Assembly: GCA_044225175.1 (NCBI GenBank)
Contig: JBGAJA010000003.1
Coordinates: 69,428-133,427 of the forward strand
Length of the DNA stretch: 64,000 bases
Direction: 5' to 3'
Source of the DNA: Candidatus Omnitrophota bacterium
GTDB taxonomy: Bacteria > Omnitrophota > Gorgyraeia > Zapsychrales > Fredricksoniimonadaceae
How positions within the stretch are numbered: the first letter of the stretch is position 1; each line of letters opens with the position of its first letter. Under the pieces are notes generated by a model. That model saw only the letters and a program-made list of their open reading frames with translations, was not told the origin of the DNA and searched no databases. This document shows, piece by piece, positions 1 to 64,000 of this stretch. The position numbers were made by a program, and so were the translations under genes.

Positions 1-2400
1 TTTGATTTTGCTGTCTTCTTGATTTACATCAACATTCAAATTGTTAAGTTTGAATCCTGAGATTGTTACAAGGTCGCTGGATGCATTCGCATCGATGTTC
101 CACTGCATCCATTGAGAAGCAGGACCGCTAAGTGAAGCTTTCATGGATAACAACCCAGTGAGTTTTAAGGGTTCAAGGGTGCTTTTAAGCTGGGGAAGAA
201 ATCTAGAGGCGTCCTCTAGATTACATTTGAAGGTGCTTTTGATGCTCAGTTGCGGAGTTTTGCCAGAGATATCGACGGATCCAGAAGCATTTAATTGGGC
301 TGATAAAAATTCTCCTGAAAGACTCTTTAGTTCAATGAGATTATCGTTCTTATTAATCTCTCCTTTAATTTCAATTCCATCAAAAGATAAAGATGTCTTG
401 ATTTGTGGATTTTTGAAGTCCATGAGATGTCCGGTGAGTGTTAAGGCTTTATCCATGAATACAGCTGTAAAATTATCCCAGGAGAGAGAATTGCCATCGG
501 CCTTAATTGTTCCTGAAATATGATTAAGTTTTTGTTTAAGAGTTGAGCTTTCTAGGTTGACATCCTTCAGGACAGCCTGGGCATTGATTTTGGCTGTCAG
601 GGGGTCTAAAGCTGGTCCTTCAAATTTAATCATAAAGGAAGTTGTGCCATCTACGGTTAACCCTTGAGCTTTTAGAAGATCAGGGGCCAGGGTTTGAAGT
701 TTACTTAAATCAAATCGTTCACTTTGGGCTTGGATATTTAAAAGAGGCTTAGAGAAATCGCTAATATTCCCAGAGGCAATAATGGTGGTATCAAGAACCA
801 TCAGAGATAAACTTTGAAGATCAATAGAATTTGTTTTCACATCCGCTGTTAATTTAACGTTATTGATTGGACCAAAAGGAAGGCCTTGAACATCGGTATT
901 TTCAAGAGCAAGAGTTCCGCTATATTTCATTCCTGAGGGATTTTTTAAAGGATAAAGGGTTTTTAAATCAAAATGGGCATTGGTATGGATTTCTTTTTTA
1001 TCTTCGAGTTTTATGGTCAAGCCTTCGAGGATGCCTCTGCTTTGAGCATCTAAGATCTGTTGAGTTTGATCGAAGTTGATTTTCAGTTGATCACAATGCA
1101 ACTTTCCCTGCAAGATTGTTTTGTCAAACGCCGCATCATCAGCCATAACATCTAAAGTTCCGTCCATCCTGACAATATTCTTAGAATCTAAGGAAATGAG
1201 CATTTGAGGGGCATGGATTGTTCCCACAAATTTTTTTTCAGGAAGATTTACGTTCAATTGGTCTAAATTTAATTCAAAATTTGCTTGGGTGAGATTCTTG
1301 TCTTTGCTGACTTTGATTTTATTGATTTGAACTTCCCCGGTAATCTTCTCATGTTCACCCAGTGATACGACGCCTTGTTTTAGAGCAACACTGCCTTCCA
1401 ATGAGCCTGCATTTTCCTGCCACCTACCGTGCTCAATTCGAGCGCTCAATGTTCCGCTGCCGGAAAGAAGAGGGGTCGTAATCTGGGTATTGAGCAATGA
1501 GAAGTTACCTTTGAAGGCAATATCATTCTTCTTTAATGTGATGTCAGCATTGGTTGCTTGAAGCTCTCCTTTGAAGCTTTGTTGATCAAAGGCAGTTTCA
1601 ACATTTTTGATACTCCAGCTACCAGTGAGCCTCATATCATCAGGAGCATATTGAATGTGGGCATTGACTTGTTCCATCAGGCCGTTAGTTAAGCTGAAGG
1701 GAAGGGGGCCTGGATAAAATCTGAAATAATCTTGAGGCTTAATATTTTTAATATTCACTTGAGCTTTCAGAGATTGATTAGGGATTTGATAGCTTCCTTG
1801 TAAAGAAATGGAGGCTTGTTTTTGGGGGATAGTAAGTTGCCCATCAAAGCTGATGCCTGAAAGAGACAGGCCTACTTTAAGGTTAATAGGATCAATAATT
1901 TCACTCCAAACACTTTGGCCTTGAATGTCATCAACACGGAACTTCCCATTGTTAATCGTAATTCCACCGACGGAAACATCGACAGGAGAAGGTCTGGAAG
2001 ATGGAGATGTTTGAGGAATAATTAATAAATCTGAGAAGTTCCAAGTGTCTGTTTGATGGACCAAAAGGACGGATAAAGAATCGATGTTAAGAGAAGTTAA
2101 GATGAGTTTATGTGTTTTAACACCTGGAACAAAAAGAATGCCCGAGGAGATTCTTTCAGCTTGAAGGAAGACTTTATCAAGAGAGTCCTTCTGGTAAATC
2201 TTGATATTATTAATAACAATCCCTTTAACCCAGCTAAAGTGAATAGACTCGATTTCAACTTTGCGTTTAAGAAAATTTTGGGCCTGTTCAATGGCGATTT
2301 TTTTAACAATGGTAGGTAGAAAAACTTGATTGGCCCAGAATGTCAAGGAGCCTAAGAAGAAGATGATACTGAGGGTTATGATAATCCATTTGTGTTTCAT
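1..2400 (-). CDS. AsmA-family (AsmA/TamB-like) outer-membrane biogenesis protein. The N-terminal ~800 aa lie in the window and the C-terminus runs off the left edge.
   Basis: Hand translation of the reverse complement from ATG at 2400 gives MKHKWIIITLSIIFFLGSLTFWANQVFLPTIVKKIAIEQAQNFLKRKVEIESIHFSWVKG. Spot checks of this frame at 2221-2400, 61-120 and 1-60 are stop-free. A single N-terminal TM followed by a long beta-rich repeat region is typical of AsmA-like proteins. It is absent from the ORF track because it has no in-window stop. Confidence 0.6.
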   Translation of the reverse strand, partial: MKHKWIIITLSIIFFLGSLTFWANQVFLPTIVKKIAIEQAQNFLKRKVEIESIHFSWVKGIVINNIKIYQKDSLDKVFLQAERISSGILFVPGVKTHKLILTSLNIDSLSVLLVHQTDTWNFSDLLIIPQTSPSSRPSPVDVSVGGITINNGKFRVDDIQGQSVWSEIIDPINLKVGLSLSGISFDGQLTIPQKQASISLQGSYQIPNQSLKAQVNIKNIKPQDYFRFYPGPLPFSLTNGLMEQVNAHIQYAPDDMRLTGSWSIKNVETAFDQQSFKGELQATNADITLKKNDIAFKGNFSLLNTQITTPLLSGSGTLSARIEHGRWQENAGSLEGSVALKQGVVSLGEHEKITGEVQINKIKVSKDKNLTQANFELNLDQLNVNLPEKKFVGTIHAPQMLISLDSKNIVRMDGTLDVMADDAAFDKTILQGKLHCDQLKINFDQTQQILDAQSRGILEGLTIKLEDKKEIHTNAHFDLKTLYPLKNPSGMKYSGTLALENTDVQGLPFGPINNVKLTADVKTNSIDLQSLSLMVLDTTIIASGNISDFSKPLLNIQAQSERFDLSKLQTLAPDLLKAQGLTVDGTTSFMIKFEGPALDPLTAKINAQAVLKDVNLESSTLKQKLNHISGTIKADGNSLSWDNFTAVFMDKALTLTGHLMDFKNPQIKTSLSFDGIEIKGEINKNDNLIELKSLSGEFLSAQLNASGSVDISGKTPQLSIKSTFKCNLEDASRFLPQLKSTLEPLKLTGLLSMKASLSGPASQWMQWNIDANASSDLVTISGFKLNNLNVDVNQEDSKIK

Positions 2401-2413
2401 AGGATTAAGCTAG

Positions 2414-2452
2414 CCCTGCGAAGCCCCAACTTTCGTTAAAAGGCTTCGCAGG
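2414..2452 (-). other. 12-bp perfect stem-loop (CCCTGCGAAGCC ... GGCTTCGCAGGG) between tRNA-Pro and the AsmA-like gene start. It may be a tRNA 3' processing or terminator hairpin.
   Basis: Inverted repeat seen directly in the sequence. There is no obvious U-tract, so the function is uncertain. Confidence 0.3.
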
Positions 2453-2460
2453 GACTAAAG

Positions 2461-2534
2461 TCGGGAAGCCGGGGGTCGAACCCGGGACCTCTTGCTCCCA
2501 AAGCAAGCGCGCTAGCCAACTGCGCTACTCCCCG
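2461..2534 (-). tRNA. tRNA-Pro (anticodon TGG)
   Basis: The reverse complement CGGGGAGTAGCGCAGTTGGCTAGCGCGCTTGCTTTGGGAGCAAGAGGTCCCGGGTTCGACCCCCGGCTTCCCGA folds as a 74-nt cloverleaf: 7-bp acceptor, GCGC/GCGC D-stem, anticodon loop TTTGGGA (TGG, G37), TTCGACC T-loop. CCA is not encoded. Confidence 0.9.
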
Positions 2535-2644
2535 TAAATTTTGAGTCGATAGTATACCATGCAAAATTTAATTTTGTAAATAATATAAAAAGAGTGGCAT
2601 TAAATGCATTGCAGGGGCTTTTGCTTTCGTATAGAATTTTTGAA

Positions 2645-4381
2645 ATGAAAATCCAGCCTAATAGTCTCCTGCAAGTTTCACCTCTTTGGCTTTGCCTTTT
2701 CCAGTGGTCTAGCTTGATTTTTTTGGGTTTATTGATTTATGGCCAGAGTTTTGGTTTTGGCTTTGTTTTTGATGATGATCAATTCATCGTTAATAATCCT
2801 TACATTCATAACTTAAGCAAGGTCCATGAGATAGAACAAGCTCTTCCTTTGACGCGTTTGGTGGGGATTTATACATTTGCTTTAAATTATCATTTCCATG
2901 GTTTAAATCCCACCGGGTATCACCTCTTTAATGTTGTTCTCCATCTTGTCGTTACCGGATTAGTTTGGGCTTTGGCAAATTTATTGTTTAAGATCGTGGG
3001 GAAAGAACCAAAACAATTGCCATTTTTCATGGCCTTACTTTTTCTTGTTCATCCACTTCAAACCCAGGCAGTTACCTACATTTCTCAACGATTCGAATCG
3101 CTGGCCACATTATTTTATCTAACCACCATTTATTGTTATTTATCTGCCCGAATTTCTAAGGACATGCTGTCAAAGGTGATTCTTTTTTTGATTGCAGCTG
3201 TGAGTGCTTTTCTTGGGATTATGACTAAAGAGGTAGCAATCACTATTCCTTTAATGCTTTTAGCATGTGAATGGATTTTACTGCCTTCTAAGAATCCATC
3301 GGCAAAGTCATCTAGAAATTTAATGATCAGTGTAGGAGGCGTTTTATTCTTATTGGTATTTTTGAAACTTCTTCGAAGCGGTTTCAATATGTTTATTACA
3401 GCTTTACCGTCGCAATCCCACGATGGTGATACCATTGTGCTTGGAAATTATCTTTTGACTCAAATGAGAGTTTTTCTGACTTTTGTACGGTTATTTTTTG
3501 TTCCATATCCGCAGAATGTTGACTATGATTACCCTCTTTCAGTAAGTATTATTGATCCCTTATTGACCCTTGTAGGGGCAGGTCTGGTTTCTTTTCTAAT
3601 CCTGGCCATGATTAGAATCCGCCATAAATGGCCACTCATTTCTTTTGGGTTGGCTTGGGTTTTAATCACATTTTCAATTAATCTTGCACCTCGTGCGAAT
3701 GTCATTTGGGAACATAAATTTTATTTGATGTCATTTGGCTTCTTAATTGCAACGGTGAGTGTTTTAGCAAATTTGATCCACAAAAGGAGTTCATTAATCT
3801 TTATTGTATGTGCTGTAACGGCCGGGTTTACTTTCTTGAGTTTCCAGAGAAACCATATTTGGCAAAATGATTTTACACTTTGGGAAGATGGCATCAAACG
3901 GTCCCCAAATAAGGTTCGTGTGTATGTAGATTTAGCCAAAGCTAAAGGCACCCATGGGCAATTACAGCAAGCAATCACCCTACTTACCCAGAAATTATCT
4001 GTAACTCCTAATCATTATGGGTCCCTCATGGCTAGGGCAGGATTACAGTACCGCTTAGGGAATTATGATTTAGCGACGGAAGACCTCAGGCAAGCGGTCA
4101 TCGTAAGGCCTAATTTTATTGATTTTTATAAGCTCTCTTTGATTTACAGTGAACAAAAACAGATGGATAAAGCATTAGATGCCTTAAATACATCCATCTT
4201 ATTGAATGATAATTTTCTTCCAGCTTATATTGATCGAGCTATGATTTTTGTGCAGAAAAAGAATTATATTTTTGCTGTGGGAGATCTTGTGAAGGCCCAG
4301 AAGATACAGCCTCAAAATAAAGTTATCCAGAACAATATAGAATATTGTTTTTCAAAATTAAGGGTGCAGAAATCGCCTTAA
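2645..4381 (+). CDS. TPR-repeat membrane protein of the protein O-mannosyltransferase-like (GT39/TMTC-like) type
   Basis: Polytopic N-terminal region with an FDDDQFIVNNP (DD loop) motif typical of PMT/TMTC-like glycosyltransferases, and C-terminal TPR-like repeats. The ORF opens at GTG 2594; the first ATG is at 2645, so the start is uncertain. Confidence 0.55.
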   Translation: MKIQPNSLLQVSPLWLCLFQWSSLIFLGLLIYGQSFGFGFVFDDDQFIVNNPYIHNLSKVHEIEQALPLTRLVGIYTFALNYHFHGLNPTGYHLFNVVLHLVVTGLVWALANLLFKIVGKEPKQLPFFMALLFLVHPLQTQAVTYISQRFESLATLFYLTTIYCYLSARISKDMLSKVILFLIAAVSAFLGIMTKEVAITIPLMLLACEWILLPSKNPSAKSSRNLMISVGGVLFLLVFLKLLRSGFNMFITALPSQSHDGDTIVLGNYLLTQMRVFLTFVRLFFVPYPQNVDYDYPLSVSIIDPLLTLVGAGLVSFLILAMIRIRHKWPLISFGLAWVLITFSINLAPRANVIWEHKFYLMSFGFLIATVSVLANLIHKRSSLIFIVCAVTAGFTFLSFQRNHIWQNDFTLWEDGIKRSPNKVRVYVDLAKAKGTHGQLQQAITLLTQKLSVTPNHYGSLMARAGLQYRLGNYDLATEDLRQAVIVRPNFIDFYKLSLIYSEQKQMDKALDALNTSILLNDNFLPAYIDRAMIFVQKKNYIFAVGDLVKAQKIQPQNKVIQNNIEYCFSKLRVQKSP

Positions 4382-4423
4382 GAATATTCTTGTAAATCAT
4401 CTAAAAATGTACAGAATGGTTTT

Positions 4424-6673
4424 ATGTTTAGACGTTCCCATGCAAAATTAATTTGCGGCATCAGCGAACTTTCCGGTTTATTTCATGACACTCCTAGCAT
4501 GGAAGTCTTCCTGCAAAAAATCACATTCATGGTCACCCACCACATGGAATGTGAAGTCTGTTCCATTTATCTTTATTATGAAGATCAAAATGAATTAGTC
4601 CTCAAAGCCACAACCGGCCTCAGTCCATCTTCTCTAGGTGAGGTCAAAATGAAACCTGGCGAGGGATTAACAGGACTAGCATTCAAGGAAAAACGTCCTA
4701 TTTGCGAGGGACAGGCGAAAGAAAGTCCTAATTTCCGTTTATTTCCAGGTATCGGAGAAGAACGTTTTGAGTCCTTTTTAGCAGTGCCTATTCTTCGAGG
4801 ATCTATGGAAATAGGTGTTATGGTCATTCAGAGTCAGAAAAAACATTCTTTTGCTTCCGATGAGATTGAGATTCTTCGCGCTATCACATCACAGCTGGCA
4901 ACCACTATTGAAACCGCCAGACTTTTAATTACCCTTAATGATCAGAAACAAAAGAAAGTTCAACCGCTGTCTGATCTGAAGCTCATCAAAGGCAGGAGCG
5001 GTTCTCAAGGAGTCGCTTTAGCCCAAAGTGTGGTGATTGGTAAGCTCCTGACAGATGTCGAATATTTAGCTAAATTATCCAAGGATACAACTGAAGAGAC
5101 TTTTCATAAGGCCGTGGAAGATTCTGAGAAGCAGCTGCAGCAGCTGCAGAAGCAAATTGAAAAAGACCTCTTCGATGCCAGTGGTCTTATATTTACCGCC
5201 CAGATCTTAATGCTCAAAGATAAAGGTTTTCTTGATGCCATTGTGGCGCATATTCGTGTGGGAGTGAATCCTCCTCAGGCCGTAGCTGGAGTGGTGAATG
5301 AGTATGTCCGCAAATTTAGTGCCATCGCAGATAATTACCTTCGAGACAAGATTTATGATGTTAAAGATGTGGGCCGTAGATTGCTCGAGAATATGACAGG
5401 CTTAAGCCACCATCAAGGCGACTTAGAGGGGCGTATCGTTATTGCACATGAGCTTCTGCCTTCCGATACGATCAAACTTTTTTCTCAAAATGTTAAAGGG
5501 ATCATTCTTCTAAGCGGGGGAGTGACGTCTCATGTGTCCATTCTCTCGAGATCTCTAAACATTCCTTTGGTCGTGGCCGATGAAGATGGCCTTTTATTAG
5601 TAGAGGATGGAACAAAAATACTTTTGGATGCCGAGATGGGTTATATTCATTTAAATCCATCTGCTGACACAATTAAGAAAACTTTTGATCGTGAGGACCT
5701 GCATAAAGATCTCGAGGAATTGAAGAAATCTATTCGTTTAAAACCTTTCACCAAAGATGGAACTCCCATTAAATTGATGGCAAACATTAATCTCTTAGGG
5801 GATTTGAAGGCTGCAACTGAGTTTAAAGCAAGCGGCATTGGCTTGTATAGAAGCGAGTTTCCTTTTCTTATTAGGAGTAGTTTTCCGTCGGAAGAAGAGC
5901 AGTATTTGATCTATCGAAAGCTTATGGAAGCTATGCCGGATAAGGATGTGACTCTGCGCACGCTGGATGTAGGGGGAGATAAGGTGCTTTCTTATTATGA
6001 CTATGGTCATGAAGAAAATCCATTTCTTGGCCTTCGCTCCATACGTTTTACTTTAAGGCATAAAGATGTTTTTATTACACAAATCCGTGCCATGCTTCGT
6101 GCAGGAGGTGGGACATCGGCCCGTTTAAAGATTATGTTTCCTATGATTTCTTCGATTGATGAATTTCAAGAAGCCAAAGGCATTGTTCAGGAATGTATTT
6201 TTCAAATGGAAAAAGAAAAGTATAAGATTGCCTATCCAAAGCTTGGCACCATGGTTGAGCTTCCCTCTGTCGTTGAGATCATTGATCAACTAGCTCAAGA
6301 AGCGGATTTCTTAAGTATTGGAACCAATGATTTTGTTCAGTATATGCTGGCGATTGACCGCACTAATGAACGCGTTGCCAATTTGTACTATCCTCAGCAT
6401 CCTTCTGTGTTAAGGTCACTTAAAAAGATTGTGGATGCGGCCTTGAAGCATGATAAAGAAATCTCAGTATGTGGGGATATGGCATCTAACCTTAAGTTTT
6501 TGCCTTTTTTGATTGGAATAGGTATTCGCACCTTAAGTGTGGATGCTCGTTATCTGCCAAAATTACATGAGAATCTCCAAGAGATCATTACGACTGATGC
6601 CCATAGGCTCAGTGAAGAAGTGCTCAAGCAGCATACCATTGAGCGAACCTCCCATCTTTTGAAAATCGAATAA
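4424..6673 (+). CDS. ptsP: Phosphoenolpyruvate-protein phosphotransferase with N-terminal GAF domain (EI-Ntr)
   Basis: GAF-like N-terminus; active-site His motif GGVTSHVSILSRSLNIPLVV; C-terminal PEP-utilizer motif SIGTNDFVQYMLAIDRTNE. Confidence 0.85.
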   Translation: MFRRSHAKLICGISELSGLFHDTPSMEVFLQKITFMVTHHMECEVCSIYLYYEDQNELVLKATTGLSPSSLGEVKMKPGEGLTGLAFKEKRPICEGQAKESPNFRLFPGIGEERFESFLAVPILRGSMEIGVMVIQSQKKHSFASDEIEILRAITSQLATTIETARLLITLNDQKQKKVQPLSDLKLIKGRSGSQGVALAQSVVIGKLLTDVEYLAKLSKDTTEETFHKAVEDSEKQLQQLQKQIEKDLFDASGLIFTAQILMLKDKGFLDAIVAHIRVGVNPPQAVAGVVNEYVRKFSAIADNYLRDKIYDVKDVGRRLLENMTGLSHHQGDLEGRIVIAHELLPSDTIKLFSQNVKGIILLSGGVTSHVSILSRSLNIPLVVADEDGLLLVEDGTKILLDAEMGYIHLNPSADTIKKTFDREDLHKDLEELKKSIRLKPFTKDGTPIKLMANINLLGDLKAATEFKASGIGLYRSEFPFLIRSSFPSEEEQYLIYRKLMEAMPDKDVTLRTLDVGGDKVLSYYDYGHEENPFLGLRSIRFTLRHKDVFITQIRAMLRAGGGTSARLKIMFPMISSIDEFQEAKGIVQECIFQMEKEKYKIAYPKLGTMVELPSVVEIIDQLAQEADFLSIGTNDFVQYMLAIDRTNERVANLYYPQHPSVLRSLKKIVDAALKHDKEISVCGDMASNLKFLPFLIGIGIRTLSVDARYLPKLHENLQEIITTDAHRLSEEVLKQHTIERTSHLLKIE

Positions 6674-6678
6674 CTCTT

Positions 6679-8181
6679 ATGATAAAGAAAATTATCTTTG
6701 CCCTGATTTTAATTTGGTTGGGCTGGCATTTGGCGCATCCAATTTATTTGATTCAAGCTGATTTGGGGCGACACATCAAAAATGGGGAGATGCTTTTTAA
6801 GGGAGTTTGGGAGGTTCTTTTTAGCAATTATTATTCTTATACGATTCCTCATTATCCTGTCATCAATCACCACTGGCTCTTTGGTATCTGTTCCTATCTT
6901 GTTTGGCTTTGTACTGGGTTTGCGGGACTTTCTATGGTGTATGTGGCCCTTGTTCTTATCGTGTTTGTTCTTTTTGTTTCAAGGGCACAGTCTATTTCAT
7001 TTCCTCTTCTATGCGCTTTTAGTCTAATAAGTTTTCCTCTGATATCTTCCAGGCCAGAAATTCGTCCAGAAGGCTTTAGCATGCTATTTTGCGGGCTCTT
7101 CTGGCTGTTAGCGGACTTATATAATCAAGGAAGACTGAAAGCCAATGGTTTTAAAATAGCTGTATTTTTCTTGCAGATCCTTTGGGTCAATTCTCATAGT
7201 TATTTTCCTTTAGGACCTGTAATGATGTTTGCTTTGTGGCTGCAGGCTAAGTGCAATCGTCAAGAACAAGCTAAGACCTTTTTGGAGAGTTATTTCATTC
7301 TTCTTTTTGCTTGTTTGATTAACCCTTCAGGGTTATCTGGAGCTTTGTATCCTTTGCAGGGAAGGGCAGGGCTTGGGTATTCGATTATTGAAGAGCAGTC
7401 ACTTGATCTCATGATGAAAGGCCATCCATCGGACTTAGTGTATCCCTATTTTATTGGTTCATTTGTATTTACTCTGCTTGGGCTGGGACTTCTAATTAAA
7501 AGACAGGGATTAAAGAAGCATCTTTTTATGCTTATTATGTTTGGGGTGATGTCTTATGCAGCCTTTAATGCGGTCAGATTTATTTCTCCATATGCATTTT
7601 TTTGGGTTCCTATTACAGTTTATTGCTGGGGACACTTGATTAATGCGTGGCCTGTGAATCTGCGAAAGATGGCAGCAGTGGTTCTTGTGATTTTCGGAGT
7701 TGTGACGGCAGCCTTTGTCAACTTTAGTCTTACAACTCCACCTGGATTTGGTCTTGTAAAGGGTAATAGCCAGGCAGGGGAATTCTTTAAGGCCGAGCGT
7801 TTAAAAGGACCTATCTTTAATAACTATGATATTGGCGGTTATCTTATATTTTATTTAAGTCCTCATGAGAGGTTGTTTGTTGATAATCGAGTGGAAGCCT
7901 TTCCAGCAGATTTCTTTAAGAAAATTTATGTGCCTATGCAGATCCATGATGAGGTATGGAAAATTTTGGATCATCAAATTGATTTTAATGTGATTTTCTT
8001 TGCCCGCGTCGATCAGACTCCCTGGTCATATGATTTTATTACTCGGCGCTTTGAAGACCCTAGCTGGGCGGTTGTGTTTATTGATGACAATGCTGTCATT
8101 TTGCTCAAGAGAAACCAACAGAATGCAGATGTTATCAAGAACCACGAGATCCTCGTCACTAAAAGACCTAAATCTTCCTAA
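6679..8181 (+). CDS. Polytopic inner-membrane protein (about 12 TM), function unknown, possibly a GT-C-like glycosyltransferase
   Basis: Strongly hydrophobic 500-aa ORF starting 6 nt after the ptsP stop, so it is in the same operon. No motif I can name. Confidence 0.5.
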   Translation: MIKKIIFALILIWLGWHLAHPIYLIQADLGRHIKNGEMLFKGVWEVLFSNYYSYTIPHYPVINHHWLFGICSYLVWLCTGFAGLSMVYVALVLIVFVLFVSRAQSISFPLLCAFSLISFPLISSRPEIRPEGFSMLFCGLFWLLADLYNQGRLKANGFKIAVFFLQILWVNSHSYFPLGPVMMFALWLQAKCNRQEQAKTFLESYFILLFACLINPSGLSGALYPLQGRAGLGYSIIEEQSLDLMMKGHPSDLVYPYFIGSFVFTLLGLGLLIKRQGLKKHLFMLIMFGVMSYAAFNAVRFISPYAFFWVPITVYCWGHLINAWPVNLRKMAAVVLVIFGVVTAAFVNFSLTTPPGFGLVKGNSQAGEFFKAERLKGPIFNNYDIGGYLIFYLSPHERLFVDNRVEAFPADFFKKIYVPMQIHDEVWKILDHQIDFNVIFFARVDQTPWSYDFITRRFEDPSWAVVFIDDNAVILLKRNQQNADVIKNHEILVTKRPKSS

Positions 8182-8260
8182 GTATTCTGTTCATGCTTTT
8201 TTAACCTTTCCTTAATCCTTGTTGTGTTAATTTGGTGATAGTTCTTTTAAAGGAGGACAT

Positions 8261-8554
8261 ATGCTAAAAACTAAGAATTATAAGGAAAGTTTGTGGATAG
8301 GTGTTTGGTTCGGAGTTGTGTTCTTTGCGGTCAGTGCTTTTGCAGCGATTAAGGATCCTACACCCGTTTTGACCGACAATAATTATTCTTCTGATGTCTA
8401 CGAAAGAAATAAAGCAGCCGCCAAGGAAGATGAAGGATCAGTATCTTTAACTGTTGTTAATAATTTCCAGGTCACCTATGAAAATTCTTCAAATGAGGAG
8501 CTTAATTCTCAAGCTAATCAGGAAGGAGGCCAAAATGATTACAAAAACCGCTAA
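8261..8554 (+). CDS. Small membrane-anchored/secreted hypothetical protein
   Basis: Strong SD AAAGGAGG 7 nt upstream of the ATG; N-terminal TM (LWIGVWFGVVFFAVSAFAA). Confidence 0.55.
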   Translation: MLKTKNYKESLWIGVWFGVVFFAVSAFAAIKDPTPVLTDNNYSSDVYERNKAAAKEDEGSVSLTVVNNFQVTYENSSNEELNSQANQEGGQNDYKNR

Positions 8555-8666
8555 AGGATACGTGGTCAAATCAGAAAAAGGCAAAAACCTAGGCGGCCCC
8601 TACAAAAGCCGCGAAGAAGCTCAAAAAAGACTGCAACAGGTTGAATACTTTAAGCATAAGAAATAA
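8535..8666 (+). CDS. 43-aa basic small protein (MITKTAKGYVVKSEKGKNLGGPYKSREEAQKRLQQVEYFKHKK)
   Basis: SD GGAAGGAGG 5 nt upstream of ATG 8535. It overlaps the preceding ORF by 20 nt. The track lists it only as part of the longer 8454..8666 frame. Confidence 0.45.
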   Translation: MITKTAKGYVVKSEKGKNLGGPYKSREEAQKRLQQVEYFKHKK

Positions 8667-8685
8667 ACAATCTACCCTTCCCCAA

Positions 8686-8724
8686 CTCCTGTTTTCGGAA
8701 TATTAGAGACAGGAGTTTTCTATT
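8686..8724 (+). terminator. Rho-independent terminator (CTCCTGT ... ACAGGAG followed by TTTTCTATTGTTTT)
   Basis: 7-bp stem plus T-run directly after the small ORF. Confidence 0.55.
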
Positions 8725-8864
8725 GTTTTAGATCGTCATGAAACTAGACTTTGTCACCAAAATCTGATATAAGATTACTCTTCCAACCTCAAGGAAATTA
8801 GATACAAGAGATGTAAGGGGTTGTTAAGGGGAACAAAAAACGCAGTTTTCTGAGAGCGAGTTTT

Positions 8865-8938
8865 GTCCCAGTAGCTCAGTTGGATAGAGCATCTGCCTTC
8901 TAAGCAGAGGGTCGCACGTTCGATTCGTGCCTGGGACG
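8865..8938 (+). tRNA. tRNA-Arg (anticodon TCT)
   Basis: GTCCCAGTAGCTCAGTTGGATAGAGCATCTGCCTTCTAAGCAGAGGGTCGCACGTTCGATTCGTGCCTGGGACG folds as a 74-nt cloverleaf with anticodon loop CTTCTAA. Confidence 0.9.
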
Positions 8939-8989
8939 TTTATATTTGTTGAGAATCGAAGCTGTTTTTGATATTCTAGTGCCTCTTGT

Positions 8990-9066
8990 GGTGGCTGTAG
9001 CTCAGTTGGTAGAGTACTTGATTGTGGTTCAAGTTGTCGCGGGTTCAAATCCCGTCAGCCACCCCA
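8990..9066 (+). tRNA. tRNA-His (anticodon GTG) with encoded G(-1) and 3' CCA
   Basis: G-1 plus GTGGCTGTAGCTCAGTTGGTAGAGTACTTGATTGTGGTTCAAGTTGTCGCGGGTTCAAATCCCGTCAGCCACC, then CCA. Anticodon loop TTGTGGT. The extra 5' G pairing with discriminator C is the tRNA-His hallmark. Confidence 0.9.
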
Positions 9067-10629
9067 TATTTCGTTTTTGAGGTATAAATCCTCCCAACCA
9101 GTTGTATTTGCAATAGTTTGCAGAGGTTCGAACCGGTTGTGGAGGATTTTTATTTCAGGAGCGAGTCCCAAAAGGAAAGAAAATTTTTGCTCGACGGTAA
9201 TATCAAGTTTTCGATCTTGTAAGAGAAGGTTCGAACTTAACTCCGCAGTAATACTTTGTTTGACCTGCCAGTCGCCTTCCTGAAACCGTTTTTTGGCCGA
9301 TTCTGCAAAGTTAAAGGCCTTTTCCGCCGCATCAATCCAATTAGGGCTAGAAGAAGCGTTTAAAGAAGACTCTAGGCTTTCTTTTTCTTTTAAGAGGGCG
9401 CTCCGTTTAGCCGCGTATTCTTCTGCAGTGATTTCTTCATTTACTCGGAGGCTGAGAAGGGTATCGAGTTTTCTTATCGCTGTTACCACCTTTTCTTGGA
9501 TGGCATTTTTGCTGTTAAGGGATGCGGTATCATCGTGTTCATTTTCTGCCCTTAGCTGTTTAATAGCCCATTGATGGAAAGGGAGAGGAATGGAAATTTG
9601 ATCCAAGACCCCCAAGATTTGTTGATCTATTTCATCATTGCGGACGGCGGGTTGAGAGCAATCACGATTGATGCGTTTGGTGCAATGGTAATAAGTATAG
9701 TTATGAATATTCCCGTTCTTTTGATGTTTTGTTCGATGCTCAGAAGTGATCGATGCGCCACATTCTCCACAGCGAACTAACCCTCTAAAAGCAAAACCGC
9801 CGCGTTTCTTCAGCTGTTTAACCCGACCGTCCAGAATATCTTGGGCAAGATCAAACTCCGCTTTTGAAATCATGGGTTCATGGACACCTTTATATCTTTT
9901 GCCTTGCCAATCGAATTCGCCATAATAAAAAGGATTTCTTAATATCCTATAAAAACTGCTACGACCAAATTCTTTTCCAGCTCTTCCTCTAAGGCCCATT
10001 TTGGTCGCTCTCAAATAGATTTGTTCAGCCGAACATTTTTCTTCTAACAGGATGTTCCAGACTTGTTTCATGATTGGAAAGAGGTGGGGATCCGAATAGA
10101 TGGGAAGGTGTTCCGGTAAATTATGGCGATTGTTTAAATAACCGATTGGAGGCTTATGGGGGAGCCAACCTTTCTCAGCCTTAGCCCGTTGACCACGTTT
10201 GGTATTTAGGCTTAGATCCAAGATAAACTGATTGGCCATCCCGAATTCGACACTCATCATTAAGACGTTATCGGAAGGAAGGTAGCCTTTTTGGAAGGTC
10301 TGGATGTGCTGTAGGACGCCTTGTTGAAGCATCCAGGTGATATTGCCGCCATCAACCGGATTACGTGCTAGGCGGTCTAGTTTCCAACACAGAATGCCAT
10401 TTGCTTTGCCCTCATGGATCTGCTGGAGCATTTGATTAAAAACTGTTCGACCTGGTGCTTTGGCAGACTTTTCTTCAGTGCAAGTGCCGATGATATTTAA
10501 ATTAAGGTCTTTAGCCAGTCTTTTGAGCTCTTCGATTTGGGAGGGAATAGATGCGACTTGCTTATCTTCATTTTCTGATGATTTGCGTGCGTACAGTAGG
10601 TATTTATTAGCTATAGATAAAGATGTCAT
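9055..10629 (-). mobile_element. Large serine recombinase (resolvase/invertase N-domain, recombinase domain and Zn-ribbon); island integrase
   Basis: The N-terminus LLYARKSSENEDKQVASIPSQIEELK carries the catalytic Ser context of serine recombinases. At 524 aa it has the large C-terminal extension. The gene's 3' end overlaps the last 9-12 nt of tRNA-His. Confidence 0.8.
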
Positions 10630-10799
10630 TTTTCAATACGTTTAAGTAATTTTAGTAGATCCGATTTCTTATATAAACGGTAATTGTTCATAGGATGCCG
10701 GTGGGGTGTTAATTTGCCTTGCTTGTCCCAATTTCGTAGTGTTTGACTGGTTATTTTAAGTAGTTTTGCAGCATCTTTGATGCGAAATAGTTCAGACAT
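10626..10799 (-). CDS. 57-aa MerR/excisionase-family HTH protein, candidate recombination directionality factor
   Basis: MSELFRIKDAAKLLKITSQTLRNWDKQGKLTPHRHPMNNYRLYKKSDLLKLLKRIEK. Its stop overlaps the recombinase start as ATGA. It is below the ORF-track size cutoff. Confidence 0.6.
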   Translation of the reverse strand: MSELFRIKDAAKLLKITSQTLRNWDKQGKLTPHRHPMNNYRLYKKSDLLKLLKRIEK

Positions 10800-10863
10800 T
10801 GGGATCTCCTAACCTTATAAAACATTATAAATTATAACTCGAGTTATCATTGTATTCAACGAC

Positions 10864-11361
10864 TTATTTTTGTGATTCTTTTAAATATGCTTTGGCTTCT
10901 TTAGGTGAATATCCATATTGGAAAAGACGTTCAAATTGGTGGCTGTTTCTGCAACTTTGGTAAGTTAAATCATGACAGTGTCTGCAACCAAAGTATTTAT
11001 CTACTAAATAAAGTATTCCCACGCGTTTTAGGCAAGGAACACTGTTCTTTACAAGGGGACAAATAAACCACCATTTTTTATCTCCTATAAAGTGGCTGGG
11101 GGTAGAGGTGAGTTTGACCTTGTAATCCATAGTATTTCGTCCATCCATTTCTTGATTTGTAAAAGTGTACATAAGGCGCATATATTTATCATTAGGATTA
11201 ATTGATATGATGAATTGAATGCTTCCTAATTCTTGACCAGAAGGGTCTTGCCAAGACATCACCCCTTTCTTTATGCCAGTAAAAAAGCCTTTTTTATTTA
11301 GTCTTACAGTACTTATGGAATTGCACTCTTCCACAGTTAATTTCTTAGCATGACGCCCCAT
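10864..11361 (-). CDS. Cys/His-rich hypothetical protein (possible Zn-binding)
   Basis: 165-aa ORF with CxxxxxxxxC and CRHCH clusters. No known family recognised. Confidence 0.4.
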   Translation of the reverse strand: MGRHAKKLTVEECNSISTVRLNKKGFFTGIKKGVMSWQDPSGQELGSIQFIISINPNDKYMRLMYTFTNQEMDGRNTMDYKVKLTSTPSHFIGDKKWWFICPLVKNSVPCLKRVGILYLVDKYFGCRHCHDLTYQSCRNSHQFERLFQYGYSPKEAKAYLKESQK

Positions 11362-11414
11362 TTGCGATCTCCTTTTTTCTAAATCATCGATGATTTATTT
11401 AATCTTATTTACTT

Positions 11415-12077
11415 TTATGTAACGCTATCTACTGTGCCGTTAAATGTTCTTTTGATTTCATGGATTTTCTTAAGACTTTCATCATCAATATCTTTAAGCT
11501 TTACCATTTCTTCATGCGTGTATATGATCCCATCTTCAAAATGGATACAACCGTCTTTAGACACAAAATGTAATTCCAGCTTCTCTGAGAAAAATCTTCT
11601 GGGGAGCTTTGGGACGTTTGGGACGGCATTAACAAGACTACTTTTCAAAGAGAAGTCAGCAGGTTTGGTTATAGATTCTTTTCGTGTGTGAGTCTCATTA
11701 ACATGTCCCAAGTGTCCCAACACATTCTTCTCAATGACCAATGGTTTATGTTTTTCTGCGGGTTTAATCTTCATTAAAGATCCAGTTCTTGGGTGAAGGG
11801 ATACTTTGTCATTTTTGGTAAAACTATTTTCTTTAATGCCAACAAGTGCGAATATTCGTTGATAATGATTTCCACCCTTGCCGCCGGCATTAACCACACA
11901 TCCAAATGCCCCAGTAGAAGCAACAAAAAGGTGGTTGCCTTTTTGATCATGCCCAGTCTCCGCGCAAGCCGGACACTGGGCAATGATATTATTTCCTTGA
12001 TGTTTGACTTTTGAAAGTTTACTGATGTCCAACATCTTTGAGCCTAACTTTTCTATAACCTTTATGGTCTTTTCCAT
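11415..12077 (-). CDS. Zn-ribbon protein (primase-type CPxC ... FGC zinc-binding domain) encoded downstream of the primase-helicase
   Basis: Motif AQCPACAETGHDQKGNHLFVASTGAFGCVVNAGG resembles the primase zinc-binding domain. The track ORF (to 12206) overlaps the upstream gene by 188 nt, so an internal Met start (12077 or 12035) is more likely. Confidence 0.45.
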   Translation of the reverse strand: MEKTIKVIEKLGSKMLDISKLSKVKHQGNNIIAQCPACAETGHDQKGNHLFVASTGAFGCVVNAGGKGGNHYQRIFALVGIKENSFTKNDKVSLHPRTGSLMKIKPAEKHKPLVIEKNVLGHLGHVNETHTRKESITKPADFSLKSSLVNAVPNVPKLPRRFFSEKLELHFVSKDGCIHFEDGIIYTHEEMVKLKDIDDESLKKIHEIKRTFNGTVDSVT

Positions 12078-14109
12078 TTCTGGGAATGGATCCAGATTTA
12101 GGTGTTGAGAATAATTCCAACATGTATTTTTCCAATTCTTTGGGAATAACGGTTGGAGGCTTTGGATTCCATTGTTTCTCAGCGCAGTATTCAGAATAGG
12201 CGTCAATGATTTCTTGAGTAGTTAGAGTAGAGGGGGCATCTTTTATTACTCTGTCATTGAGGAAATGTCTGATGCTATCGCTTTCTGATAACAACGCTTC
12301 TACGATGGATTTTTGATTATCTTCAAGGTGAATATCACCATATTTATTGATATCATTAAAGATCATAGCAAGGCCATGAAGCGCCCAATTCAGAATGCCA
12401 GATCCTTCTTCTTTGATGAGTAAATCTGCAAAATCAGGGATCTTTTTAATTGGAGGAGGGCATTCAAATCTTACTATTAAAAGACGCCGTCTCCAAGCGC
12501 CGGCATCAGAGTATAAGCGTATTTGAAGGCGAGAATTAGAGGTGATTACAACGCAGAATTTACCTTGGATTGGAAAATTTCCAGTTCCTCCTTTTTGTTC
12601 CGCATCAAACCAATCGCCACCGACTAACCCTTTGATAACGTGGGCACCTTTCTCAGAGAGGAAGTTCCCCGGAACATCAACTCCAACCAAGAGGGTTTTC
12701 TTTAAGTAACGATATAGTTCAAATCGTTCGCTGAGGTGTTTTGTACGTAATTCGGTAAAGTTTGCTCTTCCTATCAGATGTTGAATGATTAAAGATAATT
12801 GTGATTTTCCCCGACCAGATTCTCCATCAAGGATAAGGAATCGCTGAATAAGATTTCTTCCCAATAAGCAGAGGCCAAAATACTTTTGGATGATCGTTGA
12901 ATCAGACGCACTAACAGCAGGGAGGAGTAGTTCATTTAGGAATCTGGGGCATTTTGCATCTTTATCGTATGGGATTGGACATTGGTTTCTCGAATAAAAA
13001 TCAGGAGAGAAACTAACAAAATCTGCTTCATTGGTGTCGTTAAATACAATGATCCCATTTGCAAGATGTACAAATTTCTTATTTTCTTTGTCAAAGGCAT
13101 TTTGTTTTTCACTAATACCTTTTAATTGAGTGACGATATGAGTAAGGCAGGTGTTATACCTTTTTAATTCAAGTGATGGGATTTCTTGTTCGCGGGAGAC
13201 TTCCAATATTCTAGAAGAGATTTCTTGCTTAATTTGATCAATTGAGAGAGTCTCACGGAGGCCTGTTTCTGGATTATAAATATAGAAAGCCTTTTCATTA
13301 GGCTCAAAAAGTAAAATGTGTTCATGGTTGTACGTGCCCGCCCAAAAACATTCATTAATGGCGTAAACAATTCTTTTATCGTTTATATAATATGGTTCAC
13401 CGTAAAGATTAATTAATTCTTTGAGATCCCCCGTTGATTCTATTTCTTCAGACACTGTTTCTTTTTCAAGAGGGGGTTCATAGTAAGGCGTGTTTTGTAT
13501 TATTTCTTCGAAGTCTGATTTTTGTCCTCCAGCTTCTATCCAATCGGAAATATCTTTCACAGCAGTGTTGTTAATATCAGGTAATTCAATTATTTTTAGT
13601 TTGATCCCTTGGGGGGCTAATTTATTAGTAATATCAAATGCATGGTTACGTCCAACCTCATCTTTATCGGGCAGTATAATAACCTCCTGAGCGTCCTTAA
13701 TTGAATCTGTGTAGTTATTTTTCCATTTGCCAGCTCCCATGGCGCATGTAGTGGTAGCGTAACCCCATGAGGCAAGGTTATCTGCATCTTTTTCTCCCTC
13801 GCAAATAAAGATTGGTTGGCCCTGTTTAATCGCTTCAATTATTTCTGGTAAGTGGTATAAAACTGGTTCCACGGTCTCTAACCAGACTGCATTCGCTGAA
13901 GGAGGGGCAGACTTATCATTTGAACAATTCTTTATTAGCGAATAAGATCCCAAAGGCTCACGTTGTTCATACCAACCTTCATTACGTCCATAGGCAAAAA
14001 ATCCATTGCAGGGGCGCCCTTGAAAGAAATCTTTCTTGTCTGTGCGTAAAATTTGAAAAATAATATTTCCTCGAGTGTCTCTGTAGTCATACTTTTTTAC
14101 TATGTTCAT
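12019..14109 (-). CDS. Bifunctional DNA primase (TOPRIM) / SF3 (D5-like) helicase, replication protein of an integrative element
   Basis: TOPRIM motifs IFICEGEKDADNL and IILPDKDEVGRN; Walker A GESGRGKSQLSL in the C-terminal half. Confidence 0.75.
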   Translation of the reverse strand: MNIVKKYDYRDTRGNIIFQILRTDKKDFFQGRPCNGFFAYGRNEGWYEQREPLGSYSLIKNCSNDKSAPPSANAVWLETVEPVLYHLPEIIEAIKQGQPIFICEGEKDADNLASWGYATTTCAMGAGKWKNNYTDSIKDAQEVIILPDKDEVGRNHAFDITNKLAPQGIKLKIIELPDINNTAVKDISDWIEAGGQKSDFEEIIQNTPYYEPPLEKETVSEEIESTGDLKELINLYGEPYYINDKRIVYAINECFWAGTYNHEHILLFEPNEKAFYIYNPETGLRETLSIDQIKQEISSRILEVSREQEIPSLELKRYNTCLTHIVTQLKGISEKQNAFDKENKKFVHLANGIIVFNDTNEADFVSFSPDFYSRNQCPIPYDKDAKCPRFLNELLLPAVSASDSTIIQKYFGLCLLGRNLIQRFLILDGESGRGKSQLSLIIQHLIGRANFTELRTKHLSERFELYRYLKKTLLVGVDVPGNFLSEKGAHVIKGLVGGDWFDAEQKGGTGNFPIQGKFCVVITSNSRLQIRLYSDAGAWRRRLLIVRFECPPPIKKIPDFADLLIKEEGSGILNWALHGLAMIFNDINKYGDIHLEDNQKSIVEALLSESDSIRHFLNDRVIKDAPSTLTTQEIIDAYSEYCAEKQWNPKPPTVIPKELEKYMLELFSTPKSGSIPRNGKDHKGYRKVRLKDVGHQ

Positions 14110-14290
14110 GACGGGTTTCCTTTTTGTGTACTATTTTGTAGAATCTGATTAAATGCATAGCCAGCTCAGCAGCTTCGTCTGTTGATAAATCAATTCCGAA
14201 GGTTGATTTATAAATATTACGGAATTCGTTGGTAGCTTCTTTAGTTAACATTGTCAGACAATAAAAAACCCTATAAGTTAAGATGCTCAT
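14087..14290 (-). CDS. Small hypothetical protein upstream of the primase gene
   Basis: 67-aa ORF overlapping the primase start by 23 nt. No homolog recognised. Confidence 0.3.
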   Translation of the reverse strand: MSILTYRVFYCLTMLTKEATNEFRNIYKSTFGIDLSTDEAAELAMHLIRFYKIVHKKETRHEHSKKV

Positions 14291-14406
14291 AGGGTAATAC
14301 GAAAATATCCGTTTGTGATCGCACTAGAAAATGATTTCTTTAATGCGGGGTTAGAGCTTAGGGATTGTTAGGTGGGCTTGGATGTAATTGATTGATAAAT
14401 ATGAAG

Positions 14407-15159
14407 TTATAGTTTTAATAGATCAGATAGATAAACAGGATGATCGTCATCTAGGAGTCCCATTTCTGCATAAAATTCTATTTGCTTTTTTGGTCGATCT
14501 CTATACTCGGCGAGAATTCTTTGAATTTGAGACTCGCTAAGATCATATTTATTGAATTCATTTTCAGGAATATTCTTTTCAAGATAATTCGCTAGACGTA
14601 TTTTTATTTCTTTGAGAGGAAAACGACCTTTTTTCCAGCCTAAATCTTTAAGACATTTTATAAGGTAATTATTTCGCATTTGAGTGGCATGGTTAGCCCG
14701 AGGATTCTTTCTACCATCATTAAGAAATTCAAGTTTTCGCAGAATGGTTTTTGTGTCGGTCAAATATTTGGGCCCATCGATCGGTATTCTTTTGTTCTTA
14801 AAAATGGAAATAGGTAGTTCAATGGAGTCTTTAGGAAAGCTATCTTGATAAATATAGGTGGGAATTGAATCTTGAATTATTTTGTGAAAAAAATCTCCGT
14901 ATTGTTTTTGAACAATTTTCGGCAGCATATGGTTTAGGTATTTACCCTTCCAGTAAACCATGAAATTATTATGCTCTGTTTTTTGTCCTTCTGGTTTAAG
15001 GGAATTAGAAGGAAGTTCAGAATAAAAGGCGGCAGAAAAATCTTTGAAGATTAAAACAGGTGGTTGATGCTTAATGGGAATAATAACCACACCATTAAGG
15101 TTTTTAAAGTGCCAGTAATCGATGGAGAAGCGTTCAGATTCGGTATCCATATAAAACAT
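14407..15159 (-). CDS. Hypothetical protein (island cargo)
   Basis: 250-aa ORF with typical coding composition. No family recognised. Confidence 0.45.
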   Translation of the reverse strand: MFYMDTESERFSIDYWHFKNLNGVVIIPIKHQPPVLIFKDFSAAFYSELPSNSLKPEGQKTEHNNFMVYWKGKYLNHMLPKIVQKQYGDFFHKIIQDSIPTYIYQDSFPKDSIELPISIFKNKRIPIDGPKYLTDTKTILRKLEFLNDGRKNPRANHATQMRNNYLIKCLKDLGWKKGRFPLKEIKIRLANYLEKNIPENEFNKYDLSESQIQRILAEYRDRPKKQIEFYAEMGLLDDDHPVYLSDLLKL

Positions 15160-15311
15160 TATAAATGCAGTAATAATTTTGACCAGTTTTGATTTAGTGT
15201 TTAATTTACAAAAACATCCGAAGGTGATAATCTAATTACAATTACCATGGAGGCGGTATCGATTAATAGCCTTTAAATACATATTTAGGAACACGCTTTC
15301 CTAATTTCCAC

Positions 15312-15396
15312 CAACTTGCAGGAGGAAAGGACTGTGTCCCGACGCACTTTATTGTGCGTTCGGGGCAGGCGGTCTTTCGCTTTTACCTGCAAGTTG
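15312..15396. other. GC-rich nested stem-loop element: 11-bp outer helix enclosing a 10-bp inner hairpin. Candidate structured RNA or origin/regulatory site of the island.
   Basis: Perfect 11-bp outer inverted repeat CAACTTGCAGG at 15312-15322 / CCTGCAAGTTG at 15386-15396. Inner hairpin CCCGACGCAC (15338-15347) / GTGCGTTCGGG (15354-15364) with one bulge. It lies in a 257-nt divergent intergenic region. Confidence 0.35.
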
Positions 15397-15467
15397 GGCG
15401 ATCGACTTAAAAATGCTTGCCCCTTTTTTATTTGTTCAAGGGGAAGCAAAATAAAAAAGGGGGCAAG

Positions 15468-16019
15468 GTGAGAAATATTTTATTAGTTTTAATGAGTTTT
15501 TTGTTAGCTGGCTGTGCTGCTCTAGGCATCGAAAATTTACCTGGAACTATAAGTGAGCGTGTTTCTGGTTTTGATAACACTAAAGAAATAACTATGGAAC
15601 CAGCATGGATTACCGGTGGCCCCATTAAGCTGAATTTATATAAAACTTCTAAAATGGCAGAGAATGAAGCGATTTTAGTGGTCACCGTAAAAGGCGCCTA
15701 TAATTTTTCTAATAAAAGTTCCTTACAGATTAATATTGATGGGAATATAGTCACACTTGAGTCTATAGATGTGCTTACTGATGTTTCAACAGATCCGGGG
15801 GTGTACAATTCAGTTGTCTCTATTTCAGCAGAAAATTGGTCATCTAAACGGTATGAGGTTACAAAAGATCTTGTGAAGAAATTAATTGATGCTAAGGAGG
15901 CCTGGGTAAAAGTTAATTTATTTAAAGATTATGTTGAGGGGAACTTCTCAACAGATAAGCCTATGATGGCGCGACCAGCATTTAGGGAGTTTTATAAAAA
16001 AGCTTGGGAAGCTAAATAA
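15468..16019 (+). CDS. Lipoprotein (lipobox LLAGC)
   Basis: GTG start 15468 preceded by GGGGG; signal peptide (M)RNILLVLMSFLLAGC. The track ORF starts further upstream at TTG 15417. Confidence 0.55.
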   Translation: MRNILLVLMSFLLAGCAALGIENLPGTISERVSGFDNTKEITMEPAWITGGPIKLNLYKTSKMAENEAILVVTVKGAYNFSNKSSLQINIDGNIVTLESIDVLTDVSTDPGVYNSVVSISAENWSSKRYEVTKDLVKKLIDAKEAWVKVNLFKDYVEGNFSTDKPMMARPAFREFYKKAWEAK

Positions 16020-16110
16020 GAAGGGGGCAGATGAAGTAGATTATTTGTGCAGTAGGCATATTTTCTAGTATTTCTTTAAATGTTTTTGCTGCAGGAATAT
16101 AGGGAGGATT

Positions 16111-16380
16111 ATGAAAAATAAGATAAATAACTTGGATGTCGGTAAGAATAAGATGAAAGTGAGCCTGGAGTTAATGTTTGTGGTGGGAGCAATAGTATTC
16201 GTAGTTTTTTTTACATGGGTAACATTATTTTCAGGATTTCATGTAGCTCCATCTCAGGTGGGAACTGTGTTTATGACAATGGGTGTTTCGGTAATTGTAT
16301 TAATATTCTTTATAAATAGATTGATGCAACCAAAGATTCTTGAAGGGGGAATAAGGAGCTTGTTCTTAAGGAAGTCGTAG
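16111..16380 (+). CDS. Small two-TM membrane protein
   Basis: SD AGGGAGGATT immediately upstream of the ATG; two hydrophobic helices. Confidence 0.5.
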   Translation: MKNKINNLDVGKNKMKVSLELMFVVGAIVFVVFFTWVTLFSGFHVAPSQVGTVFMTMGVSVIVLIFFINRLMQPKILEGGIRSLFLRKS

Positions 16381-16400
16381 GAGTTGTTGGGCGTTTAGAA

Positions 16401-16814
16401 TTGCTGCCTGATAAGATTAGGATTTCAAGAAAAGGGGCTGGAGCGCTATTTACTCATGGATTTAAGGGTGATAAAGAAATCTTTATAAAGTATATTTCTT
16501 CAATTCAGTTTAAAAAGGCGGGTTTAATAATCAATGGATACATTCAGTTTGCCTTTTTAGGGGGACAGGAGTCAAAATCAGGTTTATATAGTGCCGTTCA
16601 AGATGAAAATACTATAGTGTTTAATTCTTATCAGCAGAAGGATTTTGAAGAAATAAAGGCTATGATTGAGTCTAAGATGGCGACCACAGAGAATAATAAT
16701 TCCTCAATAGATAAAAATTTGGAAGATTTAGAAAGATTGGCTAATTTGAAACAAAAGGGGATTCTTACTGAAGAAGAGTTTCAATTAAAGAAAGAACAAA
16801 TTTTGCGATTGTAA
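16401..16814 (+). CDS. SHOCT-domain protein with bacterial PH-like N-terminal domain
   Basis: C-terminal LERLANLKQKGILTEEEFQLKKEQIL matches the SHOCT motif. TTG start. Confidence 0.55.
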   Translation: MLPDKIRISRKGAGALFTHGFKGDKEIFIKYISSIQFKKAGLIINGYIQFAFLGGQESKSGLYSAVQDENTIVFNSYQQKDFEEIKAMIESKMATTENNNSSIDKNLEDLERLANLKQKGILTEEEFQLKKEQILRL

Positions 16815-16864
16815 AATAGTGGGATATTTTTGATTTATAAATTAAAAATGAAAGGTGAATAGAT

Positions 16865-17290
16865 ATGAAAAGAATTCTAGTTTTACTCTTGTGTTTTGGA
16901 TTGGTAGGGTGTGCGACGGTTCCATCTTTAGGAGAAAAATCAACATTATTAAAAGTTGGAATGTCTAAAAGTGAGGTTACTCAACTTTTGGGAGTTCCTA
17001 AGACTACTTCAGTGAATAAGACAGATGATGGTATTGTTGAGAAATGGTCATATTGGGTGAAAAAAATGGTTGGGTATGTAATGTTTGATGATCCCAATTT
17101 AGCTGGATTAGGCAATCGGTTAACGGTAACATTTAAGAATGACGTTGTTCAATCATGGGGTGATCAACTAGATTACAGTAATATGATTGATCAAAGTACA
17201 CAGGTCATGAAAGAAGCAATGAAGAATATGCAGCCAATTCAAGTTGAGCAAACAGTCTATCAAAGCAATAAAGCGGATTCTAAGAAGTAG
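16865..17290 (+). CDS. Lipoprotein (lipobox LVGC)
   Basis: MKRILVLLLCFGLVGCAT signal peptide/lipobox; SD AAAGGTGAA upstream. Confidence 0.6.
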   Translation: MKRILVLLLCFGLVGCATVPSLGEKSTLLKVGMSKSEVTQLLGVPKTTSVNKTDDGIVEKWSYWVKKMVGYVMFDDPNLAGLGNRLTVTFKNDVVQSWGDQLDYSNMIDQSTQVMKEAMKNMQPIQVEQTVYQSNKADSKK

Positions 17291-17449
17291 GCGTAGCACG
17301 CTGTCTTTTGACTTTTGTATTAGGATAAATAAGACCCTCTGGGATTTAATAAATTGCAGGGGGTTTTTATTTGGAGTAGACTTATAAGAATATGAATCGG
17401 GGGATATTGCTATTCGAATTTAAAGAACAGATGATAAAATTAAAGATCA

Positions 17450-18394
17450 TTGATGAATAAGAATTCTATTAAAAAACAATTAGCACAAGACCTGCCGGAT
17501 CGAATTAGATTTCTTTCTAGGAAGATTGCAAGAAAACCATCCTCATTTAGGTCAAGATGGGCCGTCTCTATAGATCAATCTTTTGATCTTTATACTAATA
17601 CAAGTACGGTCAATCTTATACAAAGCATCAATAATATGTTGGCTGAGGAAAATTGGCCTTTACCAGCATATCTTAATGCAAAGGGCGAAATATATAGACT
17701 TTCTCCTCTTCCAGGATTGATCAATTCTTTAAAGAGCTTCATTGGACTTAGCAGGCTTGTTTTAATTCTGATGTCTCTAAATGTTGGTCTAAATAAGAAG
17801 AAGACTTTTGATGCTCACATGTCTAACTTTTCTAGATTTTATGCAAAAGACATTTTCAGTGATTTAAAACTCAATCCTTTATTAAAAGAGAAAAGACTAA
17901 TTATTAATGAGATTGAGAAAGCGTATAGATTAAGAATGTGGGCAACATGTATTACTACTATGGTGCCTATATTTGATTTTGTTATGAGATCTTACTTTGG
18001 TTCTCAAGACCTGAAGATTTCTATTCAGACATTACGGGACGCTTTTGGAAAATCTGGTCTCAAGCCAAAAGATTTGAAGCCAGGTCATGCTATTTGGGAG
18101 GCGCGTGAAAATCCTCATAAAGGTAATACCTTTACCAAATCGATAGAAGAGGATCTTCGGCTTCCAGGCGTTTATTTATCTTCATTCTTTGAGTTCGCAG
18201 ATAGATACTACGGATGGTATGAATCTACGGATAACCCCGATGCTCTTCTCAATAGACATGCTATTATACATTGTTCTACAGGATGTTGGAACGAGCCTAA
18301 TGCGATCAGGCTGCTGACATTCTTAGATTTAACCCTTAAACTTGAGAATGTATTAAAAACTTTAATACATGGGGACACTTTTGTTGATACTTAA
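17450..18394 (+). CDS. Hypothetical protein, possible partner of the downstream DUF4238 protein
   Basis: 314-aa ORF. No recognised family. Confidence 0.45.
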   Translation: MMNKNSIKKQLAQDLPDRIRFLSRKIARKPSSFRSRWAVSIDQSFDLYTNTSTVNLIQSINNMLAEENWPLPAYLNAKGEIYRLSPLPGLINSLKSFIGLSRLVLILMSLNVGLNKKKTFDAHMSNFSRFYAKDIFSDLKLNPLLKEKRLIINEIEKAYRLRMWATCITTMVPIFDFVMRSYFGSQDLKISIQTLRDAFGKSGLKPKDLKPGHAIWEARENPHKGNTFTKSIEEDLRLPGVYLSSFFEFADRYYGWYESTDNPDALLNRHAIIHCSTGCWNEPNAIRLLTFLDLTLKLENVLKTLIHGDTFVDT

Positions 18395-18593
18395 ATAAGA
18401 TTAAACATTTAGTGAGATCCCGGTCTTGGAAATTTTTGTTTTTCAGAAGGGAAGATGCCCGACGGACTTTGTTACTAGGGTTTGTAATGAAACAACGTCG
18501 GTGTATGACTGTTTCAGTCATGGTGTAGCGTTCTAGACGGCTAACTTACCTCTCCCACAGACCTGATATTCACAAACAAGCAACGCGGAAAAT

Positions 18594-21098
18594 ATGGATA
18601 CAACCCGCAAAAATCATTATGTCCCTAAATGGTATCAGAAGCGATTCTTATCTTCGGAGAAGAGTGCTTTTCATTACCTGAATCTCAACCCATCTTTAAT
18701 TAAGATTTCTAATGGCACAAAGCTAAGCAAGGCTATTGACTGGCCGTGTAGTCCTAGACAATGTTTTTGGGAACAGGATCTTTATAACACGTCGTATTTC
18801 GGCTTTATTGATGATGAAATCGAAAGGCGTCTGTTTGGGGAAATTGATCGTACTGGGGCCAAAGCGATTGATGCCATGGCCGCTCAGGATATGAGGCGGA
18901 TGCACGCAACGTTCGAGGACTTCTTTGAGTATATTGATGGACAGAGAATCCGCACTCCCAAAGGGCTGGCATGGCTTAAATCTAAATATCCTAATCTGAC
19001 ACATAATCAATTGCTGATGGAAATGCAGCGTATACGGCAAATGCACTGCACCCTTTGGGTGGAGGCAGTTCGGGAAATAGTGTACGCGGACACTTCTGCT
19101 GTGAAGTTCCTTGTCTCGGACAATCCCGTTACTTTTTATAACCACGCTTGTAATCCTGATTCAGAAGAATGTCGTTACCCGGATGACCCAAGAATTGAGA
19201 TGAAAGCGACGCAGACCATTTTTCCTTTAGACAGCAATCGTTGCCTTATTTTGACCAATTTGGACTATGCTCGTAATCCAAATCTAGCGGATCCCAAGGC
19301 TTGGAGACCCAATGCTAATCCTTTTCGTCCGACTATGGGAAGAATTGATACAACGATTTGTGAGCGACACTTGCAAGATCACGAAGTGGTGGCTATCAAC
19401 TACATAATCAAAAGTAGGGCAAAGCAATACATAGCTGCGGAAAAAAGGGAATGGCTTGAGCCCGAGAAGATTTTTAAAGGCGATTGGAAAGTAGCGGGTA
19501 AGGTGTTATTGCCTCCAAAAGATGAGTTGCACCATTTCGGTGGAGAAATGTATGGTCAGTATGAAGATGGCCGATATTTCTATCGTGATGCGTATGGCAG
19601 AACTCATGGGGAAGCAGAACACTTAAAGAAAGATCCTCCAAAAGGCAAGATTGGTGCCAACCATCCTTGTACGTGCGGCAGTGGTAAGAAGTACAAGAAA
19701 TGTTGTCGTGATAAGGCTGAGGAAGATAGACCTTCTAGCTCCCAACGCAGTATTCGGGAGAGAAATTTGATGTTTTTCAGCATTGTCTCCAAGATTCTAG
19801 GACTTGAAGAAAATAATTGGACCGAAGTAAGAAGGCAACTTACTGACAAGAAGGTCGTTGATGTTCATAAGGCTGTTGCGGCATTGTGGCCTCCGGATAC
19901 GGACTTAATGGCTTTGCTACCGCGACCGGATGCCAAAGTTTCACGGGCTCTTTATTCAGGATTATTAGATCCCAGGGTCACATACAAAGATATTGCGGCA
20001 CTTTTGCCTTATGTGGACGAGATTTTGTTGATAAATCCATTTTTAAACCCAAATGTACTTCAGAAGAAATTTAATCCCATTGATAATCCTGCTCAATTTA
20101 GGTATGAAACGCTAAAGAATGTGCTTTTCTTAATGCCTTTGATGCCTTTGATCTCAGCCGGAAGGGTTAATGTGATTCCTGATCCCTTACATTTTAATCC
20201 TGCTTTAAGACAACAAATTTGGGCAGAAGCTGAAAAGCGTCGGGGAAAAGTTCAGATAGACGAAAAGATGATGAAATCAAATACAGAATTTGCAAAGGAT
20301 GACTTCAGGCGATTCATTTTTAGCGGTCCGGAAGATCGAATAAGGAGATTTGTTAAGAAAACAAATCCCGACATGACGGATGTAGAAATGGAGAAGTTTC
20401 TTGCTTATACACGGAAGCAGAACGAAGAAGATCCTCTCGTTTTGCTTGATCCAGCCACCGCTCAAGATGGTCAAGGCCAAGTCATGGTATTTCATCTAAA
20501 CCCTAATTTTGAATTAGGGATGTTTTTAGCTCAAGCGACAGGATCATTTATTGTCACATCCCATCCGTATAGATGGTCTGAGATTTGCTCATCAATAGAC
20601 TATTTCTATAGTGGTGCTCAATCAGCATGGGATCCTATCGCCAAATACATAATGGATTTTGAAATGGATTTTGCGCATTTCTCAGATCAAAGAGACTTTG
20701 TGTCTATGCTTAATGGCGGCGGGTTTCCAGACATGAAAAGCGCTTTAAGAAATGTCTGGAATATGGTGCAGACTGAAAGGCCCGTAGATGCTTCACAAAT
20801 AGACGGGCTTTTGAAAGATATTGACCATGGGCGAGAAAAAACGAAAGTGTCGATCGACAAACTAATGCAGCAGAAAAATGACGATCAGGCAGAATATTTG
20901 AGAGTAATAAAAACCAAAGCAAAGCTAAGTGCTAAGATTGCACCTGCTGGACATAGTACTAGTTTGGTGTATCGGCAGCTTTTGGCTCATGCGGGGCATG
21001 ATAAGTATCTAAAGGCTTTACCGTTGGCATTGTACATTGAACATGAAGAAATCAATGAAGATGGACTGGCTAAACAGCCAGAACAAGCGCCTTCTTAA
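18594..21098 (+). CDS. Large DUF4238-like N-terminal domain protein with an internal SEC-C metal-binding motif; candidate anti-phage/abortive-infection protein
   Basis: The N-terminus NHYVPKWYQKRF matches the HYVP..Y...F signature I associate with DUF4238. HPCTCGSGKKYKKCC at about aa 355 is a SEC-C motif. About 470 aa of unassigned C-terminal sequence follow. Confidence 0.55.
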   Translation: MDTTRKNHYVPKWYQKRFLSSEKSAFHYLNLNPSLIKISNGTKLSKAIDWPCSPRQCFWEQDLYNTSYFGFIDDEIERRLFGEIDRTGAKAIDAMAAQDMRRMHATFEDFFEYIDGQRIRTPKGLAWLKSKYPNLTHNQLLMEMQRIRQMHCTLWVEAVREIVYADTSAVKFLVSDNPVTFYNHACNPDSEECRYPDDPRIEMKATQTIFPLDSNRCLILTNLDYARNPNLADPKAWRPNANPFRPTMGRIDTTICERHLQDHEVVAINYIIKSRAKQYIAAEKREWLEPEKIFKGDWKVAGKVLLPPKDELHHFGGEMYGQYEDGRYFYRDAYGRTHGEAEHLKKDPPKGKIGANHPCTCGSGKKYKKCCRDKAEEDRPSSSQRSIRERNLMFFSIVSKILGLEENNWTEVRRQLTDKKVVDVHKAVAALWPPDTDLMALLPRPDAKVSRALYSGLLDPRVTYKDIAALLPYVDEILLINPFLNPNVLQKKFNPIDNPAQFRYETLKNVLFLMPLMPLISAGRVNVIPDPLHFNPALRQQIWAEAEKRRGKVQIDEKMMKSNTEFAKDDFRRFIFSGPEDRIRRFVKKTNPDMTDVEMEKFLAYTRKQNEEDPLVLLDPATAQDGQGQVMVFHLNPNFELGMFLAQATGSFIVTSHPYRWSEICSSIDYFYSGAQSAWDPIAKYIMDFEMDFAHFSDQRDFVSMLNGGGFPDMKSALRNVWNMVQTERPVDASQIDGLLKDIDHGREKTKVSIDKLMQQKNDDQAEYLRVIKTKAKLSAKIAPAGHSTSLVYRQLLAHAGHDKYLKALPLALYIEHEEINEDGLAKQPEQAPS

Positions 21099-21232
21099 TT
21101 GTCATATGGAGATTAGATTCTTTCCTTGGGGCAGGGGGCATGTTTCTTCTTTGCTATTTTTGGGGTTGAGAGTAAAATTACTTTATGATTAACATACTCA
21201 TGCAATTGAGCGTCTTTTAGTTATGGGAACTA

Positions 21233-21865
21233 ATGAACATTGAGATTTTAAGTAAGATTAGCGGGTATTTACAAATTGGTATCTTTGTGTGCGGGATCCT
21301 CACCACTGGGTTAGCATTTGTTAAATATAAAATTGATAAACAAATTGGATCTTCCAAAGATCTCCAGATTAAACAGCTTGATAGTTATTCTGAATTTTAT
21401 CGTTTAAGTGTATCTGTCCGAGCCGATAGTAGAGCGGCTCTCGACAAGCTCAAAGAGATATCTCAAAATAAATATGATGTTAGACAATCTTTGGTTGCCG
21501 ACACGCTAAAAGATTTTCCTAAAGAAGCAGAGCACATAAATCTCTTAGAATACCCCATTGATTGGCAACAGATTGGTATTGATCCCACAAAAGCTACGCT
21601 AGAAGTCTTTCAAGAACTATATAATCATGCTGCGCCAGTGTACCAAAGTAAAATAATGCAGACTGTTTGGGGCGCTACACAGATTCAAAAGAAAGAAAAG
21701 ATTCAGTTCTTGATTGATATTATACGTACCACTCCATCCGTTAGGTGTTTAAGGGAGGCATGTATTCTTTTGAATCCAGAAGCAAAGCTGGGCAGGAATT
21801 TTATGCTATGGGAAGAATATATTAAATGGTGGGATAATAACAAGGATAAGTATCAGAAGTCATAA
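21233..21865 (+). CDS. Membrane-anchored hypothetical protein
   Basis: N-terminal TM ISGYLQIGIFVCGILTTGLAFV; 210 aa. Confidence 0.45.
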   Translation: MNIEILSKISGYLQIGIFVCGILTTGLAFVKYKIDKQIGSSKDLQIKQLDSYSEFYRLSVSVRADSRAALDKLKEISQNKYDVRQSLVADTLKDFPKEAEHINLLEYPIDWQQIGIDPTKATLEVFQELYNHAAPVYQSKIMQTVWGATQIQKKEKIQFLIDIIRTTPSVRCLREACILLNPEAKLGRNFMLWEEYIKWWDNNKDKYQKS

Positions 21866-21884
21866 AACGTATACGGAGATCATT

Positions 21885-22196
21885 ATGAAGAATATAATGC
21901 TTTGCCTTTTGGTGTCATTATTTTTAGTTGGCTGCGGCGAGAATGACGGAAGATTTGAAGTGAAGAATGTTAAATTACCTGTGCGGACCACAATCGCAGC
22001 AAATACGGTAAATGCGGGGGGTTCAAGAATTGAATACCAGGAAGAACTTATAAAGGTTGATACCAAAACCGGTAAGGTATGGAAGCTACAGCATGGTTCT
22101 AGCCAGATTGGAGGAAGTATTTCTGAGTTCAGCTTATGGGATGAACTGGGCAATACTTATCGTGAGAACGGCAAAGATGTAAGGAAGCCTCAGTAA
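21885..22196 (+). CDS. Small lipoprotein (lipobox LVGCG)
   Basis: MKNIMLCLLVSLFLVGCGEN; SD ACGGAGAT upstream. Confidence 0.55.
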   Translation: MKNIMLCLLVSLFLVGCGENDGRFEVKNVKLPVRTTIAANTVNAGGSRIEYQEELIKVDTKTGKVWKLQHGSSQIGGSISEFSLWDELGNTYRENGKDVRKPQ

Positions 22197-22271
22197 GAGC
22201 TCTTATTAATTAGTCGATGAGTAATCGGTAGCTTTAAATGTAGCTTAAAAGTTCTTTCTTTTAACCAGACT

Positions 22272-22284
22272 GGGACCCCATTTC
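22272..22284 (+). repeat. Degenerate copy (GGGACCCCATTTC) of the tRNA-His 3'-end / att core, at the 5' truncation point of the ATPase remnant
   Basis: It shares ACCCCAT(A)TTTC with the tRNA-His end (gccACCCCATaTTTCg at 9058-9073). Confidence 0.3.
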
Positions 22285-22329
22285 TATCGCCCTGTCCCTA
22301 TTTAGGGGACTGGCCCTTTCTACTTTCTA

Positions 22330-22679
22330 CGTTATCTGGTAAGGCGTATATTTCTTTATTTAAAGAAGCTAAAGCCAAAGGTTACAGAATTACAGTTTTT
22401 TATTTAAGTATTCCAAGTAATAAGCTTGCTCAAGAGAGAGTGAAGCAGCGCGTTAAAGAGGGTGGGCATAATGTGCCAATAGTTGATATTAATAGGCGAT
22501 TTATTAGAAGTTGGCAGAATTTCATTAACCTTTATATGCCACTAACAGATTCTTGGTTGTTACTTGATAATTCAATGCTTAAACCAATTGAAGTAGCAAA
22601 ATGTGATCATGGTAAGATCAAAGTTTTGAATAAATCTTTATATAAAGAATTAATGGAGGGTAGAGATGACAAGTCTTAA
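22330..22679 (+). pseudogene. 5'-truncated paralog of the zeta-toxin-like ATPase gene (C-terminal ~110 codons only)
   Basis: Translation KEAKAKGYRITVFYLSIPSNKLAQERVKQRVKEGGHNVPIVDINRRF... aligns with the C-terminal half of the 23518..24090 protein (KEVKSKGYSVHIFFLWIPSEDLAKQRIKQRVKQGGHHVPDADVKRRL). The Walker-A N-terminal half is missing. Confidence 0.65.
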
Positions 22680-22833
22680 ATCTAGTACATTAATTTTAAA
22701 TAAAGCAGGAAAAGCAATGCGAAGTGCTGTACGTAAGGTTTTAGCAGAAAAGAAATTGAGAGGTGAGCCTGCTATTATTTGGAAGGATGGCAAGGTTGTA
22801 AAAGTCCCTGCAAGTCAATTAAGCAAAGCTTAA
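22666..22833 (+). CDS. 55-aa small protein, paralog A of the partner gene downstream of the zeta-like ATPase
   Basis: MTSLKSSTLILNKAGKAMRSAVRKVLAEKKLRGEPAIIWKDGKVVKVPASQLSKA, with SD GGAGGG 6 nt upstream. It is paralogous to 24087..24257 (shared core RGEPxIIWKxGKVVKxPA). Confidence 0.5.
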   Translation: MTSLKSSTLILNKAGKAMRSAVRKVLAEKKLRGEPAIIWKDGKVVKVPASQLSKA

Positions 22834-22834
22834 G

Positions 22835-22866
22835 CAGGTACGGATAACGTCCCGCCAGCGACCCCA
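22835..22866 (+). repeat. att-like degenerate copy of the tRNA-His 3' half (core CCCGCCAGCGACCCCA)
   Basis: 14/16 identity to the tRNA-His 3' end CCCGTCAGCCACCCCA (9051-9066). Preceded by GGTACGGATAAC, which resembles the T-arm. Confidence 0.5.
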
Positions 22867-22973
22867 GCTCTTGTAACACCTTGAATTTTATGAAGTTAAA
22901 AAGTTCGAGGCTGTCCCATGACCCTTCGCAATTAATTTTGCGAAGGGTTTAATTTTTGTGATATGCTTTCTCT

Positions 22974-23435
22974 ATGCCCTCCCAAGAAAACAAGATTCTT
23001 CAAGAAGCATTTAGCCCAATCTTTAAAAGATACGGGTATAAGAAGCATGGTGCAACATGGCATCATGATAATAAGGAATTGATCTCGTGTTTCAACATAC
23101 AAGGATCGCAATGGTCAAAAGCATTCTATTTAAACTTGGGGATTTATATTAAAGCTTTGGGTGATAAATCTTTTCCTAATGAATATGAATGTCATGTGCG
23201 ATTGCGAATAGAAGGGCTTGTGGATGAGAGATCAAAAGTGCATCAATTGCTAGATTTTGAGAATTCTCTGCCTCAAGAGTCTCGGCTTAAAGAATTAACC
23301 AAGATCGTTGAAGATAAAGTTATTCCGTGGTTTCAGAAAATTAGCACCTCGGAAGATTTGCGGAAGATGATTTTAGAAATGAAGCTACAAGTAGTAACAA
23401 AGATCGCTAAAGAACATCTTGGCATTATTGATTAA
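22974..23435 (+). CDS. DUF4304-like hypothetical protein
   Basis: KKHGATWHHDNKELISCFNIQGSQWSKAFYLNLGIYIKAL matches the pattern (KkGnnWyr...NlQkSqws..fyiNlGi) I recall for DUF4304. Confidence 0.45.
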   Translation: MPSQENKILQEAFSPIFKRYGYKKHGATWHHDNKELISCFNIQGSQWSKAFYLNLGIYIKALGDKSFPNEYECHVRLRIEGLVDERSKVHQLLDFENSLPQESRLKELTKIVEDKVIPWFQKISTSEDLRKMILEMKLQVVTKIAKEHLGIID

Positions 23436-23459
23436 AGATAAAATAGTTACAAAACTCGT

Positions 23460-23475
23460 CCCGTAAGTGACCCCA
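23460..23475 (+). repeat. Third degenerate att-like core (CCCGTAAGTGACCCCA)
   Basis: 13/16 match to the tRNA-His 3' end. Extended similarity (16/21) to copy A including the preceding CGTCCCG. Confidence 0.3.
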
Positions 23476-23517
23476 GTTTTTTCCTCTCAAGCTTAGGTTT
23501 TATGGTAGACTTTAATC

Positions 23518-24090
23518 ATGCCTAAGCTTTATATAATTGCTGGTCCTAATGGCGCCGGAAAAACTACATTTGCTAAAGAATTTCTTCCTTCCTATGCGAA
23601 ATGTTCCAATTTTGTCAATGCAGATTTGATTGCGTTAGGTCTTTCTCCTTTCAGTCCAGCTCAAGTCAGTATTAAGGCTGGTAAATTGTTACTCGGTGAA
23701 ATCGATAATTTCATAATCCGTAAGATGGATTTCGCCTTTGAAACAACTCTCGCTGGAAGAACATATATAAATTTAATCAAAGAAGTTAAATCTAAAGGAT
23801 ATTCTGTACACATTTTCTTTTTGTGGATACCCAGCGAGGATTTAGCTAAACAAAGAATAAAGCAACGGGTCAAACAAGGTGGGCATCATGTGCCTGATGC
23901 AGATGTCAAAAGAAGGTTACGCCGTAGTCTGAAGAATTTTTTTAATCACTATAGTCCCTTGGTTGATGGATGGGACATTTTTGATAATTCCGGATCAGAG
24001 CCAAAATTGGTGGTTAAATCTAATGAAAAAGGGTTTCAGATTATTGATAAAGAACTTTATCGATATTTGCTCAACAAGGAGAACATATGA
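23518..24090 (+). CDS. Zeta-toxin-like / AAA_33-type P-loop kinase-fold ATPase
   Basis: Walker A IIAGPNGAGKTTFA. The overall fold matches zeta-toxin/UDP-GlcNAc-kinase-like proteins. 190 aa. Confidence 0.6.
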   Translation: MPKLYIIAGPNGAGKTTFAKEFLPSYAKCSNFVNADLIALGLSPFSPAQVSIKAGKLLLGEIDNFIIRKMDFAFETTLAGRTYINLIKEVKSKGYSVHIFFLWIPSEDLAKQRIKQRVKQGGHHVPDADVKRRLRRSLKNFFNHYSPLVDGWDIFDNSGSEPKLVVKSNEKGFQIIDKELYRYLLNKENI

Positions 24091-24257
24091 TTAAGAAAGT
24101 CGAAGGTGATGTTCTTTCTAAGAAAGCAGAAAAAGCCATGAAGAAGGCTGTGCAAGGTGTGATTGCAGACCGCAAAATGCGAGGCGAGCCTTTGATCATT
24201 TGGAAGAACGGTAAAGTTGTAAAGATTCCTGCTAAGGACTTAAAGCGGTTCGGATAA
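24087..24257 (+). CDS. 56-aa small protein, paralog B, translationally coupled (ATGA) to the ATPase
   Basis: MIKKVEGDVLSKKAEKAMKKAVQGVIADRKMRGEPLIIWKNGKVVKIPAKDLKRFG. Its start overlaps the ATPase stop. Its 3' end overlaps the att-like repeat. Confidence 0.5.
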   Translation: MIKKVEGDVLSKKAEKAMKKAVQGVIADRKMRGEPLIIWKNGKVVKIPAKDLKRFG

Positions 24258-24276
24258 CCTCCCGCCAGCGACCCCA
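24245..24276 (+). repeat. att-like degenerate copy of the tRNA-His 3' half (GCGGTTCGGATAACCTCCCGCCAGCGACCCCA)
   Basis: The core CCCGCCAGCGACCCCA is identical to copy A. The upstream GGTTCGGATAACC mimics the tRNA T-arm GGGTTCAAATCCC. Confidence 0.5.
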
Positions 24277-24284
24277 TTTTTAGA

Positions 24285-24318
24285 CCCTTATAACTAAAAA
24301 GTTATAAGGGTTTTTTAT
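24285..24318 (+). terminator. Rho-independent terminator (11-bp perfect stem CCCTTATAACT/AGTTATAAGGG plus TTTTTT)
   Basis: Seen directly in the sequence. Confidence 0.7.
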
Positions 24319-24370
24319 TTAGAGCTATAATGGGGGCACTTTTGAATTAAATCATATATGGAGGTAAGCT

Positions 24371-24802
24371 ATGGCATCAATAAATCCACACATTAATTTC
24401 AACGGAAATGCCGAAGAAGCATTTACATTTTACAAATCGATGTTCGGCGGAGAATTTGCAAAGGTGATGCGTTTTAAAGACCTCGCAAGCCCGGGATTTG
24501 AAATCGCAGAAAAAGATAAGAATAAGATTATGCACATTGCTTTGCCTATCGGTAAAAGCAGTATGTTAATGGCAAACGACGTGCCAGAATTTATGGGAAA
24601 GACTAATGAGCGTGAGAATAGAAGCAAGATTGTCATAAGTGCAGATAGCAAAGAAGAGGCAGATAAATTATTTCATGGTCTTTCAGCTGGTGGAGAAGTA
24701 GAGATGCCAATTGGGAAAAGCCCCTGGGGTTCATACTTTGGTATGTTTAGAGATAAATACGGTATTGAATGGATAGTAGATTTTGACCCTAAGAGGTTTT
24801 AA
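24371..24802 (+). CDS. VOC-superfamily protein (PhnB/YjdN-like glyoxalase-fold)
   Basis: The pattern INFNGNAEEAFTFYKSMFGG ... EEADKLFHGLSAGGEVEMP ... YGIEWIV is typical of PhnB-like proteins. SD GGAGGTAAGC upstream. Confidence 0.6.
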   Translation: MASINPHINFNGNAEEAFTFYKSMFGGEFAKVMRFKDLASPGFEIAEKDKNKIMHIALPIGKSSMLMANDVPEFMGKTNERENRSKIVISADSKEEADKLFHGLSAGGEVEMPIGKSPWGSYFGMFRDKYGIEWIVDFDPKRF

Positions 24803-24840
24803 CAGCTATAGGCCATGGCCCGTTTTCAATAACATAAACC

Positions 24841-24871
24841 CCTGTGACGTAAGAAGTTACAGGTTTTTTTT
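24841..24871 (+). terminator. Rho-independent terminator (CCTGTGAC ... GTTACAGG plus T8)
   Basis: 8-bp stem with one G-U wobble followed by eight T's. Confidence 0.65.
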
Positions 24872-24983
24872 GACCGGTAGCGGAACCCGCAGCAAATGAA
24901 ATAGTTTTTATAGGATTTGAAGTTGATGAAGAGTTCTCTATAATGCAATTAACAAAGAAATAGAACTGCATAGGGGCATTTCA

Positions 24984-25691
24984 ATGAATAATAAAATATC
25001 TGTGGTTGTTGCATTTCTTTTTCTGTTGATGTTTATTATCTGGAGTCAAATCAAAACTCCTGTCACCGATCAGGAGAATCAACCTACCGTTATTAATTCC
25101 CAGTCAGTCCCCATAGAAGAAAAAAAGATTCCTGAGGGAGATGTCATTCGAAAAACACGCGTCCAGCGAGGAGGAGATTTTACAGAAAACATTTTTTATG
25201 TGGGAGAAGTGGTCATTGCAGCTCAAAAGGTCTATGTGAACGGAACAATTGAAGAGACCGATCAAATCCCTGATGGAAAAGTCAAGTTTGAGGATGAATA
25301 CGAACAGACATATGGAGAAGAATATTATGAAAATGGGAAAAAGCACGGTAGTGTCACTGTTTATTACAACAGTGGGAAGTTAAAATCTGAGCAATTGTAC
25401 CAATACGGACAACTCATGAAAAATAAAGAGTATTATGAAAATGGATCCGTGCGTTTTGAGGTTGATTATTCGAATGCTATAACTGGGATTGATCAAAAAG
25501 AATCAGGGATTGGAAAACTTTATTATCCCAATGGCCTGCTTAAATATGAATGGAATCATACAACAACTCAAAATGAGGGTTATAAGCGGTCTTATAATCA
25601 GGATGGAACCTTAAGGGCAGAAAGCAAATTTGATTCTCAAGGGCATTTTATTGAAAATTCAAAGATTCAGGCTCCCCCACAGGAACTGTAA
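24984..25691 (+). CDS. MORN-variant (YwqK-like) repeat protein with N-terminal signal anchor
   Basis: Repeated YYENGK.K / YY.NG.L motifs (MORN_2-like). N-terminal TM. Confidence 0.5.
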   Translation: MNNKISVVVAFLFLLMFIIWSQIKTPVTDQENQPTVINSQSVPIEEKKIPEGDVIRKTRVQRGGDFTENIFYVGEVVIAAQKVYVNGTIEETDQIPDGKVKFEDEYEQTYGEEYYENGKKHGSVTVYYNSGKLKSEQLYQYGQLMKNKEYYENGSVRFEVDYSNAITGIDQKESGIGKLYYPNGLLKYEWNHTTTQNEGYKRSYNQDGTLRAESKFDSQGHFIENSKIQAPPQEL

Positions 25692-25730
25692 ATAGGAAAG
25701 AATATGGTATACTTGTATTGGACGGTTAGT

Positions 25731-25903
25731 CCGTTTGACGAAACGGCAAACCCATCGTAAGGTGGGGACCCTCATAGGCAGGTTCTATGAGGCCATGGCA
25801 AAATCCATGGGCAAAGCTATAGAGTCCTTAATTCAAAGGATAGTCAGCTGTCGAAACAAACAGTGTAACGACCTATTCTTTTATTTAAGGGATAGGTTTT
25901 TTT
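25731..25903 (+). promoter_or_regulatory. Structured 5' leader of the minor-pilin operon: four consecutive hairpins plus a terminator/attenuator; riboswitch-like
   Basis: H1 CCGTTT-gacg-AAACGG (25731-25746). GGCAAACC at 25745-25752 overlaps H1 and leads into H2 CCCATC-GTAA-GGTGGG (25751-25766, GNRA loop). H3 is CCTCATAG-gcaggtt-CTATGAGG (25770-25792). H4 is CCATGG-caaaat-CCATGG (25793-25810). Terminator stem at 25871-25896 followed by 7 T's at 25897-25903, 19 nt before the pilin ATG. Confidence 0.35.
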
Positions 25904-25921
25904 ATTGAGGCTTATGAAAAA

Positions 25922-26302
25922 ATGAAAAGAAAAAATCAAAAAGGATTTACCCTGGTAGAAGTTATGGTTTCGGTTTTTATTGTTTTTATAACGATGGTGG
26001 GGACTCTGCAGCTATACGTGCATACTTCGCGCCTGGCGGAAATTGCTGGAGATAAGAGTATCGTTCTTAACGAAGCCCAAAATAAGATGGATGAAATTCG
26101 TAATACCGCCTTTAGTTTGATCGCCTCAACTTATCCTACAGGAACAACATTTGCTTTGCCCTCACAATTAACAGGAAGCGCCACGATTACCTTAGATACA
26201 TCTAACAGTAACATCTATGGTGTCACCATCACGATGACATGGAAGAATAAGAAAGGGTTCGGCTCAACGTTAACACTTGTTAGCAGGATTGCAAATAAAT
26301 GA
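25922..26302 (+). CDS. Prepilin-type N-terminal cleavage/methylation domain protein (PilV/GspH-like minor pilin)
   Basis: KGFTLVEVMVSVFIVFI prepilin signature. Confidence 0.7.
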   Translation: MKRKNQKGFTLVEVMVSVFIVFITMVGTLQLYVHTSRLAEIAGDKSIVLNEAQNKMDEIRNTAFSLIASTYPTGTTFALPSQLTGSATITLDTSNSNIYGVTITMTWKNKKGFGSTLTLVSRIANK

Positions 26303-26829
26303 TAAATACAAATAGAAACACTCAAGGAATCAGTTTGACGGAAATTTTGGTAACAGTGGCTTTATTGACGTTGCTTTCAGGAGGGGCAGTACAGCTTTTA
26401 ATAGTCGGCTCGGATTCTTATGTTGTTAACAAAAATAAAATAGAATTACAACAGGAGCTTCGAAAATCCGTCGATTGGATCAAAGAGGATTTGCGTCAGA
26501 CAGGTATAAATGGTTTGGTGAATATGAATACAGACACGACCTATACTCAAATCACTTTTCGTGTGGCTGTGGGAGCTGTGGCAGGTGGAACAACCACATG
26601 GTCAAACAACACGATTCAATATATGTTAGGGGGAACAGGAGGGGTACAACTGCGAAGGATCTCTGGTGCTACGACTCAAATTATTGCGCAGAATATAACC
26701 ACATTGCAGTTTAGACGCAATTCCAGCGCCCCCAATATTATTATTGTGACCATAACATCATCCAACAATCAGGGAAAAGGAGGAACAATTTCTCTTAATT
26801 ACAGTGCTAAAATAAATATACGTAATTAA
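26299..26829 (+). CDS. Prepilin-type minor pilin (PilW/GspJ-like)
   Basis: QGISLTEILVTVALLTLL prepilin signature. The start overlaps the upstream stop (ATGA). Confidence 0.6.
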   Translation: MINTNRNTQGISLTEILVTVALLTLLSGGAVQLLIVGSDSYVVNKNKIELQQELRKSVDWIKEDLRQTGINGLVNMNTDTTYTQITFRVAVGAVAGGTTTWSNNTIQYMLGGTGGVQLRRISGATTQIIAQNITTLQFRRNSSAPNIIIVTITSSNNQGKGGTISLNYSAKINIRN

Positions 26830-26852
26830 ATAATGAGAAATTGTAAAAAAAT

Positions 26853-28322
26853 ATGAAAATAAAAATAATATCTAATGATCGAGCAAGCATACTGATGTTG
26901 TGCATTATGGTAGTGGCCATGCTTGTAAGCTTTGGAGGTGCTTTTATGCTTTTAAGCTTAGGCGAGGCCAGGGTGGTTGAAAGAGGGCGGATCAACACGA
27001 TTGCTTTTAATATCGCTGAAGCTGGACTTGAACAGGCTATGTATGCAGTCAGGGCAGATTTTTTAAATGATCGAAGCTGGAGTACGGTGACGGTGGGTTC
27101 CACATATACGCCGTCGACGGCAAACTGGACCGATATTTATTCTGGCGTCAGCTTAAACGGTGGAACATATACTTCTTCCATTAAGGCCACAGAGCAACCA
27201 CAAGAGCTCTGGCTTCAATCTACAGGAACTTATAGCGGCCAAACCCAGACAATCAGGACTTATGTCAAAATGGTCAGCTCTTCTCCTTGGGACAATGCCA
27301 TTTTTACTGGGTCGGGTTTTATGGGTGCTGCGGTCAACGGGAACGTCAATATTAGAGGTTCTGTCGTTATTCTAGGGACGGGACTCAAAAGTACTGATCA
27401 TGCCATTGATCTAGGAGGGACGGCGGAGCTTGTGGGCAATAATTACAATACTTTACCAGATTCAATTTTGCCAAAAATTCCTGCCTTACCAACCATAGTT
27501 TTTGGTAATGAGACGATATCAACGCTTAATGCAACTTTGCGTGTTAAACGGGGCAAGGTAGCACTGAGTGGATCATCTGCCGTTGGAGAAGCAAATGTCA
27601 TCGGCAACAGTGTCAAAGAAACAGTTGACGGTGTGTATGTTACAGATGGTTTTGCAGGCAACCAAGGAAGTGCCAATGTCCATTCAGATAATGGTTGGTC
27701 CAACGCTTTTGATCTTTCCAATGTTGTTTTCCCAACTTTAGGCTGCGGAGCCACGTATTGTGATGGGTATTACACATCCTCAACAGGATATAACTCCGAT
27801 GCTGTTATTATTAATGGAAATGTTAACATTACTCCGACGACCACGATTGCCCCGGTCACTAGCGGATCAAACAGTTTTAGGGTAGACAATGGCAATATTA
27901 CTATTGTCGGCAAGGTTTATATTAAAGGGACTTTATCCATGAATAAGTCTGGTCCTAATAAAACCGTTACTTATAGTGGGAACGGTTCTATTTTAACTTC
28001 TGGCACTGTCCAGATTAATGCTGACTTACTGACCAACGGCGATAATTCCTACCCAACAAATGTTATGGCTATTATGACTCCAGCGTCTGTTTTCTTTAAT
28101 GAAGCGAATATTAATGTGATGGGGTTATTTTATGGTGGGACAAATATAATTGTACAAAAGCAGACCAATATTATAGGAACACTCGTTTCGAATTGGGTTA
28201 GTGTGGGACAAAACGTTCCTTCTGTATATCAGGTTCCCGATACCGCCAACCATTTGCCAGCAGGTCTTATCGGTGCAGACTCAGGATGGTCTTTAAGGGT
28301 AGTATCTTGGCAGAAGATGTGA
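26853..28322 (+). CDS. PilX-like (PilX_N domain) type IV pilus / pseudopilus assembly protein
   Basis: The N-terminal hydrophobic segment followed by NTIAFNIAEAGLEQA matches the PilX_N signature. Gly/Thr/Asn-rich beta-helix-like remainder. Confidence 0.55.
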   Translation: MKIKIISNDRASILMLCIMVVAMLVSFGGAFMLLSLGEARVVERGRINTIAFNIAEAGLEQAMYAVRADFLNDRSWSTVTVGSTYTPSTANWTDIYSGVSLNGGTYTSSIKATEQPQELWLQSTGTYSGQTQTIRTYVKMVSSSPWDNAIFTGSGFMGAAVNGNVNIRGSVVILGTGLKSTDHAIDLGGTAELVGNNYNTLPDSILPKIPALPTIVFGNETISTLNATLRVKRGKVALSGSSAVGEANVIGNSVKETVDGVYVTDGFAGNQGSANVHSDNGWSNAFDLSNVVFPTLGCGATYCDGYYTSSTGYNSDAVIINGNVNITPTTTIAPVTSGSNSFRVDNGNITIVGKVYIKGTLSMNKSGPNKTVTYSGNGSILTSGTVQINADLLTNGDNSYPTNVMAIMTPASVFFNEANINVMGLFYGGTNIIVQKQTNIIGTLVSNWVSVGQNVPSVYQVPDTANHLPAGLIGADSGWSLRVVSWQKM

Positions 28323-28346
28323 CCAGCGACCCTATGATTTTACAAG

Positions 28347-28380
28347 CCTCTGTAACTTAAGAAGTTGCAGAGGTTTTATT
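28347..28380 (+). terminator. Rho-independent terminator (CCTCTGTAAC/GTTGCAGAGG plus TTTTATTT)
   Basis: 10-bp stem with one wobble. Its loop is similar to the terminator at 24841. Confidence 0.6.
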
Positions 28381-28533
28381 TGATTATCGACTAGAAGAAA
28401 ACATTGAGACCCTTTTTGCCTATCGGCTGAAGGGCTTTTTTATGATTTTAATTATGTTTTAACCTTCTCTTAATTCGGTGGAACTTATACTTTTTAATGA
28501 TATTTAATCTAGGATTAAAAAAGGAGATAAAAT

Positions 28534-29196
28534 ATGGCATTACAAACAACGATTCGAGAAGAGGTAACCGTCGTGAACGAATTACCTCGAGTGGTATGGG
28601 GTGCAGTTTTGGCTGGGGGAGTAATCGTTATAGCAATTGAACTAGCATTAGGTTTATTAGGGGCTGGTATTGGTTTAAGTTTAACAAATCCAGCCAGAGA
28701 TCCAGAGCATGTCAAAGCATTAGGGATCAGTGCCGTCATCTGGTGGTTTTCAAGCAGCTTAGTTGCAATATATATTGGTTCATGGGTGGCCGGTCATTTT
28801 GCTCGCAACCATGGTGGTTTTCATGGACTATTAGTGTGGGCCCTTAAAGCTGTGCTTATGTTCGTATTTTTGGCCACGTCGGTTGGAGTAATATCGGGTG
28901 GAGTATTTGCGCTTACTAATCCTAACTCTACAGCCGATGACATTAGGATTACGACTCAGTCTTTGGATGATTCGAATTTAAGCGCGGAACAAAAAAGACA
29001 AGAATTGGTCAATGCTACTGCACTTAATACACAAATGAATTCGGAAGAAGCTAAAGCCGCTGCCGCAAAGGCAGCCAAGAAGGCTGCACAGATGTCTTTA
29101 TTAGCATTCTCGATATTGGGGCTTGGTGCCATCGTTTCTTCTGCTGGAGGAGCCCATGGAGCTAGAGATGCGCAAAAAGAAGTTGCCTTCTTTTAA
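28534..29196 (+). CDS. Membrane protein, hypothetical (about 4 TM, Ala/Lys-rich C-terminal segment)
   Basis: Strong SD AAAAAGGAGAT upstream; hydrophobic helices. Confidence 0.5.
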   Translation: MALQTTIREEVTVVNELPRVVWGAVLAGGVIVIAIELALGLLGAGIGLSLTNPARDPEHVKALGISAVIWWFSSSLVAIYIGSWVAGHFARNHGGFHGLLVWALKAVLMFVFLATSVGVISGGVFALTNPNSTADDIRITTQSLDDSNLSAEQKRQELVNATALNTQMNSEEAKAAAAKAAKKAAQMSLLAFSILGLGAIVSSAGGAHGARDAQKEVAFF

Positions 29197-29236
29197 TGAA
29201 TGAAAGATTGGGAAGACAGGCTTTGTACTTAAAATA

Positions 29237-29374
29237 GTTACAGGGCAGCAGCTCGGATTAGCCATTGTTCAACGCATCATCCGGCGTCATAATGGAAAAA
29301 TTTGGGCTGAAGGCCATATTGGTCAAGGAGCCAAATTTTCTTTTGCCTTGCCTATAAAAGTGGGGAGATACTGA
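29237..29374 (+). pseudogene. Orphan C-terminal fragment of a histidine kinase (HATPase_c G2-box region) with no start codon
   Basis: The frame opens just after the preceding gene and reads ...[44 protein letters not shown]. It is homologous to the C-termini of the histidine kinases at 57436..58194 and 36565..40179. There is no in-frame Met. Confidence 0.55.
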
Positions 29375-29393
29375 TAGGTTTATTTTATATTCT

Positions 29394-29422
29394 TTGACTG
29401 CCTTCTTAGATCAGAGTAGTAT
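29394..29422 (+). promoter_or_regulatory. Sigma70-like promoter TTGACT-17-TAGTAT upstream of blc
   Basis: Hexamers at 29394-29399 and 29417-29422 with a 17-nt spacer. Confidence 0.4.
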
Positions 29423-29451
29423 TCCTTAAGCTTCAATTAACAGGGAGGAAT

Positions 29452-29985
29452 ATGATGATCAAGACATCGGTAGTTTTCTTATTGGCGATATTACTTACCG
29501 GCTGTGCTCACACACGTCCTCCCTTAAAGACTGTTGATCAAGTAGACCTGAAACGTTATATGGGGCCTTGGTATGTGATCGCTTGTATTCCAACCTTTAT
29601 TGAAACTAAAGCTTACAATGCTATCGAAGAATATCAGCTGCTCCCAGATGGTACCATTGATACCGTTTTTACTTTTAATAATGGTAGTTTTGAAGGGCCC
29701 AAGAAACGATTTAATCCGCATGGGTTTGTTGTAGATAAGATTAATAACTCAACTTGGGGAATGCAGTTTATCTGGCCTTTCAAAGCAGAATTTCTTATTA
29801 CCTACCTCACGCCAGACTATAGCCAAACTATTATCGGCCGCAATAAACGTGATTATTTCTGGATTCAAGCCCGCACTCCTCAAATTTCAGATGATGATTA
29901 TCAAAGTTTGCTTATGATGTTGAAGGCTCAAGGATATGACATTACTAAGGTTCGTAAGGTTCCTCAGCATTGGCCCAATAAGTAA
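29452..29985 (+). CDS. blc: Bacterial lipocalin (outer-membrane lipoprotein Blc)
   Basis: Lipobox LLTGC; lipocalin SCR1 YMGPWYVIA; C-terminal DYFWIQARTPQISDDDY, similar to E. coli Blc. Confidence 0.75.
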   Translation: MMIKTSVVFLLAILLTGCAHTRPPLKTVDQVDLKRYMGPWYVIACIPTFIETKAYNAIEEYQLLPDGTIDTVFTFNNGSFEGPKKRFNPHGFVVDKINNSTWGMQFIWPFKAEFLITYLTPDYSQTIIGRNKRDYFWIQARTPQISDDDYQSLLMMLKAQGYDITKVRKVPQHWPNK

Positions 29986-30021
29986 TAAGTTTGCATTAGG
30001 AAATTCGGAGTCCACAAAAGA

Positions 30022-30612
30022 ATGACACTCTACAAAGTGATTTATATTCTTTTGTTAACAGTGATCCTGTGGATAGGAAACCTTGAATTATCCTATGCGT
30101 CAAATACTATTGAATTTGGACCTAAAGAAACAAAAATCAATGGCTCAATCAAATATTCTGTGGTGGGGAAATACCAAGCGTCTTTTGATCATTTTAAAGG
30201 CAAGATTGCCATTGATGAGAAATCTTACACTGTACAATCCGTTGAATTAGAGATTCAAGTTTCAAGTATTCGTTCGAATTGCAGTTGGTGTGATAAAATC
30301 GTTTGTTCCAAAAGATTGTTATACACAGAGAAATATCCCGAAATCATATTTAAAAGCAATGCCATTATAAAAGACGGATCTGGTTATCATGTCCGAGGTG
30401 TATTAAAGATGCATGGCGTCGAAAAATCTATGACCTTTCCTTTTAAGGCTAACATCATCGAAGATCATGGTCAGAAGTTTCTCGATTTATCCGGCAATTG
30501 GGAGATTTACCGTAAAGATTTCGGAATCATTTGGAATGCCCTACTAGATCAAGGCGGTGTCCTTGTTGGGAATAATGTTAATGTTCAGTGGGCGATAAGG
30601 AGGGCTTTATGA
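30022..30612 (+). CDS. YceI-like periplasmic (polyisoprenoid-binding) family protein
   Basis: Signal peptide. The length and beta-rich pattern, with GSGYHVRGVLKMHGVEKSMTFPF, resemble YceI-like domains. Confidence 0.45.
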   Translation: MTLYKVIYILLLTVILWIGNLELSYASNTIEFGPKETKINGSIKYSVVGKYQASFDHFKGKIAIDEKSYTVQSVELEIQVSSIRSNCSWCDKIVCSKRLLYTEKYPEIIFKSNAIIKDGSGYHVRGVLKMHGVEKSMTFPFKANIIEDHGQKFLDLSGNWEIYRKDFGIIWNALLDQGGVLVGNNVNVQWAIRRAL

Positions 30613-30968
30613 GCGCAGTATCAATTGTAATTTTAAGCAGCTTAATTTTATGCTCTTCTGTCTCGTATGCCCAGAATATGCCTGTTAAGAAATTATCACG
30701 AGGATTTGTCAATATTGTGACTGCACCCATTGAGATTCCTAAACAAGCTCGCGCCTATTGGATTAAAGGGGCACAAAAGACTCCGCACATCTTGGCGTGG
30801 ATTGGCTGTGGTGTGGTATGGGGAGGAGTGCAAGTAATTAAAAGAACAGGCTCTGGAATATGGGATGTGATTAGTTTTCCATTCTCTAAACCTGCAAATT
30901 ATGAACCGTTATTAAAGCCTAATTTCGTTTTTCAAGAATGGCCTAGAAATCCTAATAGTGGGCGTTAA
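30608..30968 (+). CDS. Secreted small protein resembling the exosortase-associated TIGR04073 family
   Basis: Motif KLSRGFVNIVTAPIEIPKQA after a signal peptide. SD AAGGAGG 6 nt before ATG 30608. Confidence 0.45.
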
Positions 30969-30974
30969 TTTAAA

Positions 30975-32990
30975 ATGAAAACTAAGAAAATCATCGTATT
31001 AGGTGCTACAGGTTACGTGGGAGGAAGACTTGTTGCTAAGCTGCTTGAAGAAGGATATCAAGTTAGAGCAACAGGGCGCTCTAAGGAGAAATTAAAAAGC
31101 AGATTCTGGGCTGATCATCCGCAAGTCGAATTATTTGATGCTGATGTTCAAAACTTGGATTCCTTGCGTAAGGCTCTTAAAGACATGGATATTGCCTACT
31201 ACCTTGTTCATTCCATGAATCCACAGAGTTCTGATTTCGAAGAAGCAGATCGACTCGCTGCGAACAACATGATTAAAATCTCCCAAGAATGTAACGTTAA
31301 AAGAATTATTTATTTGGGAGGCTTAGGTGAAGATAACCCACAATTAAGCAAACATTTAAAATCCCGCCATGAAGTTTGCGAAATACTAAACTCTGGTCCT
31401 GTTCCAGTTACAACGTTAAGAGCAGCCATGATTATTGGTTCTGGTAGTGCTTCTTTTGAAATTTTAAGATATCTAGTTGAACGTCTTCCAATCATGATTA
31501 CCCCTCGCTGGGTCAACACCCCCAATCAACCGATTGGCATTCGAAACGTCATAGAGTATCTTTGTGGCTGCGCGCAAAAAGATGAAACATCAGGGCAAAC
31601 GTACGATATTGGTGGTAAAGAAATTCTTTCGTATTTGGAATTGATGAAGATTTATGCGGACGTTGCGGGTTTAGCCCCAAGAATCTTTATTCAAGTACCC
31701 ATCTTAACCCCTCGATTAAGTTCTCTATGGATTCATTTGGTAACACCCGTGCCCAGCTATATCGCACGACCTTTAGCTGAAGGATTAAGAAATCCAGTCA
31801 TTTGTAAAGATCTTCGTATCAGAGAAATTATTCCTCAAGATTTATTGGATTGCAAAGAGGCGATAACACGAGCCTTACATCTTGTTCATCTTAATGATGT
31901 TAAAACGTACTGGGCGGATGCAGGAAAGGTCCCTCAAATTGCTATAGCGCAAAGGGGAGATCCCAACTGGGCAGGAGGAACGCTCTTACAGGATAAAAGA
32001 ACGCGAATTGTCAAAGCTTCTAAAGAAAGAATATGGGAGGTGATTTCTCATATTGGTGGTGAAACAGGTTGGTATCATGGAACGTGGCTATGGGGGCTTC
32101 GAGGTTCTCTTGATCGACTCGTGGGTGGTGTAGGTTCTTCCCGAGGACGAAGAAATGCGGTAGAAATAGCCGTGGGTGATGTACTCGATTTTTGGCGAGT
32201 GATCGGTGTAAAAAATAATGAGTCCTTAACCCTTGCTGCAGAAATGAAGGTTCCAGGAATAGCTACTTTAGATTTTCAGATCAAAGAAATTGATGCTACG
32301 ACTTGCGAGCTTACTCAACATGCCCGTTTTAGACCCAGAGGATTATTTGGTTTAGTGTATTGGTATTGCTTGGTTCCACTTCACGAATATATCTTTGGGG
32401 GAATGATTAAGAAGGTAGCTGTTCTTTCCACCAAAAAGATACTCGTTATTATTTTCTTAACAGCTTTTTTAAGTATGTCTCCGGCTTGGGCTTATAAAAT
32501 TGGTCCGGTAGAATTTAACGAGAAATATAATAGAGATTCGAACGCATTGTCTTTAAGAGGAGCTGGGCTTAAGAAATTCTTAGGAATACAAGTTGTGGCA
32601 GCAGCGCTTTATATGCCTGAGAATATTTCATCAGCAGACGCTCTGTCTGATTGTCCCAAACGTCTGGAAGTTGTCTATCTTCAGAATATTCCCAAGCAAG
32701 AGCTCCAACGAGCAACGGTTAAAGGTATTCGTAGCAATGTAAGCAAAAATGAATATGGTATTCTGGAACCAAAGATCAATCTTATTAATAATGCTTACAC
32801 CGACGTGCGAAAAGGGGATAGGATTTCAATTGCTTATATTCCATCAAAAGGTTTACAAATTACTGTTAATAGCGATGATAAAGGGTTTGTTGAAGGTCCT
32901 GAGATCGCCCGTGCATTTTTTGCTATTTGGTTAGGTGAACATCCGGTAGATCCTGTAATTAAAGATCTTCTCTTGGGAGGAAAGAAATGA
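30975..32990 (+). CDS. Composite ORF: NAD(P)-binding SDR-type domain plus DUF2867, fused in frame to a signal-peptide-bearing chalcone-isomerase-like (CHI-like) domain
   Basis: N-terminus IIVLGATGYVGGRLV (Rossmann fold). DUF2867-like segment GWYHGTWLWGLRGSLDRLVGGVGSSRGRR ... HEYIFGGM. This is followed directly by MIKKVAVLSTKKILVIIFLTAFLSMSPAWA (signal-peptide-like) and a CHI-like domain. Internal Met at 32403. Confidence 0.55.
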   Translation: MKTKKIIVLGATGYVGGRLVAKLLEEGYQVRATGRSKEKLKSRFWADHPQVELFDADVQNLDSLRKALKDMDIAYYLVHSMNPQSSDFEEADRLAANNMIKISQECNVKRIIYLGGLGEDNPQLSKHLKSRHEVCEILNSGPVPVTTLRAAMIIGSGSASFEILRYLVERLPIMITPRWVNTPNQPIGIRNVIEYLCGCAQKDETSGQTYDIGGKEILSYLELMKIYADVAGLAPRIFIQVPILTPRLSSLWIHLVTPVPSYIARPLAEGLRNPVICKDLRIREIIPQDLLDCKEAITRALHLVHLNDVKTYWADAGKVPQIAIAQRGDPNWAGGTLLQDKRTRIVKASKERIWEVISHIGGETGWYHGTWLWGLRGSLDRLVGGVGSSRGRRNAVEIAVGDVLDFWRVIGVKNNESLTLAAEMKVPGIATLDFQIKEIDATTCELTQHARFRPRGLFGLVYWYCLVPLHEYIFGGMIKKVAVLSTKKILVIIFLTAFLSMSPAWAYKIGPVEFNEKYNRDSNALSLRGAGLKKFLGIQVVAAALYMPENISSADALSDCPKRLEVVYLQNIPKQELQRATVKGIRSNVSKNEYGILEPKINLINNAYTDVRKGDRISIAYIPSKGLQITVNSDDKGFVEGPEIARAFFAIWLGEHPVDPVIKDLLLGGKK

Positions 32991-33538
32991 GTCAAATGTT
33001 TAAGGCAAGAGACATTGCGCTTTTATTGTTCTCCATTATGGTCATTTATTTCTTGGCGCCATCCTTAGATCGCAATCAAGGCATTTATGTTAGTACGATG
33101 TTTGCCATTATTAACATTTGTTCTGCTCGTCCCCTCTGGGATAAACCCCATCGTATCAAATATTTGAGTTATGTATTTGTATCAGTGGTCACCTATTATA
33201 TTTTATTTAATGATGAGCCATGGGGTATGATTTTTCACGGCGGTTTGTTTGAGAGTTCTCCTTGGCCTTTGATTGTTTGCTCTCTACTCATGACCTTCAA
33301 TGGGTGGTTATTATTTAATAATTGGCGCCAACGGCGTTTATATGCTTTGATCACATTGGGCATCCAAATTCCAATTGCCATTTTTATCGGCAGCCAGTAT
33401 TTGCAAGAGTCATTCACCGGTATGTCTCACGGGCTAAAATTCGTTGAGCACTATTCAGGATCCTGGCAAGTTTGGCAATTTGAATGGATGTTAACATATT
33501 ATCTTCCTATATATGCACTGAGTCGTCTCAAAGCATAA
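32987..33538 (+). CDS. Membrane protein, hypothetical
   Basis: ATGA overlap with the upstream gene; 5-6 hydrophobic helices. Confidence 0.45.
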   Translation: MSQMFKARDIALLLFSIMVIYFLAPSLDRNQGIYVSTMFAIINICSARPLWDKPHRIKYLSYVFVSVVTYYILFNDEPWGMIFHGGLFESSPWPLIVCSLLMTFNGWLLFNNWRQRRLYALITLGIQIPIAIFIGSQYLQESFTGMSHGLKFVEHYSGSWQVWQFEWMLTYYLPIYALSRLKA

Positions 33539-33668
33539 AGTCCCACCAGTGCAAAACTAAGCGTTTTTTCAATTACTTTTATAAATTACTTGAATAATGG
33601 ATTAAGTTTTGCCAATATGACTCGTTTTCAATCTACAATTTTTTACAAAATAACTAAAAGGAACTGCC

Positions 33669-36401
33669 ATTAAAGACTATATTTCTCTGACTCTCAAGGA
33701 AGATGTACGTTTTCTAACCACACTTTTAGGAGACAACATCCGCGAACAGGAAGGTGAGGCTTTCTTTAATAAGATTGAAAGCATCCGCAAGCTTGCTATC
33801 CAAATCCGCGAAGGCGGCAACAACGATAAAATTGAGACTCAACGAAAGATGATTGATTCGTTGTCGCTGGAGGAGGCTTACAAAGTTGCCCGCGCATTTA
33901 GTATTTATTTCCAGCTGGTCAATATTGCGGAGGAGCGTCAGCGTATCCGCCGTCTGCGTGAATACGCCAAAGACCAATCCAGCCTTCTTGACATGTCCCT
34001 TAGAAAAGTTTTTCATGATTTGAAAGAAATGAAAGTTCCAGCTAGTCGGATTACTGAACTTTTGGGAAACATGGAAATCGAACTTGTTCTAACCGCCCAT
34101 CCTACTGAAGCGAAACGCCATTCAGTGCTTGATCATCTATTACATATTGCTGTTGATTTAGCCAGGCTAGGAAACAATGATCTGCCTGTTATTGAACGCC
34201 ATCAAAATATCGAAAGTATCAAAGCTACGTTAGAGATTCTCTGGCAAACCTCTGAGATCCGCTTGCGTAAAGTGGAGGTGGTGGACGAAATCGATCATAC
34301 GTTGTTTTATTTCCGTCGAACTATTCTCAAACTTGTTAATAATGTTTACGATAAGGCTGTTGCTGAATTTCAGCATTCTTATGGGGATCGTGATCTTAAA
34401 TTTAAACCGTTTTTATATTTTGGTTCATGGGTGGGGGCTGACCGTGATGGGAATCCTAATGTTACGGCTGAAGTGACGAAAGAAGCAGTGCGCCGCCAGA
34501 AGGCATTGATACTGAATTTTTACCAGGATCGCATTCAAGGTTTTATCCGTGTGCTCAGTCAGTCGATGTCGCTTGCGAAAGCCAGTAAATCCCTATTAGA
34601 TTCCCTTAAAAAAGACGCACGTCTTTTGCCTGATGTGGCCAAGACGCTGGAAGGCTATGAATCCACCGAAATTTACCGCAAGAAGGTTACCTACATTCAT
34701 CGTAAACTGCATAATACATTAAGCGGCAAAGGTCATGGTTATCGATCAGCAGATGAATTTAAGGCTGATATTCTGCTCATGCAGCAAAGTCTTGAGAAAA
34801 ATAAAGGCGTATTGGCTAGTCAGTATTTTTTGAAATATTTGCTCGTGCAGGTGGAAACGTTTGGTTTTTATCTGGCGAGAATGGATTTTCGTGATCATAG
34901 CCGCAAGATTCGCCAGACGCTGGTAGAAATGTTTCCAGAAGACAATGCCATGGATAAAGATTTTCTTTTGAATCAAATTGAGCAGGAGAAAAAGAAAAGC
35001 CGCACTAAGATCTTTAGTCCTGAATCAAAAGACATTTTGGATCAATTGAAAGCCTTTCATGAAATTCAAAAGAGCGGCGGAAGTCAGTTAGTTAGCGATT
35101 ACATCATCAGCATGACGGAAAACACCAATGATATGCTGGCCCTATTTTATTTGGCCAAACGTCAGGGATTGATTAAGTTTAAAAATAAGAAAGTGGTAAA
35201 AGCTGATATCGGCATTGTTCCGTTATTTGAAGTCATTGATATTCTCGATAGTAGCCATGAAATTCTTGATGAGTTATTTTCAATTCCAATGTATCGCGAG
35301 TATCTCAAAGCGCGGGGCGATTTTCAGCAAGTGATGTTGGGATATTCTGACAGCAGTAAAGATGGTGGTTATCTTGCAGCCAACTGGAAGATTTATATCG
35401 CACAGAAAAAGCTTTTGGAGACAGCTCAAAAACATAACGTTAAACTGCAAATTTTTCATGGTAAGGGTGGCACCATTGATCGTGGAGGTGGCCAGTCTCA
35501 CAAAGCAATTTTGGCTCAGCCAGCCTCCGCCCCATTGGGACAAATTAAAATTACTGAACAGGGGGAGGTCATTTCACAAAAGTATTCCAATCCTGTTACC
35601 GCTGAACGAAATATAGAACAGCTAATAACCGCAGTCTTGTGGACAAATCTCGTCAGTCGTAAAGAAGTGAAAAATAATCCCCGCATTCCCGTTTGGGAAA
35701 AACGCCTGGAGGAGTTGTCGGCCTATTCTCTTAGTTTTTATCGACAGCTGATTGGAACTGAAGGATTTGTTGAGTTTTATAATCAGGCAACGCCGGTACA
35801 AATTTTAGAATTTGCAAAGATTGGTTCGCGTCCCGTCCGGCGAGGCAAGAGAGAATTAAAAGATCTAAGGGCTATTCCGTGGGTCTTCAGCTGGATTCAA
35901 TCCCGTTACATCATTTCATCCTGGTATGGAGTAGGATACGCTATTGAACGATTTATTGAAGAATATGGCCCAGAGGCTATTGAAGAATTACGTGAAATGT
36001 ACGCAGAGTGGCCGTATTTTAGATCGGTGATTGATAACGCGCAGATTTCGTTGGAAAAGACAGAAATGTATATTGCCGACCAGTATGGAGTGCTAGTCGA
36101 AGATAAAGTTATTCGAGACAACATCATGCAGCAGATCCATAGCGAATATAAGCGTTCAATTGAAAAGTTGATCGAGGTTTCACTTGATAAAAAATTGCTT
36201 GATTCTAAACCAATTCTTAAGAATTCAATCCGCCTGCGCAATCCGTATATCGACCCCTTACATTACATTCAAATCCGTTTCTTAAAAGAAATCCGTCAGA
36301 AAGAATTCTTGTCTCAGAACGAAAGTGTTCGCATCAAGATGTATGAAACACTCTTGCTCACGATGAATGGAATCGCAGCAGGGATGAAGAGTACAGGTTA
36401 G
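33669..36401 (+). CDS. ppc: Phosphoenolpyruvate carboxylase
   Basis: LAHPTEAKRHS, VGYSDSSKDGG and FHGKGGTIDRGGG motifs. The conserved N-terminus (LKEDVRFLTTLLGDNIREQEGEAFFNKIESIRKL) lies in frame upstream of the first ATG (33849). The likely start is ATT 33669 (SD AAAAGGA at 33656-33662) or CTG 33687. Confidence 0.85.
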   Translation: MKDYISLTLKEDVRFLTTLLGDNIREQEGEAFFNKIESIRKLAIQIREGGNNDKIETQRKMIDSLSLEEAYKVARAFSIYFQLVNIAEERQRIRRLREYAKDQSSLLDMSLRKVFHDLKEMKVPASRITELLGNMEIELVLTAHPTEAKRHSVLDHLLHIAVDLARLGNNDLPVIERHQNIESIKATLEILWQTSEIRLRKVEVVDEIDHTLFYFRRTILKLVNNVYDKAVAEFQHSYGDRDLKFKPFLYFGSWVGADRDGNPNVTAEVTKEAVRRQKALILNFYQDRIQGFIRVLSQSMSLAKASKSLLDSLKKDARLLPDVAKTLEGYESTEIYRKKVTYIHRKLHNTLSGKGHGYRSADEFKADILLMQQSLEKNKGVLASQYFLKYLLVQVETFGFYLARMDFRDHSRKIRQTLVEMFPEDNAMDKDFLLNQIEQEKKKSRTKIFSPESKDILDQLKAFHEIQKSGGSQLVSDYIISMTENTNDMLALFYLAKRQGLIKFKNKKVVKADIGIVPLFEVIDILDSSHEILDELFSIPMYREYLKARGDFQQVMLGYSDSSKDGGYLAANWKIYIAQKKLLETAQKHNVKLQIFHGKGGTIDRGGGQSHKAILAQPASAPLGQIKITEQGEVISQKYSNPVTAERNIEQLITAVLWTNLVSRKEVKNNPRIPVWEKRLEELSAYSLSFYRQLIGTEGFVEFYNQATPVQILEFAKIGSRPVRRGKRELKDLRAIPWVFSWIQSRYIISSWYGVGYAIERFIEEYGPEAIEELREMYAEWPYFRSVIDNAQISLEKTEMYIADQYGVLVEDKVIRDNIMQQIHSEYKRSIEKLIEVSLDKKLLDSKPILKNSIRLRNPYIDPLHYIQIRFLKEIRQKEFLSQNESVRIKMYETLLLTMNGIAAGMKSTG

Positions 36402-36564
36402 GAAAGATTAAGAAGACAGAGCACGGGTGGGTCTAATCTCTACACGTATACATGGTGTTATGGATTATACGACTGGATTATTCTTGATAGCAGTTCCATG
36501 GCTATTAGGTTTTTACTGACTATGAATTAGGCGTGAAACATAGTATTCCCATCCGCATGGCAAA

Positions 36565-39500
36565 TTAAGATTTACTTGCTGTAAGACAAGGGAGGGTAAA
36601 AGAAAACACTGAACCTTTACCATATTCTGAAGTTACAATCATCTTGCCTCCATGCCGCTCTACGATTTTTCTACATATTGCTAAACCAATCCCAATCCCC
36701 GAGTATTCTTGGCCATGGAGGCGGTTGAAAATATCGAAGATTTTATTTAAATCTTCTGGCTTAATTCCTATTCCATTGTCTGTGATGGAAATAAGCCATT
36801 CTTGATCTTGTCGAACGGCAGAGACATTGATAAGAGGGGTCGTATTACTTTTATATTTTAAAGCATTACTGATCAAGTTTTGGAAAAGTTGTATAAGTTG
36901 GGTTTTATTGCCTAAAACTACCGGAAGTTTATCGAAGGTGATCTTAGCACCAGTTTTTTTGATCTTAATTTGTAGATTAGTTAGAACCTGCTTCAAGCAT
37001 TGTTTGCAATCAACTTCTTTTAAAGGGGTTTTTACCTGTTCAATTTGGCAGAATTCAAGCAATTTGCTGATAAGTTCCTGCATGTGCGAAACGCTTGAGT
37101 TAATGTGGCTTATAAATTCTTTGGCTTTCTCATCTAATACTTTACCTACATATTTCTTCTCCAAGAGTTGAAGATAAGAGGAGACCACATTCAGTGGTTC
37201 TTTAAGATCATGAGAGGCCATAAAAGCAAATTGTTCAAGATCGGTATTACTCCGTTTAAGCTCTACGGCATCATTTCGAAAGCGGTTGAGGGATTGCCTG
37301 TGCTTAGTCACATCTTCAATTCCAATCAAGATTAAAGCATCTTTACCCTGTTTTTGTTCTAATCGTGTCGCATTAAGCAGCATGATACGATGACCCAGGT
37401 TTTGAAAATTGTGCTCAATTTCATAATTATCAATTCTTTGCTTTTGTGGCAATATTTCTTCAAGTAGAGTGCGTAATTCTGCAATGTCCCACTGTCCATT
37501 TCCTAAATTGTAGAAACATTTGCCTTCTGTCTCTTTCTCTAAGACTTCAAACGTCTTATAGAAGGAATGGTTAGCGATTTTAACCCGTAGGTCTTTGTCT
37601 AAGACGACCAAGTTTTCTCTTGCTGTCTGTACCATAGCCCTACAAAAATCATTCATTTCTTGAAGATGCAAATTAGTACGTTTAATTCCTTCGATGTCAT
37701 TTAATGTAAGAATAGCTCCTTCAATCTTATTATCGGCAGTTTTATTAGGAAGCACCCGAAGCATAAACCACTGTCCATCTGAAGTCTGTATTTCTTGTTC
37801 TTTAACAATCACTTTATGGATAACATCAAGAAGGATGCGATTTAAGTTGATAGCTTTGATAGCATGTAAATCATTCAGTGGCCTATTCAATTCATTTGGA
37901 AGGAATTGAAGAATTTGAGAAGCAGCCTCATTAAAGCGACGGATCTTAAGATCGTTTCCGATCATGATGATTGGGATTTTAGTGCCGTTAAGCAAATTTG
38001 TTAAATCATTGTTAAGTAAGTTTATCTCCCTACTTTGGGTCTGAAGTTCTTCATTGATCGTCGTGAGTTCTTCATTGGCAGATTGAAGTTCTTCCTTGGA
38101 CGTTTCTAATTCTTCATTAGTGCTTTGCAGTTCTTCATTGCTGGATAGAATTTCTTCATTAGCTGCATCCTGCTGTTCAATGATGGATTGAAGATATTCT
38201 CGGGCAGCAGTCAAATCCCTTCTTAATTGGATAATTTCCTTTTTCTGTTCATTAGGAGTTTGATTTTTTTCTTGAGAAACAGGAGCTTCAATATCTACGG
38301 GTTTTGAGGCTTCAAACAAGATTAAGAAACAGCTTTCATTTGTTTCCGGTAATTTAACCGGAATGATCTCGAGATGGGCAACATGTTCTTTAGATCCATC
38401 TTTAAATTTTATATTAGGCCTATTAACTGTGACATGGGTTTCTTTGGCTTCTCGGATCGCTGTTCCAAGTTCCAATGCCAAGTTTTCTTTAGCCATTCTA
38501 AGAATATGAAAAACTGCTTCACCTGTGGGAGGCTCTAAATACAAATTAGTCTTTCCTCGAAACTGTAGAATCTCAAGATTTTCATTAATCAATACTCCAG
38601 AAGGGGAGTAACGCCCAACAATGATGCGATCAGCTTCTTTTTGGAAATCTGCAGTTGTAGGTACTCTTTGACTATTAGCAGGGGAAGAAAGAACGTAATT
38701 TTTTGTATTCTTATCCATATAAAAATACGTCTCAGGACGAAGAGCAATAAGCTTTTTAGTATAAATATTAAGTTTTTTATCCAGGACATTGAATAAATTG
38801 GAATGAATGCCTACTGTTTCTGAATTTCCCAACACCAGAAAACCATTCGGATTAAGAGCGTAATGAAAAGTTTTCAAGACTCTTTGCTGGAGAGGATTGC
38901 TTAAGTAAATTAATAAATTACGGCATGTGATAACATCCACTCTGGAAAAGGGCGGGTCAGCCATAACGTTTTGTTTGGCGAATATGCACATTTCTCTAAT
39001 GAATTTATTGATACGGTATCCCCCAGTCTCTTTTGTAAAAAAACGGCGAAGACGACTTTCTGATACCTCTGTTTCAATACTTTCGGTGTAAAGCCCCAAC
39101 CGGGCCTTTTCGATGCATTTAGGATCATTGATATCTGTTCCAAAAATTTGGATGGTTGGAGGGGAAGGTTTATGATCAAAGTATTCAATAAGTAGCATAG
39201 CCAGAGAATATGCTTCTTGACCTGTAGAGCAACCAGGTGCCCACATACGGATAATAGAAGGATTATTTTTTGTTATCTCAGGCAGAACTTTATTTTTGAT
39301 TGCTTCAAATATTTCAGGATCTCTAAAGAAGCTGGTCACATTAATCAGGAGATCATGATGAAGAAGTTCGATCTCTTGGTGATTATTTTCCATGTAAGTC
39401 AAATATTCTGCCAGGGTTTGCTTGGCATGAAGGGTCATACGCCGCATAATCCTGCGTTTGATAGTGGTGTCTTTATAATTGGTAAAGTCAATACCAGTGG

Positions 39501-40179
39501 TTGTTCGCAAAAGGGACAGGATTTTATGGAAGTCATTTTCTTGTTCTGGAATTCTAGAATCTTCATCAGCAGTAGCTTTATTGCATAGATAAGGATGACG
39601 GACAATGTTGACTAATTCACGTGCAATTTCTTCAGGAGGCATAATAAAATCGATGGAACCGCTTTCAACAGCATTGCGAGGCATCAGCTGATATTCCGCT
39701 GACTTTTCATTTTGAGCAAAAGTAATGCCACCCGATGCTTTGATCTCTGCTACTCCTACAGTGCCATCGGATCCTGTGCCTGAAAGAATGACACCAATAG
39801 CTCGGTTCTTTTGCTCTGCTAAAGATCGGAATAAAAGATTAATAGGTAAATGTGGGGCTTGGGAATCTCCCCGAGGAGACAGCTTAAAAATATCCCCATT
39901 CAGTTCTACATTAACATTAGGAGGAGTTACATAAACATGATTAGGTTCTATCGTCATGCCATTTTTTATTTCACTTACTGGAATGTTCGTTGTTTTCGAT
40001 AGAATACTGGTGAGTTGACTTGGAAAATTTGGAGCAAGGTGCTGAACAAACACGAAGGCCATTTGAGGGTCTTCAGGTATGTTTGCTAGGAACTTTGTAA
40101 ATGCCTCTAAACCGCCTGCTGAAGCACCGATACCAACTATGGGAAATATTCTTTTTAATTTATTCATGACAAATATCAA
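36565..40179 (-). CDS. CheB methylesterase-CheR methyltransferase-PAS-coiled-coil-histidine kinase fusion protein
   Basis: CheB motif PIVGIGASAGGLEAF; CheR AdoMet-binding motif (RMWAPGCSTGQEAYS); PAS segments; heptad-like NEEL repeats (SNEELQSTNEELETSKEELQSANEELTTINEELQ); HisKA ASHDLKEPLN; HATPase_c GIGIGLAICRKIVERHGG. Confidence 0.8.
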   Translation of the reverse strand: MIFVMNKLKRIFPIVGIGASAGGLEAFTKFLANIPEDPQMAFVFVQHLAPNFPSQLTSILSKTTNIPVSEIKNGMTIEPNHVYVTPPNVNVELNGDIFKLSPRGDSQAPHLPINLLFRSLAEQKNRAIGVILSGTGSDGTVGVAEIKASGGITFAQNEKSAEYQLMPRNAVESGSIDFIMPPEEIARELVNIVRHPYLCNKATADEDSRIPEQENDFHKILSLLRTTTGIDFTNYKDTTIKRRIMRRMTLHAKQTLAEYLTYMENNHQEIELLHHDLLINVTSFFRDPEIFEAIKNKVLPEITKNNPSIIRMWAPGCSTGQEAYSLAMLLIEYFDHKPSPPTIQIFGTDINDPKCIEKARLGLYTESIETEVSESRLRRFFTKETGGYRINKFIREMCIFAKQNVMADPPFSRVDVITCRNLLIYLSNPLQQRVLKTFHYALNPNGFLVLGNSETVGIHSNLFNVLDKKLNIYTKKLIALRPETYFYMDKNTKNYVLSSPANSQRVPTTADFQKEADRIIVGRYSPSGVLINENLEILQFRGKTNLYLEPPTGEAVFHILRMAKENLALELGTAIREAKETHVTVNRPNIKFKDGSKEHVAHLEIIPVKLPETNESCFLILFEASKPVDIEAPVSQEKNQTPNEQKKEIIQLRRDLTAAREYLQSIIEQQDAANEEILSSNEELQSTNEELETSKEELQSANEELTTINEELQTQSREINLLNNDLTNLLNGTKIPIIMIGNDLKIRRFNEAASQILQFLPNELNRPLNDLHAIKAINLNRILLDVIHKVIVKEQEIQTSDGQWFMLRVLPNKTADNKIEGAILTLNDIEGIKRTNLHLQEMNDFCRAMVQTARENLVVLDKDLRVKIANHSFYKTFEVLEKETEGKCFYNLGNGQWDIAELRTLLEEILPQKQRIDNYEIEHNFQNLGHRIMLLNATRLEQKQGKDALILIGIEDVTKHRQSLNRFRNDAVELKRSNTDLEQFAFMASHDLKEPLNVVSSYLQLLEKKYVGKVLDEKAKEFISHINSSVSHMQELISKLLEFCQIEQVKTPLKEVDCKQCLKQVLTNLQIKIKKTGAKITFDKLPVVLGNKTQLIQLFQNLISNALKYKSNTTPLINVSAVRQDQEWLISITDNGIGIKPEDLNKIFDIFNRLHGQEYSGIGIGLAICRKIVERHGGKMIVTSEYGKGSVFSFTLPCLTASKS

Positions 40180-40340
40180 TCGACAATTCTCATAGTAGGC
40201 CTATTAAAGAAATAGCGCAATCTTTATTAAAGTTGTAGTAGCCGGTAAAAACACCATTCAAATCATTTTAGACAAGATGAAGCAAAGATTAATTTTAGAA
40301 CATATTGCCAGAAAAAATTTAACTTTATTGATAATGAATT

Positions 40341-40352
40341 GTTATTTATAAG
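40341..40352 (+). promoter_or_regulatory. Candidate Fur-family (Zur-like) box GTTATttATAAG inside GATAATGAATTGTTATTTATAAGTAATGA
   Basis: Imperfect palindrome TTAT-tt-ATAA ahead of the metal-uptake locus, about 30 nt upstream of the -35 element. Confidence 0.25.
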
Positions 40353-40380
40353 TAATGAGAATGGGGATAGAGCGAATTGT

Positions 40381-40408
40381 TTGACAAAAATCTTTATTTT
40401 GTTATAGT
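40381..40408 (+). promoter_or_regulatory. Near-consensus sigma70 promoter TTGACA-16-TATAGT
   Basis: Hexamers at 40381-40386 and 40403-40408. The predicted TSS is about 40415, coinciding with the ATG of the small His-rich ORF. Confidence 0.5.
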
Positions 40409-40414
40409 CCTCCC

Positions 40415-40714
40415 ATGATTCATTTGCGCAACAAATTTCTTCTCGCTTTTGCTTTCTTGGTGGCTTCGATATTTCTATCGATTTCATTAGGCGGTGAATT
40501 CTTTCACCACAAAATCCACCATCATCAAACAACAGTTTCTCATGATGAGTGTCCGTTGCATCAATTGTTGGTCCAAGCTTTTCTTCTTGCTGTTGCATTG
40601 GGGTGGGGACTGCAGCTAATCAAGTCTTGGTCAAATGTTTTATCCAATGTAGCATTAGTTTTTCCTCCACAATATCTCCTCCCGAGTCTTCGCGCACCAC
40701 CAGTTTCTCTCTAA
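40415..40714 (+). CDS. Small secreted His-rich protein (HHKIHHHQ), possibly a leaderless mRNA
   Basis: Signal-like N-terminus KFLLAFAFLVASIFLSISLG. No SD. The promoter places the TSS at the ATG. The antisense ORF 40263..40598 is the competing call. Confidence 0.35.
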   Translation: MIHLRNKFLLAFAFLVASIFLSISLGGEFFHHKIHHHQTTVSHDECPLHQLLVQAFLLAVALGWGLQLIKSWSNVLSNVALVFPPQYLLPSLRAPPVSL

Positions 40715-40803
40715 AACATAGGTAATACTATTTTAGTCCCTCGCTATTAGCTCGGGATCAATTTGTCCTGCTTACGACAGCAGGATTTCATTGAGGAGAA
40801 TCT

Positions 40804-42078
40804 ATGCGTACATTTGCTATTTTTATCATTCTTTTTTTTCAATTGTGCATTTTTAGCCAGCTTTCTTGGGCAGATTCATCTGTGCAAGAAGACATGAAAG
40901 TCATGAAGGAGCAATTGGTTGCCATGCAGGCCAAGATGAATGCCCTTGAAGATAAGGTGGCTTATCAGCAGGAACAAATCAATCAATATGAAGCATCCAA
41001 GCAAATAGCGCAGCCTGAGACTACTCTTGCACCTAATCGTCTCATCCGTGGCAAATGGACACCAGAAATTGGGGTGGTTGCTGATACCGTCTTAAAACTA
41101 GATAGTTCTAAAGCGGATGGGGAAGGCAATAATCGGCTTTCTTTACGTGAATTGGAATTAGTCTTAGGAAGTGACGTAGATCCTTTTTCACGTCTGGATA
41201 CGACGATTGCTTTTTCAGATGCGGAAGATGAAACTGTTTCTTTAGAGGAAGCTTATTTGACACGGTTTGGCTTACCTTTGGATACAACGGCACGGATCGG
41301 TAAATTTAAGCCTAAGATTGGTAAAGTTTTAGGTACTCATCGGGATGGTTTGGATACCGTTGATGAGCCTTTGGTGATTCAACGCTATTTTGGAACAGAA
41401 GGAATGAGTAAGGCGGGTATTGATGTTACAAAAACATTAGATTTGGCCTTGCCCGTGACTCAACAAGTTGTTTTGGGGGTTCTTGAGGGTGGCCATGGGG
41501 AGGATGGATCAGCCTTTGGGACCACCCACAGGTCTCCGACACTCTATGGTCATTTGAAAAACTACATTGATCTTAGCGAAACGACAGGATTGGAAGTGGG
41601 ATTCTCTCCTATGTTTGGTTCAGGTAGTGACAAACCTGGTTTTGACTCTCAAGTGTTAGGCGCTGATATGACTTTGATTCAGCATCTTGGATCCATTCAA
41701 ACCATCAAATGGCAGAACGAAGCCTTTAATGTCAACCATCGCAAAACTGCAGGCATTGATACTGACTCCGATGGCTTTGCAGATACAAAAGTCGACGGAA
41801 ATATATGGGGAGCATATAGTCTTTTAGATTACCATTTCCATTCGGCATGGTCGGTAGGGTTTCGCTACGATTACACACAGCTAGTCAATAATGATCCAAC
41901 GGTTAATCCCCGCAATAATGATCAGGGTGAAACAGGCTATCTCACTTTTTATCAAAGTGAATTTGCCCGTTGGCGATTACAGTATAGCCATGCAGCATTA
42001 GCAACTGGAAAAGATAATAATACTGTGTATCTCCAAGGCACATTTGCGATTGGTGATCATAAACATAAATTACAATAG
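40804..42078 (+). CDS. Secreted protein with N-terminal coiled coil and beta-rich C-terminal domain (putative outer-membrane/porin-like protein of the metal-uptake locus)
   Basis: Signal peptide MRTFAIFIILFFQLCIFSQLSWA. Gln/Glu-rich coiled coil, then alternating hydrophobic beta-strand pattern. Confidence 0.4.
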   Translation: MRTFAIFIILFFQLCIFSQLSWADSSVQEDMKVMKEQLVAMQAKMNALEDKVAYQQEQINQYEASKQIAQPETTLAPNRLIRGKWTPEIGVVADTVLKLDSSKADGEGNNRLSLRELELVLGSDVDPFSRLDTTIAFSDAEDETVSLEEAYLTRFGLPLDTTARIGKFKPKIGKVLGTHRDGLDTVDEPLVIQRYFGTEGMSKAGIDVTKTLDLALPVTQQVVLGVLEGGHGEDGSAFGTTHRSPTLYGHLKNYIDLSETTGLEVGFSPMFGSGSDKPGFDSQVLGADMTLIQHLGSIQTIKWQNEAFNVNHRKTAGIDTDSDGFADTKVDGNIWGAYSLLDYHFHSAWSVGFRYDYTQLVNNDPTVNPRNNDQGETGYLTFYQSEFARWRLQYSHAALATGKDNNTVYLQGTFAIGDHKHKLQ

Positions 42079-42091
42079 AAAGGTTCACTCT

Positions 42092-43009
42092 ATGAAATAT
42101 TTGTTCATTTATTTTGTTTTGATTGGCGCTTGCATGACATCTCATGTATTCGCAGCTGAAAGTTTAAACATTGTAACGACTCAAACCATCTTCGCGGATT
42201 TGGTCAAACAGATCGGAAAAGATAAGGTGAATGTGCAAGCGATAGCATCGCCTAAATACAACATTCATTTTATTCAGCCTAAACCTAGTGATGTTCGTAA
42301 GGTGTCCAAGGCTGACTTATACATTAATGCGGGTCTGGATTTAGAAGCATGGTCTGATCCATTGTTAGAGGCTGTGGGTAACCTTAAGCTTTTTAGAAAT
42401 AGTCCTCGAAATGTGGATTTATCTCAAGGTATTAAGCTTTTGGAGATTCCCGACCATCCCCTGAGTCGAGCTGAAGGAGATATCCATGCTTTCGGTAATC
42501 CACATTTTCAAATGAATCCCGAAAATGCAAAGGTCATGGCGCAGACTATCCTTAAGAAATTAGAGGAGATTGATCCTGCTAATACCTCTTATTATGAGAA
42601 CAATGCCAAAGCGTTCTTTACTAAGTTGGAGGAGAAAGTCGCCCAATGGAGAACTCTCTGCGCACATTGTAAGGGCAAGGAGATTATTTCCTACCACGAG
42701 GACATTGCGTATTTCGCAGACTTTTTAGGGCTCAAAGTGGAACAGTTTTTGGAGCCAAAGCCAGGAATTCCCCCTACGCCAAAGCATATGCGGTTCTTAG
42801 AAGAGTATGCCAAGGCCAATCACATCACAGCGGTTGTTCGGCCGACATATTACTCTCAAGATGCTGCTCAATCCTTGGCAGGAAAAATTGGGGGAACAGT
42901 TGTTACTATCTGTCAGTCAGTAGGGGAAATTCCAGGAACAGAAGACTTTTTTAGTTTTTTTGACCATAACTTTATGCAAATTAGCCAAGCCATGCCTGCG
43001 GGCAGATAA
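42092..43009 (+). CDS. Metal (Zn/Mn) ABC transporter substrate-binding protein, ZnuA/TroA family
   Basis: Signal peptide MKYLFIYFVLIGACMTSHVFA with SD AGAAAGG upstream. DIHAFGNPHFQMNP and HEDIAYFADFLGL are cluster-9 SBP motifs. Confidence 0.7.
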   Translation: MKYLFIYFVLIGACMTSHVFAAESLNIVTTQTIFADLVKQIGKDKVNVQAIASPKYNIHFIQPKPSDVRKVSKADLYINAGLDLEAWSDPLLEAVGNLKLFRNSPRNVDLSQGIKLLEIPDHPLSRAEGDIHAFGNPHFQMNPENAKVMAQTILKKLEEIDPANTSYYENNAKAFFTKLEEKVAQWRTLCAHCKGKEIISYHEDIAYFADFLGLKVEQFLEPKPGIPPTPKHMRFLEEYAKANHITAVVRPTYYSQDAAQSLAGKIGGTVVTICQSVGEIPGTEDFFSFFDHNFMQISQAMPAGR

Positions 43010-43017
43010 GGAGTTAA

Positions 43018-43863
43018 GTGATGGATGAATTCCTCCATGTGATGATGTTTCCTTTTTTAGCGTGCCTCATCCTTGTGGCTAGTCATGCATATTTGGGTTT
43101 TCATGTGATTGAGCGTCAGGTCATTTTTGTTGACCTGGCGCTAGCCCAAATTGCTGTACTAGGGGCAAGTGTAGCTCTGGTGATAGGGCATGACCTCAAT
43201 AGCTCTCAGGCCTACTGGACTTCTTTGGCCTTTACAATGGCAGGAGCAGCTATTTTCTCTTTAACGAGGTTAAAGAATGAACGTGTTCCCCATGAAGCCA
43301 TCATTGGGATTACCTATGTTGTTTCGGCGGCCTTATTAATTTTAGTACTAAGCCGTTCGGGAGAAGGTGATGAACATATCAAAGAAGCACTAGTCGGAAA
43401 CATTCTATTAGTCAGTAAGCCCGAATTGATCCGTCTAACAGTTATTTATACAATCCTTGGAGTTATTCATTTCTTTTACCGTAAATATTTCTTTATGATT
43501 TCTAGTGATCCTAATGCTGCATTTGCCAAAGGATTGAAGGTTCGAGGGTGGGACTTTCTATTTTATTTAACTTTTGGTGTGGCTGTGACTAATTCTGTGA
43601 GGATCGCAGGAGTTTTGTTGGTTTTTTCCTATCTGGTTGTGCCGTCCGTCTGTGCCATGTTTTTAGCTAATAATTTGAAAAGCCGCTTACTTATAGGATG
43701 GATGATTGGACTTGTTGCCAGTGTTCTAGGAATGGCCTTTTCTTATTACCTAGATTTTCCAACAGGTGCCAGTGTGGTATGTATGTTGGGATTGCTTTTA
43801 ATTGTCGTAGTGGTTCTCAAGAAAGTTTTAAGAATTAATCCTGAAGCAGGATATCGGAATTGA
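43018..43863 (+). CDS. Metal ABC transporter permease (ABC-3/ZnuB-like)
   Basis: 8-9 TM permease pattern immediately downstream of the SBP gene. No cognate ATPase gene adjacent. Confidence 0.65.
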   Translation: MMDEFLHVMMFPFLACLILVASHAYLGFHVIERQVIFVDLALAQIAVLGASVALVIGHDLNSSQAYWTSLAFTMAGAAIFSLTRLKNERVPHEAIIGITYVVSAALLILVLSRSGEGDEHIKEALVGNILLVSKPELIRLTVIYTILGVIHFFYRKYFFMISSDPNAAFAKGLKVRGWDFLFYLTFGVAVTNSVRIAGVLLVFSYLVVPSVCAMFLANNLKSRLLIGWMIGLVASVLGMAFSYYLDFPTGASVVCMLGLLLIVVVVLKKVLRINPEAGYRN

Positions 43864-44920
43864 TCTCTTTGAGATTTTTACAGCCGCACAAGGCCATGGC
43901 AATTTCCAACTCATCTCGCAGTAATTTAATTGCATGAGCCACACCATAGGCCCCATTGCAAGCAAGAGCATAGACCAAAGGTCTGCCTACCATGACGGCT
44001 GAAGCGCCCAAGGCAAGAGCCTTAAGAATATCTGTGCCCCTTCTAATGCCACCATCAACAATAATGGGCATGGACCCATTGATCACGCGAACTATTTCAG
44101 GTAGTAGTTCGGCAGTGGGTGCAACCGTATCTAAGATTCTGCCGCCATGATTGCTAACAATGATTCCTTTGGCTTTATATTTCTTTGCAAGCCTGGCATC
44201 ATCAGGATGGGTGATCCCTTTCAGAAGGACAGGCAATTTAGTATGGGAGATAAGCCATTTAAGACTATCCCAATCAGGAGCATAAGACATGATATCTAAA
44301 ACAGTATTGAGTCGCTCTTGATTGGAAGGTGCTCTATTCAGGTCTTTTAAATGCACAGGAGAAATTCCTGGTGGAAGACGAAAGCCAGCTCGTCGTTCCT
44401 CATCGCGGCTTCCATTGATAGGGGCATCGACCGTTAATACGATTGCCTCATACTTTGCTTCTTCTACTTCTTTGATCAACTGACGATTAAAAGCTTGATC
44501 GTGTTGTAAATAAAGTTGAAACCAAAGAGGCCCGCGTTCGGCTTCATTAAGAACAATTTTGGCAATTTCTTGCAAGGGGGTGCTGGTTTGAGTGCTTACG
44601 GTGACTCCTACTCCTTGAGCTGCTGCAGCTGTAGCCAGTGCAGATTCTCCCTCTGGATGGGCCAAACGCTGGTAAGCCATAGGGGCAGAAAAAATAGGAT
44701 AGGGGCATCGTTTACCTAATAACATGCTATGGGTATGGGCTCCTTTAAAATTCTTAAGCACCCGAGGATTTAATTGGATATTGGCCCAAGCTTTCAGATT
44801 GGAATGTGCTGTTAACTCATCTGCAGCCCCGCCATTAAAATAGGCCCAAATATCTTTGGGTAGAATTTTCTGGGCCTGCTTCTCGTAATCCATGAGATTG
44901 ATATATTGATTGGGTGTCAT
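43835..44920 (-). CDS. FMN-dependent alpha-hydroxy-acid dehydrogenase/oxidase (L-lactate dehydrogenase LldD / glycolate oxidase family)
   Basis: Family hallmarks SNHGGR and GGIRRGTD, plus the overall length. Confidence 0.75.
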   Translation of the reverse strand: MTPNQYINLMDYEKQAQKILPKDIWAYFNGGAADELTAHSNLKAWANIQLNPRVLKNFKGAHTHSMLLGKRCPYPIFSAPMAYQRLAHPEGESALATAAAAQGVGVTVSTQTSTPLQEIAKIVLNEAERGPLWFQLYLQHDQAFNRQLIKEVEEAKYEAIVLTVDAPINGSRDEERRAGFRLPPGISPVHLKDLNRAPSNQERLNTVLDIMSYAPDWDSLKWLISHTKLPVLLKGITHPDDARLAKKYKAKGIIVSNHGGRILDTVAPTAELLPEIVRVINGSMPIIVDGGIRRGTDILKALALGASAVMVGRPLVYALACNGAYGVAHAIKLLRDELEIAMALCGCKNLKEINSDILLQD

Positions 44921-45075
44921 AAGTCAAAAGATTATATATCTTTTCTTGAACTGTATAGATATTTTTTGTCATGAAGAAAGCAGGATTTTCTTTTGTTTGA
45001 CCATGCATGGTATGAATGATAAAGTTACCATCCTTTATGTGTTAGACCAAAATAAATGAAAATTTCAGGTGCAAG

Positions 45076-47130
45076 ATGAGTGAATTGATTTTTTTGCAAG
45101 ATATGGCTATTGTTATGGTCGTCAGCGCTGTGGCCATGGTTATTTGCAATCGTCTACATTTACCTGTTGTTTTAGGATATATTTTAGCAGGCCTTTTGAT
45201 TGGTCCGCATACCCCGCCGTATTCTCTTGTCACAGATATCCACAGCATCCATACTTTGGCCGCATTAGGTGTCATATTTCTTTTATTTTCCATTGGACTT
45301 GAATTTAGTTTTACAAAATTGTTAAAGGTTGGAGCAGTTGCGTTTGTCGCATCTACGTTTGAAATTATTTTGATGGTGTGGATTGGATACTCTTTAGGTA
45401 AATGCATGGGTTGGAAACAAATGGATAGCTTGTTCTTGGGAGCGATTTTATCTATTTCGAGTACGACTATTATCGCTAAGATTTTGATGGAGAATAAAAA
45501 GCTTAATGAGAAATTTGCTCAAGTCATTCTGGGGATATTGGTGGTAGAGGATTTATGGGCCATTGTTATCATAGCACTGCTTTCGGGTATTGCCACGACG
45601 GGAGCTTTGACATTGGGCGCTATCAGTTTTTCGATGGTCAAAGTCTTTATTTTTATTGGAGGCGTCCTGTTTTTTGGATTTTTATGTGTGCCACGATTAC
45701 TCCGATACATTGAGCGCCTGCAAAACCAGGAAATGATGGTCGTTATTGTGCTTGGTCTATGTTTTGGTATTTCTCTTTTAGCAGCTAAAGCAGGTTTTTC
45801 TATTGCTTTGGGGGCTTTTCTCATCGGCGCGGTCATTGCAGAAACTAAGCAAGGCCATTCCATCGTCTCAAGTATGGGATCAATACGGGACATGTTTACG
45901 GCCATCTTCTTTGTTTCTATAGGAATGCTCATTGAGCCCTCCGTGCTTGTGCAGTATTGGCTTCCTATTCTTCTGATAGCCTTGATCACGATTATAGGTA
46001 AAGTTTTTAGCTGTTCTTTAATCACATTTCTTACAGGCCATGATTCACAGACATCTATGAAGGTTGGCTTAGGGTTAGCCCAGATCGGTGAATTCTCTTT
46101 CATTATTGCTCAACTGGGTTTGGATACGAATGTCACGAGCTCATTTCTTTATCCGATCGCGGTGTCTGTTTCAGCACTGACAACTATCACGACACCTTTT
46201 TTAATGAATAATTCCACCTCTATTATTAAACAAATCAAGCGGTTTGCCCCCAAGCCTATTTTAACTTTCGGCCATTTTTATCCTTCATGGATATCTAAGA
46301 TCGGTGGTACGGATGTGAGCCAGCAGAAGAAAATGGTGATACTGTTGGATATCAAAAAGTATTTACCAAAGTTTATCCTTTATACAATGTGTGTAGTGGC
46401 TGCCTATTTTATGGGAAATACCTACCGCCATATCTTTAGCCAATTTAATGACAATGTTTTTTGGAGCATCATTACCTTGTTATCTTTTCCTTTTCTCATT
46501 GGTTTTGTCCATACTCTAGACAAGATGCTTTGGGAGGGGGTGTTTTTGAACCTTGTTAAGTCCAAGAGTGAGATCTATAAGGTCAAAGAAACGGAAGAAT
46601 TCTTTCACAGTACAATTCGTTTTATGGCAGCTATCACAAGCGGATTAGTTTTCATTTTTGTAACCTCTTTTATCATTCCAACGATTCCCTTGACCGTTTT
46701 TATTATTGTTCTGGTTGTGTCCACAGGGGGGTTCTTCTGGAAATCCACTAGCCGAGTCCATGAGAACATTGAAAAGGCTATATTAGGGGTCATGGATTAT
46801 GAGAAACCATTAAATGAGGAACAAGCTAGATCTACCCACGATCAATTAGTTGACTTGATCCGCACTAACTATCCATTATCTTTTGAAACCCAAGACGTAC
46901 TTTTACCTTATGAAAAATGTGCCGTTAATAAAACGATTAAGGACCTTGATCTGCGGTCTAAAACAGGGGTAAGTATTGTCGGTATCTATAGGGAAGAAAA
47001 AACTATTCCTAATCCTTCTGCCCAAGAAGAGCTTTTGCCAGGAGACGTTATTGTGATTATAGGCACACAGGAGCAAATTAAGATGGGAATGCAATATTTA
47101 CAAGAAAAAATGAGGGAACTTTCTGACTAA
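45076..47130 (+). CDS. Monovalent cation:proton antiporter-2 (CPA2, KefB-like) with C-terminal TrkA-C (RCK_C) domain
   Basis: Na+/H+ exchanger-like TM core, and a C-terminal segment SIVGIYREEKTIPNPSAQEELLPGDVIVIIG typical of RCK_C. Confidence 0.7.
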   Translation: MSELIFLQDMAIVMVVSAVAMVICNRLHLPVVLGYILAGLLIGPHTPPYSLVTDIHSIHTLAALGVIFLLFSIGLEFSFTKLLKVGAVAFVASTFEIILMVWIGYSLGKCMGWKQMDSLFLGAILSISSTTIIAKILMENKKLNEKFAQVILGILVVEDLWAIVIIALLSGIATTGALTLGAISFSMVKVFIFIGGVLFFGFLCVPRLLRYIERLQNQEMMVVIVLGLCFGISLLAAKAGFSIALGAFLIGAVIAETKQGHSIVSSMGSIRDMFTAIFFVSIGMLIEPSVLVQYWLPILLIALITIIGKVFSCSLITFLTGHDSQTSMKVGLGLAQIGEFSFIIAQLGLDTNVTSSFLYPIAVSVSALTTITTPFLMNNSTSIIKQIKRFAPKPILTFGHFYPSWISKIGGTDVSQQKKMVILLDIKKYLPKFILYTMCVVAAYFMGNTYRHIFSQFNDNVFWSIITLLSFPFLIGFVHTLDKMLWEGVFLNLVKSKSEIYKVKETEEFFHSTIRFMAAITSGLVFIFVTSFIIPTIPLTVFIIVLVVSTGGFFWKSTSRVHENIEKAILGVMDYEKPLNEEQARSTHDQLVDLIRTNYPLSFETQDVLLPYEKCAVNKTIKDLDLRSKTGVSIVGIYREEKTIPNPSAQEELLPGDVIVIIGTQEQIKMGMQYLQEKMRELSD

Positions 47131-47293
47131 ATAAGCCCCTATTAAGCTAAAGTCTCTTCAACTTGGCTTGTAGAGGTTTGAATAAGATTCTGTTTTAATT
47201 CTATTTTCATCTATGCTTTATTTTTCCTATATTAAAATCTCTTAATTTTAAAGAGGCAGATATGTCTACTAATTTTATTTTTAGGAGCCGGGG

Positions 47294-48772
47294 ATGACAC
47301 AATCCAAATGCAAAACAGGTATTGGTGAGTTGGATAATATTTTAAATGGGGGGTTACCTCTTCATCGATTTTATCTTATTCAAGGAGACCCTGGGGTCGG
47401 AAAAACAACATTGGCTTTGCAGTTTCTTTTGCAAGGTTTAGCTGAAAAGGAGAAGGTTTTATATATCACATTATCTGAAACCAAAGAAGAGATTCAGATG
47501 GTCGCTCAATCACATGGCTGGTCTTTAAATGGGGTAGAGGTTATAGAACTTTCTACCTTAGAGGAAAACCTCTCTCCTGAGAAACAGAATACCCTTTTTC
47601 ATCCCTCTGAAGTCGAATTAAACCAAACCATTAAATTAATCCTAGATAAGGTCAAAGAATTTAAACCTTCTCGAGTCGTATTTGACTCTTTATCAGAAAT
47701 CCGCCTTTTATCACAAAATTCATTGCGTTATCGAAGGCAGATGCTGGGTTTAAAACAATATTTTGCTAAACTTAACTGTACTGTGTTGGTATTAGATGAC
47801 TGTACGGCAGGAGAAGAGTTACAGATTCGAAGTATCGCTCACGGGGTCATTATTCTTGAGAAGAATATCTTGGAATATGGAGTTTATCGTAGGCAGTTAC
47901 ACGTAGATAAAATTAGAGGAAGTCTTTTTAGAGAGGGGCATCACGATTTTATCATTCGTCCAGGCGGAATCTCTGTATTCCCTCGCTTGATTGCGAAAGA
48001 AAATAGCAAGACGTTTGTGAGGGAAACTGTTTCTACAGGCTTAAGAGAGTTTGATGATCTTCTAGGAGGAGGAATGCAAAGAGGAACGAGTAATTTGTTC
48101 TTAGGACCTCCGGGGGTTGGAAAATCTACTTTGGCTATGCGTAGTGCAGTTGCTTTAGCTGATCGTGGAGAAGATGTTTCAATCTATTGTTTTGATGAAA
48201 ACATAGGAACATATACTTCGAGAGCTGCAGCTTTGGGCATGGATATGAGTAAATATATAAAATCGGGGAAGATAAATATTACACAAATTAATGTCTCTGA
48301 GCTTTCGCCAGGAGAGTTTGCTTACCAAATCAAAGAGAATGTGGAGAAGAAAAATACAAGGCTAGTCATTATTGATAGTTTAAATGGATATCTAAATGCC
48401 ATGACTGAAGAGAGTCATCTCATTGTTCAACTCCATGAATTATTTGCGTATTTAAGTCATCAGGGAGTTATTTCTATCTTAATTGTAACCAATCAGGGTC
48501 TGTTTGGCAGTGCTATGAGTACCCCTGTTGAAGCAACTTACTTAGCGGATACAGCGGTCATCCTGCGGTTTTTTGAGACAAGGGGGGCTGTGAAAAAAGC
48601 TATTTCTATCATTAAGAAAAGAAGCAGCAGTATCGAAGATTCTATTCGCGAATTTAGCATTGATAAAGATGGCATTCAGATTGGAAAACCGCTCATCGAA
48701 TTTAAAGGTATTTTAACAGGAAATCCGACTTATTATGGGCTAGAACAGGATATTCTAAAAAGGACTTCATGA
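47294..48772 (+). CDS. kaiC: KaiC-like double RecA-fold ATPase (circadian-clock protein KaiC homolog)
   Basis: Two P-loops: GDPGVGKTTLALQF and GPPGVGKSTLAMRS. GIGELDNILNGGLP and TGLREFDDLLGGGM are KaiC/RadA-like motifs. Confidence 0.75.
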   Translation: MTQSKCKTGIGELDNILNGGLPLHRFYLIQGDPGVGKTTLALQFLLQGLAEKEKVLYITLSETKEEIQMVAQSHGWSLNGVEVIELSTLEENLSPEKQNTLFHPSEVELNQTIKLILDKVKEFKPSRVVFDSLSEIRLLSQNSLRYRRQMLGLKQYFAKLNCTVLVLDDCTAGEELQIRSIAHGVIILEKNILEYGVYRRQLHVDKIRGSLFREGHHDFIIRPGGISVFPRLIAKENSKTFVRETVSTGLREFDDLLGGGMQRGTSNLFLGPPGVGKSTLAMRSAVALADRGEDVSIYCFDENIGTYTSRAAALGMDMSKYIKSGKINITQINVSELSPGEFAYQIKENVEKKNTRLVIIDSLNGYLNAMTEESHLIVQLHELFAYLSHQGVISILIVTNQGLFGSAMSTPVEATYLADTAVILRFFETRGAVKKAISIIKKRSSSIEDSIREFSIDKDGIQIGKPLIEFKGILTGNPTYYGLEQDILKRTS

Positions 48773-50799
48773 AACTAGAAGAGCGTGTTCTTATTCTTGC
48801 CCCATTGGGAGACGATGCTCAGAATGCTGCAAATGTGCTTAGTCAATCCAATATTTTTGGCGAAATTTGTTTCAATTTAGAGGAATTAAACCAGAAATTC
48901 TTGAAAGGAGCAGGGGCTCTTATAATTACCGAAGAATCTTTAACGCATTTAGAAACAATGACTTTTATAGATTCATTGAAAGGACAGGAAAAATGGTCTG
49001 ATATTCCAATCATTATTATTACCAGTGGTGGAGAAACTACTGCTTTAAGTGTATCTATGATCAATTTATTTAGCGGGGTTGGAAATATTAATCTTTTGGA
49101 AAGGCCATTGAGGAAAATCACTTTAACATCCGCTGCGCAAGTAGCCTTGCGTACTCGGCAAAGGCAATTTCAAATGAAAGATTTATTAGAGGCCCACAAG
49201 AAAGCGGAGCAAGAAATTATACATTATGCCAATGAACTTCTAGAAGCTAATAAAGGTATGGAGCTGTTAGCTTCGATTGTATCTTCCTCAGATGATGCCA
49301 TTATCAGTAAAAATCTTGAGGGAATTATTATTAGTTGGAATATTGGAGCTGAAAGAATCTTTGGTTATAAGGCCCACGAGGTTATTGGTAAGCCTATCCA
49401 TATATTGTTTCCTAAGGACCGCTTCAACGAGGAGCCTGTTTTCTTAGAGCGGATCAAAAAAGGAGAAAGAATAGACCACTATGACACTGTCCGCCAATGT
49501 AAAGATGGGCGCCTAGTGGACATTTCTTTGACTATTTCACCCATTAGAGATGACAAGGGGGTCATTATTGGCGCCTCCAAGATTGCTAGAGATGTTACTC
49601 AACGCAAGAAACAAGAAAAGGAATTAAGAAGCCTCACCTTTCATCTAGAACAACGTGTGGAAGAGCGCACACACCTTTTGGAGGAGCAGGCTGAACGTCT
49701 GAGGCAATTGGCAGTTGAATTAACTGAGGTCGAGCAAAAAGAGCGCCGTCGGCTGGCTGAAGTGTTGCATGATCATTTGCAGCAATATTTGGTTGCAGCC
49801 AAGATGCGACTAGAGATGGTTGAACGTAAGGCAATTAAAGTTGATAAAGGGGGACTTGAGGATGCTCGTTTGTATATTGAGAATGCTATCGAATCTTCTC
49901 GTGTGTTAACCGCAGAACTGCGTCCCCCCGTACTTTATGAGGGTGGATTAACCGCAGGGTTACGTTATTTAGGTCAGAAAATGCAAGATCAGCATAAGCT
50001 GCGGGTCCATCTTTCCTTCTTAGAGGACATAGAGCCTGGTTCTGAATTGATCAAAGTCATGGTCTATCAATGTGTCCAGGAATTGCTATTTAATGCGGTT
50101 AAGTATGCCAACGTTAATGAGATTTTTGTAACAGCGACTAGGCTAGAGAAGAATCATATCCAGGTTAAGGTAGAAGATCATGGGGTTGGCTTTAATGTAA
50201 AGAGCCTAGGAAACAATACGACTGGTGGTTTTGGCTTATTTAGTATTCGAGAAAGAATAAAAGCCTTAGGGGGGGAATTTAAAATATCATCAATACCGCA
50301 GGAAGGTTCAGTATTTACTCTTATCGTTCCAGATAGAATCCCAGTCCCTGTTATAGGAAAAATAGATTTCAACGAAGAAAAATTATTTATGCGAGAAAGA
50401 GTACATAAAGAAGGAATAGTTGTGCTGGTTGCTGATGATCATTTAATTGTTCGACAGTCTATAGCCAGTCTTTTGATGTCCCAGACATTTATTAAGGAGG
50501 TTATTGAAGCGGGAAATGGAGAGGAAGCGATACGAAAAGCTGAATCTTCTGATCCTGATATCATTCTTATGGATGTGAACATGCCTATCATGAATGGTAT
50601 TGAAGCAACTAGAGTTTTGAGTAACAGAAAATCTCGTTCTAAGGTGATAGGTCTTTCAGTACAAGCCAAAAGTGAGATGGCACAAGCCATGAAAGATGCA
50701 GGTGCAGTTGCTTACTTCAATAAAGGTGACAACACGACTAGTTTGATTGATGCCATAAGAGACTTGGCCTACCCGCAATTGCCTTCTTCAAATAATTAA
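48769..50799 (+). CDS. Hybrid sensor kinase: receiver-like N-terminal domain, PAS, HisKA_3-type dimerisation domain, HATPase_c, and C-terminal receiver
   Basis: ATGA overlap with kaiC. H-box RRRLAEVLHDHLQQYL (NarX/HisKA_3 type). C-terminal REC domain VLVADDH...ILMDVNMP. The N-terminal 120 aa are receiver-like, but Glu replaces the acceptor Asp. Confidence 0.7.
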   Translation: MKLEERVLILAPLGDDAQNAANVLSQSNIFGEICFNLEELNQKFLKGAGALIITEESLTHLETMTFIDSLKGQEKWSDIPIIIITSGGETTALSVSMINLFSGVGNINLLERPLRKITLTSAAQVALRTRQRQFQMKDLLEAHKKAEQEIIHYANELLEANKGMELLASIVSSSDDAIISKNLEGIIISWNIGAERIFGYKAHEVIGKPIHILFPKDRFNEEPVFLERIKKGERIDHYDTVRQCKDGRLVDISLTISPIRDDKGVIIGASKIARDVTQRKKQEKELRSLTFHLEQRVEERTHLLEEQAERLRQLAVELTEVEQKERRRLAEVLHDHLQQYLVAAKMRLEMVERKAIKVDKGGLEDARLYIENAIESSRVLTAELRPPVLYEGGLTAGLRYLGQKMQDQHKLRVHLSFLEDIEPGSELIKVMVYQCVQELLFNAVKYANVNEIFVTATRLEKNHIQVKVEDHGVGFNVKSLGNNTTGGFGLFSIRERIKALGGEFKISSIPQEGSVFTLIVPDRIPVPVIGKIDFNEEKLFMRERVHKEGIVVLVADDHLIVRQSIASLLMSQTFIKEVIEAGNGEEAIRKAESSDPDIILMDVNMPIMNGIEATRVLSNRKSRSKVIGLSVQAKSEMAQAMKDAGAVAYFNKGDNTTSLIDAIRDLAYPQLPSSNN

Positions 50800-50887
50800 G
50801 CTATACAGAAAAGTTGTTGTATGGCAACAGCTCGTTGTATATACTCATTTTCTAACATTAAGTTTCAGAAAATTGAGTTTCTCCCAC

Positions 50888-51634
50888 ATGATTACAACAA
50901 ACAAGATTACAAAATTCTTTGGTTCCTTCCAAGCTCTCAAGGATGTCTCTTTTGAAATTAAAAAAGGAGAGATCGTTGGGTTCTTAGGACAAAATGGTGC
51001 AGGTAAGACAACATTAATGCGCATTTTGACATCCTACCTTCCAGCTTCATCTGGTTCTGTAATCGTAGATGGTAAAGACCTGAGTAAAAGTTCTTTATCT
51101 ATTCGTCAAATAATTGGGTATTTACCCGAGACCCCGCCTCTTTATATGAATATGACGGTGAAAGACTATTTGAAATTCGCAGCAGAGATCAAAGATATCC
51201 CTGTTAATAAATTAACTCGTCAGCTAGACAAAGTTTTAGAAGAATGCCAGCTTGTGGATGTTAAGAATAAGACAATAGGCATACTTTCAAAAGGGTATAA
51301 ACAACGGGTGGGAATTGCCCAAGCAATCATCCATGAACCAAAGCTTTTAATTTTAGATGAGCCAACCAGTGGTCTTGATCCTATACAAAATCTTCAGGTA
51401 CGTAAACTCATCAAAAGCCTCAAAGATGAACGAACAGTCATTCTAAGTACTCATATCTTGTCGGAAATTGAACAAATTACCAAACGTGTGATGATCATAA
51501 AATCTGGAGAAATTATCGTGGATGATTCTCTTGATGTTCTTCTTGGAAACAATCAAGATGATCTATCTAAACGTTTAAGCTTAGAAGAATTCTTTGTGAA
51601 ATGTCATATGCAAGCAGGGGACGTCCATGAGTAA
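50888..51634 (+). CDS. ABC transporter ATP-binding protein (ABC-2 type, GldA-like)
   Basis: Walker A GQNGAGKTT; signature LSKGYKQRV; Walker B LLILDEPTSGLD. A TTG at 50873 is an alternative start. Confidence 0.8.
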   Translation: MITTNKITKFFGSFQALKDVSFEIKKGEIVGFLGQNGAGKTTLMRILTSYLPASSGSVIVDGKDLSKSSLSIRQIIGYLPETPPLYMNMTVKDYLKFAAEIKDIPVNKLTRQLDKVLEECQLVDVKNKTIGILSKGYKQRVGIAQAIIHEPKLLILDEPTSGLDPIQNLQVRKLIKSLKDERTVILSTHILSEIEQITKRVMIIKSGEIIVDDSLDVLLGNNQDDLSKRLSLEEFFVKCHMQAGDVHE

Positions 51635-52340
51635 AACGATGATCATTGCCAAAAAAGAACTGTTGTCTTATTTCAAATCGCCTATTGCTTATATTATTCT
51701 GATTTTGACCATCTCTATTTTTAATATATTTTTTTATATGATCATTGATCAGAACAAGGAAGTTGCTTTGAAAGATGTTTTTCAGGTGATGGAGTTTATG
51801 TTTATCTTTTTAATTCCGTTACTTACTATGGGTGCTTTTGCTCAGGAGAAAGCCAGCGGTACGATGGAATTTTTAATGACAGCGCCTTTGACGAATAGCG
51901 CCATTGTTTTTGGAAAATATATTGGAGCTTTGATTTTTTTCTCAAGCCTGGTTGTTATGACATTTGCGTATTATGGCATTGTTGAATATTTTGGAACGCC
52001 TGATCGCCTGACAATCCTGACAGGTTATATGGGTGTTTGGTTGGAGGGAGCATTCTTTCTATCTGTCGGTATCCTGACATCTTGTTGGACGCGTAATCAA
52101 ATTGTCGCTGCCATTTCTTCCTATGCCATCTTGTTTTTTTTATATTTCTCGACTGGTTTTCTTAAATACTTTACAGGATCCATGGAAGTTATGATTCGTG
52201 CGTTAGGGACAGGAAGTCATTTAGAAAATTTGGCTGTAGGCATTATTACTGTTTCAGATATTGTTTACTATCTCAGTGGGATATTGGTATGCCTGTTTTT
52301 AACTCGTTTAAGTATTGAAAATAGATTATGGCAATCATGA
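51627..52340 (+). CDS. ABC-2 family permease (GldF-like)
   Basis: 6-TM pattern overlapping the ATPase stop. Confidence 0.65.
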   Translation: MSKTMIIAKKELLSYFKSPIAYIILILTISIFNIFFYMIIDQNKEVALKDVFQVMEFMFIFLIPLLTMGAFAQEKASGTMEFLMTAPLTNSAIVFGKYIGALIFFSSLVVMTFAYYGIVEYFGTPDRLTILTGYMGVWLEGAFFLSVGILTSCWTRNQIVAAISSYAILFFLYFSTGFLKYFTGSMEVMIRALGTGSHLENLAVGIITVSDIVYYLSGILVCLFLTRLSIENRLWQS

Positions 52341-53719
52341 AAAAATTTATCTTTATGTTTGTATGTGTTGTGGTGTCTTTTGGGCTTTGGCTTGGAATTA
52401 ACTATTTTACTTATTTGATTCCCGGCCAATGGGACGTCACACGTGCTAAGCAGCATACTTTAAAGGCCGGTACAATTTCTACTCTTAACAATTTAACGCA
52501 AGATGTTAAAGTTTCGGCTCTTATGGCTGGAATACCACCCAAATATTTAGAAGACCTTTTTAAAGAATATACAAAAGCTTCACGCGGAAAAATCACCACA
52601 GAAATCATTGATCCTATTCAACAAATTGGTTATGCGGCACAATTTGGCAATGTCATCAATGCTAAGGAAAGAAAAGTGTTTGTTACATCAGGCCAGCAGA
52701 AGAAAGAAATTTATTTTACCGATGCCCCACTTTCCCAAGAACAGTTGAATAATGCCATCAGCCAAGTCAACCAAGACAGGCGTTATGTTTATTTTTTAAC
52801 AGGACATGGAGAATTAAATATTGAGAGTAAGGATGACAAAGGCTTAGAAAAATTGGCTCGACTCATGGATTCCAATAACTTTGAATCTAAAAGCTTGATG
52901 CTGGGAATAACCAAGGAGATTCCAAAGGATTGTGCATTGCTTATTATTGCAGGTCCCCAGAATGATTTAACAAAACAAGAGAATGAAATTATTGAAGCCT
53001 ATCTAGAAAATGGCGGTCATGCGTTGTTTTTGATTGAAAATGTTATTGTCACCACCCCAGATAAACCTTTGACTCCAGAAGAGTTTAATAAGAATCCGTC
53101 TGTAAATGAGATTTTGAATAGTTGGGGTCTTAATGTGGAGTCCGACGTGGTGGTAGACTTAGCCAGCCATGCTGGTGATGATGTTGGAAGCCCTGCCACC
53201 AAGAACTATGTTAAACATCCTGCTCTCACACAGGGATTGGACTACACCTTTTATGTGCGTCCACGTACTATTTCTGTTATCAAGGAGCACCGTCCAACCA
53301 TTCAACTTGCACCCATTGTTTTGACCGCTTCTAAGAAAGAAAGCTGGGGGGAGTCTAATCGAACATTGAACGTCCACTTTGATGAAATCGAAGATAGACC
53401 AGGTCCAGTGGCTATTGCCTATGTGGTTTTTGAAAAAAAAGAAAAAGGTGATTTTTCGGATACTCGTCTGATTGTATTTACTGACGCTGATTTTCTATCG
53501 AATGCGTATATTAATCAATATAGCAACTCCCAAATGGGACTTAATATGATCAACTGGCTTACCGAAACGGATTACAAGGTCTTTGTTGATCAAGAGAACT
53601 TAAAAGTTGAACGATTAGATTTGACAAGCCAGCAAAAACGCAGCATTGCTTTAATTCTTTTGCTTATTCCTATCCTTATTGCTTTAGCCGGAATCATTGT
53701 CTGGGTAAAAAGCAAATAG
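52328..53719 (+). CDS. ABC transporter auxiliary component, GldG-like (ABC_transp_aux)
   Basis: N- and C-terminal TM anchors with a large periplasmic domain. Gene order is ATPase-permease-auxiliary. Confidence 0.55.
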   Translation: MAIMKKFIFMFVCVVVSFGLWLGINYFTYLIPGQWDVTRAKQHTLKAGTISTLNNLTQDVKVSALMAGIPPKYLEDLFKEYTKASRGKITTEIIDPIQQIGYAAQFGNVINAKERKVFVTSGQQKKEIYFTDAPLSQEQLNNAISQVNQDRRYVYFLTGHGELNIESKDDKGLEKLARLMDSNNFESKSLMLGITKEIPKDCALLIIAGPQNDLTKQENEIIEAYLENGGHALFLIENVIVTTPDKPLTPEEFNKNPSVNEILNSWGLNVESDVVVDLASHAGDDVGSPATKNYVKHPALTQGLDYTFYVRPRTISVIKEHRPTIQLAPIVLTASKKESWGESNRTLNVHFDEIEDRPGPVAIAYVVFEKKEKGDFSDTRLIVFTDADFLSNAYINQYSNSQMGLNMINWLTETDYKVFVDQENLKVERLDLTSQQKRSIALILLLIPILIALAGIIVWVKSK

Positions 53720-53831
53720 ATCCGTTCGTGCATTAAATAATTATCATCTTATCTTCATCCCTTCTTAATTTAAATCTTGGTATAAATGTGTTTAGTTTTA
53801 ATCCACTAACATACATTGACAAGGAGGCATT

Positions 53832-53951
53832 ATGGATAAGCTAAGAAATATAAAATCAAACCAGGGAAAAGTAGGATGGGCTATTTTATGGTTATTAGGA
53901 GTTCCTATTCCTATTTTGTTTTTACTTTTTGTTCTTAGAGGATGTCAATAA
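53832..53951 (+). CDS. 39-aa small membrane protein
   Basis: Strong SD AAGGAGG 7 nt upstream. MDKLRNIKSNQGKVGWAILWLLGVPIPILFLLFVLRGCQ. Below the track cutoff. Confidence 0.5.
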   Translation: MDKLRNIKSNQGKVGWAILWLLGVPIPILFLLFVLRGCQ

Positions 53952-54033
53952 CTCTTGCAATACCTATATTCGACTATTAGTATCTAAATAGATTCCTGAA
54001 TTTATTGATCTTATTAAGAAAGGATATTTATTT

Positions 54034-54429
54034 ATGGTTGCAAAATTTCAAATGGGAGCAAGGTTTACTTTAGGTTTAATCTATTTTGTGTTCGGTGGGA
54101 TGGGATTAGCGATTGCATTAGGATTCATGCAAATGCCTCATTCTCCGATGCCCCAAGCAGCTGAAGGATTTATGAAGGGCATCATGGGAACAGGGTACTT
54201 TTTCCCACTCCTGAAGATAACTGAGGTCTCATGTGGTTTCCTTCTTTTAATTAATCGTGCAACACCATTAGCTCTTATTATCCTTGCCCCCATTACCCTA
54301 CATATCATTTTGTTCCATGTTAATTTAACTCCAGGAGTAGAAAATCTGATCCTTCCACTTTTTATGGGTCTGGCTCATATCCTTGCCATGAGTGGATGTT
54401 GGAAGTCGTATAAGCCATTGTTTAAATAG
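54034..54429 (+). CDS. DoxX-family membrane protein
   Basis: Four-TM DoxX-like pattern (GLIYFVFGGMGLAIALG ... ILAPITLHIILFH). Confidence 0.55.
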   Translation: MVAKFQMGARFTLGLIYFVFGGMGLAIALGFMQMPHSPMPQAAEGFMKGIMGTGYFFPLLKITEVSCGFLLLINRATPLALIILAPITLHIILFHVNLTPGVENLILPLFMGLAHILAMSGCWKSYKPLFK

Positions 54430-54562
54430 TGGAGATAATAGGAGAGCACTTCTTATTAAACATTGACTACCACCTGATAAGAGAGTACTATCCAACTTAA
54501 CATTCGAGGTGCTCTCCAAATTGTCCTTCCTCCAATGCCGCTCTAAGCGGTGAACGGATTAA

Positions 54563-55876
54563 ATGAAAACTACAAAGAAGAAGATTATTAAGTCTCTCCA
54601 GAAGTTGGTGCCTGGCAAGGTTTCAAAGACGGAACGTGTGCGATTTCAAGAGGAAGCCGCTGATTTAAATAAAAGCAAGGACAGCTTGGGAAGAAGGATT
54701 AAGCAGCAGTCGAATCAGTTAAGTCTCAAAAATAAGCAGTTAAGACACGGAGCAGACAAGGCCCTTAGAGCAGAAGAACAGATCCATATCCTTACTAAAG
54801 CAATGGAAGCAACGGCAGATGGCATTTTTATTATCGATGTCAAAAAAGTTAATTTTCCTGTTATTTATTCTAATCAATCTTTTCATACAATGACTGGTTA
54901 TGCTAAGAAGGAAATCTTAGGTCGAAATTATTTTTTACTTTATGGTGCTGATGCAGATACGCGTATCATCGAGGAAATAAAATCTACAATGAATCAAGGT
55001 GAGTCTTTCCATGGAGAGATGCTTAGTTTTCAAAAAAATGGTAAGAAATATTGGAATTTATTGCGTATGGCCCCGGTACGTGATTCGAATGGGGAAGTTA
55101 CTCATTACGTAGGTATTCAGACAGATATTTCGCTGATGCGGCAAAGAGATTTAGAAATTAAAGAACAACGTGAAGAACTCCTGCATGTCACACGGGTGGG
55201 AAGGCTTGCTGAATTTGTTTCTTCTTTAGCCCATGAAATTAGCCAACCTTTGACAGCTATTCTTTCCTATGCTCAAGCAGCACAGCGTATTCTTGGTGAG
55301 CGTGAGCCTCAACTCAAGGAAATTTTTCAATATATCATTAATGATGACAAGCGTGCATCTGAGGTCATACGAAGGCTACGGGCCCTTTTAAAGAAGAGCG
55401 AACCTGAAATGAAGTTGATGGACATGAACGCTCTTATTAAGGAAACGATTGTATTTATTGCGACCGATGCTTCCGTCAGGAATAATATTTTAAAAATAGA
55501 TCTAGATCCAAATCTTCCACTGATTTATGGTGATCGTATCCAACTACAACAGGTGATATTAAATTTAATCAGTAACAGTTTCGATGCTATAAAGCCTAAT
55601 CAAGTTGTTCGTGACATTTCAATCAGTACATCCCGTAAAGACCTTGAGACAATTATTGTAAAGGTTAGGGATTCCGGATGCGGCATTCCTGCAGAAAACT
55701 TACCTAAACTTTTTATTCATTTTTTCACAAGTAAAGCAGATGGTTTAGGTATGGGTTTATCCATCAGTCGTTCGATTATTGAGGCGCATGGAGGACATCT
55801 GGAAGGTAAGAATAACTCTGATCAAGGGGTCACATTTTCATTTACGCTTCCTATTATCACAAAGGGTGACTCATGA
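54563..55876 (+). CDS. PAS-domain sensor histidine kinase (FixL/NtrB-like: PAS-HisKA-HATPase_c)
   Basis: PAS segment GIFIIDVKKVNFPVIYSNQSFHTMTGYAKKEILGRN; H-box LAHEISQPLTAIL; G-boxes in the C-terminus. Confidence 0.8.
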   Translation: MKTTKKKIIKSLQKLVPGKVSKTERVRFQEEAADLNKSKDSLGRRIKQQSNQLSLKNKQLRHGADKALRAEEQIHILTKAMEATADGIFIIDVKKVNFPVIYSNQSFHTMTGYAKKEILGRNYFLLYGADADTRIIEEIKSTMNQGESFHGEMLSFQKNGKKYWNLLRMAPVRDSNGEVTHYVGIQTDISLMRQRDLEIKEQREELLHVTRVGRLAEFVSSLAHEISQPLTAILSYAQAAQRILGEREPQLKEIFQYIINDDKRASEVIRRLRALLKKSEPEMKLMDMNALIKETIVFIATDASVRNNILKIDLDPNLPLIYGDRIQLQQVILNLISNSFDAIKPNQVVRDISISTSRKDLETIIVKVRDSGCGIPAENLPKLFIHFFTSKADGLGMGLSISRSIIEAHGGHLEGKNNSDQGVTFSFTLPIITKGDS

Positions 55877-56496
55877 TTAAACAGCCCATTGTTTATGTCA
55901 TTGATGATGACATCTCTGTATGTCGAGCACTTACGTTATTACTGACAAATCATGGATTTAAGGTGAAAACCTTTACACGCGCCGCAGACTTTTTGATTTT
56001 TAAGCATCTTAAAGGGCCTTCCTGTCTGGTTCTCGATTTAAAAATGCCACAAATCAATGGAATTGTCCTTCAGGATATCATGGCAACTAAAGAATTATCT
56101 ATTCCTATTGTTTTTATGTCCGCGCATGGGAGTATCCCAATTAGTGTAAAAGCCATCCAAGCAGGGGCTATTGATTTTTTGACCAAACCATTTACTGCGA
56201 AGAAATTATTGAATGCCATTGGACGCGCTATTGAAAGAAATAAGATTTTGACTAAGAGTCAGGCTGAAATATTAAGAATTGAAAGTCGTATAAAAAAGCT
56301 ATCTCCCCGAGAATTGGAGGTCTTTCATTTCGTCGCTCAAGGAATGATGAATAAACAGATTGCTTCAAAGCGGGGTACTTCCCTTCAAACAATTAAAGTC
56401 CATCGTGGGCGTGTTATGCAAAAAATGCAAGCTAAGACCGTTACGGAACTTATCGGCTTCGCCCAAAAGATTGGCATTGTCTCCCCTAAAGATTAA
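55873..56496 (+). CDS. Response regulator, REC plus LuxR-type HTH (FixJ/NarL family)
   Basis: VYVIDDD...LDLKMP receiver. C-terminal LSPRELEVFHFVAQGMMNKQIASKRGTSLQTIKVHRGRVMQKM. Overlaps the kinase stop. Confidence 0.85.
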   Translation: MIKQPIVYVIDDDISVCRALTLLLTNHGFKVKTFTRAADFLIFKHLKGPSCLVLDLKMPQINGIVLQDIMATKELSIPIVFMSAHGSIPISVKAIQAGAIDFLTKPFTAKKLLNAIGRAIERNKILTKSQAEILRIESRIKKLSPRELEVFHFVAQGMMNKQIASKRGTSLQTIKVHRGRVMQKMQAKTVTELIGFAQKIGIVSPKD

Positions 56497-56565
56497 TTCT
56501 TCGTCGATATTGTATTATACCTCGGTACAATTGATTCATTTCTGTCTTTCCCTAAAATAACTTTT

Positions 56566-56967
56566 ATGCAACTCGAGAAAATGGAACTTAAAGGATGGAA
56601 CGAGGCGTCAGAAAAAAAACACATTTATATTGTCGATGACGATGACTCAGTGCGCCGCGCACTGAAATTGTTGCTTGTTACATATGGTTTTGAAGTAGAA
56701 ACTTTTTCTTCAGCAGAGGGATTCTTAAGAGAAGTTCCAGACAGCGCTATTGGATGTTTAATCTTAGATATTCATATGCCGGGATTAAATGGATGGGAAA
56801 CGCTGCAGCGTTTATATAATTCGGGATCTAAACGTACAGTCATTGTGGTTTCAGCTGCGAAAAATGGCGGCTTAACGGAACAAGCTTTAAAAGCAGGAGC
56901 CAAAGGCTTCTTACAAAAACCATTCAATGACCAAGATCTGATCAATATGGTTAATAAAGAGTGCTAA
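56566..56967 (+). CDS. Single-domain response regulator (REC only)
   Basis: IYIVDDDDSVRR ... LILDIHMPGLNG ... KPF receiver motifs. Confidence 0.75.
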   Translation: MQLEKMELKGWNEASEKKHIYIVDDDDSVRRALKLLLVTYGFEVETFSSAEGFLREVPDSAIGCLILDIHMPGLNGWETLQRLYNSGSKRTVIVVSAAKNGGLTEQALKAGAKGFLQKPFNDQDLINMVNKEC

Positions 56968-56976
56968 AAGGAATTC

Positions 56977-57426
56977 ATGATGGGGAAAAAGATTATTGTT
57001 ATTGATAATGAGCCATTGTTTCCAAACTTGATTAAACAATTGCTGGAAGATGAGAAGGACTTCAAAATTTCTAAGATTACGGCCACTAAAGAAGAGTTTT
57101 TGAAGGAGATTGAGCAAAACTCATTTGATGTTGCTCTTGTAGATATTTCTGTTGGAGAACGGGAAGGTGGTTTGGATATATTACAAATATTGAGAAATCA
57201 AAAAGTACCATTGCCCGCAATTGTTTTGTCCGCTCACAGTGAAATGGATTACGGTTTAAGATCTCTGCAAGCGGGAGCTAGAGGATATGTGAGTAAAGGA
57301 GAGATTAGTTCTTCTTTAATTAAAGCTTTAAGACAGGTATGTAACGGTGATTTATTTGTCGCAGGTGATAAGGGAATGGAGATTTTAAACCAATATAGAA
57401 AAGTGACGACTTTCCATATTAAGTGA
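56977..57426 (+). CDS. Single-domain response regulator (REC only, divergent)
   Basis: IIVIDNEP ... VALVDISVGEREGGLDIL ... AIVLSAH receiver-like pattern. Confidence 0.65.
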   Translation: MMGKKIIVIDNEPLFPNLIKQLLEDEKDFKISKITATKEEFLKEIEQNSFDVALVDISVGEREGGLDILQILRNQKVPLPAIVLSAHSEMDYGLRSLQAGARGYVSKGEISSSLIKALRQVCNGDLFVAGDKGMEILNQYRKVTTFHIK

Positions 57427-57435
57427 GAAAGAAGG

Positions 57436-58194
57436 ATGTTTATGGGTTCAGAGATTCTTCATATACCCAAAAATCGCATTGGCTCACAAGATAAGACCTT
57501 AACGACCGATGAACTAATCAGGTCCAATAGAGAACTTGAACAATTTGCTTTTACAGCATCTCACGATCTTCAGGAACCTTTAAAAGCTATTTCTCTTTAT
57601 CTTCAACTTTATCATAAGAAATATAGCGGAAAACTGGGTGATCAGGCTGATGAAGCTATTTCTAGAATTCTAGATAAGACGAACAGAATGCAAAAATTAA
57701 TTCAAAATATATTGAATTATTCTCGAGTTGGAAAAGAAGATGTTGAGTTGGTGAAGCTAAATTCAGATCTTATTCTTAAGCGTGCGATTGGAAATTTGAA
57801 TGCAACTATTAAAGAAAATTTAGCACAGATTACACACGAAACTCTTCCTATCGTTATGGGAAATAATATTCAATTGATGCAATTATTTCAGAACTTAATT
57901 AGTAATGCCATTAAGTTCTCCAAAGGTGACGATTTTCCTCGTATTCATATTTCTTTTGTGCAAAAAGATCGCCAGTGGGTATTTTTAGTTCAAGATAATG
58001 GAATAGGGATTGCTCAGAAAGATATTCAGAAGATCTTTGATATTTTTCATCGATTACACAGCTCTAGTGAATATGGAGGAAATGGAATAGGCCTTGCACT
58101 ATGTAAAAGAATTGTTGAATCTCATGGGGGAAAGATCTGGATCGAATCAGAAGTAGGGAAAGGAACAGCTGTTTATTTTACGATGGGGATTTAG
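57436..58194 (+). CDS. Soluble histidine kinase (HisKA plus HATPase_c, no sensor domain)
   Basis: The H-box [22 protein letters not shown] is the same ASHDL.EPL subtype as the CheB/CheR kinase. [24 protein letters not shown]. Confidence 0.8.
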
Positions 58195-58223
58195 GAATTT
58201 ATAAGTATAGAAAGGAGTGTTCT

Positions 58224-58388
58224 ATGTTGAATTGGTCTGTAACGTTTTTTATTGTTGCAATTATCGCTGCAGTGTTCGGATTCACTAGTATCGCTGGATC
58301 AGCCATTGATATTGCTAAGATTTTATTCTTAGTATTTTTAGTATTGGCTGTGCTTTCTTTTATTTTTGGTAAGAAAGTGAATACGTAG
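58224..58388 (+). CDS. UPF0391/DUF1328-family small membrane protein (YtjA-like), 54 aa
   Basis: [54 protein letters not shown] with SD AAAGGAG upstream. Below the track cutoff. Confidence 0.6.
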
Positions 58389-58454
58389 TTTTAAGGTTAA
58401 GGATACAGAAATGCGAAGCTATGTGCTATTGACGGAAAATAAATTGGAGATCAA

Positions 58455-58715
58455 ATGAAAGATTTAAAGGAACAATTAAAGGACAAAGAAAAGGAAGACC
58501 AACAATCCGCACAAGTGGTAAAACAAGCGATCAAGGATGATCAGGCATTGGCTCCTGTTGCCAGTGATATTCAAGTAATTGTCGAAGATGGTACTATTAC
58601 ATTAGAGGGTGAAGTTTCTACGAACCAGCAAGTGAATCTTGCCGATAACACAGCAAAAGCTGTTGGTGTCGATGAGCAAGTTAATAACCATTTGAAAATA
58701 AAACATAAGACATGA
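58455..58715 (+). CDS. BON-domain protein (OsmY-like)
   Basis: IQVIVEDGTITLEGEVSTNQQVNLADNTAKAVGVDEQVNNHLKI matches the BON consensus. Confidence 0.55.
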   Translation: MKDLKEQLKDKEKEDQQSAQVVKQAIKDDQALAPVASDIQVIVEDGTITLEGEVSTNQQVNLADNTAKAVGVDEQVNNHLKIKHKT

Positions 58716-58727
58716 GGTTTATTTGCA

Positions 58728-58994
58728 ATGATACAAGAATTGCCTATCAAACACCTCTCACTTGGAGTGTTTCGATTCAAAAGATATTTCGAGTCTCGGA
58801 ATAATAAAATTCGTATATTTGGCTTGTGTGAAGTAACAGGAAAGAACTTTGAAATGAATGTATCTGTAGAAGGTTTTTTTGTTTACTTACAAGGATTTAA
58901 AGATATTTCTGAAGCATTAAAATCCAATTCACAGGAAGAGCGTGATTTCGTTTTATCAGGAATATCCCCTGAGGGCCGCAAAACCCTTTCTTAA
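58728..58994 (+). CDS. Hypothetical small protein
   Basis: 88-aa ORF. No family recognised. Confidence 0.3.
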   Translation: MIQELPIKHLSLGVFRFKRYFESRNNKIRIFGLCEVTGKNFEMNVSVEGFFVYLQGFKDISEALKSNSQEERDFVLSGISPEGRKTLS

Positions 58995-59143
58995 GCTCAC
59001 CTAATAACTACTCCATCCATGTATTAACTAGTTCTTGATTTCCATTGAAACTTTTATGGGAACAGTATTGTCTAAATCAGTGAAGGACACACAGACTAGT
59101 ATTAAACAAACCTATTTAAGGGATAAAATTGAAGGAGATGGAT

Positions 59144-59815
59144 ATGCGACACGTGAGAAAAGTTTCAATTATTATTTTGGGACTGATGTTAGTTCTTCAG
59201 CCAAGACTATCTTATGCAGACTGGGCAGTAGGATTTGGTTTTGGAGGAGGTCATCATGATCGTCACGAGAGGCATCATCACTATCGTTATCATGATCATC
59301 CTCGCTTTGGTGTTCATGTCAACTATCTGCCTACAGGATATTTTACTATTCATTCGAGGGGTGGAAGATATTACTACTATGATGGTGTCTACTACAACAT
59401 GGTTGGTCGAGAATATGTCATCATCGCTCCTCCGGTTGGGGCCGTTGTGAATATGATTCCTCCTGATTATCGTGCGGTTAATATCAATGGGGTCACATAC
59501 TATACGGATAATGGAACATATTATGTTTATACTCTTAAGGGATTCCAAGTAGTTCCACCTCCGGTCATAGTTCAACCGACCCAAGTCCTTGTGACGCAGT
59601 CTGCACCTACTGTTGTAAGTGTGCCTACTACAGAGGTTACAACTCAGGTAAACGTCACAACAGATGACTCGTATAGTATTAATGTGCCTAATTCTAAAGG
59701 AGGATACAGTCCCGTTCTTATTAAAAGATCCGGAAATGGATTTATAGGTCCGCAAGGCGAGTTTTATGCAGAATTCCCTAAAGTATCGCAATTACAAGCC
59801 ATGTACGGAAAATAA
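59144..59815 (+). CDS. Secreted His- and Tyr-rich protein (possible periplasmic metal-binding protein)
   Basis: SD AAGGAG 7 nt before ATG 59144. Signal peptide MRHVRKVSIIILGLMLVLQPRLSYA. His cluster GGGHHDRHERHHHYRYHDH. Tyr-rich YYYYDGVYY. Confidence 0.55.
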   Translation: MRHVRKVSIIILGLMLVLQPRLSYADWAVGFGFGGGHHDRHERHHHYRYHDHPRFGVHVNYLPTGYFTIHSRGGRYYYYDGVYYNMVGREYVIIAPPVGAVVNMIPPDYRAVNINGVTYYTDNGTYYVYTLKGFQVVPPPVIVQPTQVLVTQSAPTVVSVPTTEVTTQVNVTTDDSYSINVPNSKGGYSPVLIKRSGNGFIGPQGEFYAEFPKVSQLQAMYGK

Positions 59816-59934
59816 GACCATTACCTCTCACCTTAACCCCTTGGAATTTATAGTGTTGCGAGGGGTTCTTTATTTCTTCCTGTAGGTTGGGGCTCCAAGT
59901 GGTTATATCTATATATATCGTGTAAACTTCCTAC

Positions 59935-62900
59935 ATGCCTTGGAATTTCGATATAAGAAAAGGAATATCTATTGGGATAGTGATGGCTTTTTTGGCTAAC
60001 ACTATGGCAGTTCCTCCGTCATATGCGCAAAGTAGAATTAATCTTCCTGCCCCCCAGCAGATGCTTTCTCCTAGTGTAAAATTTTCTCCTGCGATTCTGA
60101 CCGGTATGACCATTCATCCTGAAAATCCGCTTCAATTCGATTTTATTATTGATAGCGGAGATGATCATCTTAAAGATGAGACATTTAAAAGGGAATCTCA
60201 AAAACTGATCAATTATTTTATGGCGGCATTAACTGTCCCTGAAGATGAAATGTGGGTCAATCTTTCGCCCTATGAAAAAAACCGTATTATTGCAGATGGC
60301 TTAGGCAATACAGAGATGGGCCGGGACATGCTGGCCCAAGATTATCTCTTAAAACAATTGACTGCCTCGCTTCTGTATCCAGAAAAAGGTGTTGGAAAAG
60401 AGTTCTGGCAAAGAATTTATTCGGCAGCAAAAGAAAAGTTTGGCACTACTGATATTCCCACTCATCTATTTAATAAAGTCTGGATCATCCCTCAAGAAGC
60501 AGATATTTATGTGAATGCCAACAATGTCTTTGTCACCAAAAGCCATTTAAAAGTCATGTTAGAAGAAGATTATTTAGCAATGGATAAAAACATAGCGCTA
60601 ACCAGGGGACATGTTCATAACAAAACCAACAAGAACGTGTCCCCAAGCAGGTTGCCAAATGATGCAGTGTTGAATACGAAAGCACCCCAGGGAAACACCC
60701 TTAACGCTTTAAGCTCCCACATCATCCGCCAAATCATCCTTCCTGAAATTGAAAAAGAAGTTAATGAAGGTAAGAATTTTGCCAATCTCCGTCAAATTTA
60801 TCACTCGATGATTTTAGCGACCTGGTACAAATCGAAATTGAAGAACAGTCTGCTTTCAACCATTTATCTTGATAAGAATAAAACCAAAGGCATAGAACTT
60901 GAGGACAAGGCAGTTAAAGAGAAAATTTATGCCCAGTATTTAAAATCATTTAAGAAAGGTGTTTATAACTACATTAAAGAAGATTACGACTTTCAATCTC
61001 AAAAGATTGTGCCAAGGAAATATTTTTTGGGAGGATTAAAGTTTGAGGGTATTAGCCAGGCCATGTTAACGAAAGGAACACAGCCTTCACAGGAATGGAT
61101 TAAGGAACAAAGAAATCCAAAGAATATTGTTCGTGTGAATGCAGCGATGTTAGTCAATAATCCAAGTAAGGCTCTACGACAAATGGAAGAGGATAATAAA
61201 AAATTGATTGTATATCTGGCTTGGCAGAAACTGTATGCCCAGGTCAAGGAAGGAGATAGAACTGCTATTCTTAAGTTAAAAGTCCTTGTAAAGAACAGGC
61301 CTGGTTTCTTTAATTCCAGCCTCTTAGAGGACCTATTTAATGTCTCTGACAAGCCCGATTCATACGCATATGAGGCAATAGCTGAATTTGTTTCCCAAAG
61401 ACCAGATCTAATCAATGAACAATTTGTTACCAAGCTTTTGGATCGTTTAATTCACCATCCAGATAAATATAAAGACATAGCAAAAATCTTCGGATATGTG
61501 GCAAAAAGCAAGCCTCAACTCATCACGACCCATGTTGTTCAAACAATTCTCCAGTTTCAAAATACTTCGGATAGAGAGAAGTCTTTTGATTTTGATGTTA
61601 GAGGTAAACTTCTGGTTGAAATCATTAAAGCAAATCATAGCTTTGCTGACCAGATTGTCGCAAAACTTATGAACGAGCTGAAGGCAAAATCTATTCCGTT
61701 AAGACCTCGAGCATTATATGCCGCAGAGATCTTGGAAGAAATTCATGGCATAGTCCCAGGATCCACCAATATAAATGCCATATCATCTCAATTGGAACGC
61801 TTAAGTGTAGATCAAGATACTACACCGCTTTATTTAAGGATTGCTGCCAAGGTTAATCCTGTGTTAATCGAAAAAGATGATGTGCATGATTTGCTTTCTA
61901 AGATCACATCAGAAGGATCGACAGAGCATAAGATTGAGGTCTGGCAGGCAATTGGTGCTTTAGTAGAGACAAGACCGGATTTAATCAGCCAAGAGTTCGC
62001 TCAGGAAATTATTGTAAAATCCAGCTGGTTTATTGAAGAAGCTCAGCAAGAAATCATGATCAACGTTTTGTATGCAATAGCCAAGATCAGTCCTGAATTT
62101 CATGCTTTCATTGTATCAAAACTTTGGGAGGAATTGATTGGTGCAAAAGATTTTGTAAGTATTGGTGTTGCTCCCATTTTAAAAAAGCTTATCTTACAAG
62201 ATAAAGTGATTGGAAAAGAGGTGCTTGGCAAAATTCTTTTTGAATTAAAGGGAGGTTATAGTGAGAATTATACAATCGGTTCTTCTTCAATGTCCTTACT
62301 TAAGTCTATTTCACAAATTATGCCTGAGGAATTCAATGATGATGTGATGGAGCAAGTATTTGCTTACAAGAAATCTGCATTCTTTAATCATATTGAGAAA
62401 GAATTAACTGAAATTATTTACAATATTTCAAAAATTAATCGATTAAGAGCAAAGAGACTTATGGCACGGGCGATCAAGAAAGAAGATGGATTGGGGAGGT
62501 TTTTTGCTGACAATAATGATGATTTTTATATGGAATCTGGAGCTGTTCCGTTTGTATTAAAGGTCAGCCCTGAATTATTGACAGAGCAGATGGCCAATCG
62601 CCTAATGCAGGAGCTATTGACTTCTGAGGAGCATAGGTACCAATATATTGACACAGAGGAAGATCTCCTGGAGATATATAAACTTAGGCCGGATCTGATT
62701 AGCTCAAAATTTCTATTTGAATACTGCTTAAAAAAAGAGCGGGATCTGAATGTCTTAGTAGGTATTTTACAAGTAGATGGAATTGCATCAGAAGTAGTCG
62801 ATTCTTACCGTATGGACTTGATGTACCGCTGGAATATCTCGTCTTTAAGAAGGGAGGAAATGGATAATGCATTGTTTATTTACAGTTTTTTGATAACCCA

Positions 62901-64000
62901 AGGGGAAAACGCTGATTTTATTGGGAAGTTTGCCTATCAGGATGATAAACAGTTCGAGACTCTATTAAATTCCGTTTTGAGCTATATTAAGGCCGGAGAA
63001 TATGAAAAGCTTATTACATTGTTGCAAAGTTATTCCGACCTCAAAAGAACAAACAAAGCCCTCTCAGATACACAGCTTCTTTCAATTCATGGATTAGAAC
63101 TTTATCAACCTACACGCAGTTGGGACAATTTGGAGGAATGGGTCAACGCATTGACTCTATTACCTCATTTAAGCGATAAAATTGTCTCACACATTATTGT
63201 GACGATGGATTTGTTAAAACAAGGTGTGGGAGAGCAGGTTGGATTCAGGTCCCGAGATTCCGTTGAAAATAGGCTGCCACGAATTCGAAGATCTCTTGTG
63301 CAAGCCCTCAAAGTTGTTCCAAGTGTAACCGATAAGAAAAGATTAACGAAAGTTTTGTCCCTAGGTACATCGGGAGATGTAGATGCCTTACGCAAACAAG
63401 CCATCGTGATGGTTCAGGCTACAACAGGAGGAAGAGACTCTAGAGAAGGGATTGTTGGACGTATCCGTGATAGGATCCATAATCAACAAAGTCCCCAGGA
63501 TTTGCATGTTGTGAAAGCTTATCGGGATTTTGTTGCAAATGGAAATGAGCAAGGTCTTCGGTTCTATGAATATGAACCAACGGAGACAGACATTGTCAAT
63601 AAAACAAGAAAGAATGATGTTCTAAAGGCCATAGATCAATTGATAGTTACACTCGAGTTTATCTATGGAGATCAAAATCTAACCAGCATGAATGACTTTC
63701 TGGACAAATTAAATTTACGTAATCAAGAACAGTTGCCGAATAAAGTAAGGGATTTCATTGTTTCTAAGAATTTGGATCAGATGTCCAGACTCGAGGAACT
63801 TGTTGTAATCCGAAAGAATCTGCACGAATTTATCCTGCAGGCTGAAGGAGAGGATTTATTGTCAGCCATTCAATTGGATAACCGTTTGGAACTTCTTTAT
63901 TATAAGTTTTTTAACGAGGCGAAAGAAAACATTGATGTTGGAGATTTGTTTCAGGCCATGCAGTTTTTGAGGAATATTTTAAAAAATGTCGCGTTAAGCG
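59935..64000 (+). CDS. Very large secreted repeat protein (more than 1340 aa within the window; C-terminus beyond the right edge) with ARM/HEAT-like R/KPDLI..F repeats
   Basis: The frame from ATG 59935 (MPWNFDIRKGISIGIVMAFLANTMAVPPSYA-QS signal peptide) was hand-checked stop-free at 60961, 62041, 63001 and 63961 through position 64000. Recurrent VSQRPDLINEQF / VETRPDLISQEF / YKLRPDLISSKF / KSKPQLITTHVV units. Not in the ORF track because no stop lies in the window. Confidence 0.65.
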   Translation, partial: MPWNFDIRKGISIGIVMAFLANTMAVPPSYAQSRINLPAPQQMLSPSVKFSPAILTGMTIHPENPLQFDFIIDSGDDHLKDETFKRESQKLINYFMAALTVPEDEMWVNLSPYEKNRIIADGLGNTEMGRDMLAQDYLLKQLTASLLYPEKGVGKEFWQRIYSAAKEKFGTTDIPTHLFNKVWIIPQEADIYVNANNVFVTKSHLKVMLEEDYLAMDKNIALTRGHVHNKTNKNVSPSRLPNDAVLNTKAPQGNTLNALSSHIIRQIILPEIEKEVNEGKNFANLRQIYHSMILATWYKSKLKNSLLSTIYLDKNKTKGIELEDKAVKEKIYAQYLKSFKKGVYNYIKEDYDFQSQKIVPRKYFLGGLKFEGISQAMLTKGTQPSQEWIKEQRNPKNIVRVNAAMLVNNPSKALRQMEEDNKKLIVYLAWQKLYAQVKEGDRTAILKLKVLVKNRPGFFNSSLLEDLFNVSDKPDSYAYEAIAEFVSQRPDLINEQFVTKLLDRLIHHPDKYKDIAKIFGYVAKSKPQLITTHVVQTILQFQNTSDREKSFDFDVRGKLLVEIIKANHSFADQIVAKLMNELKAKSIPLRPRALYAAEILEEIHGIVPGSTNINAISSQLERLSVDQDTTPLYLRIAAKVNPVLIEKDDVHDLLSKITSEGSTEHKIEVWQAIGALVETRPDLISQEFAQEIIVKSSWFIEEAQQEIMINVLYAIAKISPEFHAFIVSKLWEELIGAKDFVSIGVAPILKKLILQDKVIGKEVLGKILFELKGGYSENYTIGSSSMSLLKSISQIMPEEFNDDVMEQVFAYKKSAFFNHIEKELTEIIYNISKINRLRAKRLMARAIKKEDGLGRFFADNNDDFYMESGAVPFVLKVSPELLTEQMANRLMQELLTSEEHRYQYIDTEEDLLEIYKLRPDLISSKFLFEYCLKKERDLNVLVGILQVDGIASEVVDSYRMDLMYRWNISSLRREEMDNALFIYSFLITQGENADFIGKFAYQDDKQFETLLNSVLSYIKAGEYEKLITLLQSYSDLKRTNKALSDTQLLSIHGLELYQPTRSWDNLEEWVNALTLLPHLSDKIVSHIIVTMDLLKQGVGEQVGFRSRDSVENRLPRIRRSLVQALKVVPSVTDKKRLTKVLSLGTSGDVDALRKQAIVMVQATTGGRDSREGIVGRIRDRIHNQQSPQDLHVVKAYRDFVANGNEQGLRFYEYEPTETDIVNKTRKNDVLKAIDQLIVTLEFIYGDQNLTSMNDFLDKLNLRNQEQLPNKVRDFIVSKNLDQMSRLEELVVIRKNLHEFILQAEGEDLLSAIQLDNRLELLYYKFFNEAKENIDVGDLFQAMQFLRNILKNVALS

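Follow-up and report, generated by a model that had tools for sequence, protein, structure and literature searches.

A probable integrative element with its own large serine recombinase at the 3′ end of a tRNA-His gene in an Omnitrophota-like genome

Gene content and left boundary at tRNA-His

The window (the whole stretch of 64,000 nucleotides that was analysed, from a Candidatus Omnitrophota bacterium) contains a tandem pair of tRNA genes facing the gene of a large serine recombinase (LSR), beyond which lie a small helix-turn-helix gene, a presumed replication module and a long run of cargo:

8864-8939, + strand: tRNA-Arg(TCT) (ARAGORN; Rfam RF00005, 69.7 bits); host context, outside the element
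8991-9066, + strand: tRNA-His(GTG) (ARAGORN, Rfam); intact gene, host-side (B) arm of attL
9061-9067, + strand: core ACCCCA(T), common to attL and the four distal arms
9055-10629, − strand: LSR, 524 aa (Pfam Resolvase, Recombinase and Zn_ribbon_recom)
10626-10799, − strand: MerR/HTH_17 protein, 57 aa (MerR and HTH_17 matches; also a PHROG match)
10864-11361, − strand: conserved core protein, 165 aa, without family matches
11415-12206, − strand: conserved core ORF with a CxxC motif, 263 aa (220 aa in Logan gene calls), without family matches
12019-14109, − strand: primase-helicase, 696 aa (Toprim and DUF5906/D5_N; phrog_864 and phrog_6088, E about 1e-50)
14087-14290, − strand: 67-aa protein preceding the primase-helicase
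14407-22196, mixed strands: cargo, comprising a 250-aa unknown (− strand), lipobox, membrane and DUF proteins, and unknowns
15417-16019, 16865-17290 (BamE-like) and 21885-22196: lipobox proteins in the cargo
Further cargo: a membrane protein, a DUF4429/SHOCT protein, a 314-aa unknown, an 834-aa DUF4238 and SEC-C protein, and a 210-aa unknown

tRNA-Arg comes first in the pair, and the same Arg-His pairing is seen in the syntenic relatives L083, L001 and L181. The LSR gene is convergent with both tRNAs. It ends in W-G-G codons complementary to tRNA-His 9058-9066, followed by a TGA stop complementary to 9055-9057, so that the two genes overlap by 12 nt; the stop and the final G-G codons come from the tRNA. 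The end of the LSR gene at about 9067-9100 forms the element-side P′ arm of attL. On the host side, the T-loop GGTTC of tRNA-His occupies 9042-9046, at an offset of 16 nt from the reference point, and the crossover dinucleotide should lie within the core at 9061-9067.

Using the Bxb1 active-site residues listed in PMC12884075 as a comparison pattern, we find that R15, S17 and D85-R86-L87-x-R89 (DRLAR, 85-89) of the LSR do not vary across 22 aligned homologues. The protein matches the phrog_95 integrase (E=3.5e-68), and the SPbeta and A118 integrases are distant full-length matches, with E about 1e-9 to solved structures. Identity to phage and plasmid records is at most 27-28%, the best among 50,697 phage records being 27%. 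IMG/VR scans yielded one relative, 40% identical; the closest LSRs are those of L099 (79%) and L082 (78%).

The TGA of the 57-aa gene overlaps the LSR start codon as AATGA, a translational, ATGA-type coupling, and 13 loci of the subclade keep the gene immediately before the LSR start, at 61-89% identity. Its product is a candidate recombination directionality factor or regulator. Homologues of the 165-aa and 263-aa genes stand in the same order in L082, L099, L083, L101, L104, L105, L109, L168 and L103. The primase-helicase is 57-73% identical in 9 related elements and the 67-aa protein has matches in 42 loci; 12019-14290 is presumed to be the replication module of the excised form. About 7 kb of the cargo (15417-22196) is occupied by lipobox and hypothetical genes, and individual cargo genes reappear in other elements (L001, L002, L059). 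Family matches of the Pfam/PHROG type among the island ORFs revealed no tyrosine recombinase, relaxase, capsid, terminase, portal or packaging gene.

The first-pass annotation had read the locus as an integrative element targeting a tRNA by means of a serine recombinase. Its tandem tRNA-Arg/tRNA-His pair with the convergent, overlapping recombinase, its coupled excisionase-like gene and its run of small lipoprotein, membrane and hypothetical genes are all borne out, and the full-length LSR abutting tRNA-His, the replication module, the cargo and the distal att-like sites agree with that reading. The TOPRIM-type primase-helicase it named is likewise present. The product of 11415-12206, which it labelled a separate Zn-ribbon protein, shows a CxxC motif but matches no family, so the label is tentative. 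The annotation took the island for the part of the window most likely to hold undescribed accessory systems; PADLOC found no defence system in the cargo, and no known accessory system was detected. A compositional break exists and is weak, with a cargo GC of 0.335-0.34 against about 0.39 and a tetranucleotide distance of 102 inside the island against 89 ± 11.5 outside; the lowest GC and highest tetranucleotide deviation of the island fall in the cargo.

Distal arms and cassettes

The heptamer GACCCCA occurs in 7 copies in the window, four of them on the + strand within 2 kb (22274-22280, 22860-22866, 23469-23475 and 24270-24276). Of the breakpoints proposed earlier, those at 22866 and 24276 coincide with real repeats, 22284 is really 22280, and a site at 23475 had been missed. 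The four copies end arms that bound a series of small cassettes:

22250-22280, + strand: arm 1, AGTTCTTTCTTTTAACCAGACTGGGACCCCA; AGTTC at offset 22
22281-22866, + strand: cassette 2, a 5′-truncated zeta-toxin-like gene and a 55-aa partner, ending in arm 2
22837-22866, + strand: arm 2, GGTACGGATAACGTCCCGCCAGCGACCCCA; repeat family D2; GGTAC at offset 21
22867-23475, + strand: cassette 3, with a terminator hairpin (22920-22949) and a DUF4304 gene (22974-23435), ending in arm 3
23445-23475, + strand: arm 3, the most degenerate of the four
23476-24276, + strand: cassette 4, a zeta-toxin/AAA_33-like gene and a 56-aa partner, ending in arm 4
23518-24090, + strand: intact zeta-toxin/AAA_33-like gene of cassette 4
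24087-24257, + strand: 56-aa partner of cassette 4, ATGA-coupled to the zeta-like gene
24247-24276, + strand: arm 4, GGTTCGGATAACCTCCCGCCAGCGACCCCA; closest fit to the family consensus
24282-24313, + strand: strong rho-independent terminator, a 14-bp stem and T-run, 6 nt past arm 4

Identity between attL and arm 1 is limited to ACCCCAT. Arm 1 fits the consensus less well than arms 2 and 4; it is a candidate for the attR that closes a 13.2-kb LSR-proximal unit. Only 46 nt past it begins the zeta-toxin gene of cassette 2, truncated at residue 76, which shares 48% identity with residues 76-185 of the intact copy (53% for the partner; tblastn). Logan unitigs of SRR28480388, which together with SRR28480385 makes up the source samples, break precisely at the 30-mer of arm 2. 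The hairpin after arm 4 is among the two strongest in 8700-25000 and is probably the tRNA operon's own terminator, displaced to the point where host DNA begins. The island, of 13-15 kb, comprises the 13.2-kb unit and three small arm-bounded cassettes.

tRNA ends and a 5-bp shift across the recombinase family

The LSR clade spans Omnitrophota, CPR, Elusimicrobia and DPANN. Of the 136 loci whose sequence continues for 150 nt or more past the LSR, 84 have a convergent tRNA near the projected LSR end (−120 to +400 nt), in most cases with the tRNA 3′ end 6-8 nt inside it; the 12-nt overlap is common to nine loci of a CCA-encoding His subclade. Target tRNAs include His, Asn, Gln, Trp, Ala, Val, Arg, Tyr, Ser and others.

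Of 50 dereplicated loci adjacent to a tRNA, 46 have GGTTC at offset 16. It stands at offset 21 in 23 of 44 loci that lack a tRNA, and in 15 of the latter Rfam likewise found none. Where the tRNA is missing, the element itself bears a mimic of the T-arm and acceptor end, with GGTTC 5 bp further out (21 vs 16). The motif bound by the zinc-ribbon domain of serine integrases occupies positions 16-24 in attP and 11-19 in attB (PMC3783163); the shift matches this rule, and we read the tRNA-less loci as being in the attP state. In such loci the P arm is part of an extended LSR ORF, and constraint on the protein could help to conserve it. The two closest relatives, L099 and L082, have no tRNA and carry ...TAGACCCCA beside the LSR end, where GGTTC is at offset 29 instead of 21. 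In 52 attL loci, the core copies that lie upstream of the LSR have GGTTC at offset 21 in eight cases, with about one expected. The flanking repeats are attP-type arms and not simple tRNA duplications. Neither dyad symmetry nor a recognisable B′ or P′ zinc-ribbon motif was detected in the att sites, so the pairing of domains with motifs is an inference.

Mobility, competing explanations and known systems

Relatives of the element have moved. L114 has a 127-nt terminal repeat, which makes it a 10.49-kb circle in the attP state, with a P arm ending in GCGACCCCA. L164 and L165 have 5.7 kb in common at 97.4% identity, and the shared sequence stops 4 nt into a tRNA, which is tRNA-Ser in the one case and tRNA-Trp in the other; one 97%-identical element occupies tRNA-Ser in some metagenomes and tRNA-Trp in another. 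L007 and L008 hold one element in two different tRNA-His genes, and in both pairs identity ends within the last few nucleotides of the tRNA. The P′ arm of L132, which is in the attP state, recurs in L130 and L138, both in the attL state, and the LSR 3′ ends of these loci are 89% identical.

At the locus itself, the same tRNA-His is occupied in the syntenic relatives L083, L001 and L100 by other LSR elements, 57-66% identical in the LSR and mostly different in cargo. The empty tRNA-His envisaged in close relatives was not found in the same species; the only unoccupied site, in the distant relative L181, has a flank protein 52% identical and an inverted local gene order. This is not the unchanged, always occupied gene block that would have spoken against the first-pass reading. 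Our data indicate that 9067-22280, possibly extending to 24276, is likely an integrative element placed at the tRNA-His 3′ end by its own LSR, and probably a self-replicating one.

How much of the island moves as a unit, and whether it still moves, admits other answers. The whole 15.2 kb (9067-24276) could be one composite unit with arm 4 as attR and the inner arms as passengers accreted in earlier hosts, a reading we take seriously while holding it somewhat doubtful. Arm 4 is the best fit to the consensus and is directly followed by the tRNA-operon-like terminator; the attP-state loci L175, L153, L143 and L152 bear extra P arms just past the LSR end, which would fit arrays that move together with the circle; three nearly identical arms occur in L156; and the zeta-like gene pair of cassette 4 is also cargo of L122, a tRNA-Ala element. 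However, the zeta truncation 46 nt past arm 1 resembles a deletion scar at a former integration junction, not transported cargo, and a terminator-like hairpin resembling the native one already follows arm 2. Rather unlikely, in our assessment, is a fixed relic: an old LSR insertion, inherited vertically, that has lost excision and whose four arms are fossils. Look-ups of the exact proteins gave the integrated arrangement only, with no excised circle or reconstituted attB; all three syntenic relatives are occupied; cassette 2 is visibly decayed and the compositional contrast weak; and LSR divergence (57-66%) is similar to that of host PtsP (59-66%), so the element may be a long resident. Yet the ORFs of the LSR, the MerR-like protein and the entire replication module are undamaged and the catalytic residues conserved, the syntenic cargo is nearly wholly different, the LSR and PtsP rank orders disagree across the three genomes, other family members clearly moved recently, and the unitig branch exactly at arm 2 in one sample hints at heterogeneity.

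A primase-helicase, an integrase and a small HTH gene are the typical core of phage-inducible islands, and the LSR, HTH protein and primase all match PHROG families. Even so, a phage satellite or cryptic prophage remnant dependent on a helper phage for transfer, in place of a plasmid-like integrative element, is improbable given the missing capsid, terminase, portal and packaging genes and the remoteness of the phage and IMG/VR matches. A coincidental adjacency, with insertion by another mechanism and the LSR as cargo or a resolvase/invertase, is effectively refuted, since the overlap recurs to the nucleotide in dozens of unrelated genomes; the island has no other recombinase gene, and the LSR is built like a complete integrase and unlike a small resolvase.

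For the integrative element driven by its own LSR, we propose the following mechanism. In the circular form, attP would sit within the closing 3′ stretch of the LSR gene. Its left-hand (P) arm would imitate the T-arm and acceptor strand (a GGTTC-like motif, about 18 nt, then GACCCCA), but with the distance between GGTTC and the crossover 5 bp longer than a genuine tRNA has it. The LSR would bind this arm and the tRNA-His gene as attB, through its T-loop GGTTC, the zinc-ribbon domain presumably reading the motif at two spacings. Strand exchange within A71-A76 (ACCCCA) would leave the tRNA intact, re-terminate the LSR ORF with the TGA complementary to tRNA positions 65-67 and turn the P arm into attR at the far end. 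Excision would need a directionality factor, for which the coupled 57-aa MerR/HTH_17 protein is the candidate, and the circle would be replicated by the primase-helicase module. Repeated integration, internal deletion and re-integration, or co-mobilisation, may have left the three extra P arms; tandem integration beside an existing attL is not readily explained by the standard rules of serine integrases.

Streptococcal CIME/ICE arrays and integron cassette arrays similarly accumulate small units bounded by recombination sites at one attachment site, using tyrosine recombinases, whereas each unit here ends in a serine-integrase P-type arm. Work by Bibb and Hatfull (2002, 2005) on phiRv1 of Mycobacterium tuberculosis reportedly described a serine integrase with a small Xis-type HTH directionality factor (about 7-9 kDa), a likeness to our 57-aa protein beside the LSR by size class; phiRv1 targets a repetitive element and the window LSR a tRNA. 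The phage and ICE integrases A118/LI, SPbeta SprA, phiC31, Bxb1 and TP901-1 share the three domains (catalytic Ser/Arg, recombinase, and zinc ribbon with coiled-coil insert), and such enzymes likewise use short att sites with a small core, are expected to be directed by a small separate protein, and have a DNA motif that attP places 5 bp outward of its position in attB (PMC3783163). In contrast to them, our LSR family targets tRNA ends, not protein-coding genes, its attP lies inside the 3′ coding end of the integrase, its conserved outer motif coincides with the universal tRNA T-loop and its elements are without phage genes.

Tyrosine-integrase islands also adjoin a tRNA 3′ end, preserve the tRNA, carry cargo beyond and leave tandem remnants at a hot spot. 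They differ in chemistry and site logic because the enzyme family differs: instead of a long direct repeat of the tRNA 3′ half, the window element has a 6-7-nt core and an imperfect, 5-bp-expanded mimic. A serine recombinase at a tRNA gene is, as the first-pass annotation held, the less common arrangement (PMC7192596). Prochlorococcus tycheposons are tRNA-anchored, combine integration and replication (primase/helicase) modules with cargo, and push older material outwards by successive integrations that leave partial att sites and degraded remnants; 27 of 937 have a large serine recombinase (bioRxiv 10.1101/2020.12.28.424599). They resemble our island by description, although they belong to marine cyanobacteria and overwhelmingly employ tyrosine recombinases with partial-tRNA repeats, whereas our host is Omnitrophota-like and the att logic that of a serine enzyme. 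The clade of the window LSR is apparently a large, undescribed group in uncultivated microbes, and its members seem to be specialists for tRNA gene ends.

The island at tRNA-His and its recombinase

The island (9067-22280, possibly to 24276) begins at the second of two tRNA genes, where its integrase gene runs into the tRNA 3′ end. The features of this end are:

8864-8939 (+), tRNA-Arg(tct), called by ARAGORN and Rfam
8991-9066 (+), tRNA-His(gtg), called by ARAGORN and Rfam
9055-10629 (-), large serine recombinase (LSR) of 524 aa, Pfam Resolvase, Recombinase and Zn_ribbon_recom
10626-10799 (-), MerR/HTH_17 gene of 57 aa, overlapping the LSR start as AATGA
upstream of the MerR/HTH_17 gene, two conserved proteins without assigned function
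12019-14109, primase-helicase with Toprim and DUF5906/D5_N family matches

The LSR and tRNA-His genes overlap by 12 nt. The LSR stop codon is the complement of 9055-9057, and its final codons (W-G-G) are the complement of tRNA-His ...GCCACCCCA. The cargo, about 7 kb on the plus strand, encodes three lipobox proteins, a DUF4429/SHOCT protein, an 834-aa DUF4238 + SEC-C protein and several unknowns. The first-pass annotation, which had proposed a serine-recombinase island at tRNA-His, described the locus accurately: the tRNA pair, the LSR overlap, the ATGA-coupled HTH gene, the primase-helicase and the cargo were all found. It had also suggested looking for a compositional break; the island differs from its surroundings only weakly, and its ends are not definable by composition.

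As a type of feature, the island is ordinary. It has the layout of a tRNA-gene genomic island, with an integrase gene at one end, an intact tRNA and att sites at both ends, and works like a classical tRNA island, but with a serine integrase. Pfam and PHROG scans of the island ORFs detected no tyrosine recombinase, no ICE/IME families (relaxase, coupling protein, type IV secretion) and no prophage or phage-inducible island genes (capsid, terminase, packaging interference). Comparison of the cargo with PADLOC, PHROGs and NCBIfam returned no known defence or accessory system, SEC-C-motif noise alone being seen. The DUF4238 + SEC-C protein (18594-21098, +) has a 28%-identical homologue directly adjoining the LSR of another element (locus L059, 8550-10004), and we therefore regard it as recurrent cargo. 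Neither it nor the 314-aa gene that precedes it (17450-18394, +) matches a PADLOC system. Directly beyond the island lie three genes (25922-28322) with a tetranucleotide deviation of 112-126, against a window average of 89 and comparable to the island cargo. Two of them (25922-26829) have type IV pilin/pseudopilin-like N-termini (KGFTLVEVMV, GISLTEILV), and the third (26853-28322) encodes a 489-aa protein.

The catalytic domain of the LSR matches PF00239 (E=3.3e-17), and the active-site serine and arginines, to which the first-pass annotation had tied its assignment, are in place: R15, S17, D85, R86, L87 and R89 are invariant in an alignment of 22 homologues and match the R8/S10/D81-R82-L83-x-R85 pattern of Bxb1 (PMC12884075). 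The recombinase and zinc-ribbon domains match PF07508 and PF13408, the zinc-ribbon cysteines C287, C290, C316 and C324 are likewise invariant in the 22 homologues, and residues 334-422 align with the coiled-coil region of the SPbeta integrase. SPbeta and A118 integrases are the solved structures that match the LSR, with E about 1e-9.

Homologues number in the thousands, the best 120 having 50-79% identity. From genome and metagenome collections we fetched 164 loci (numbered with an L), 136 of which have at least 150 nt past the LSR. Of these 136, 84 have a convergent tRNA between -120 and +400 nt relative to the projected LSR end, with the tRNA 3′ end mostly 6 or 8 nt inside it. Targets in the clade include tRNAs for His, Asn, Gln, Trp, Ala, Val, Arg, Tyr, Ser, Glu and others, and host labels span Omnitrophota, Patescibacteria/Saccharibacteria, Elusimicrobia, Planctomycetales, Rickettsiales and DPANN archaea. 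In phage and plasmid collections the closest LSR match has 27-28% identity (phage records at most 27%). A search of IMG/VR for un-integrated phage-borne relatives returned nothing with a single-protein query and one 40%-identical LSR with an alignment query.

Two other accounts of the locus were weighed. An island driven by a tyrosine integrase, with the LSR as cargo, was rejected because the island has no tyrosine integrase gene; an LSR that brings a replacement tRNA 3′ half was rejected because element identity ends within the last few nucleotides of the tRNA.

Attachment sites of the recombinase clade

Loci without a tRNA carry, past the LSR end, a sequence resembling a tRNA T-arm and acceptor strand, and Rfam found no tRNA in 15 such loci (108 kb). 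We located the T-loop motif GGTTC, with at most one mismatch, relative to the projected LSR end. Its offset is 16 in 46 of 50 dereplicated tRNA loci; in 44 loci without a tRNA it is 21 in 23 cases, 16 in ten and 29 in three. Rutherford et al. place the zinc-ribbon-domain motif of serine integrases at 16-24 in attP versus 11-19 in attB (PMC3783163). Because the motif is shifted outward by the same 5 bp, we assign to attP (P arm + core + P′) those loci that lack a tRNA, and to attL (B arm + core + P′) those that have one; in size and direction the shift is exactly the one described for serine integrases. Because the LSR gene itself contains P′ at its 3′ end, integration replaces the C-terminal tail of the enzyme.

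In the His subclade the core common to the attP and attL states is ACCCCA, and the core shared by attP and attB, ACCCCA(T), is short, as expected of serine integrases. The LSR thus has all the in-silico domain, catalytic and 5-bp-shift features of large serine integrases; att sites of such enzymes have imperfect dyad symmetry about a central dinucleotide, and a symmetry scan of 28 attP-type sequences showed no clear centre (maximum 8.6 of 27 positions versus about 6.75 expected). At the core the P arms read GACCCCA and the tRNA reads CACCCCA, so that distal arms were sought across attL loci with a 6-nt core. Among copies of this core upstream of the LSR in 52 attL loci, GGTTC occurs at offset 21 eight times versus about one expected. 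In several CPR elements this search picks out a single attR candidate, 7-11 kb away from the tRNA.

In the attP state the LSR reading frame runs on through the P arm, whose conservation may thus be due in part to constraint on the protein. In the closest relatives, L082 and L099, GGTTC stands at offset 29, the P arm having an 8-nt insertion relative to the family consensus. Their LSRs are 78-79% identical to that of the window, in loci without a tRNA and with ORFs about 126 residues longer (650 aa in L082); the L082 element carries a type I restriction-modification system. Loci L011, L021/L131, L027 and L137 lack a tRNA call and have GGTTC at offset 16, with an apparent tRNA-Asn 3′ half after the conserved non-tRNA sequence ATAGTCCAYCC..TTT..GAAA; they may be split tRNA genes or attP sites of another kind, in which the tRNA mimic is longer. 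Attachment sites of attP type also occur inside long, chromosomal-looking contigs (L017, on a 409-kb contig, L152, L159 and L170); misassembly, nesting within another element or tandem arrays would have to be invoked to account for them.

In eight tRNA loci (L130, L138, L133, L035, L079, L073, L160 and L161) the P′ arm forms a strong hairpin with a T-run just past the tRNA 3′ end, as in the example ACTTTGGGC-ATATATTTC-GCCCAAAGT-CCTTTTATTT, read in the first 50 nt past the tRNA. The element seems in this way to give the tRNA a new terminator, the opposite strand of which encodes the LSR C-terminus. The window's own P′ arm has a weak 4-bp stem, unlike many family members.

Distal arms and cassettes

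A repeat search in the window identified a family of four sites ending in GACCCCA, all on the plus strand and numbered #1 to #4 (ends at 22280, 22866, 23475 and 24276); GACCCCA occurs seven times in the window, both strands counted. All four have P-type spacing (#1 AGTTC 22, #2 GGTAC 21, #3 AGTTA 22, #4 GGTTC 21), and we therefore read them as attR-type junctions. Identity between attL and site #1 is confined to ACCCCAT, so that the crossover falls somewhere from A71 of the tRNA to the base directly following its CCA. The possibility that the sites are direct repeats of the tRNA-His 3′ end was rejected, a 25-mer search with at most three mismatches having found the tRNA itself alone; by their base sequence they are mimics of that end, not copies. 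Three cassettes lie between them:

22281-22866, cassette 2: zeta-toxin-like gene beginning at residue 76 of its paralogue, and a 55-aa partner
22867-23475, cassette 3: DUF4304 gene
23476-24276, cassette 4: intact 190-aa zeta/AAA_33-like gene and an ATGA-coupled 56-aa partner

The intact zeta-like gene (23518-24090) matches PF06414 (E=5e-12) and AAA_33, and its ATGA-coupled 56-aa partner, encoded downstream, has no family matches. Classical epsilon antitoxins are encoded upstream of the zeta toxin; because the partner here is downstream, the assignment of cassettes 2 and 4 to a zeta/epsilon-type toxin-antitoxin module is tentative. The idea that the zeta-like pair always adjoins a P arm was rejected, as in L122, an element that carries this pair as cargo, it does not.

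Sites #2 and #4 are each followed by a terminator hairpin, and these two are the strongest in the region. The one 6 nt past site #4 is probably the tRNA operon's native terminator, now displaced. The hairpins (22920-22949 and 24282-24313) have a common stem, GACCCTT...AAGGGTT, which looks as if it were a copy of tRNA-flanking DNA brought into the array. In sequencing run SRR28480388, two Logan unitigs (L085 and L088), spanning 16862-22866 and 22837-24381 of the window, meet exactly at the arm #2 30-mer (22837-22866) with a k-1 overlap, making the arm a branch node of the assembly graph. The branch could reflect a second junction, for example an excised circle or a cassette variant; the alternative sequence context was not recovered from this run.

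A second array is found in L156, where three near-identical P arms (GTTCTAAACCCATCCACCACGCGACCCAA) lie upstream of a tRNA-His-targeting LSR, their cores ending at 5068, 4121 and 2262. Each arm is followed by G(A/C)GGTTC(T/G)AA(C/T)C and a GGGGTATAAT-like box (-10-like); the arms delimit two units, 947 and 1859 nt long, in which the genes are oriented away from the arm, and the array looks integron-like. Extra P-arm copies occur just past the LSR in the attP-state relatives L175, L153, L143 and L152. Together with the L156 array, these indicate that arrays recur and can travel with the un-integrated form.

Mobility, proposed mechanism and meaning

The homologues found for the 500-aa flank protein carry the label Candidatus Omnitrophota, and the order PtsP, 500-aa protein, tRNA-Arg, tRNA-His is common to L083, L001 and L100. 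Each of these loci carries a different LSR element at tRNA-His, with LSR identities of 57-66% and almost no shared cargo, and the tRNA-His of L181 is island-free; the block is thus not the same in every relative, in agreement with the integrative island of the first-pass annotation. This is the sporadic presence of tRNA-gene genomic islands, seen here among related genomes. LSR identity (L083 > L100 > L001) disagrees with the order of host PtsP (L001 > L100 > L083). The L181 tRNA-His differs by one base, and a Na/H exchanger gene starts 42 nt beyond it. This unoccupied gene (12829-12902, versus 8991-9066 in the window) does not encode CCA (..CAGCCACCC|TTCTTTT), whereas all occupied tRNA-His genes of the subclade read ..ACCCCA; the encoded CCA of occupied genes may therefore come from the core of the element.

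Several loci capture movement within the family. A direct repeat of 127 nt at its two termini makes the 10614-nt L114 contig a circular molecule of 10.49 kb; it carries an LSR of this clade with an attP-type junction, and is thus in the attP state. None of its nine other ORFs scanned had a Pfam match. L164 and L165 have 5.7 kb in common at 97.4% identity, the homology ending 4 nt inside tRNA-Ser(cga) and tRNA-Trp(cca), respectively. The tRNA-Ser(cga) element occurs in three metagenomes (L161, L163, L164) and the tRNA-Trp(cca) element in a fourth; comparison of their LSR 3′ ends over 900 nt gives 99.8-99.9% identity, and the junctions read ..CCTCCGCA|GAGTAGG and ..CCCCCGCA|GAGTAGG. One element occupies two different tRNA-His genes in L007 and L008, and L132 (attP) has a P′ arm in common with L130 and L138 (attL, tRNA-Asn), their LSR 3′ ends being 89% identical. 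For the window's element, exact-protein look-ups found neither an excised circle nor a same-species empty site: every return for the 500-aa flank, DUF4238, DUF4304, zeta-like and 55-aa proteins had the integrated arrangement, and the glyoxalase flank gene had no record.

In the mechanism that we propose, a circular element, replicated by the primase-helicase, would present attP within the LSR 3′ end. The LSR would pair it with the tRNA-His end and exchange strands within ACCCCA, preserving the tRNA. Integration by serine integrases is unidirectional, and excision needs a directionality factor (RDF). The MerR-like 57-aa protein is the sole candidate, by analogy with small RDFs of 7-9 kDa; its gene is kept upstream of the LSR in 13 loci. 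Excision would yield a circle in which one of arms #1 to #4 is joined to TATTTCGTTTTTGAGG, such junctions including GACTGGGACCCCATATTTCG and CCAGCGACCCCATATTTCG, and a repaired attB with GTCAGCCACCCCA joined to TTTCTATCG, GCTCTTGTA, GTTTTTTCC or TTTTTAGACC. Older insertions would decay by deletion, a putative scar of this kind being the zeta gene that is found truncated 46 nt past site #1, and new copies would re-insert at the tRNA, or the outer arms would serve excision and take cassettes along. Canonical serine-integrase rules do not explain insertion adjoining an existing attL. We infer the GGTTC-reading domain, the crossover dinucleotide, the RDF role, replication and the activity of the window's copy.

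A further joint claim, which we consider rather unlikely, is that the clade reads tRNAs modularly and that the arm-bounded units are cassettes lacking an LSR of their own, captured or mobilised in trans. The universal T-loop GGTTCRA may be read by a single part of the enzyme (presumably its zinc-ribbon domain), and a few acceptor-end bases alone may set the choice of tRNA, so that near-identical enzymes could hop between tRNA genes and across phyla. The cassette part may cover the window (three cassettes), L156 (three arms) and several attP-state relatives; if true, a tRNA gene would be the anchor of an integron-like platform for cassettes, based on a serine recombinase.

Where large DNA payloads are to be inserted, serine integrases are the principal tools, and in nature most of their targets are considered to be protein-coding genes. 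An island-mapping study states that they were not known to target tRNA genes (PMC7192596), a large survey of LSR targets never mentions tRNA (PMC10083194), and our literature search found no description of a tRNA-targeting LSR clade. The island matches tycheposons in organisation only (tRNA-specific integrase, replication module, cargo and tandem remnants); those elements have tyrosine recombinases in 910 of 937 cases and belong to a Prochlorococcus/marine gene-sharing network (bioRxiv 10.1101/2020.12.28.424599). The window's LSR is a member of a large clade in uncultivated phyla that targets tRNA genes with nucleotide precision, by a site logic that can be read directly from sequence: a T-loop motif whose offset is 16 in the host's site and 21 in that of the element, and an attP contained in the 3′ end of the enzyme's own gene. 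If the enzyme truly reads the T-loop, attB would be built from one of biology's most conserved sequences, and specificity and retargeting would become experimentally approachable. What deserves attention is the tRNA specialisation of the clade, the T-loop-mimicking attP inside the integrase gene and the cassette arrays. To our knowledge, gene flow in Omnitrophota, CPR bacteria and DPANN archaea is poorly understood, and the clade represents a plasmid-like, non-phage, non-conjugative class of mobile elements in these organisms.

Follow-up and report, generated by a model that had tools for sequence, protein, structure and literature searches.

The GC-rich hairpin found in the window (the whole 64,000-nt stretch of Candidatus Omnitrophota DNA analysed here) is part of a conserved RNA element of about 165 nt, which occupies positions 15273..15435 of the plus strand according to the envelope of its profile match. 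The element is probably a cis-acting leader switch, in which a terminator and an anti-terminator gate the rightward operon of an integrative island, and the best reading of the GC-rich hairpin is that of the anti-terminator half of this leader RNA. An RNA leader was among the candidates of the original prediction, and it is supported by compensatory changes in 63 relatives, by strand-specific pairing and by a terminator ahead of a co-oriented gene; the small RNA that had been proposed next to it remains a live rival. What had been missed is that the hairpin is half of a two-state switch, that its 3' arm doubles as the 5' strand of the terminator, and that a hairpin on the 5' side and a Shine-Dalgarno-sequestering hairpin on the 3' side form part of one unit with it.

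The inverted repeat that delimits the hairpin is real and perfect, and it extends over 12 bp where 11 bp had been claimed (CCAACTTGCAGG at 15311-15322 and CCTGCAAGTTGG at 15386-15397). The GC-rich inner hairpin enclosed by this repeat (CCCGACGCAC/GUGCG-U-UCGGG) was borne out and proved stronger than claimed: the plus-strand RNA of 15300-15410 folds into a single long hairpin of -56.0 kcal/mol (z = -6.9), a value reached by none of 200 shuffles. For the minus strand of the same segment -45.4 kcal/mol was obtained (z = -5.9), and for the entire leader (15280-15470) -86.1 kcal/mol (z = -8.2). The intergenic gap of 257 nt that had been given holds only for a mechanical TTG start of the downstream ORF at 15417. 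The true start is the GTG at 15468, as indicated by the lipoprotein signal peptide MRNILLVLMSFLLAGC, and the gap thus measures 308 nt.

The island of the window is integrated at a tRNA-His gene (8991..9066, plus strand), which forms its left end; the related islands of loci L151, L196 and L210 likewise abut tRNA-His. Its core module lies on the minus strand (9055..14290) and was defined by Pfam analysis. It comprises a large serine recombinase (9055-10629), two small ORFs, a Toprim/D5_N/DUF5906 primase-helicase (12019-14109) and, after the latter, a 67-aa ORF. The next gene on the same strand is an orphan of 250 aa (14407-15159). On the plus strand, the operon behind the element opens with a gene for a lipoprotein of 183 aa (15468..16019, GTG start). 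To its right, the plus strand carries an 89-aa ORF, genes for a DUF4429-SHOCT protein and a BamE-like protein, a 314-aa ORF and a DUF4238 gene. Further to the right, a partial tRNA-His-like repeat (22829..22866, plus strand) is the first of three direct repeats at 22.8, 23.4 and 24.2 kb (the further copies at 23438 and 24239), each of which ends in a 17-mer. In the first repeat these 3'-terminal 17 nt (TCCCGCCAGCGACCCCA) are identical to the 3' end of tRNA-His at 15 of 17 positions, which is also the case for the third repeat, while the copy at 23.4 kb is weaker. The tRNA-His-like repeats are probable right ends, of the island and of remnant cassettes. Being flanked by tRNA-His and by the right-end repeats, the hairpin is internal to the island and sits where the core module and the rightward operon diverge. 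Both a repeat search and the 63-member profile detected one copy only of the element in the 64-kb window, which rules out a repeated element of the MITE/REP type.

Searching the whole window with Rfam 15 at gathering thresholds, one of the checks suggested in the original prediction, returned three tRNAs and nothing else; the structure matches no family. At E <= 10, the region 15100-15600 gave spurious matches, most of them to the neighbouring AU/GC hairpin at about 15392-15479, and the GC-rich hairpin was left uncovered. Relatives were obtained by way of the primase family. From 80 genome loci with related primases, BLAST identified the hairpin in two Omnitrophota MAGs, with 81% identity in L074 and 74% in L029. 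The three-way alignment of these sequences with the window revealed compensatory changes in the outer stem as well as an invariant block just downstream of it, TTAAAAATGCTTGCCC(C)TTTTT. A pattern composed of the invariant 16-mer and of GCGGTC from the 3' arm of the hairpin was used to scan metagenomes and gave 78 loci, compared with an estimated handful by chance. Two evident chance matches, truncated copies and duplicates were removed, leaving 63 distinct sequences in the final alignment (A3); groundwater and peat are among the sources of these contigs. The pattern fixed columns 121-126 and 162-176, which cover the greater share of region 5 and a portion of region 4 (see below), so that the main terminator stem allows no statement on covariation, and members devoid of the terminator would be missed; L029 and L074 are the only two members found independently of the pattern. 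The nhmmer profile of the 63 members has its sole match in the window at 15273-15435, with E = 2.7e-41. In IMG/VR viral contigs, neither an exact match of the hairpin nor a match of a pattern of its 5' half was obtained, and the 55 matches of the invariant 16-mer were all due to chance and had no hairpin. BLAST against phage and plasmid collections gave no match, and no description of this leader RNA was found in the literature searched.

Within the element, all segments are given for the plus strand. The 5'-most hairpin P0 (UAGGAA/UUCCUA, 15286..15303) is paired in 93.6% of the alignment cells and shows U.G and C-G variants. Its loop and 3' arm constitute region 2 (15291-15302), which has an alternative pairing with region 3. 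The outer stem P1 is formed by the repeat described above, with 15311..15322 as 5' arm and 15386..15397 as 3' arm. It is paired in 98.1% of the cells, and 8 of its 12 pairs display double compensatory changes. Its centre is hypervariable, with 31 different hexamers in the 63 sequences and three to four Watson-Crick pair types at each of the six positions. Region 3 (GGAGGAAAGGACUGUGUCCCGA, 15321..15342) is the 5' strand of stem P2 and has region 4 as partner in the read-through fold, or region 2 in the terminating fold; it is nearly invariant, in keeping with its two partners. The tip hairpin P3 (15343..15358) has a variable stem, with covariation at columns 93-113, 95-110, 98-107 and 99-106, and its loop in the relatives is often of the UUCG or GNRA type. 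Region 4 (UCGGGGCAGGCGGUCUUUCGC, 15360..15380) can act either as the 3' strand of P2 or as the 5' strand of the terminator. Region 5 (15398..15423; GCG..CGACU-UAAAAAU-GCUUGCCCC) is the 3' strand of the terminator in the consensus pairing of RNAalifold, and is followed by the U-tract UUUUUUAUUU of the predicted intrinsic terminator (15424..15433), which is nearly invariant although it lies outside the search pattern. Finally, segment 6 (15449..15467) pairs with 15416-15433 in the MFE structure of 15280-15470. As it carries the Shine-Dalgarno sequence GGGGG of the first gene (15459-15463), this hairpin is predicted to bury the latter. Complementarity between GCUUGCCCC and the segment after the U-tract is found family-wide (-10.9 kcal/mol versus -5.8 kcal/mol for shuffled sequences).

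Two folds can be drawn from these segments. The read-through (ON) fold consists of P0 and of the long hairpin made of P1, P2 (region 3 with region 4) and P3. On the A3 alignment, 96% of the cells are paired in this fold and 16 pairs are doubly changed, and none of 500 shuffles reached any of the measures. When the partners were slid by one to three columns, pairing fell to 39-49%. In P2, which makes use of a 16-bp complementarity between regions 3 and 4, no pair is doubly compensated. In the terminating (OFF) fold, region 2 pairs with region 3 and region 4 with region 5, the latter helix being composed of the terminator stem GGGGCAGGC/GCUUGCCCC, of GGUCU/AGACU and of CGC/GCG, after which comes the U-tract. 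This fold corresponds to the RNAalifold consensus; it is paired in 98.3% of the cells, with 11 doubly changed pairs, and here again none of 500 shuffles equalled it. The helix between regions 2 and 3 (columns 36-39/86-89 and 43-49/72-80) is 97% paired. Column 86 (G or A) is mismatched with its ON partner in 31 of the 63 sequences, whereas its pair with column 39 in the OFF fold is UA in 29, CG in 19 and UG in 13 sequences, and is never unpaired. Columns 81-85 and 90-92 are nearly invariant and are paired in the ON fold only. Since column 86 fits only the OFF fold and columns 81-85 and 90-92 only the ON fold, both folds are needed to explain the conservation.

The CGC/GCG helix (columns 130-132/152-154) is paired in every sequence, with pair types CG 53, UA 9 and GC 1, and GC 49, GU 8 and AU 5. 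In the terminator stem, GGGGCAGGC (15362-15370) faces GCUUGCCCC (15415-15423); columns 114-122/170-178 are 98.8% paired. Among the partners that were not fixed by the pattern, columns 114-120 always pair, and columns 119-120 contain only A or G opposite U. As the stem itself was in part fixed by the search, the evidence for the terminator comes from these unfixed partners, from helix 6, from the U-tract and from the two members found independently of the pattern. A simple scan for consensus terminators made no call at the U-tract, because the 9-bp stem closes an insert of 46 nt. Parsimony on a neighbour-joining tree gave 7-24 pair-type changes per covarying pair, which are upper-end estimates since the tree was built on a short alignment. 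Judged from the alignment, the coexistence of invariant segments with two partners and covarying stems with a single partner is the pattern predicted for a bistable RNA.

The strand and the start of the RNA were addressed in the same set. The plus strand is more stable in all 63 members, by about 10 kcal/mol, and many pairs in both folds are G.U pairs which would be A.C on the other strand. The sequences point to the plus strand as the transcribed RNA. No reading frame is conserved in the element, which excludes a leader peptide and rules out a coding sequence. About half of the members have boxes resembling a -10 element at 21-40 nt before P0, several of them with a good -35 element, suggesting that P0 is transcribed at least in those members. 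The window has one weak promoter candidate only on the plus strand (TTTACA-15 nt-GATAAT, 15205-15231). The transcription start, the termination and the read-through of the leader are predictions at this stage. When the defining helices were enforced, the ON fold came out on average about 3.5 kcal/mol lower than the OFF fold, of a total of roughly 55, in each of the two sequence subgroups; a cruder estimate of the same difference gave -0.3. Predictions for the nascent chain also have the read-through fold as default. The terminator fold appears as MFE structure only when columns 25-55 are included, and never when the RNA starts at column 56.

A co-oriented ORF preceded by a Shine-Dalgarno sequence could be detected in 46 loci, and 38 of these have its start codon 15-60 nt past the U-tract (median 27.5); in the window, the distance to the start codon is 34 nt. 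Such a short gap leaves no room for an independent downstream promoter. The downstream genes are heterogeneous and encode lipoproteins, small secreted proteins, PEP-CTERM proteins, a SpoVG-like protein and a DnaD-like protein. That they share no common function, unlike the genes behind classical metabolite riboswitches, is an observation that speaks against a leader switch, as do the weak promoter of the window, the departure of the terminator from a simple hairpin, the predicted read-through default, and the fact that no protein partner is conserved across the island types.

All informative loci are integrative islands, of which two kinds were distinguished. In the first kind, a serine recombinase, a primase, the 67-aa ORF and an orphan gene are arranged divergently from the element beside tRNA-His. 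The window, L074/L146, L149/L150, L151, L166, L196 and L219 belong here, and L210 is similar except that no primase is found between the recombinase and the element. In the second kind, a tmRNA is followed by a tyrosine integrase, the stop codon of which lies tens of nucleotides upstream of the co-oriented element (L170, L204); the same arrangement of integrase and element is present in L159, L194 and L202. Conservation of the structure in homologous islands, the lack of which the original prediction had named as a refuting outcome, was found, with compensatory changes in the 63 relatives. Clustering of 610 neighbouring ORFs yielded only integrase, serine recombinase and primase clusters, none of them universal, and hence no universal protein partner. 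The divergent orphan genes were also compared with PHROGs and Pfam, which gave no informative result. For the 250-aa protein, a single distant homologue was obtained, the upstream gap of which measures 85 nt and contains no hairpin, and the homologues of the lipoprotein found elsewhere (L003-L005) have no such RNA upstream. A leader bound to the neighbouring gene families was ruled out on these grounds, and the lipoprotein relatives lacking the RNA indicate that it belongs to the island and not to the lipoprotein family.

The following mechanism is proposed. The RNA would behave as a series of segments in which each one can pair with the segment before it and with the segment after it. In the ON state, P0 (segments 1 and 2) would form, region 3 would pair with region 4, and the arms of P1 would close the long hairpin (15311-15397). 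Region 5 would be left without a partner and the polymerase would read through; region 5 would then pair with segment 6, covering in the window the ribosome-binding site of the first gene. In the OFF state, pairing of region 2 with region 3 would leave region 4 free to pair with region 5, so that GGGGCAGGC/GCUUGCCCC followed by U6 would act as intrinsic terminator and the transcript would end at about 15430. The input is expected at the 5'-most segments, because the terminating fold is predicted only with the 5' region present in the RNA. Our best guess is that the trigger acts on P0 and region 2, be it an RNA-binding factor or a small ligand stabilising the pairing of regions 2 and 3, a factor blocking P0, or a difference in the 5' end of the transcript or in the upstream sequence.

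This proposal finds its closest counterpart in attenuators. A GC-rich stem with an immediate U-tract, an exclusive helix capturing a terminator strand and a co-oriented downstream gene, which are among the hallmarks of attenuators, were all found here. In trp-type, PyrR- and T-box-type attenuators and riboswitch platforms, there is likewise a chain of overlapping helices (1:2, 2:3, 3:4, 4:5, as in the trp leader), the 5' strand of the terminator is captured by an upstream segment, and the regulated ORF comes immediately after; high conservation of the segments that have two partners and covariation of the stems that have one are shared as well. In contrast to them, the element has no Rfam match, no leader peptide and no features for tRNA binding, and neither an aptamer nor a protein partner was identified. 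It would also regulate the heterogeneous cargo of mobile elements rather than a metabolic pathway, and it has an extra hairpin (5:6) after the terminator. It is a previously uncatalogued RNA family which makes use of a known regulatory principle in an unusual niche.

A stand-alone small RNA is clearly less probable than the leader switch, and is the alternative that has survived best. It would be about 150 nt long, end at the U-tract, and act in trans as a regulator or as an immunity-type RNA of the island. Such an RNA would comprise three hairpins, with P1 as a loop-loop pseudoknot, and read-through into the cargo would be incidental. The OFF fold as RNAalifold consensus, the -10-like boxes upstream of P0 and the fact that the downstream genes are mutually unrelated are all in line with it, as is the nucleotide conservation of the element, which is far above that of any neighbouring protein. 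P1 amounts alone to about -17 kcal/mol and could persist in the OFF fold, making the latter the ground state, and the A-rich and U-rich linkers beside its arms are conserved. The same persistence of P1 between the two apical loops of the OFF fold might, in a leader switch, shift the balance towards termination. However, only the long hairpin accounts for regions 3 and 4 being complementary over 16 bp and for columns 81-85 and 90-92 being invariant. The ORF starts 15-60 nt past the U-tract leave no space for a promoter, and segment 6, located beyond the terminator, is conserved, which would be pointless for a terminated small RNA. The arms of P1 also have no other target in the fetched loci: P1 as a guide towards an external target was rejected, as no other complementary site was detected in 429 kb of loci, save for the second copy of the element in L167.

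Returning to the leader switch, an extension of it was considered that we regard as doubtful. The element could be an orphan 'domino' riboswitch, which would sense a ligand or a conserved host machine such as RNA polymerase through a compact fold with P1 as a loop-loop pseudoknot between the two hairpins of the OFF state; the centre of P1, hypervariable but perfectly paired in every case, would serve as an element-specific identity tag and confer heteroimmunity between co-resident islands by pairing of P1 arms in trans. If so, the island would gate its whole operon, with the cargo and in some islands replication, on the physiology of the host.

It is hardly probable that the element is passive punctuation between core and cargo, meaning a constitutive, possibly bidirectional terminator or insulator and/or a stabilising 5' hairpin with no switching. 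The plus strand does offer a GC-rich stem followed by a U-tract, on the minus strand the hairpin of regions 5 and 6 followed by AUUUUUAA resembles a terminator for antisense transcripts, and in L170 and L184 the first cargo gene is followed by a partial copy that consists of just the terminator half. Yet about 165 nt and three tiers of mutually exclusive, covarying helices with near-equal energies would be superfluous in a plain terminator, and a constitutive terminator placed 15-60 nt before a promoterless gene would amount to permanent silencing.

A DNA-level element, either a replication origin or single-strand initiation site of the primase-helicase or the operator of a protein, is very unlikely. 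In favour of it, the window and six related island types have the element in a divergent promoter region, 1.2 kb upstream of the primase operon, and P0 is a near-perfect DNA palindrome that might be an operator. Against it, pairing depends on G.U pairs available on one strand only, with the plus strand more stable in 63 of 63 members, the tip loops are RNA tetraloops, and a terminator with U-tract is contained in the unit; the stems covary rather than stay conserved, which is the opposite of what is seen in palindromes recognised by proteins. The origin tied to the adjacent primase, as suggested in the original prediction, is not supported, because the linkage to primase is not obligate and no iterons or other repeats were seen around the element, in addition to the strand asymmetry and the terminator. 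The element also occurs after tyrosine integrases at tmRNA; no primase was found within the few kb fetched around it in L170 and L204, nor between recombinase and element in L210, and L029, L144 and L163 have the primase 2-4 kb downstream of the element and co-oriented with it. A retron msr-msd was rejected as well, as none of the ORFs between 9 and 26 kb has an RT domain and the downstream genes differ from locus to locus. The motif GTTGGGC fits the GTTRRRY consensus of integron attC sites, but by inspection this candidate was dismissed on account of the uninterrupted 12-bp outer stem, the location of the element 5' of genes and the absence of an integron integrase.

The leader switch can also be compared with regulatory RNAs of mobile elements. 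In P4-like satellites and in P1/P7 (P4 CI RNA, c4 antisense RNA; Rfam C4, RF01695), an untranslated leader RNA decides, by pairing between RNAs, on premature termination of the element's operon. In P4, a processed RNA acts in trans by pairing with seqA and seqC, and termination is factor-dependent. Common to both systems are a mobile element with a primase-helicase of the P4 family and an untranslated leader with complementary segments which co-vary between elements. Unlike in P4, the partners are all in cis, termination is predicted to be intrinsic, and the RNA of the window leads the operon that is divergent from the primase. No match to Rfam C4 and no extra copies of the complementary segments were found in the window or in the loci, so the element was not assigned to the P4 CI/P1 c4 group. 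HK022 put and Bacillus EAR modify the polymerase such that downstream terminators are ignored, and are not known to contain a terminator overlapping their own structure. They resemble the element as structured RNAs heading a long heterogeneous operon of a mobile element and by their very high sequence conservation, for which contact with a host component that is itself conserved, for instance RNA polymerase, could be the reason. No similarity in sequence or model to put or EAR was found.

With regard to the host of the RNA, the layout of the islands is similar to that of tycheposons and PICI-like elements, which are islands of 10-20 kb that occupy tRNA or tmRNA genes, bear a tyrosine or large serine recombinase as integrase at one end, and contain a small primase/helicase module for replication along with variable cargo (bioRxiv 10.1101/2020.12.28.424599). 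The likeness, which is one of layout, concerns the element that carries the RNA and not the RNA. Neither a non-coding RNA nor a terminator is mentioned in the main text of that paper (bioRxiv 10.1101/2020.12.28.424599).

The element provides a compact, sequence-defined marker for islands with tyrosine or serine recombinases, and represents a rare case where two alternative folds of one RNA are supported by comparative data alone. Bacteria of the Omnitrophota type are uncultured and, to our knowledge, regulatory RNAs of integrative islands are almost unknown outside model Proteobacteria and Firmicutes. If the control of termination holds true, it would show how such islands keep their cargo (lipoproteins, PEP-CTERM proteins, restriction systems) and, in some of them, the genes for replication either silent or open to induction. 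The orphan riboswitch-like leaders would thereby gain a candidate, with a trigger that can be searched for biochemically.

A motif shared with the upstream region of the DUF4238 gene (18454-18474) had been put forward as a possible common regulator site. The sequence is present as quoted, together with the hairpins named there, and it does not exceed chance level nor is it related to the GC-rich hairpin. The pattern, which was defined post hoc, has 0.29 expected occurrences, and two or more matches were obtained in 7 of 100 shuffles. The region folds about as well as shuffled sequences (z = -1.7, 12 of 200). It has no Rfam match, and no match of the 63-member profile came up around 18.4 kb, although filters were switched off and E <= 1 was allowed. 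The echo was thus rejected as a second copy of the element and as a member of the family.

Among the islands, a tRNA-Ser is situated near the element in L152/L217, L160 and L176. One of the downstream genes is methyltransferase-like and was read by eye as a component of a type I restriction-modification system.

In the tyrosine-integrase islands L152, L160, L194, L208 and L217 (L-numbers denote loci fetched for comparison with the window), a conserved gene trio was found 1–3 kb downstream of the leader RNA element. It encodes a 274-aa protein, a SpoVG-like protein of 99 aa and a DnaD-like/replication-initiator-like winged-helix protein of 110 aa, and the RNA element apparently heads a replication/regulation operon in these islands. 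A small protein of 55–90 aa with the motif (E/D)IRNKLQ…L(D/E)L(L/V/I)S.DK also repeatedly adjoins the element in several islands; it is the first ORF after it in L148, L183 and L192, and lies about 260 nt upstream of it in L147 and L174. This protein is not assigned to any family.

In locus L167 the RNA element is present twice at full length, at 1230–1389 (+) and 3519–3681 (−), in inverted orientation and 2.1 kb apart. The copies border paralogous lipoprotein genes, and homologues of the 250-aa orphan of the window flank the copies in turn. The arrangement reflects an inverted duplication or else an artefact of the assembly. Partial copies consisting of the terminator half only (…UUAAAAAUGCUUGCCCCUUUU) recur in L170 (7390–7422) and L184 (1077–1125), 3′ of the first cargo gene; the terminator module seems to be reused by itself. 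No RNA element was present upstream of a paralogue of the island lipoprotein (P0008, locus L003; 58% identical), which is encoded outside the window on the same 272,723-bp NCBI contig.

In the window, a strong second hairpin was predicted at positions 15416–15467 (CUUGCCCCUUUUUUAUUU / AAAUAAAAAAGGGGGCAAG), sharing the 3′ strand of the terminator and the U-tract with the RNA element. The GGGGG Shine-Dalgarno sequence of the lipoprotein gene (GTG at 15468) is buried in this predicted fold. On the minus strand the stem is followed by AUUUUUAA, suggesting that the hairpin could also act as a stop for antisense transcription.

The mechanically called ORF of the serine recombinase, including its stop codon, extends on the opposite strand into the final 12 nt of tRNA-His (overlap at 9055–9066), which fits an integration of the island into the tRNA 3′ end, an unusual site for large serine recombinases. 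Three direct repeats of 38 nt are located at 22829–22866, 23438–23475 and 24239–24276. The terminal part of the first and third copies, TCCCGCCAGCGACCCCA, is identical to the tRNA-His 3′ end (9050–9066) at 15 of 17 positions, while the copy at 23438 matches it more poorly. The repeats have the appearance of partial-tRNA att repeats, which would place the island's right end here, along with one or two remnants of short cassettes. Paralogous ORFs of 55–56 aa (22666–22833 and 24087–24257) stop just ahead of two of these repeats, and a zeta-toxin-like gene (23518–24090) is located between them.

What the first reader, a model, noticed from the sequence alone, without database searches (positions are those of the whole stretch)
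17450..21098. 834-aa protein combining a DUF4238-like N-terminal domain with an internal SEC-C motif and a long unassigned C-terminus, inside the island
The ORF begins NHYVPKWYQKRF, the N-terminal signature I associate with DUF4238, a family reported as a single-gene anti-phage system (Rst_DUF4238) in satellite and defence hotspots. At about residue 355 it carries HPCTCGSGKKYKKCC, a SEC-C-type metal-binding motif. About 470 further residues have no family I recognise, so the protein is far larger than typical DUF4238 proteins (about 300 aa). It sits in a mobile island behind a 200-nt structured leader and a 314-aa gene of unknown function. This architecture looks like an undescribed variant of a defence protein, possibly a two-gene system with 17450-18394.
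Basis: partly seen in the sequence, partly recalled or inferred. Interest (0 to 1): 0.8.

Follow-up and report, generated by a model that had tools for sequence, protein, structure and literature searches.

The report
DUF4238–SEC-C fusion protein, candidate phage defence
An 834-residue gene carried on a mobile island joins two modules of unknown function that also exist as separate proteins; one belongs to a domain family with a proven anti-phage member, so it is a plausible but untested single-gene defence protein, and it belongs to a widespread family that has not been studied.

Summary
ORF 18594-21098 (+) encodes 834 aa with a significant DUF4238 match (57.7 bits, cutoff 27) and a SEC-C zinc knuckle (C359/C361/C370/C371; 25.3 bits, cutoff 20.4). 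It lies in an island with a serine recombinase and a P4-type primase at tRNA-His.

Three parts of the interpretation fail. The 313-aa upstream gene is not a conserved partner. The 199-nt spacer is not a structured or conserved leader. The architecture is not a one-off: full-length ~800-850-aa relatives occur in several phyla, on conjugative plasmids (Aeromonas pAsa4b), in a Klebsiella islet and in prophage-type viral contigs.

The PADLOC DUF4238 defence model does not match it. A defence role rests on genomic context and on the one validated DUF4238 protein, and no experiment has tested it. Verdict: new variant of a known kind, moderate interest.

The parts
18594..21098 (+). 834-aa ORF: fusion of a DUF4238-type domain and a SEC-C-headed module
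   Evidence: ORF list. An identical protein is called on two metagenome contigs. Full-length homologs at 40-65% identity. AlphaFold model with mean pLDDT 87.5 and pTM 0.87.
18609..19628 (+). N-terminal DUF4238-type domain (residues ~6-345), an alpha+beta fold. Invariant residues include E77, D85, R120, E143, E157, E161, D176, R238, D252, R258 and K273.
   Evidence: Pfam PF14022, 57.7 bits, two stretches. In viral homologs the C-terminal end of the profile matches at residues ~167-283. Invariant columns in 101 sequences. A standalone 390-aa relative, 41% identical over residues 1-346, lies beside a phage terminase gene.
19647..19709 (+). SEC-C zinc knuckle (residues 352-372; C359, C361, C370, C371). 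It forms the head of the C-terminal module.
   Evidence: Pfam PF02810, 25.3 bits. PDB profile hits only to SecA and YchJ C-terminal peptides. CxCx8C[CH] is kept in 100 of 101 homologs and in all viral and plasmid copies checked.
19710..21068 (+). C-terminal ~450-aa domain (residues 373-825): a Rossmann-like alpha/beta core plus helical parts, with no curated family
18395..18593 (+). 199-nt intergenic spacer upstream of the gene, probably a promoter and 5' UTR. It is not a structured leader.
   Evidence: RNA fold z = -1.42. No Rfam match. Not conserved across 12 loci. GC 41.7%, like the gene and unlike the upstream gene. A weak promoter-like site lies at 18314-18342.
21122..21155 (+). Terminator-like hairpins just after the stop codon
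   Evidence: Consensus scan. This is a pattern match only.
17453..18394 (+). Neighbouring 313-aa gene. It is an independent cargo gene and not a partner. It carries an invariant NRHAxxH (Rx4H, HEPN-like) motif.
   Evidence: 74 homologs, no Pfam match. Alignment A2. No conserved neighbour. No viral copies.
9055..14109 (-). Island backbone: large serine recombinase (9055-10629), an HTH_17 gene, two unknown ORFs, and a P4-family primase (12019-14109). It abuts tRNA-His (8991-9066).
   Evidence: Pfam and PHROGs matches. tRNAs. The recombinase stop codon lies inside the tRNA-His 3' end.

Best explanation
The gene encodes a self-contained, horizontally mobile immunity protein, most likely anti-phage or anti-mobile-element. 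It belongs to a widespread family that has not been characterised.

Shown: it is a fusion of two modules that each also exist as separate proteins.
1. A DUF4238-type domain (residues ~6-345). One short member of this domain family is known to block phage T7 on its own.
2. A module (residues 352-825) that begins with a SEC-C zinc knuckle and continues into a ~450-aa alpha/beta-plus-helical domain.

Also shown: the gene needs no conserved partner and travels as cargo on islands, prophages, plasmids and IS-flanked islets.

Inferred: one module senses infection and the other carries out a toxic or inhibitory activity, so the protein acts by an abortive-infection-type response. My preferred assignment has three parts. 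The SEC-C-headed module is the sensor or regulator. Its zinc knuckle docks onto a partner protein, as SecA's knuckle docks onto SecB. Its Rossmann/HUP-like core binds a nucleotide, and the DUF4238 domain is the effector. This assignment is speculative, and so is the enzymatic chemistry.
For: Domain calls pass curated thresholds.

The family is conserved along its full length, with 56 invariant positions in 101 sequences spread over both modules. That points to a functional protein under selection.

Modularity:
- Standalone SEC-C-headed ~475-aa family: 200 proteins at E<=1e-10, homologous to residues 352-825 at hhalign probability 100%.
- Standalone 390-aa protein with only the DUF4238-type domain.

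Single-gene behaviour: no recurrent neighbour.

Mobile or defence context in about 10 of 14 loci:
- AbiEi/AbiEii directly adjacent or nearby at two loci, HipA, and a tyrosine integrase.
- Type IIG RM, HKD-Snf2, MTase and SspH matches among neighbours.
- A serine recombinase plus primase element in a CPR genome, like the one here.
- Opposite-strand insertion in a prophage tail module, and a copy next to a serine integrase.
- The Aeromonas salmonicida conjugative plasmid pAsa4b.
- A Klebsiella islet between a DUF3258 gene and IS3.

Patchy distribution: the closest relative among 5.8e9 proteins is only 65% identical.

Precedents:
- A single DUF4238 protein gives strong T7 resistance (PMC9122126).
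- Rugutis, a protein described as an N-terminal SEC-C motif plus a fold with no PDB match, is a validated single-gene antiphage system. Phage terminase large subunit activates its toxicity (PMC11381338, PMC12184496).
- SEC-C-type knuckles recur in PADLOC defence models (E2, E1-E2, PDC-S12).
Against: - There are no experimental data for this family.
- PADLOC's DUF4238-Pers model does not match it, and no PHROGs family does.
- No match in isolated phage genomes.
- Two sampled homologs sit among housekeeping or unremarkable genes: flagellar genes and FtsK in one, DinB in the other.
- Guilt by association is weak for genes on mobile elements, which also carry addiction, exclusion and regulatory genes.
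- Homology to Rugutis could not be tested, and the lengths differ (359 aa against ~475 aa).
Confidence: 0.5

Rival explanations
1. It is a two-gene system. The 313-aa protein (17453-18394) and the 834-aa protein act together, for example a HEPN-like toxin with a DUF4238 sensor.
For: The genes are adjacent on the same strand with no predicted terminator between them. In one distant locus (L090) a 313-family gene lies directly downstream of a short 291-aa DUF4238 gene. The 313-aa family has an invariant Rx4H HEPN-like motif.
Against: None of the six 834-family loci whose gene tables were read has a 313-like neighbour. No long-family gene occurs in 48 loci of the 313-aa family. DUF4238 is not among the families recurring in 120 neighbouring ORFs, which span 185 families. 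Family sizes differ greatly: 74 proteins against up to 1,585. The 313-aa family is absent from viral contigs, while the 834-aa family is present. GC3 is 0.29 against 0.40, with a 199-nt gap.
Confidence: 0.05
2. It is a mobile-element maintenance or competition factor, not an anti-phage protein. Examples would be an addiction or post-segregational killing module, an entry-exclusion or anti-plasmid factor, or a regulator of element replication.
For: Nearly every informative context is a mobile element: islands with recombinase and primase, a conjugative plasmid next to traN, ICE cargo for the standalone module next to a TrwC relaxase and TraG, and prophages. Toxin-antitoxin-type genes are frequent neighbours: zeta-like genes here, HipA, AbiE, PIN/Phd.
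Against: It is not linked to any particular backbone type or position, which is unlike dedicated replication or transfer genes. A standalone DUF4238 protein has shown anti-phage activity. The gene is large and has no small partner, which is atypical for addiction modules.
Confidence: 0.2
3. It is a cellular housekeeping or stress protein tied to protein export or chaperones. The SEC-C knuckle would bind SecB or the ribosome as in SecA and YchJ, and the Rossmann/HUP-like domain would bind nucleotides as universal stress proteins do.
Confidence: 0.1
4. It is a decaying or non-functional passenger ORF.
For: Some relatives are disrupted: a frameshifted Phyllobacterium copy and truncated gene calls.
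Against: The ORF is an intact 834 codons. It keeps all 56 positions that are invariant in 101 homologs and all four zinc ligands. The fold is predicted with confidence.
Confidence: 0.03

Closest known systems
Rst_DUF4238 (Rousset et al. 2022; PADLOC 'DUF4238-Pers'): a single-gene anti-phage protein from P2-like prophage hotspots in E. coli
   Same: Both have the Pfam DUF4238 domain with the N-terminal HYVP motif. Both are single genes without a partner. Both are cargo of mobile elements. The molecular function is unknown in both.
   Different: This protein is about three times longer. It adds a SEC-C knuckle and a ~450-aa domain. PADLOC's DUF4238-Pers model does not match it. Its DUF4238 part is extended and carries insertions relative to the 281-position Pfam profile. 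It sits in a serine-recombinase and primase island, not a P2 or P4 hotspot. No activity has been tested.
Standalone SEC-C-headed ~470-490-aa proteins, annotated 'SEC-C domain-containing protein' (Acidobacteria, Sedimentisphaerales, CPR bacteria and others)
   Same: They are homologous to residues 352-825 over 470 columns, starting at the zinc knuckle (hhalign probability 100%, E 4e-115). They are also single genes in variable or mobile contexts, such as ICE cargo and toxin-antitoxin-rich regions.
   Different: They lack the DUF4238 domain. They share about 30% identity with this protein. They are uncharacterised too.
Rugutis (Lactococcus plasmid pUCCL633_059, 359 aa): a validated single-gene antiphage system
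   Different: It is 359 aa against ~475 aa for the module. No similarity beyond the motif was detectable in Lactococcus plasmids by tblastn.
SecA C-terminal zinc-binding domain and YchJ (SEC-C motif, PF02810)
   Same: They share the CxCx8C[CH] zinc knuckle, and they are the best PDB sequence matches (9l6b_C, 1ozb_I, 1sx0_A). From established knowledge, in SecA this knuckle binds SecB.
   Different: Only about 20 residues are shared. The motif here is internal, at a domain junction, and not at the C-terminus. The rest of the protein is unrelated.

Membership tests
Pfam DUF4238 (PF14022) | Profile match above the gathering score (27 bits) | tested here: met
   57.7 bits, E 1.6e-15, two stretches. 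Viral homologs match both ends of the profile.
Pfam DUF4238 (PF14022) | Single-domain protein of roughly 240-310 aa (the typical family architecture, from my own knowledge of the Pfam entry) | tested here: not met
   834 aa, with a further 480-aa module.
Rst_DUF4238 / PADLOC DUF4238-Pers defence system | Match to the defence system's own HMM | tested here: not met
   No PADLOC DUF4238 hit for the whole protein or for residues 1-349 at E <= 1, while a short DUF4238 control hits PDLC03000 at 2e-4. The DefenseFinder model was not available.
Rst_DUF4238 / PADLOC DUF4238-Pers defence system | Works as a single gene | tested here: met
   No conserved neighbour across 13 homologous loci. This shows genomic independence only, not function.
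Rst_DUF4238 / PADLOC DUF4238-Pers defence system | Demonstrated protection against phage | not testable with these tools
   Needs cloning and a phage challenge.
SEC-C motif (PF02810) | Profile match above the gathering score (20.4 bits), with four zinc ligands CxCx8C[CH] | tested here: met
   25.3 bits at residues 358-372. C359, C361, C370, C371. The pattern is kept in 100 of 101 homologs.
SEC-C-headed ~475-aa module family (unnamed) | Homology across the whole module, from the zinc knuckle to the C-terminus | tested here: met
   hhalign probability 100%, E 4e-115, 470 aligned columns. phmmer hits to ~450-500-aa proteins start near their residue 40-50, and those proteins have an N-terminal SEC-C motif.
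Rugutis antiphage system | Sequence or structural homology to pUCCL633_059 | not testable with these tools
   The sequence is not in the held text or supplements. No Lactococcus plasmid hit beyond the motif.
Two-gene operon with the 313-aa gene | Conserved co-occurrence of the two families | tested here: not met
HEPN superfamily (for the neighbouring 313-aa protein only) | Rx4-6H motif in an all-alpha domain | tested here: inconclusive
   NRHAxxH is invariant in 21 sequences. There is no Pfam or PDB profile support, and no structure was predicted.
Structured cis-regulatory leader RNA | Folding energy beyond shuffles, a known family, or conservation | tested here: not met
   z = -1.42. No Rfam match. 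No conservation.

The most novel reading that the evidence does not exclude
The long DUF4238/SEC-C family is a new, widespread class of single-polypeptide immune proteins, built by fusing two autonomous immunity modules whose folds have no solved relative. The SEC-C-headed module would be the same kind of sensor as in Rugutis and would recognise a conserved phage machine such as the terminase large subunit. The zinc knuckle would act as a docking or latch element, and the DUF4238 domain would be an effector with new chemistry. If so, both DUF4238 and the SEC-C-headed proteins become open to mechanistic study through a natural fusion, and clinically relevant plasmids (Klebsiella, Aeromonas) carry an unrecognised defence gene.
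Probability: 0.3. Interest if true: 0.65.

Novelty: new variant of a known kind. Interest (0 to 1): 0.45.

Why it matters
DUF4238 is one of the few validated single-gene anti-phage proteins whose domain still cannot be assigned to any known family. This analysis shows that a large clade of DUF4238 proteins is permanently fused to a second autonomous module headed by a SEC-C zinc knuckle. That module also circulates alone on mobile elements, and in layout it resembles the validated Rugutis system.

A natural fusion of this kind is a classic pointer to functional coupling. It gives experimenters a defined construct, lists of invariant residues in each module, and a confident structural model to work from.

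The family is missed by PADLOC and PHROGs, so current defence-annotation pipelines would not flag it, even on Klebsiella and Aeromonas plasmids. If the protein has no defence role, the result still corrects the annotation: it is not a two-gene system and it has no leader RNA.

Tried and rejected
1. Genome-collection scan with the family alignment. The SEC-C pattern swamped it and only two true relatives were recovered, so I switched to exact-protein context look-ups.
4. PDB sequence-profile searches for the long family, the 313-aa family and the standalone module: only SEC-C peptides matched.
5. Rosetta-stone test, asking whether standalone SEC-C-module genes sit next to standalone DUF4238 genes. 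This was not seen for the three standalone-family members looked up (seven places). An unannotated 283-aa neighbour is not DUF4238.
6. The Phyllobacterium 'split' gene is a frameshifted copy, not a natural two-gene form.
7. Search for att direct repeats of the tRNA-His region: none of 12 nt or more at a plausible position, so the right island end is not mapped.
8. Attempts to obtain the Rugutis sequence failed.
9. The source organism could not be named.
10. Isolated-phage genomes hold no relative of the N-terminal domain.
Full report
**1. Observation.** The window holds ORF 18594..21098 (+), 834 aa, beginning MDTTRKNHYVPKWYQKRF. It is preceded by ORF 17450..18394 (+), which is 313 aa from the ATG at 17453.

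- Pfam gives DUF4238 (PF14022) at 57.7 bits against a gathering score of 27, in two stretches.
- Pfam gives SEC-C (PF02810) at 25.3 bits against 20.4, at residues 358-372. The zinc ligands are C359, C361, C370 and C371.
- Residues beyond ~373 match nothing in Pfam, NCBIfam, PADLOC or PHROGs.
- The 313-aa protein matches no family.

So the sequence-level description is correct.

**2. Island.** tRNA-Arg and tRNA-His lie at 8864-9066.

- A large serine recombinase (9055-10629, minus strand; Resolvase/Recombinase/Zn_ribbon_recom; phrog_95 integrase) ends inside the 3' end of tRNA-His.
- It is followed by an HTH_17 gene, two unknown ORFs and a P4-family primase (Toprim, D5_N, DUF5906; TIGR01613 at 102 bits).
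- The plus-strand cargo from ~15.4 to ~24.3 kb holds a DUF4429-SHOCT protein, a BamE-like protein, unknown ORFs, the two genes of interest and a duplicated zeta-like kinase/small-ORF pair.
- Housekeeping-type genes resume after ~24.4 kb: glyoxalase, pilins, PEP carboxylase.
- No long att repeat was found, so the right end is approximate.

**3. The leader.** Three checks argue against a structured leader.

- The 199-nt spacer has an MFE of -50.4 kcal/mol against -44.5 +/- 4.2 for shuffles (z = -1.42; 18 of 200 shuffles fold as well).
- It has no Rfam match at E <= 0.1.
- Upstream regions of 12 homologous loci share nothing but the start codon.

**4. The two-gene idea.** Co-occurrence does not support it.

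- The 834-aa protein has up to 1,585 database hits at E <= 1e-3. Some of these may match the SEC-C motif only. The best 120 score at least 714 bits, and most are full-length proteins of ~800-855 aa. The 313-aa protein has 74 hits.
- Six homologs of the 834-aa protein on long contigs have no 313-like neighbour.
- In 48 loci of the 313-aa family, HMMs of both halves of the long protein find nothing.
- A Pfam census of 120 neighbouring ORFs gives 185 different families, and DUF4238 is not among the recurrent ones. The only DUF4238 neighbour seen is a short 291-aa protein in L090.
- The 313-aa family is absent from IMG/VR, while the long family is present.
- The 834-aa gene and its spacer have GC 42% (GC3 0.40). 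The 313-aa gene has GC 35% (GC3 0.29).

The two genes are neighbours by accident of cargo accretion.

**5. Architecture.**

- The long family is conserved end to end. Across 101 sequences at 40-65% identity there are 56 invariant positions spread over both halves.
- A phmmer search with residues 377-834, which excludes the SEC-C motif, against 1.84 billion cluster representatives gives 608 hits at E <= 1e-3 and 418 at E <= 1e-10.
- Besides ~800-aa fusions there is a recurrent class of ~450-500-aa proteins in which the match begins near residue 40-50. Those examined start with a SEC-C motif at 34-39 bits and have no DUF4238 domain.
- A profile search found 200 such proteins at E <= 1e-10. Sources that name them call them 'SEC-C domain-containing protein'.
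- hhalign of this family against the long family gives probability 100%, E 4e-115, over 470 columns that begin at the zinc knuckle (residues 352-825).
- Conversely, a 390-aa protein with only the DUF4238-type domain, 41% identical to residues 1-346, lies beside a terminase gene on a viral contig.

The 834-aa protein is therefore a fusion of two autonomous modules. The 'internal SEC-C motif' is the head of the second module.

**6. Structure.**

- With 21 sequences the N-terminal domain modelled poorly (pLDDT 30-50). With 101 sequences the model reaches mean pLDDT 87.5 and pTM 0.87.
- The N-terminal domain is alpha+beta. The C-terminal module has a parallel-sheet alpha/beta core (strands near 451, 476, 525, 651 and 689) plus helical parts.
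- Foldseek against the PDB finds nothing at E <= 0.001.
- PDB sequence profiles match only SecA and YchJ zinc peptides.

Neither module has a solved relative, so the chemistry cannot be read from homology.

**7. Context of homologs.**

- L083: type IIG RM, HKD-Snf2, ParB-MTase and a large DEAD/MZB helicase.
- L086 and L087: IS elements, two AbiE pairs, HipA, and a tyrosine integrase directly downstream.
- L136: RadC, AbiEi/AbiEii, M78 peptidase, Multi_ubiq plus a ThiF E1.
- L138 (CPR bacterium): serine recombinase, primase zinc ribbon, HTH/M78 pair, resembling the island here.
- L140: opposite-strand insertion between tape-measure and tail-fibre genes of a prophage.
- L139: tail-fibre and portal genes nearby. 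L141: a serine integrase nearby.
- Klebsiella pneumoniae: between a DUF3258 gene and IS3, flanked by core genes.
- Aeromonas salmonicida pAsa4b, a conjugative plasmid: next to traN.
- L085 and L137 show no mobile or defence hallmarks.
- A further 11 plasmids carry copies annotated 'DUF4238 domain-containing protein'.
- Isolated phage genomes have none.

The picture is of a sporadic, horizontally moving, single-gene cargo that is often, though not always, among defence genes.

**8. Comparison with known systems.**

- The only functional datum for DUF4238 is that a single-domain protein from a P2 hotspot gives strong T7 resistance, with molecular function unknown (PMC9122126). A 2024 survey still lists Rst_DUF4238 among systems that could not be assigned to a known domain family.
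- PADLOC holds a DUF4238-Pers model. The short L090 protein hits it, but the window protein does not, even at E <= 1. The window protein is therefore in the DUF4238 superfamily but not in the validated defence family as PADLOC models it.

**9. Mechanism.**

- Shown: the domain composition, the fusion of autonomous modules, independence from neighbours, carriage on mobile elements, and conservation.
- Inferred: an immunity function, a division of labour between sensor and effector, and an abortive-infection-type outcome.
- Speculative: that the zinc knuckle docks a host or phage partner as in SecA-SecB, that the Rossmann-like core binds a nucleotide, and that DUF4238 is the effector.

I put about 0.5 on 'defence or conflict protein acting alone', and much less on any specific chemistry.

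**10. Verdict.** The interpretation needs correcting on three points: partner gene, leader, and uniqueness. It can be sharpened on one: the SEC-C motif and the C-terminus form a single autonomous module. This is a new variant of a known kind, namely a DUF4238 protein fused to a SEC-C-headed module. It is a reasonable candidate for experimental testing, but it is not exceptional among the many candidate defence genes. Interest 0.45.

Noticed in passing
window 25781-25855 (+): Match to the c-di-GMP-I riboswitch over the full model (33.2 bits, just under the gathering score of 35; E 0.0031). It lies about 65 nt upstream of two pilin-like ORFs with N-terminal methylation motifs (25922-26302, 26299-26829).
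   Followed up: no
window 22290-22833 and 23518-24257 (+): Tandem duplication of a zeta-toxin/AAA_33-like kinase gene followed by a small ORF. The upstream copy lacks its N-terminal part (46% identity over 72 aa, E 1e-22), and the small ORFs (55 and 56 aa) are clearly homologous. This looks like a toxin-antitoxin-type pair with one decayed copy.
   Followed up: partly
window 8991-9066 and 9055-10629: The serine recombinase ORF ends inside the 3' end of tRNA-His; its last codons are the reverse complement of the acceptor stem. This suggests integration at the tRNA-His 3' end. No direct repeat of 12 nt or more marks the other island end.
   Followed up: partly
window 17453-18394 (+); alignment A2: The 313-aa protein belongs to a small family (74 database proteins) with an invariant NRHAxxH motif near the C-terminus. 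That fits the Rx4-6H signature of HEPN RNases. It has no Pfam or PDB support, and its neighbours elsewhere are heterogeneous but include mad3, RtcR-CARF, IetA, DRT and BrxL matches.
   Followed up: partly
L090 5557-7597: In a Desulfovermiculus MAG, a short 291-aa DUF4238 gene is immediately followed by a member of the 313-aa family and then by an Mrr_cat gene. It is a single case and not recurrent, but it is the only hint of any link between the two families.
   Followed up: partly
L143 7944-9113: A viral contig encodes a 390-aa protein with only the DUF4238-type domain, 41% identical to residues 1-346 of the window protein. It is divergently adjacent to a terminase large-subunit gene.
   Followed up: partly
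L224 1049-8434: A standalone SEC-C-headed module gene sits as cargo directly downstream of a TraG/TrwB coupling protein and a TrwC relaxase. A conserved 283-aa unknown ORF lies between them and is not related to DUF4238.
   Followed up: partly
L083 ~7800-8001: The gene call for homolog P0018 (793 aa) is truncated at the 5' end. DNA upstream of its annotated start encodes the family's N-terminal TRQNHYVPKWYQKRF motif.
   Followed up: no
L222 5974-8425 (Phyllobacterium zundukense plasmid): This family member is annotated as two genes (a DUF4238 protein and a hypothetical protein), but one continuous tblastn match crosses the gap between them. It is most likely a frameshifted copy or a sequencing error.
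   Followed up: partly
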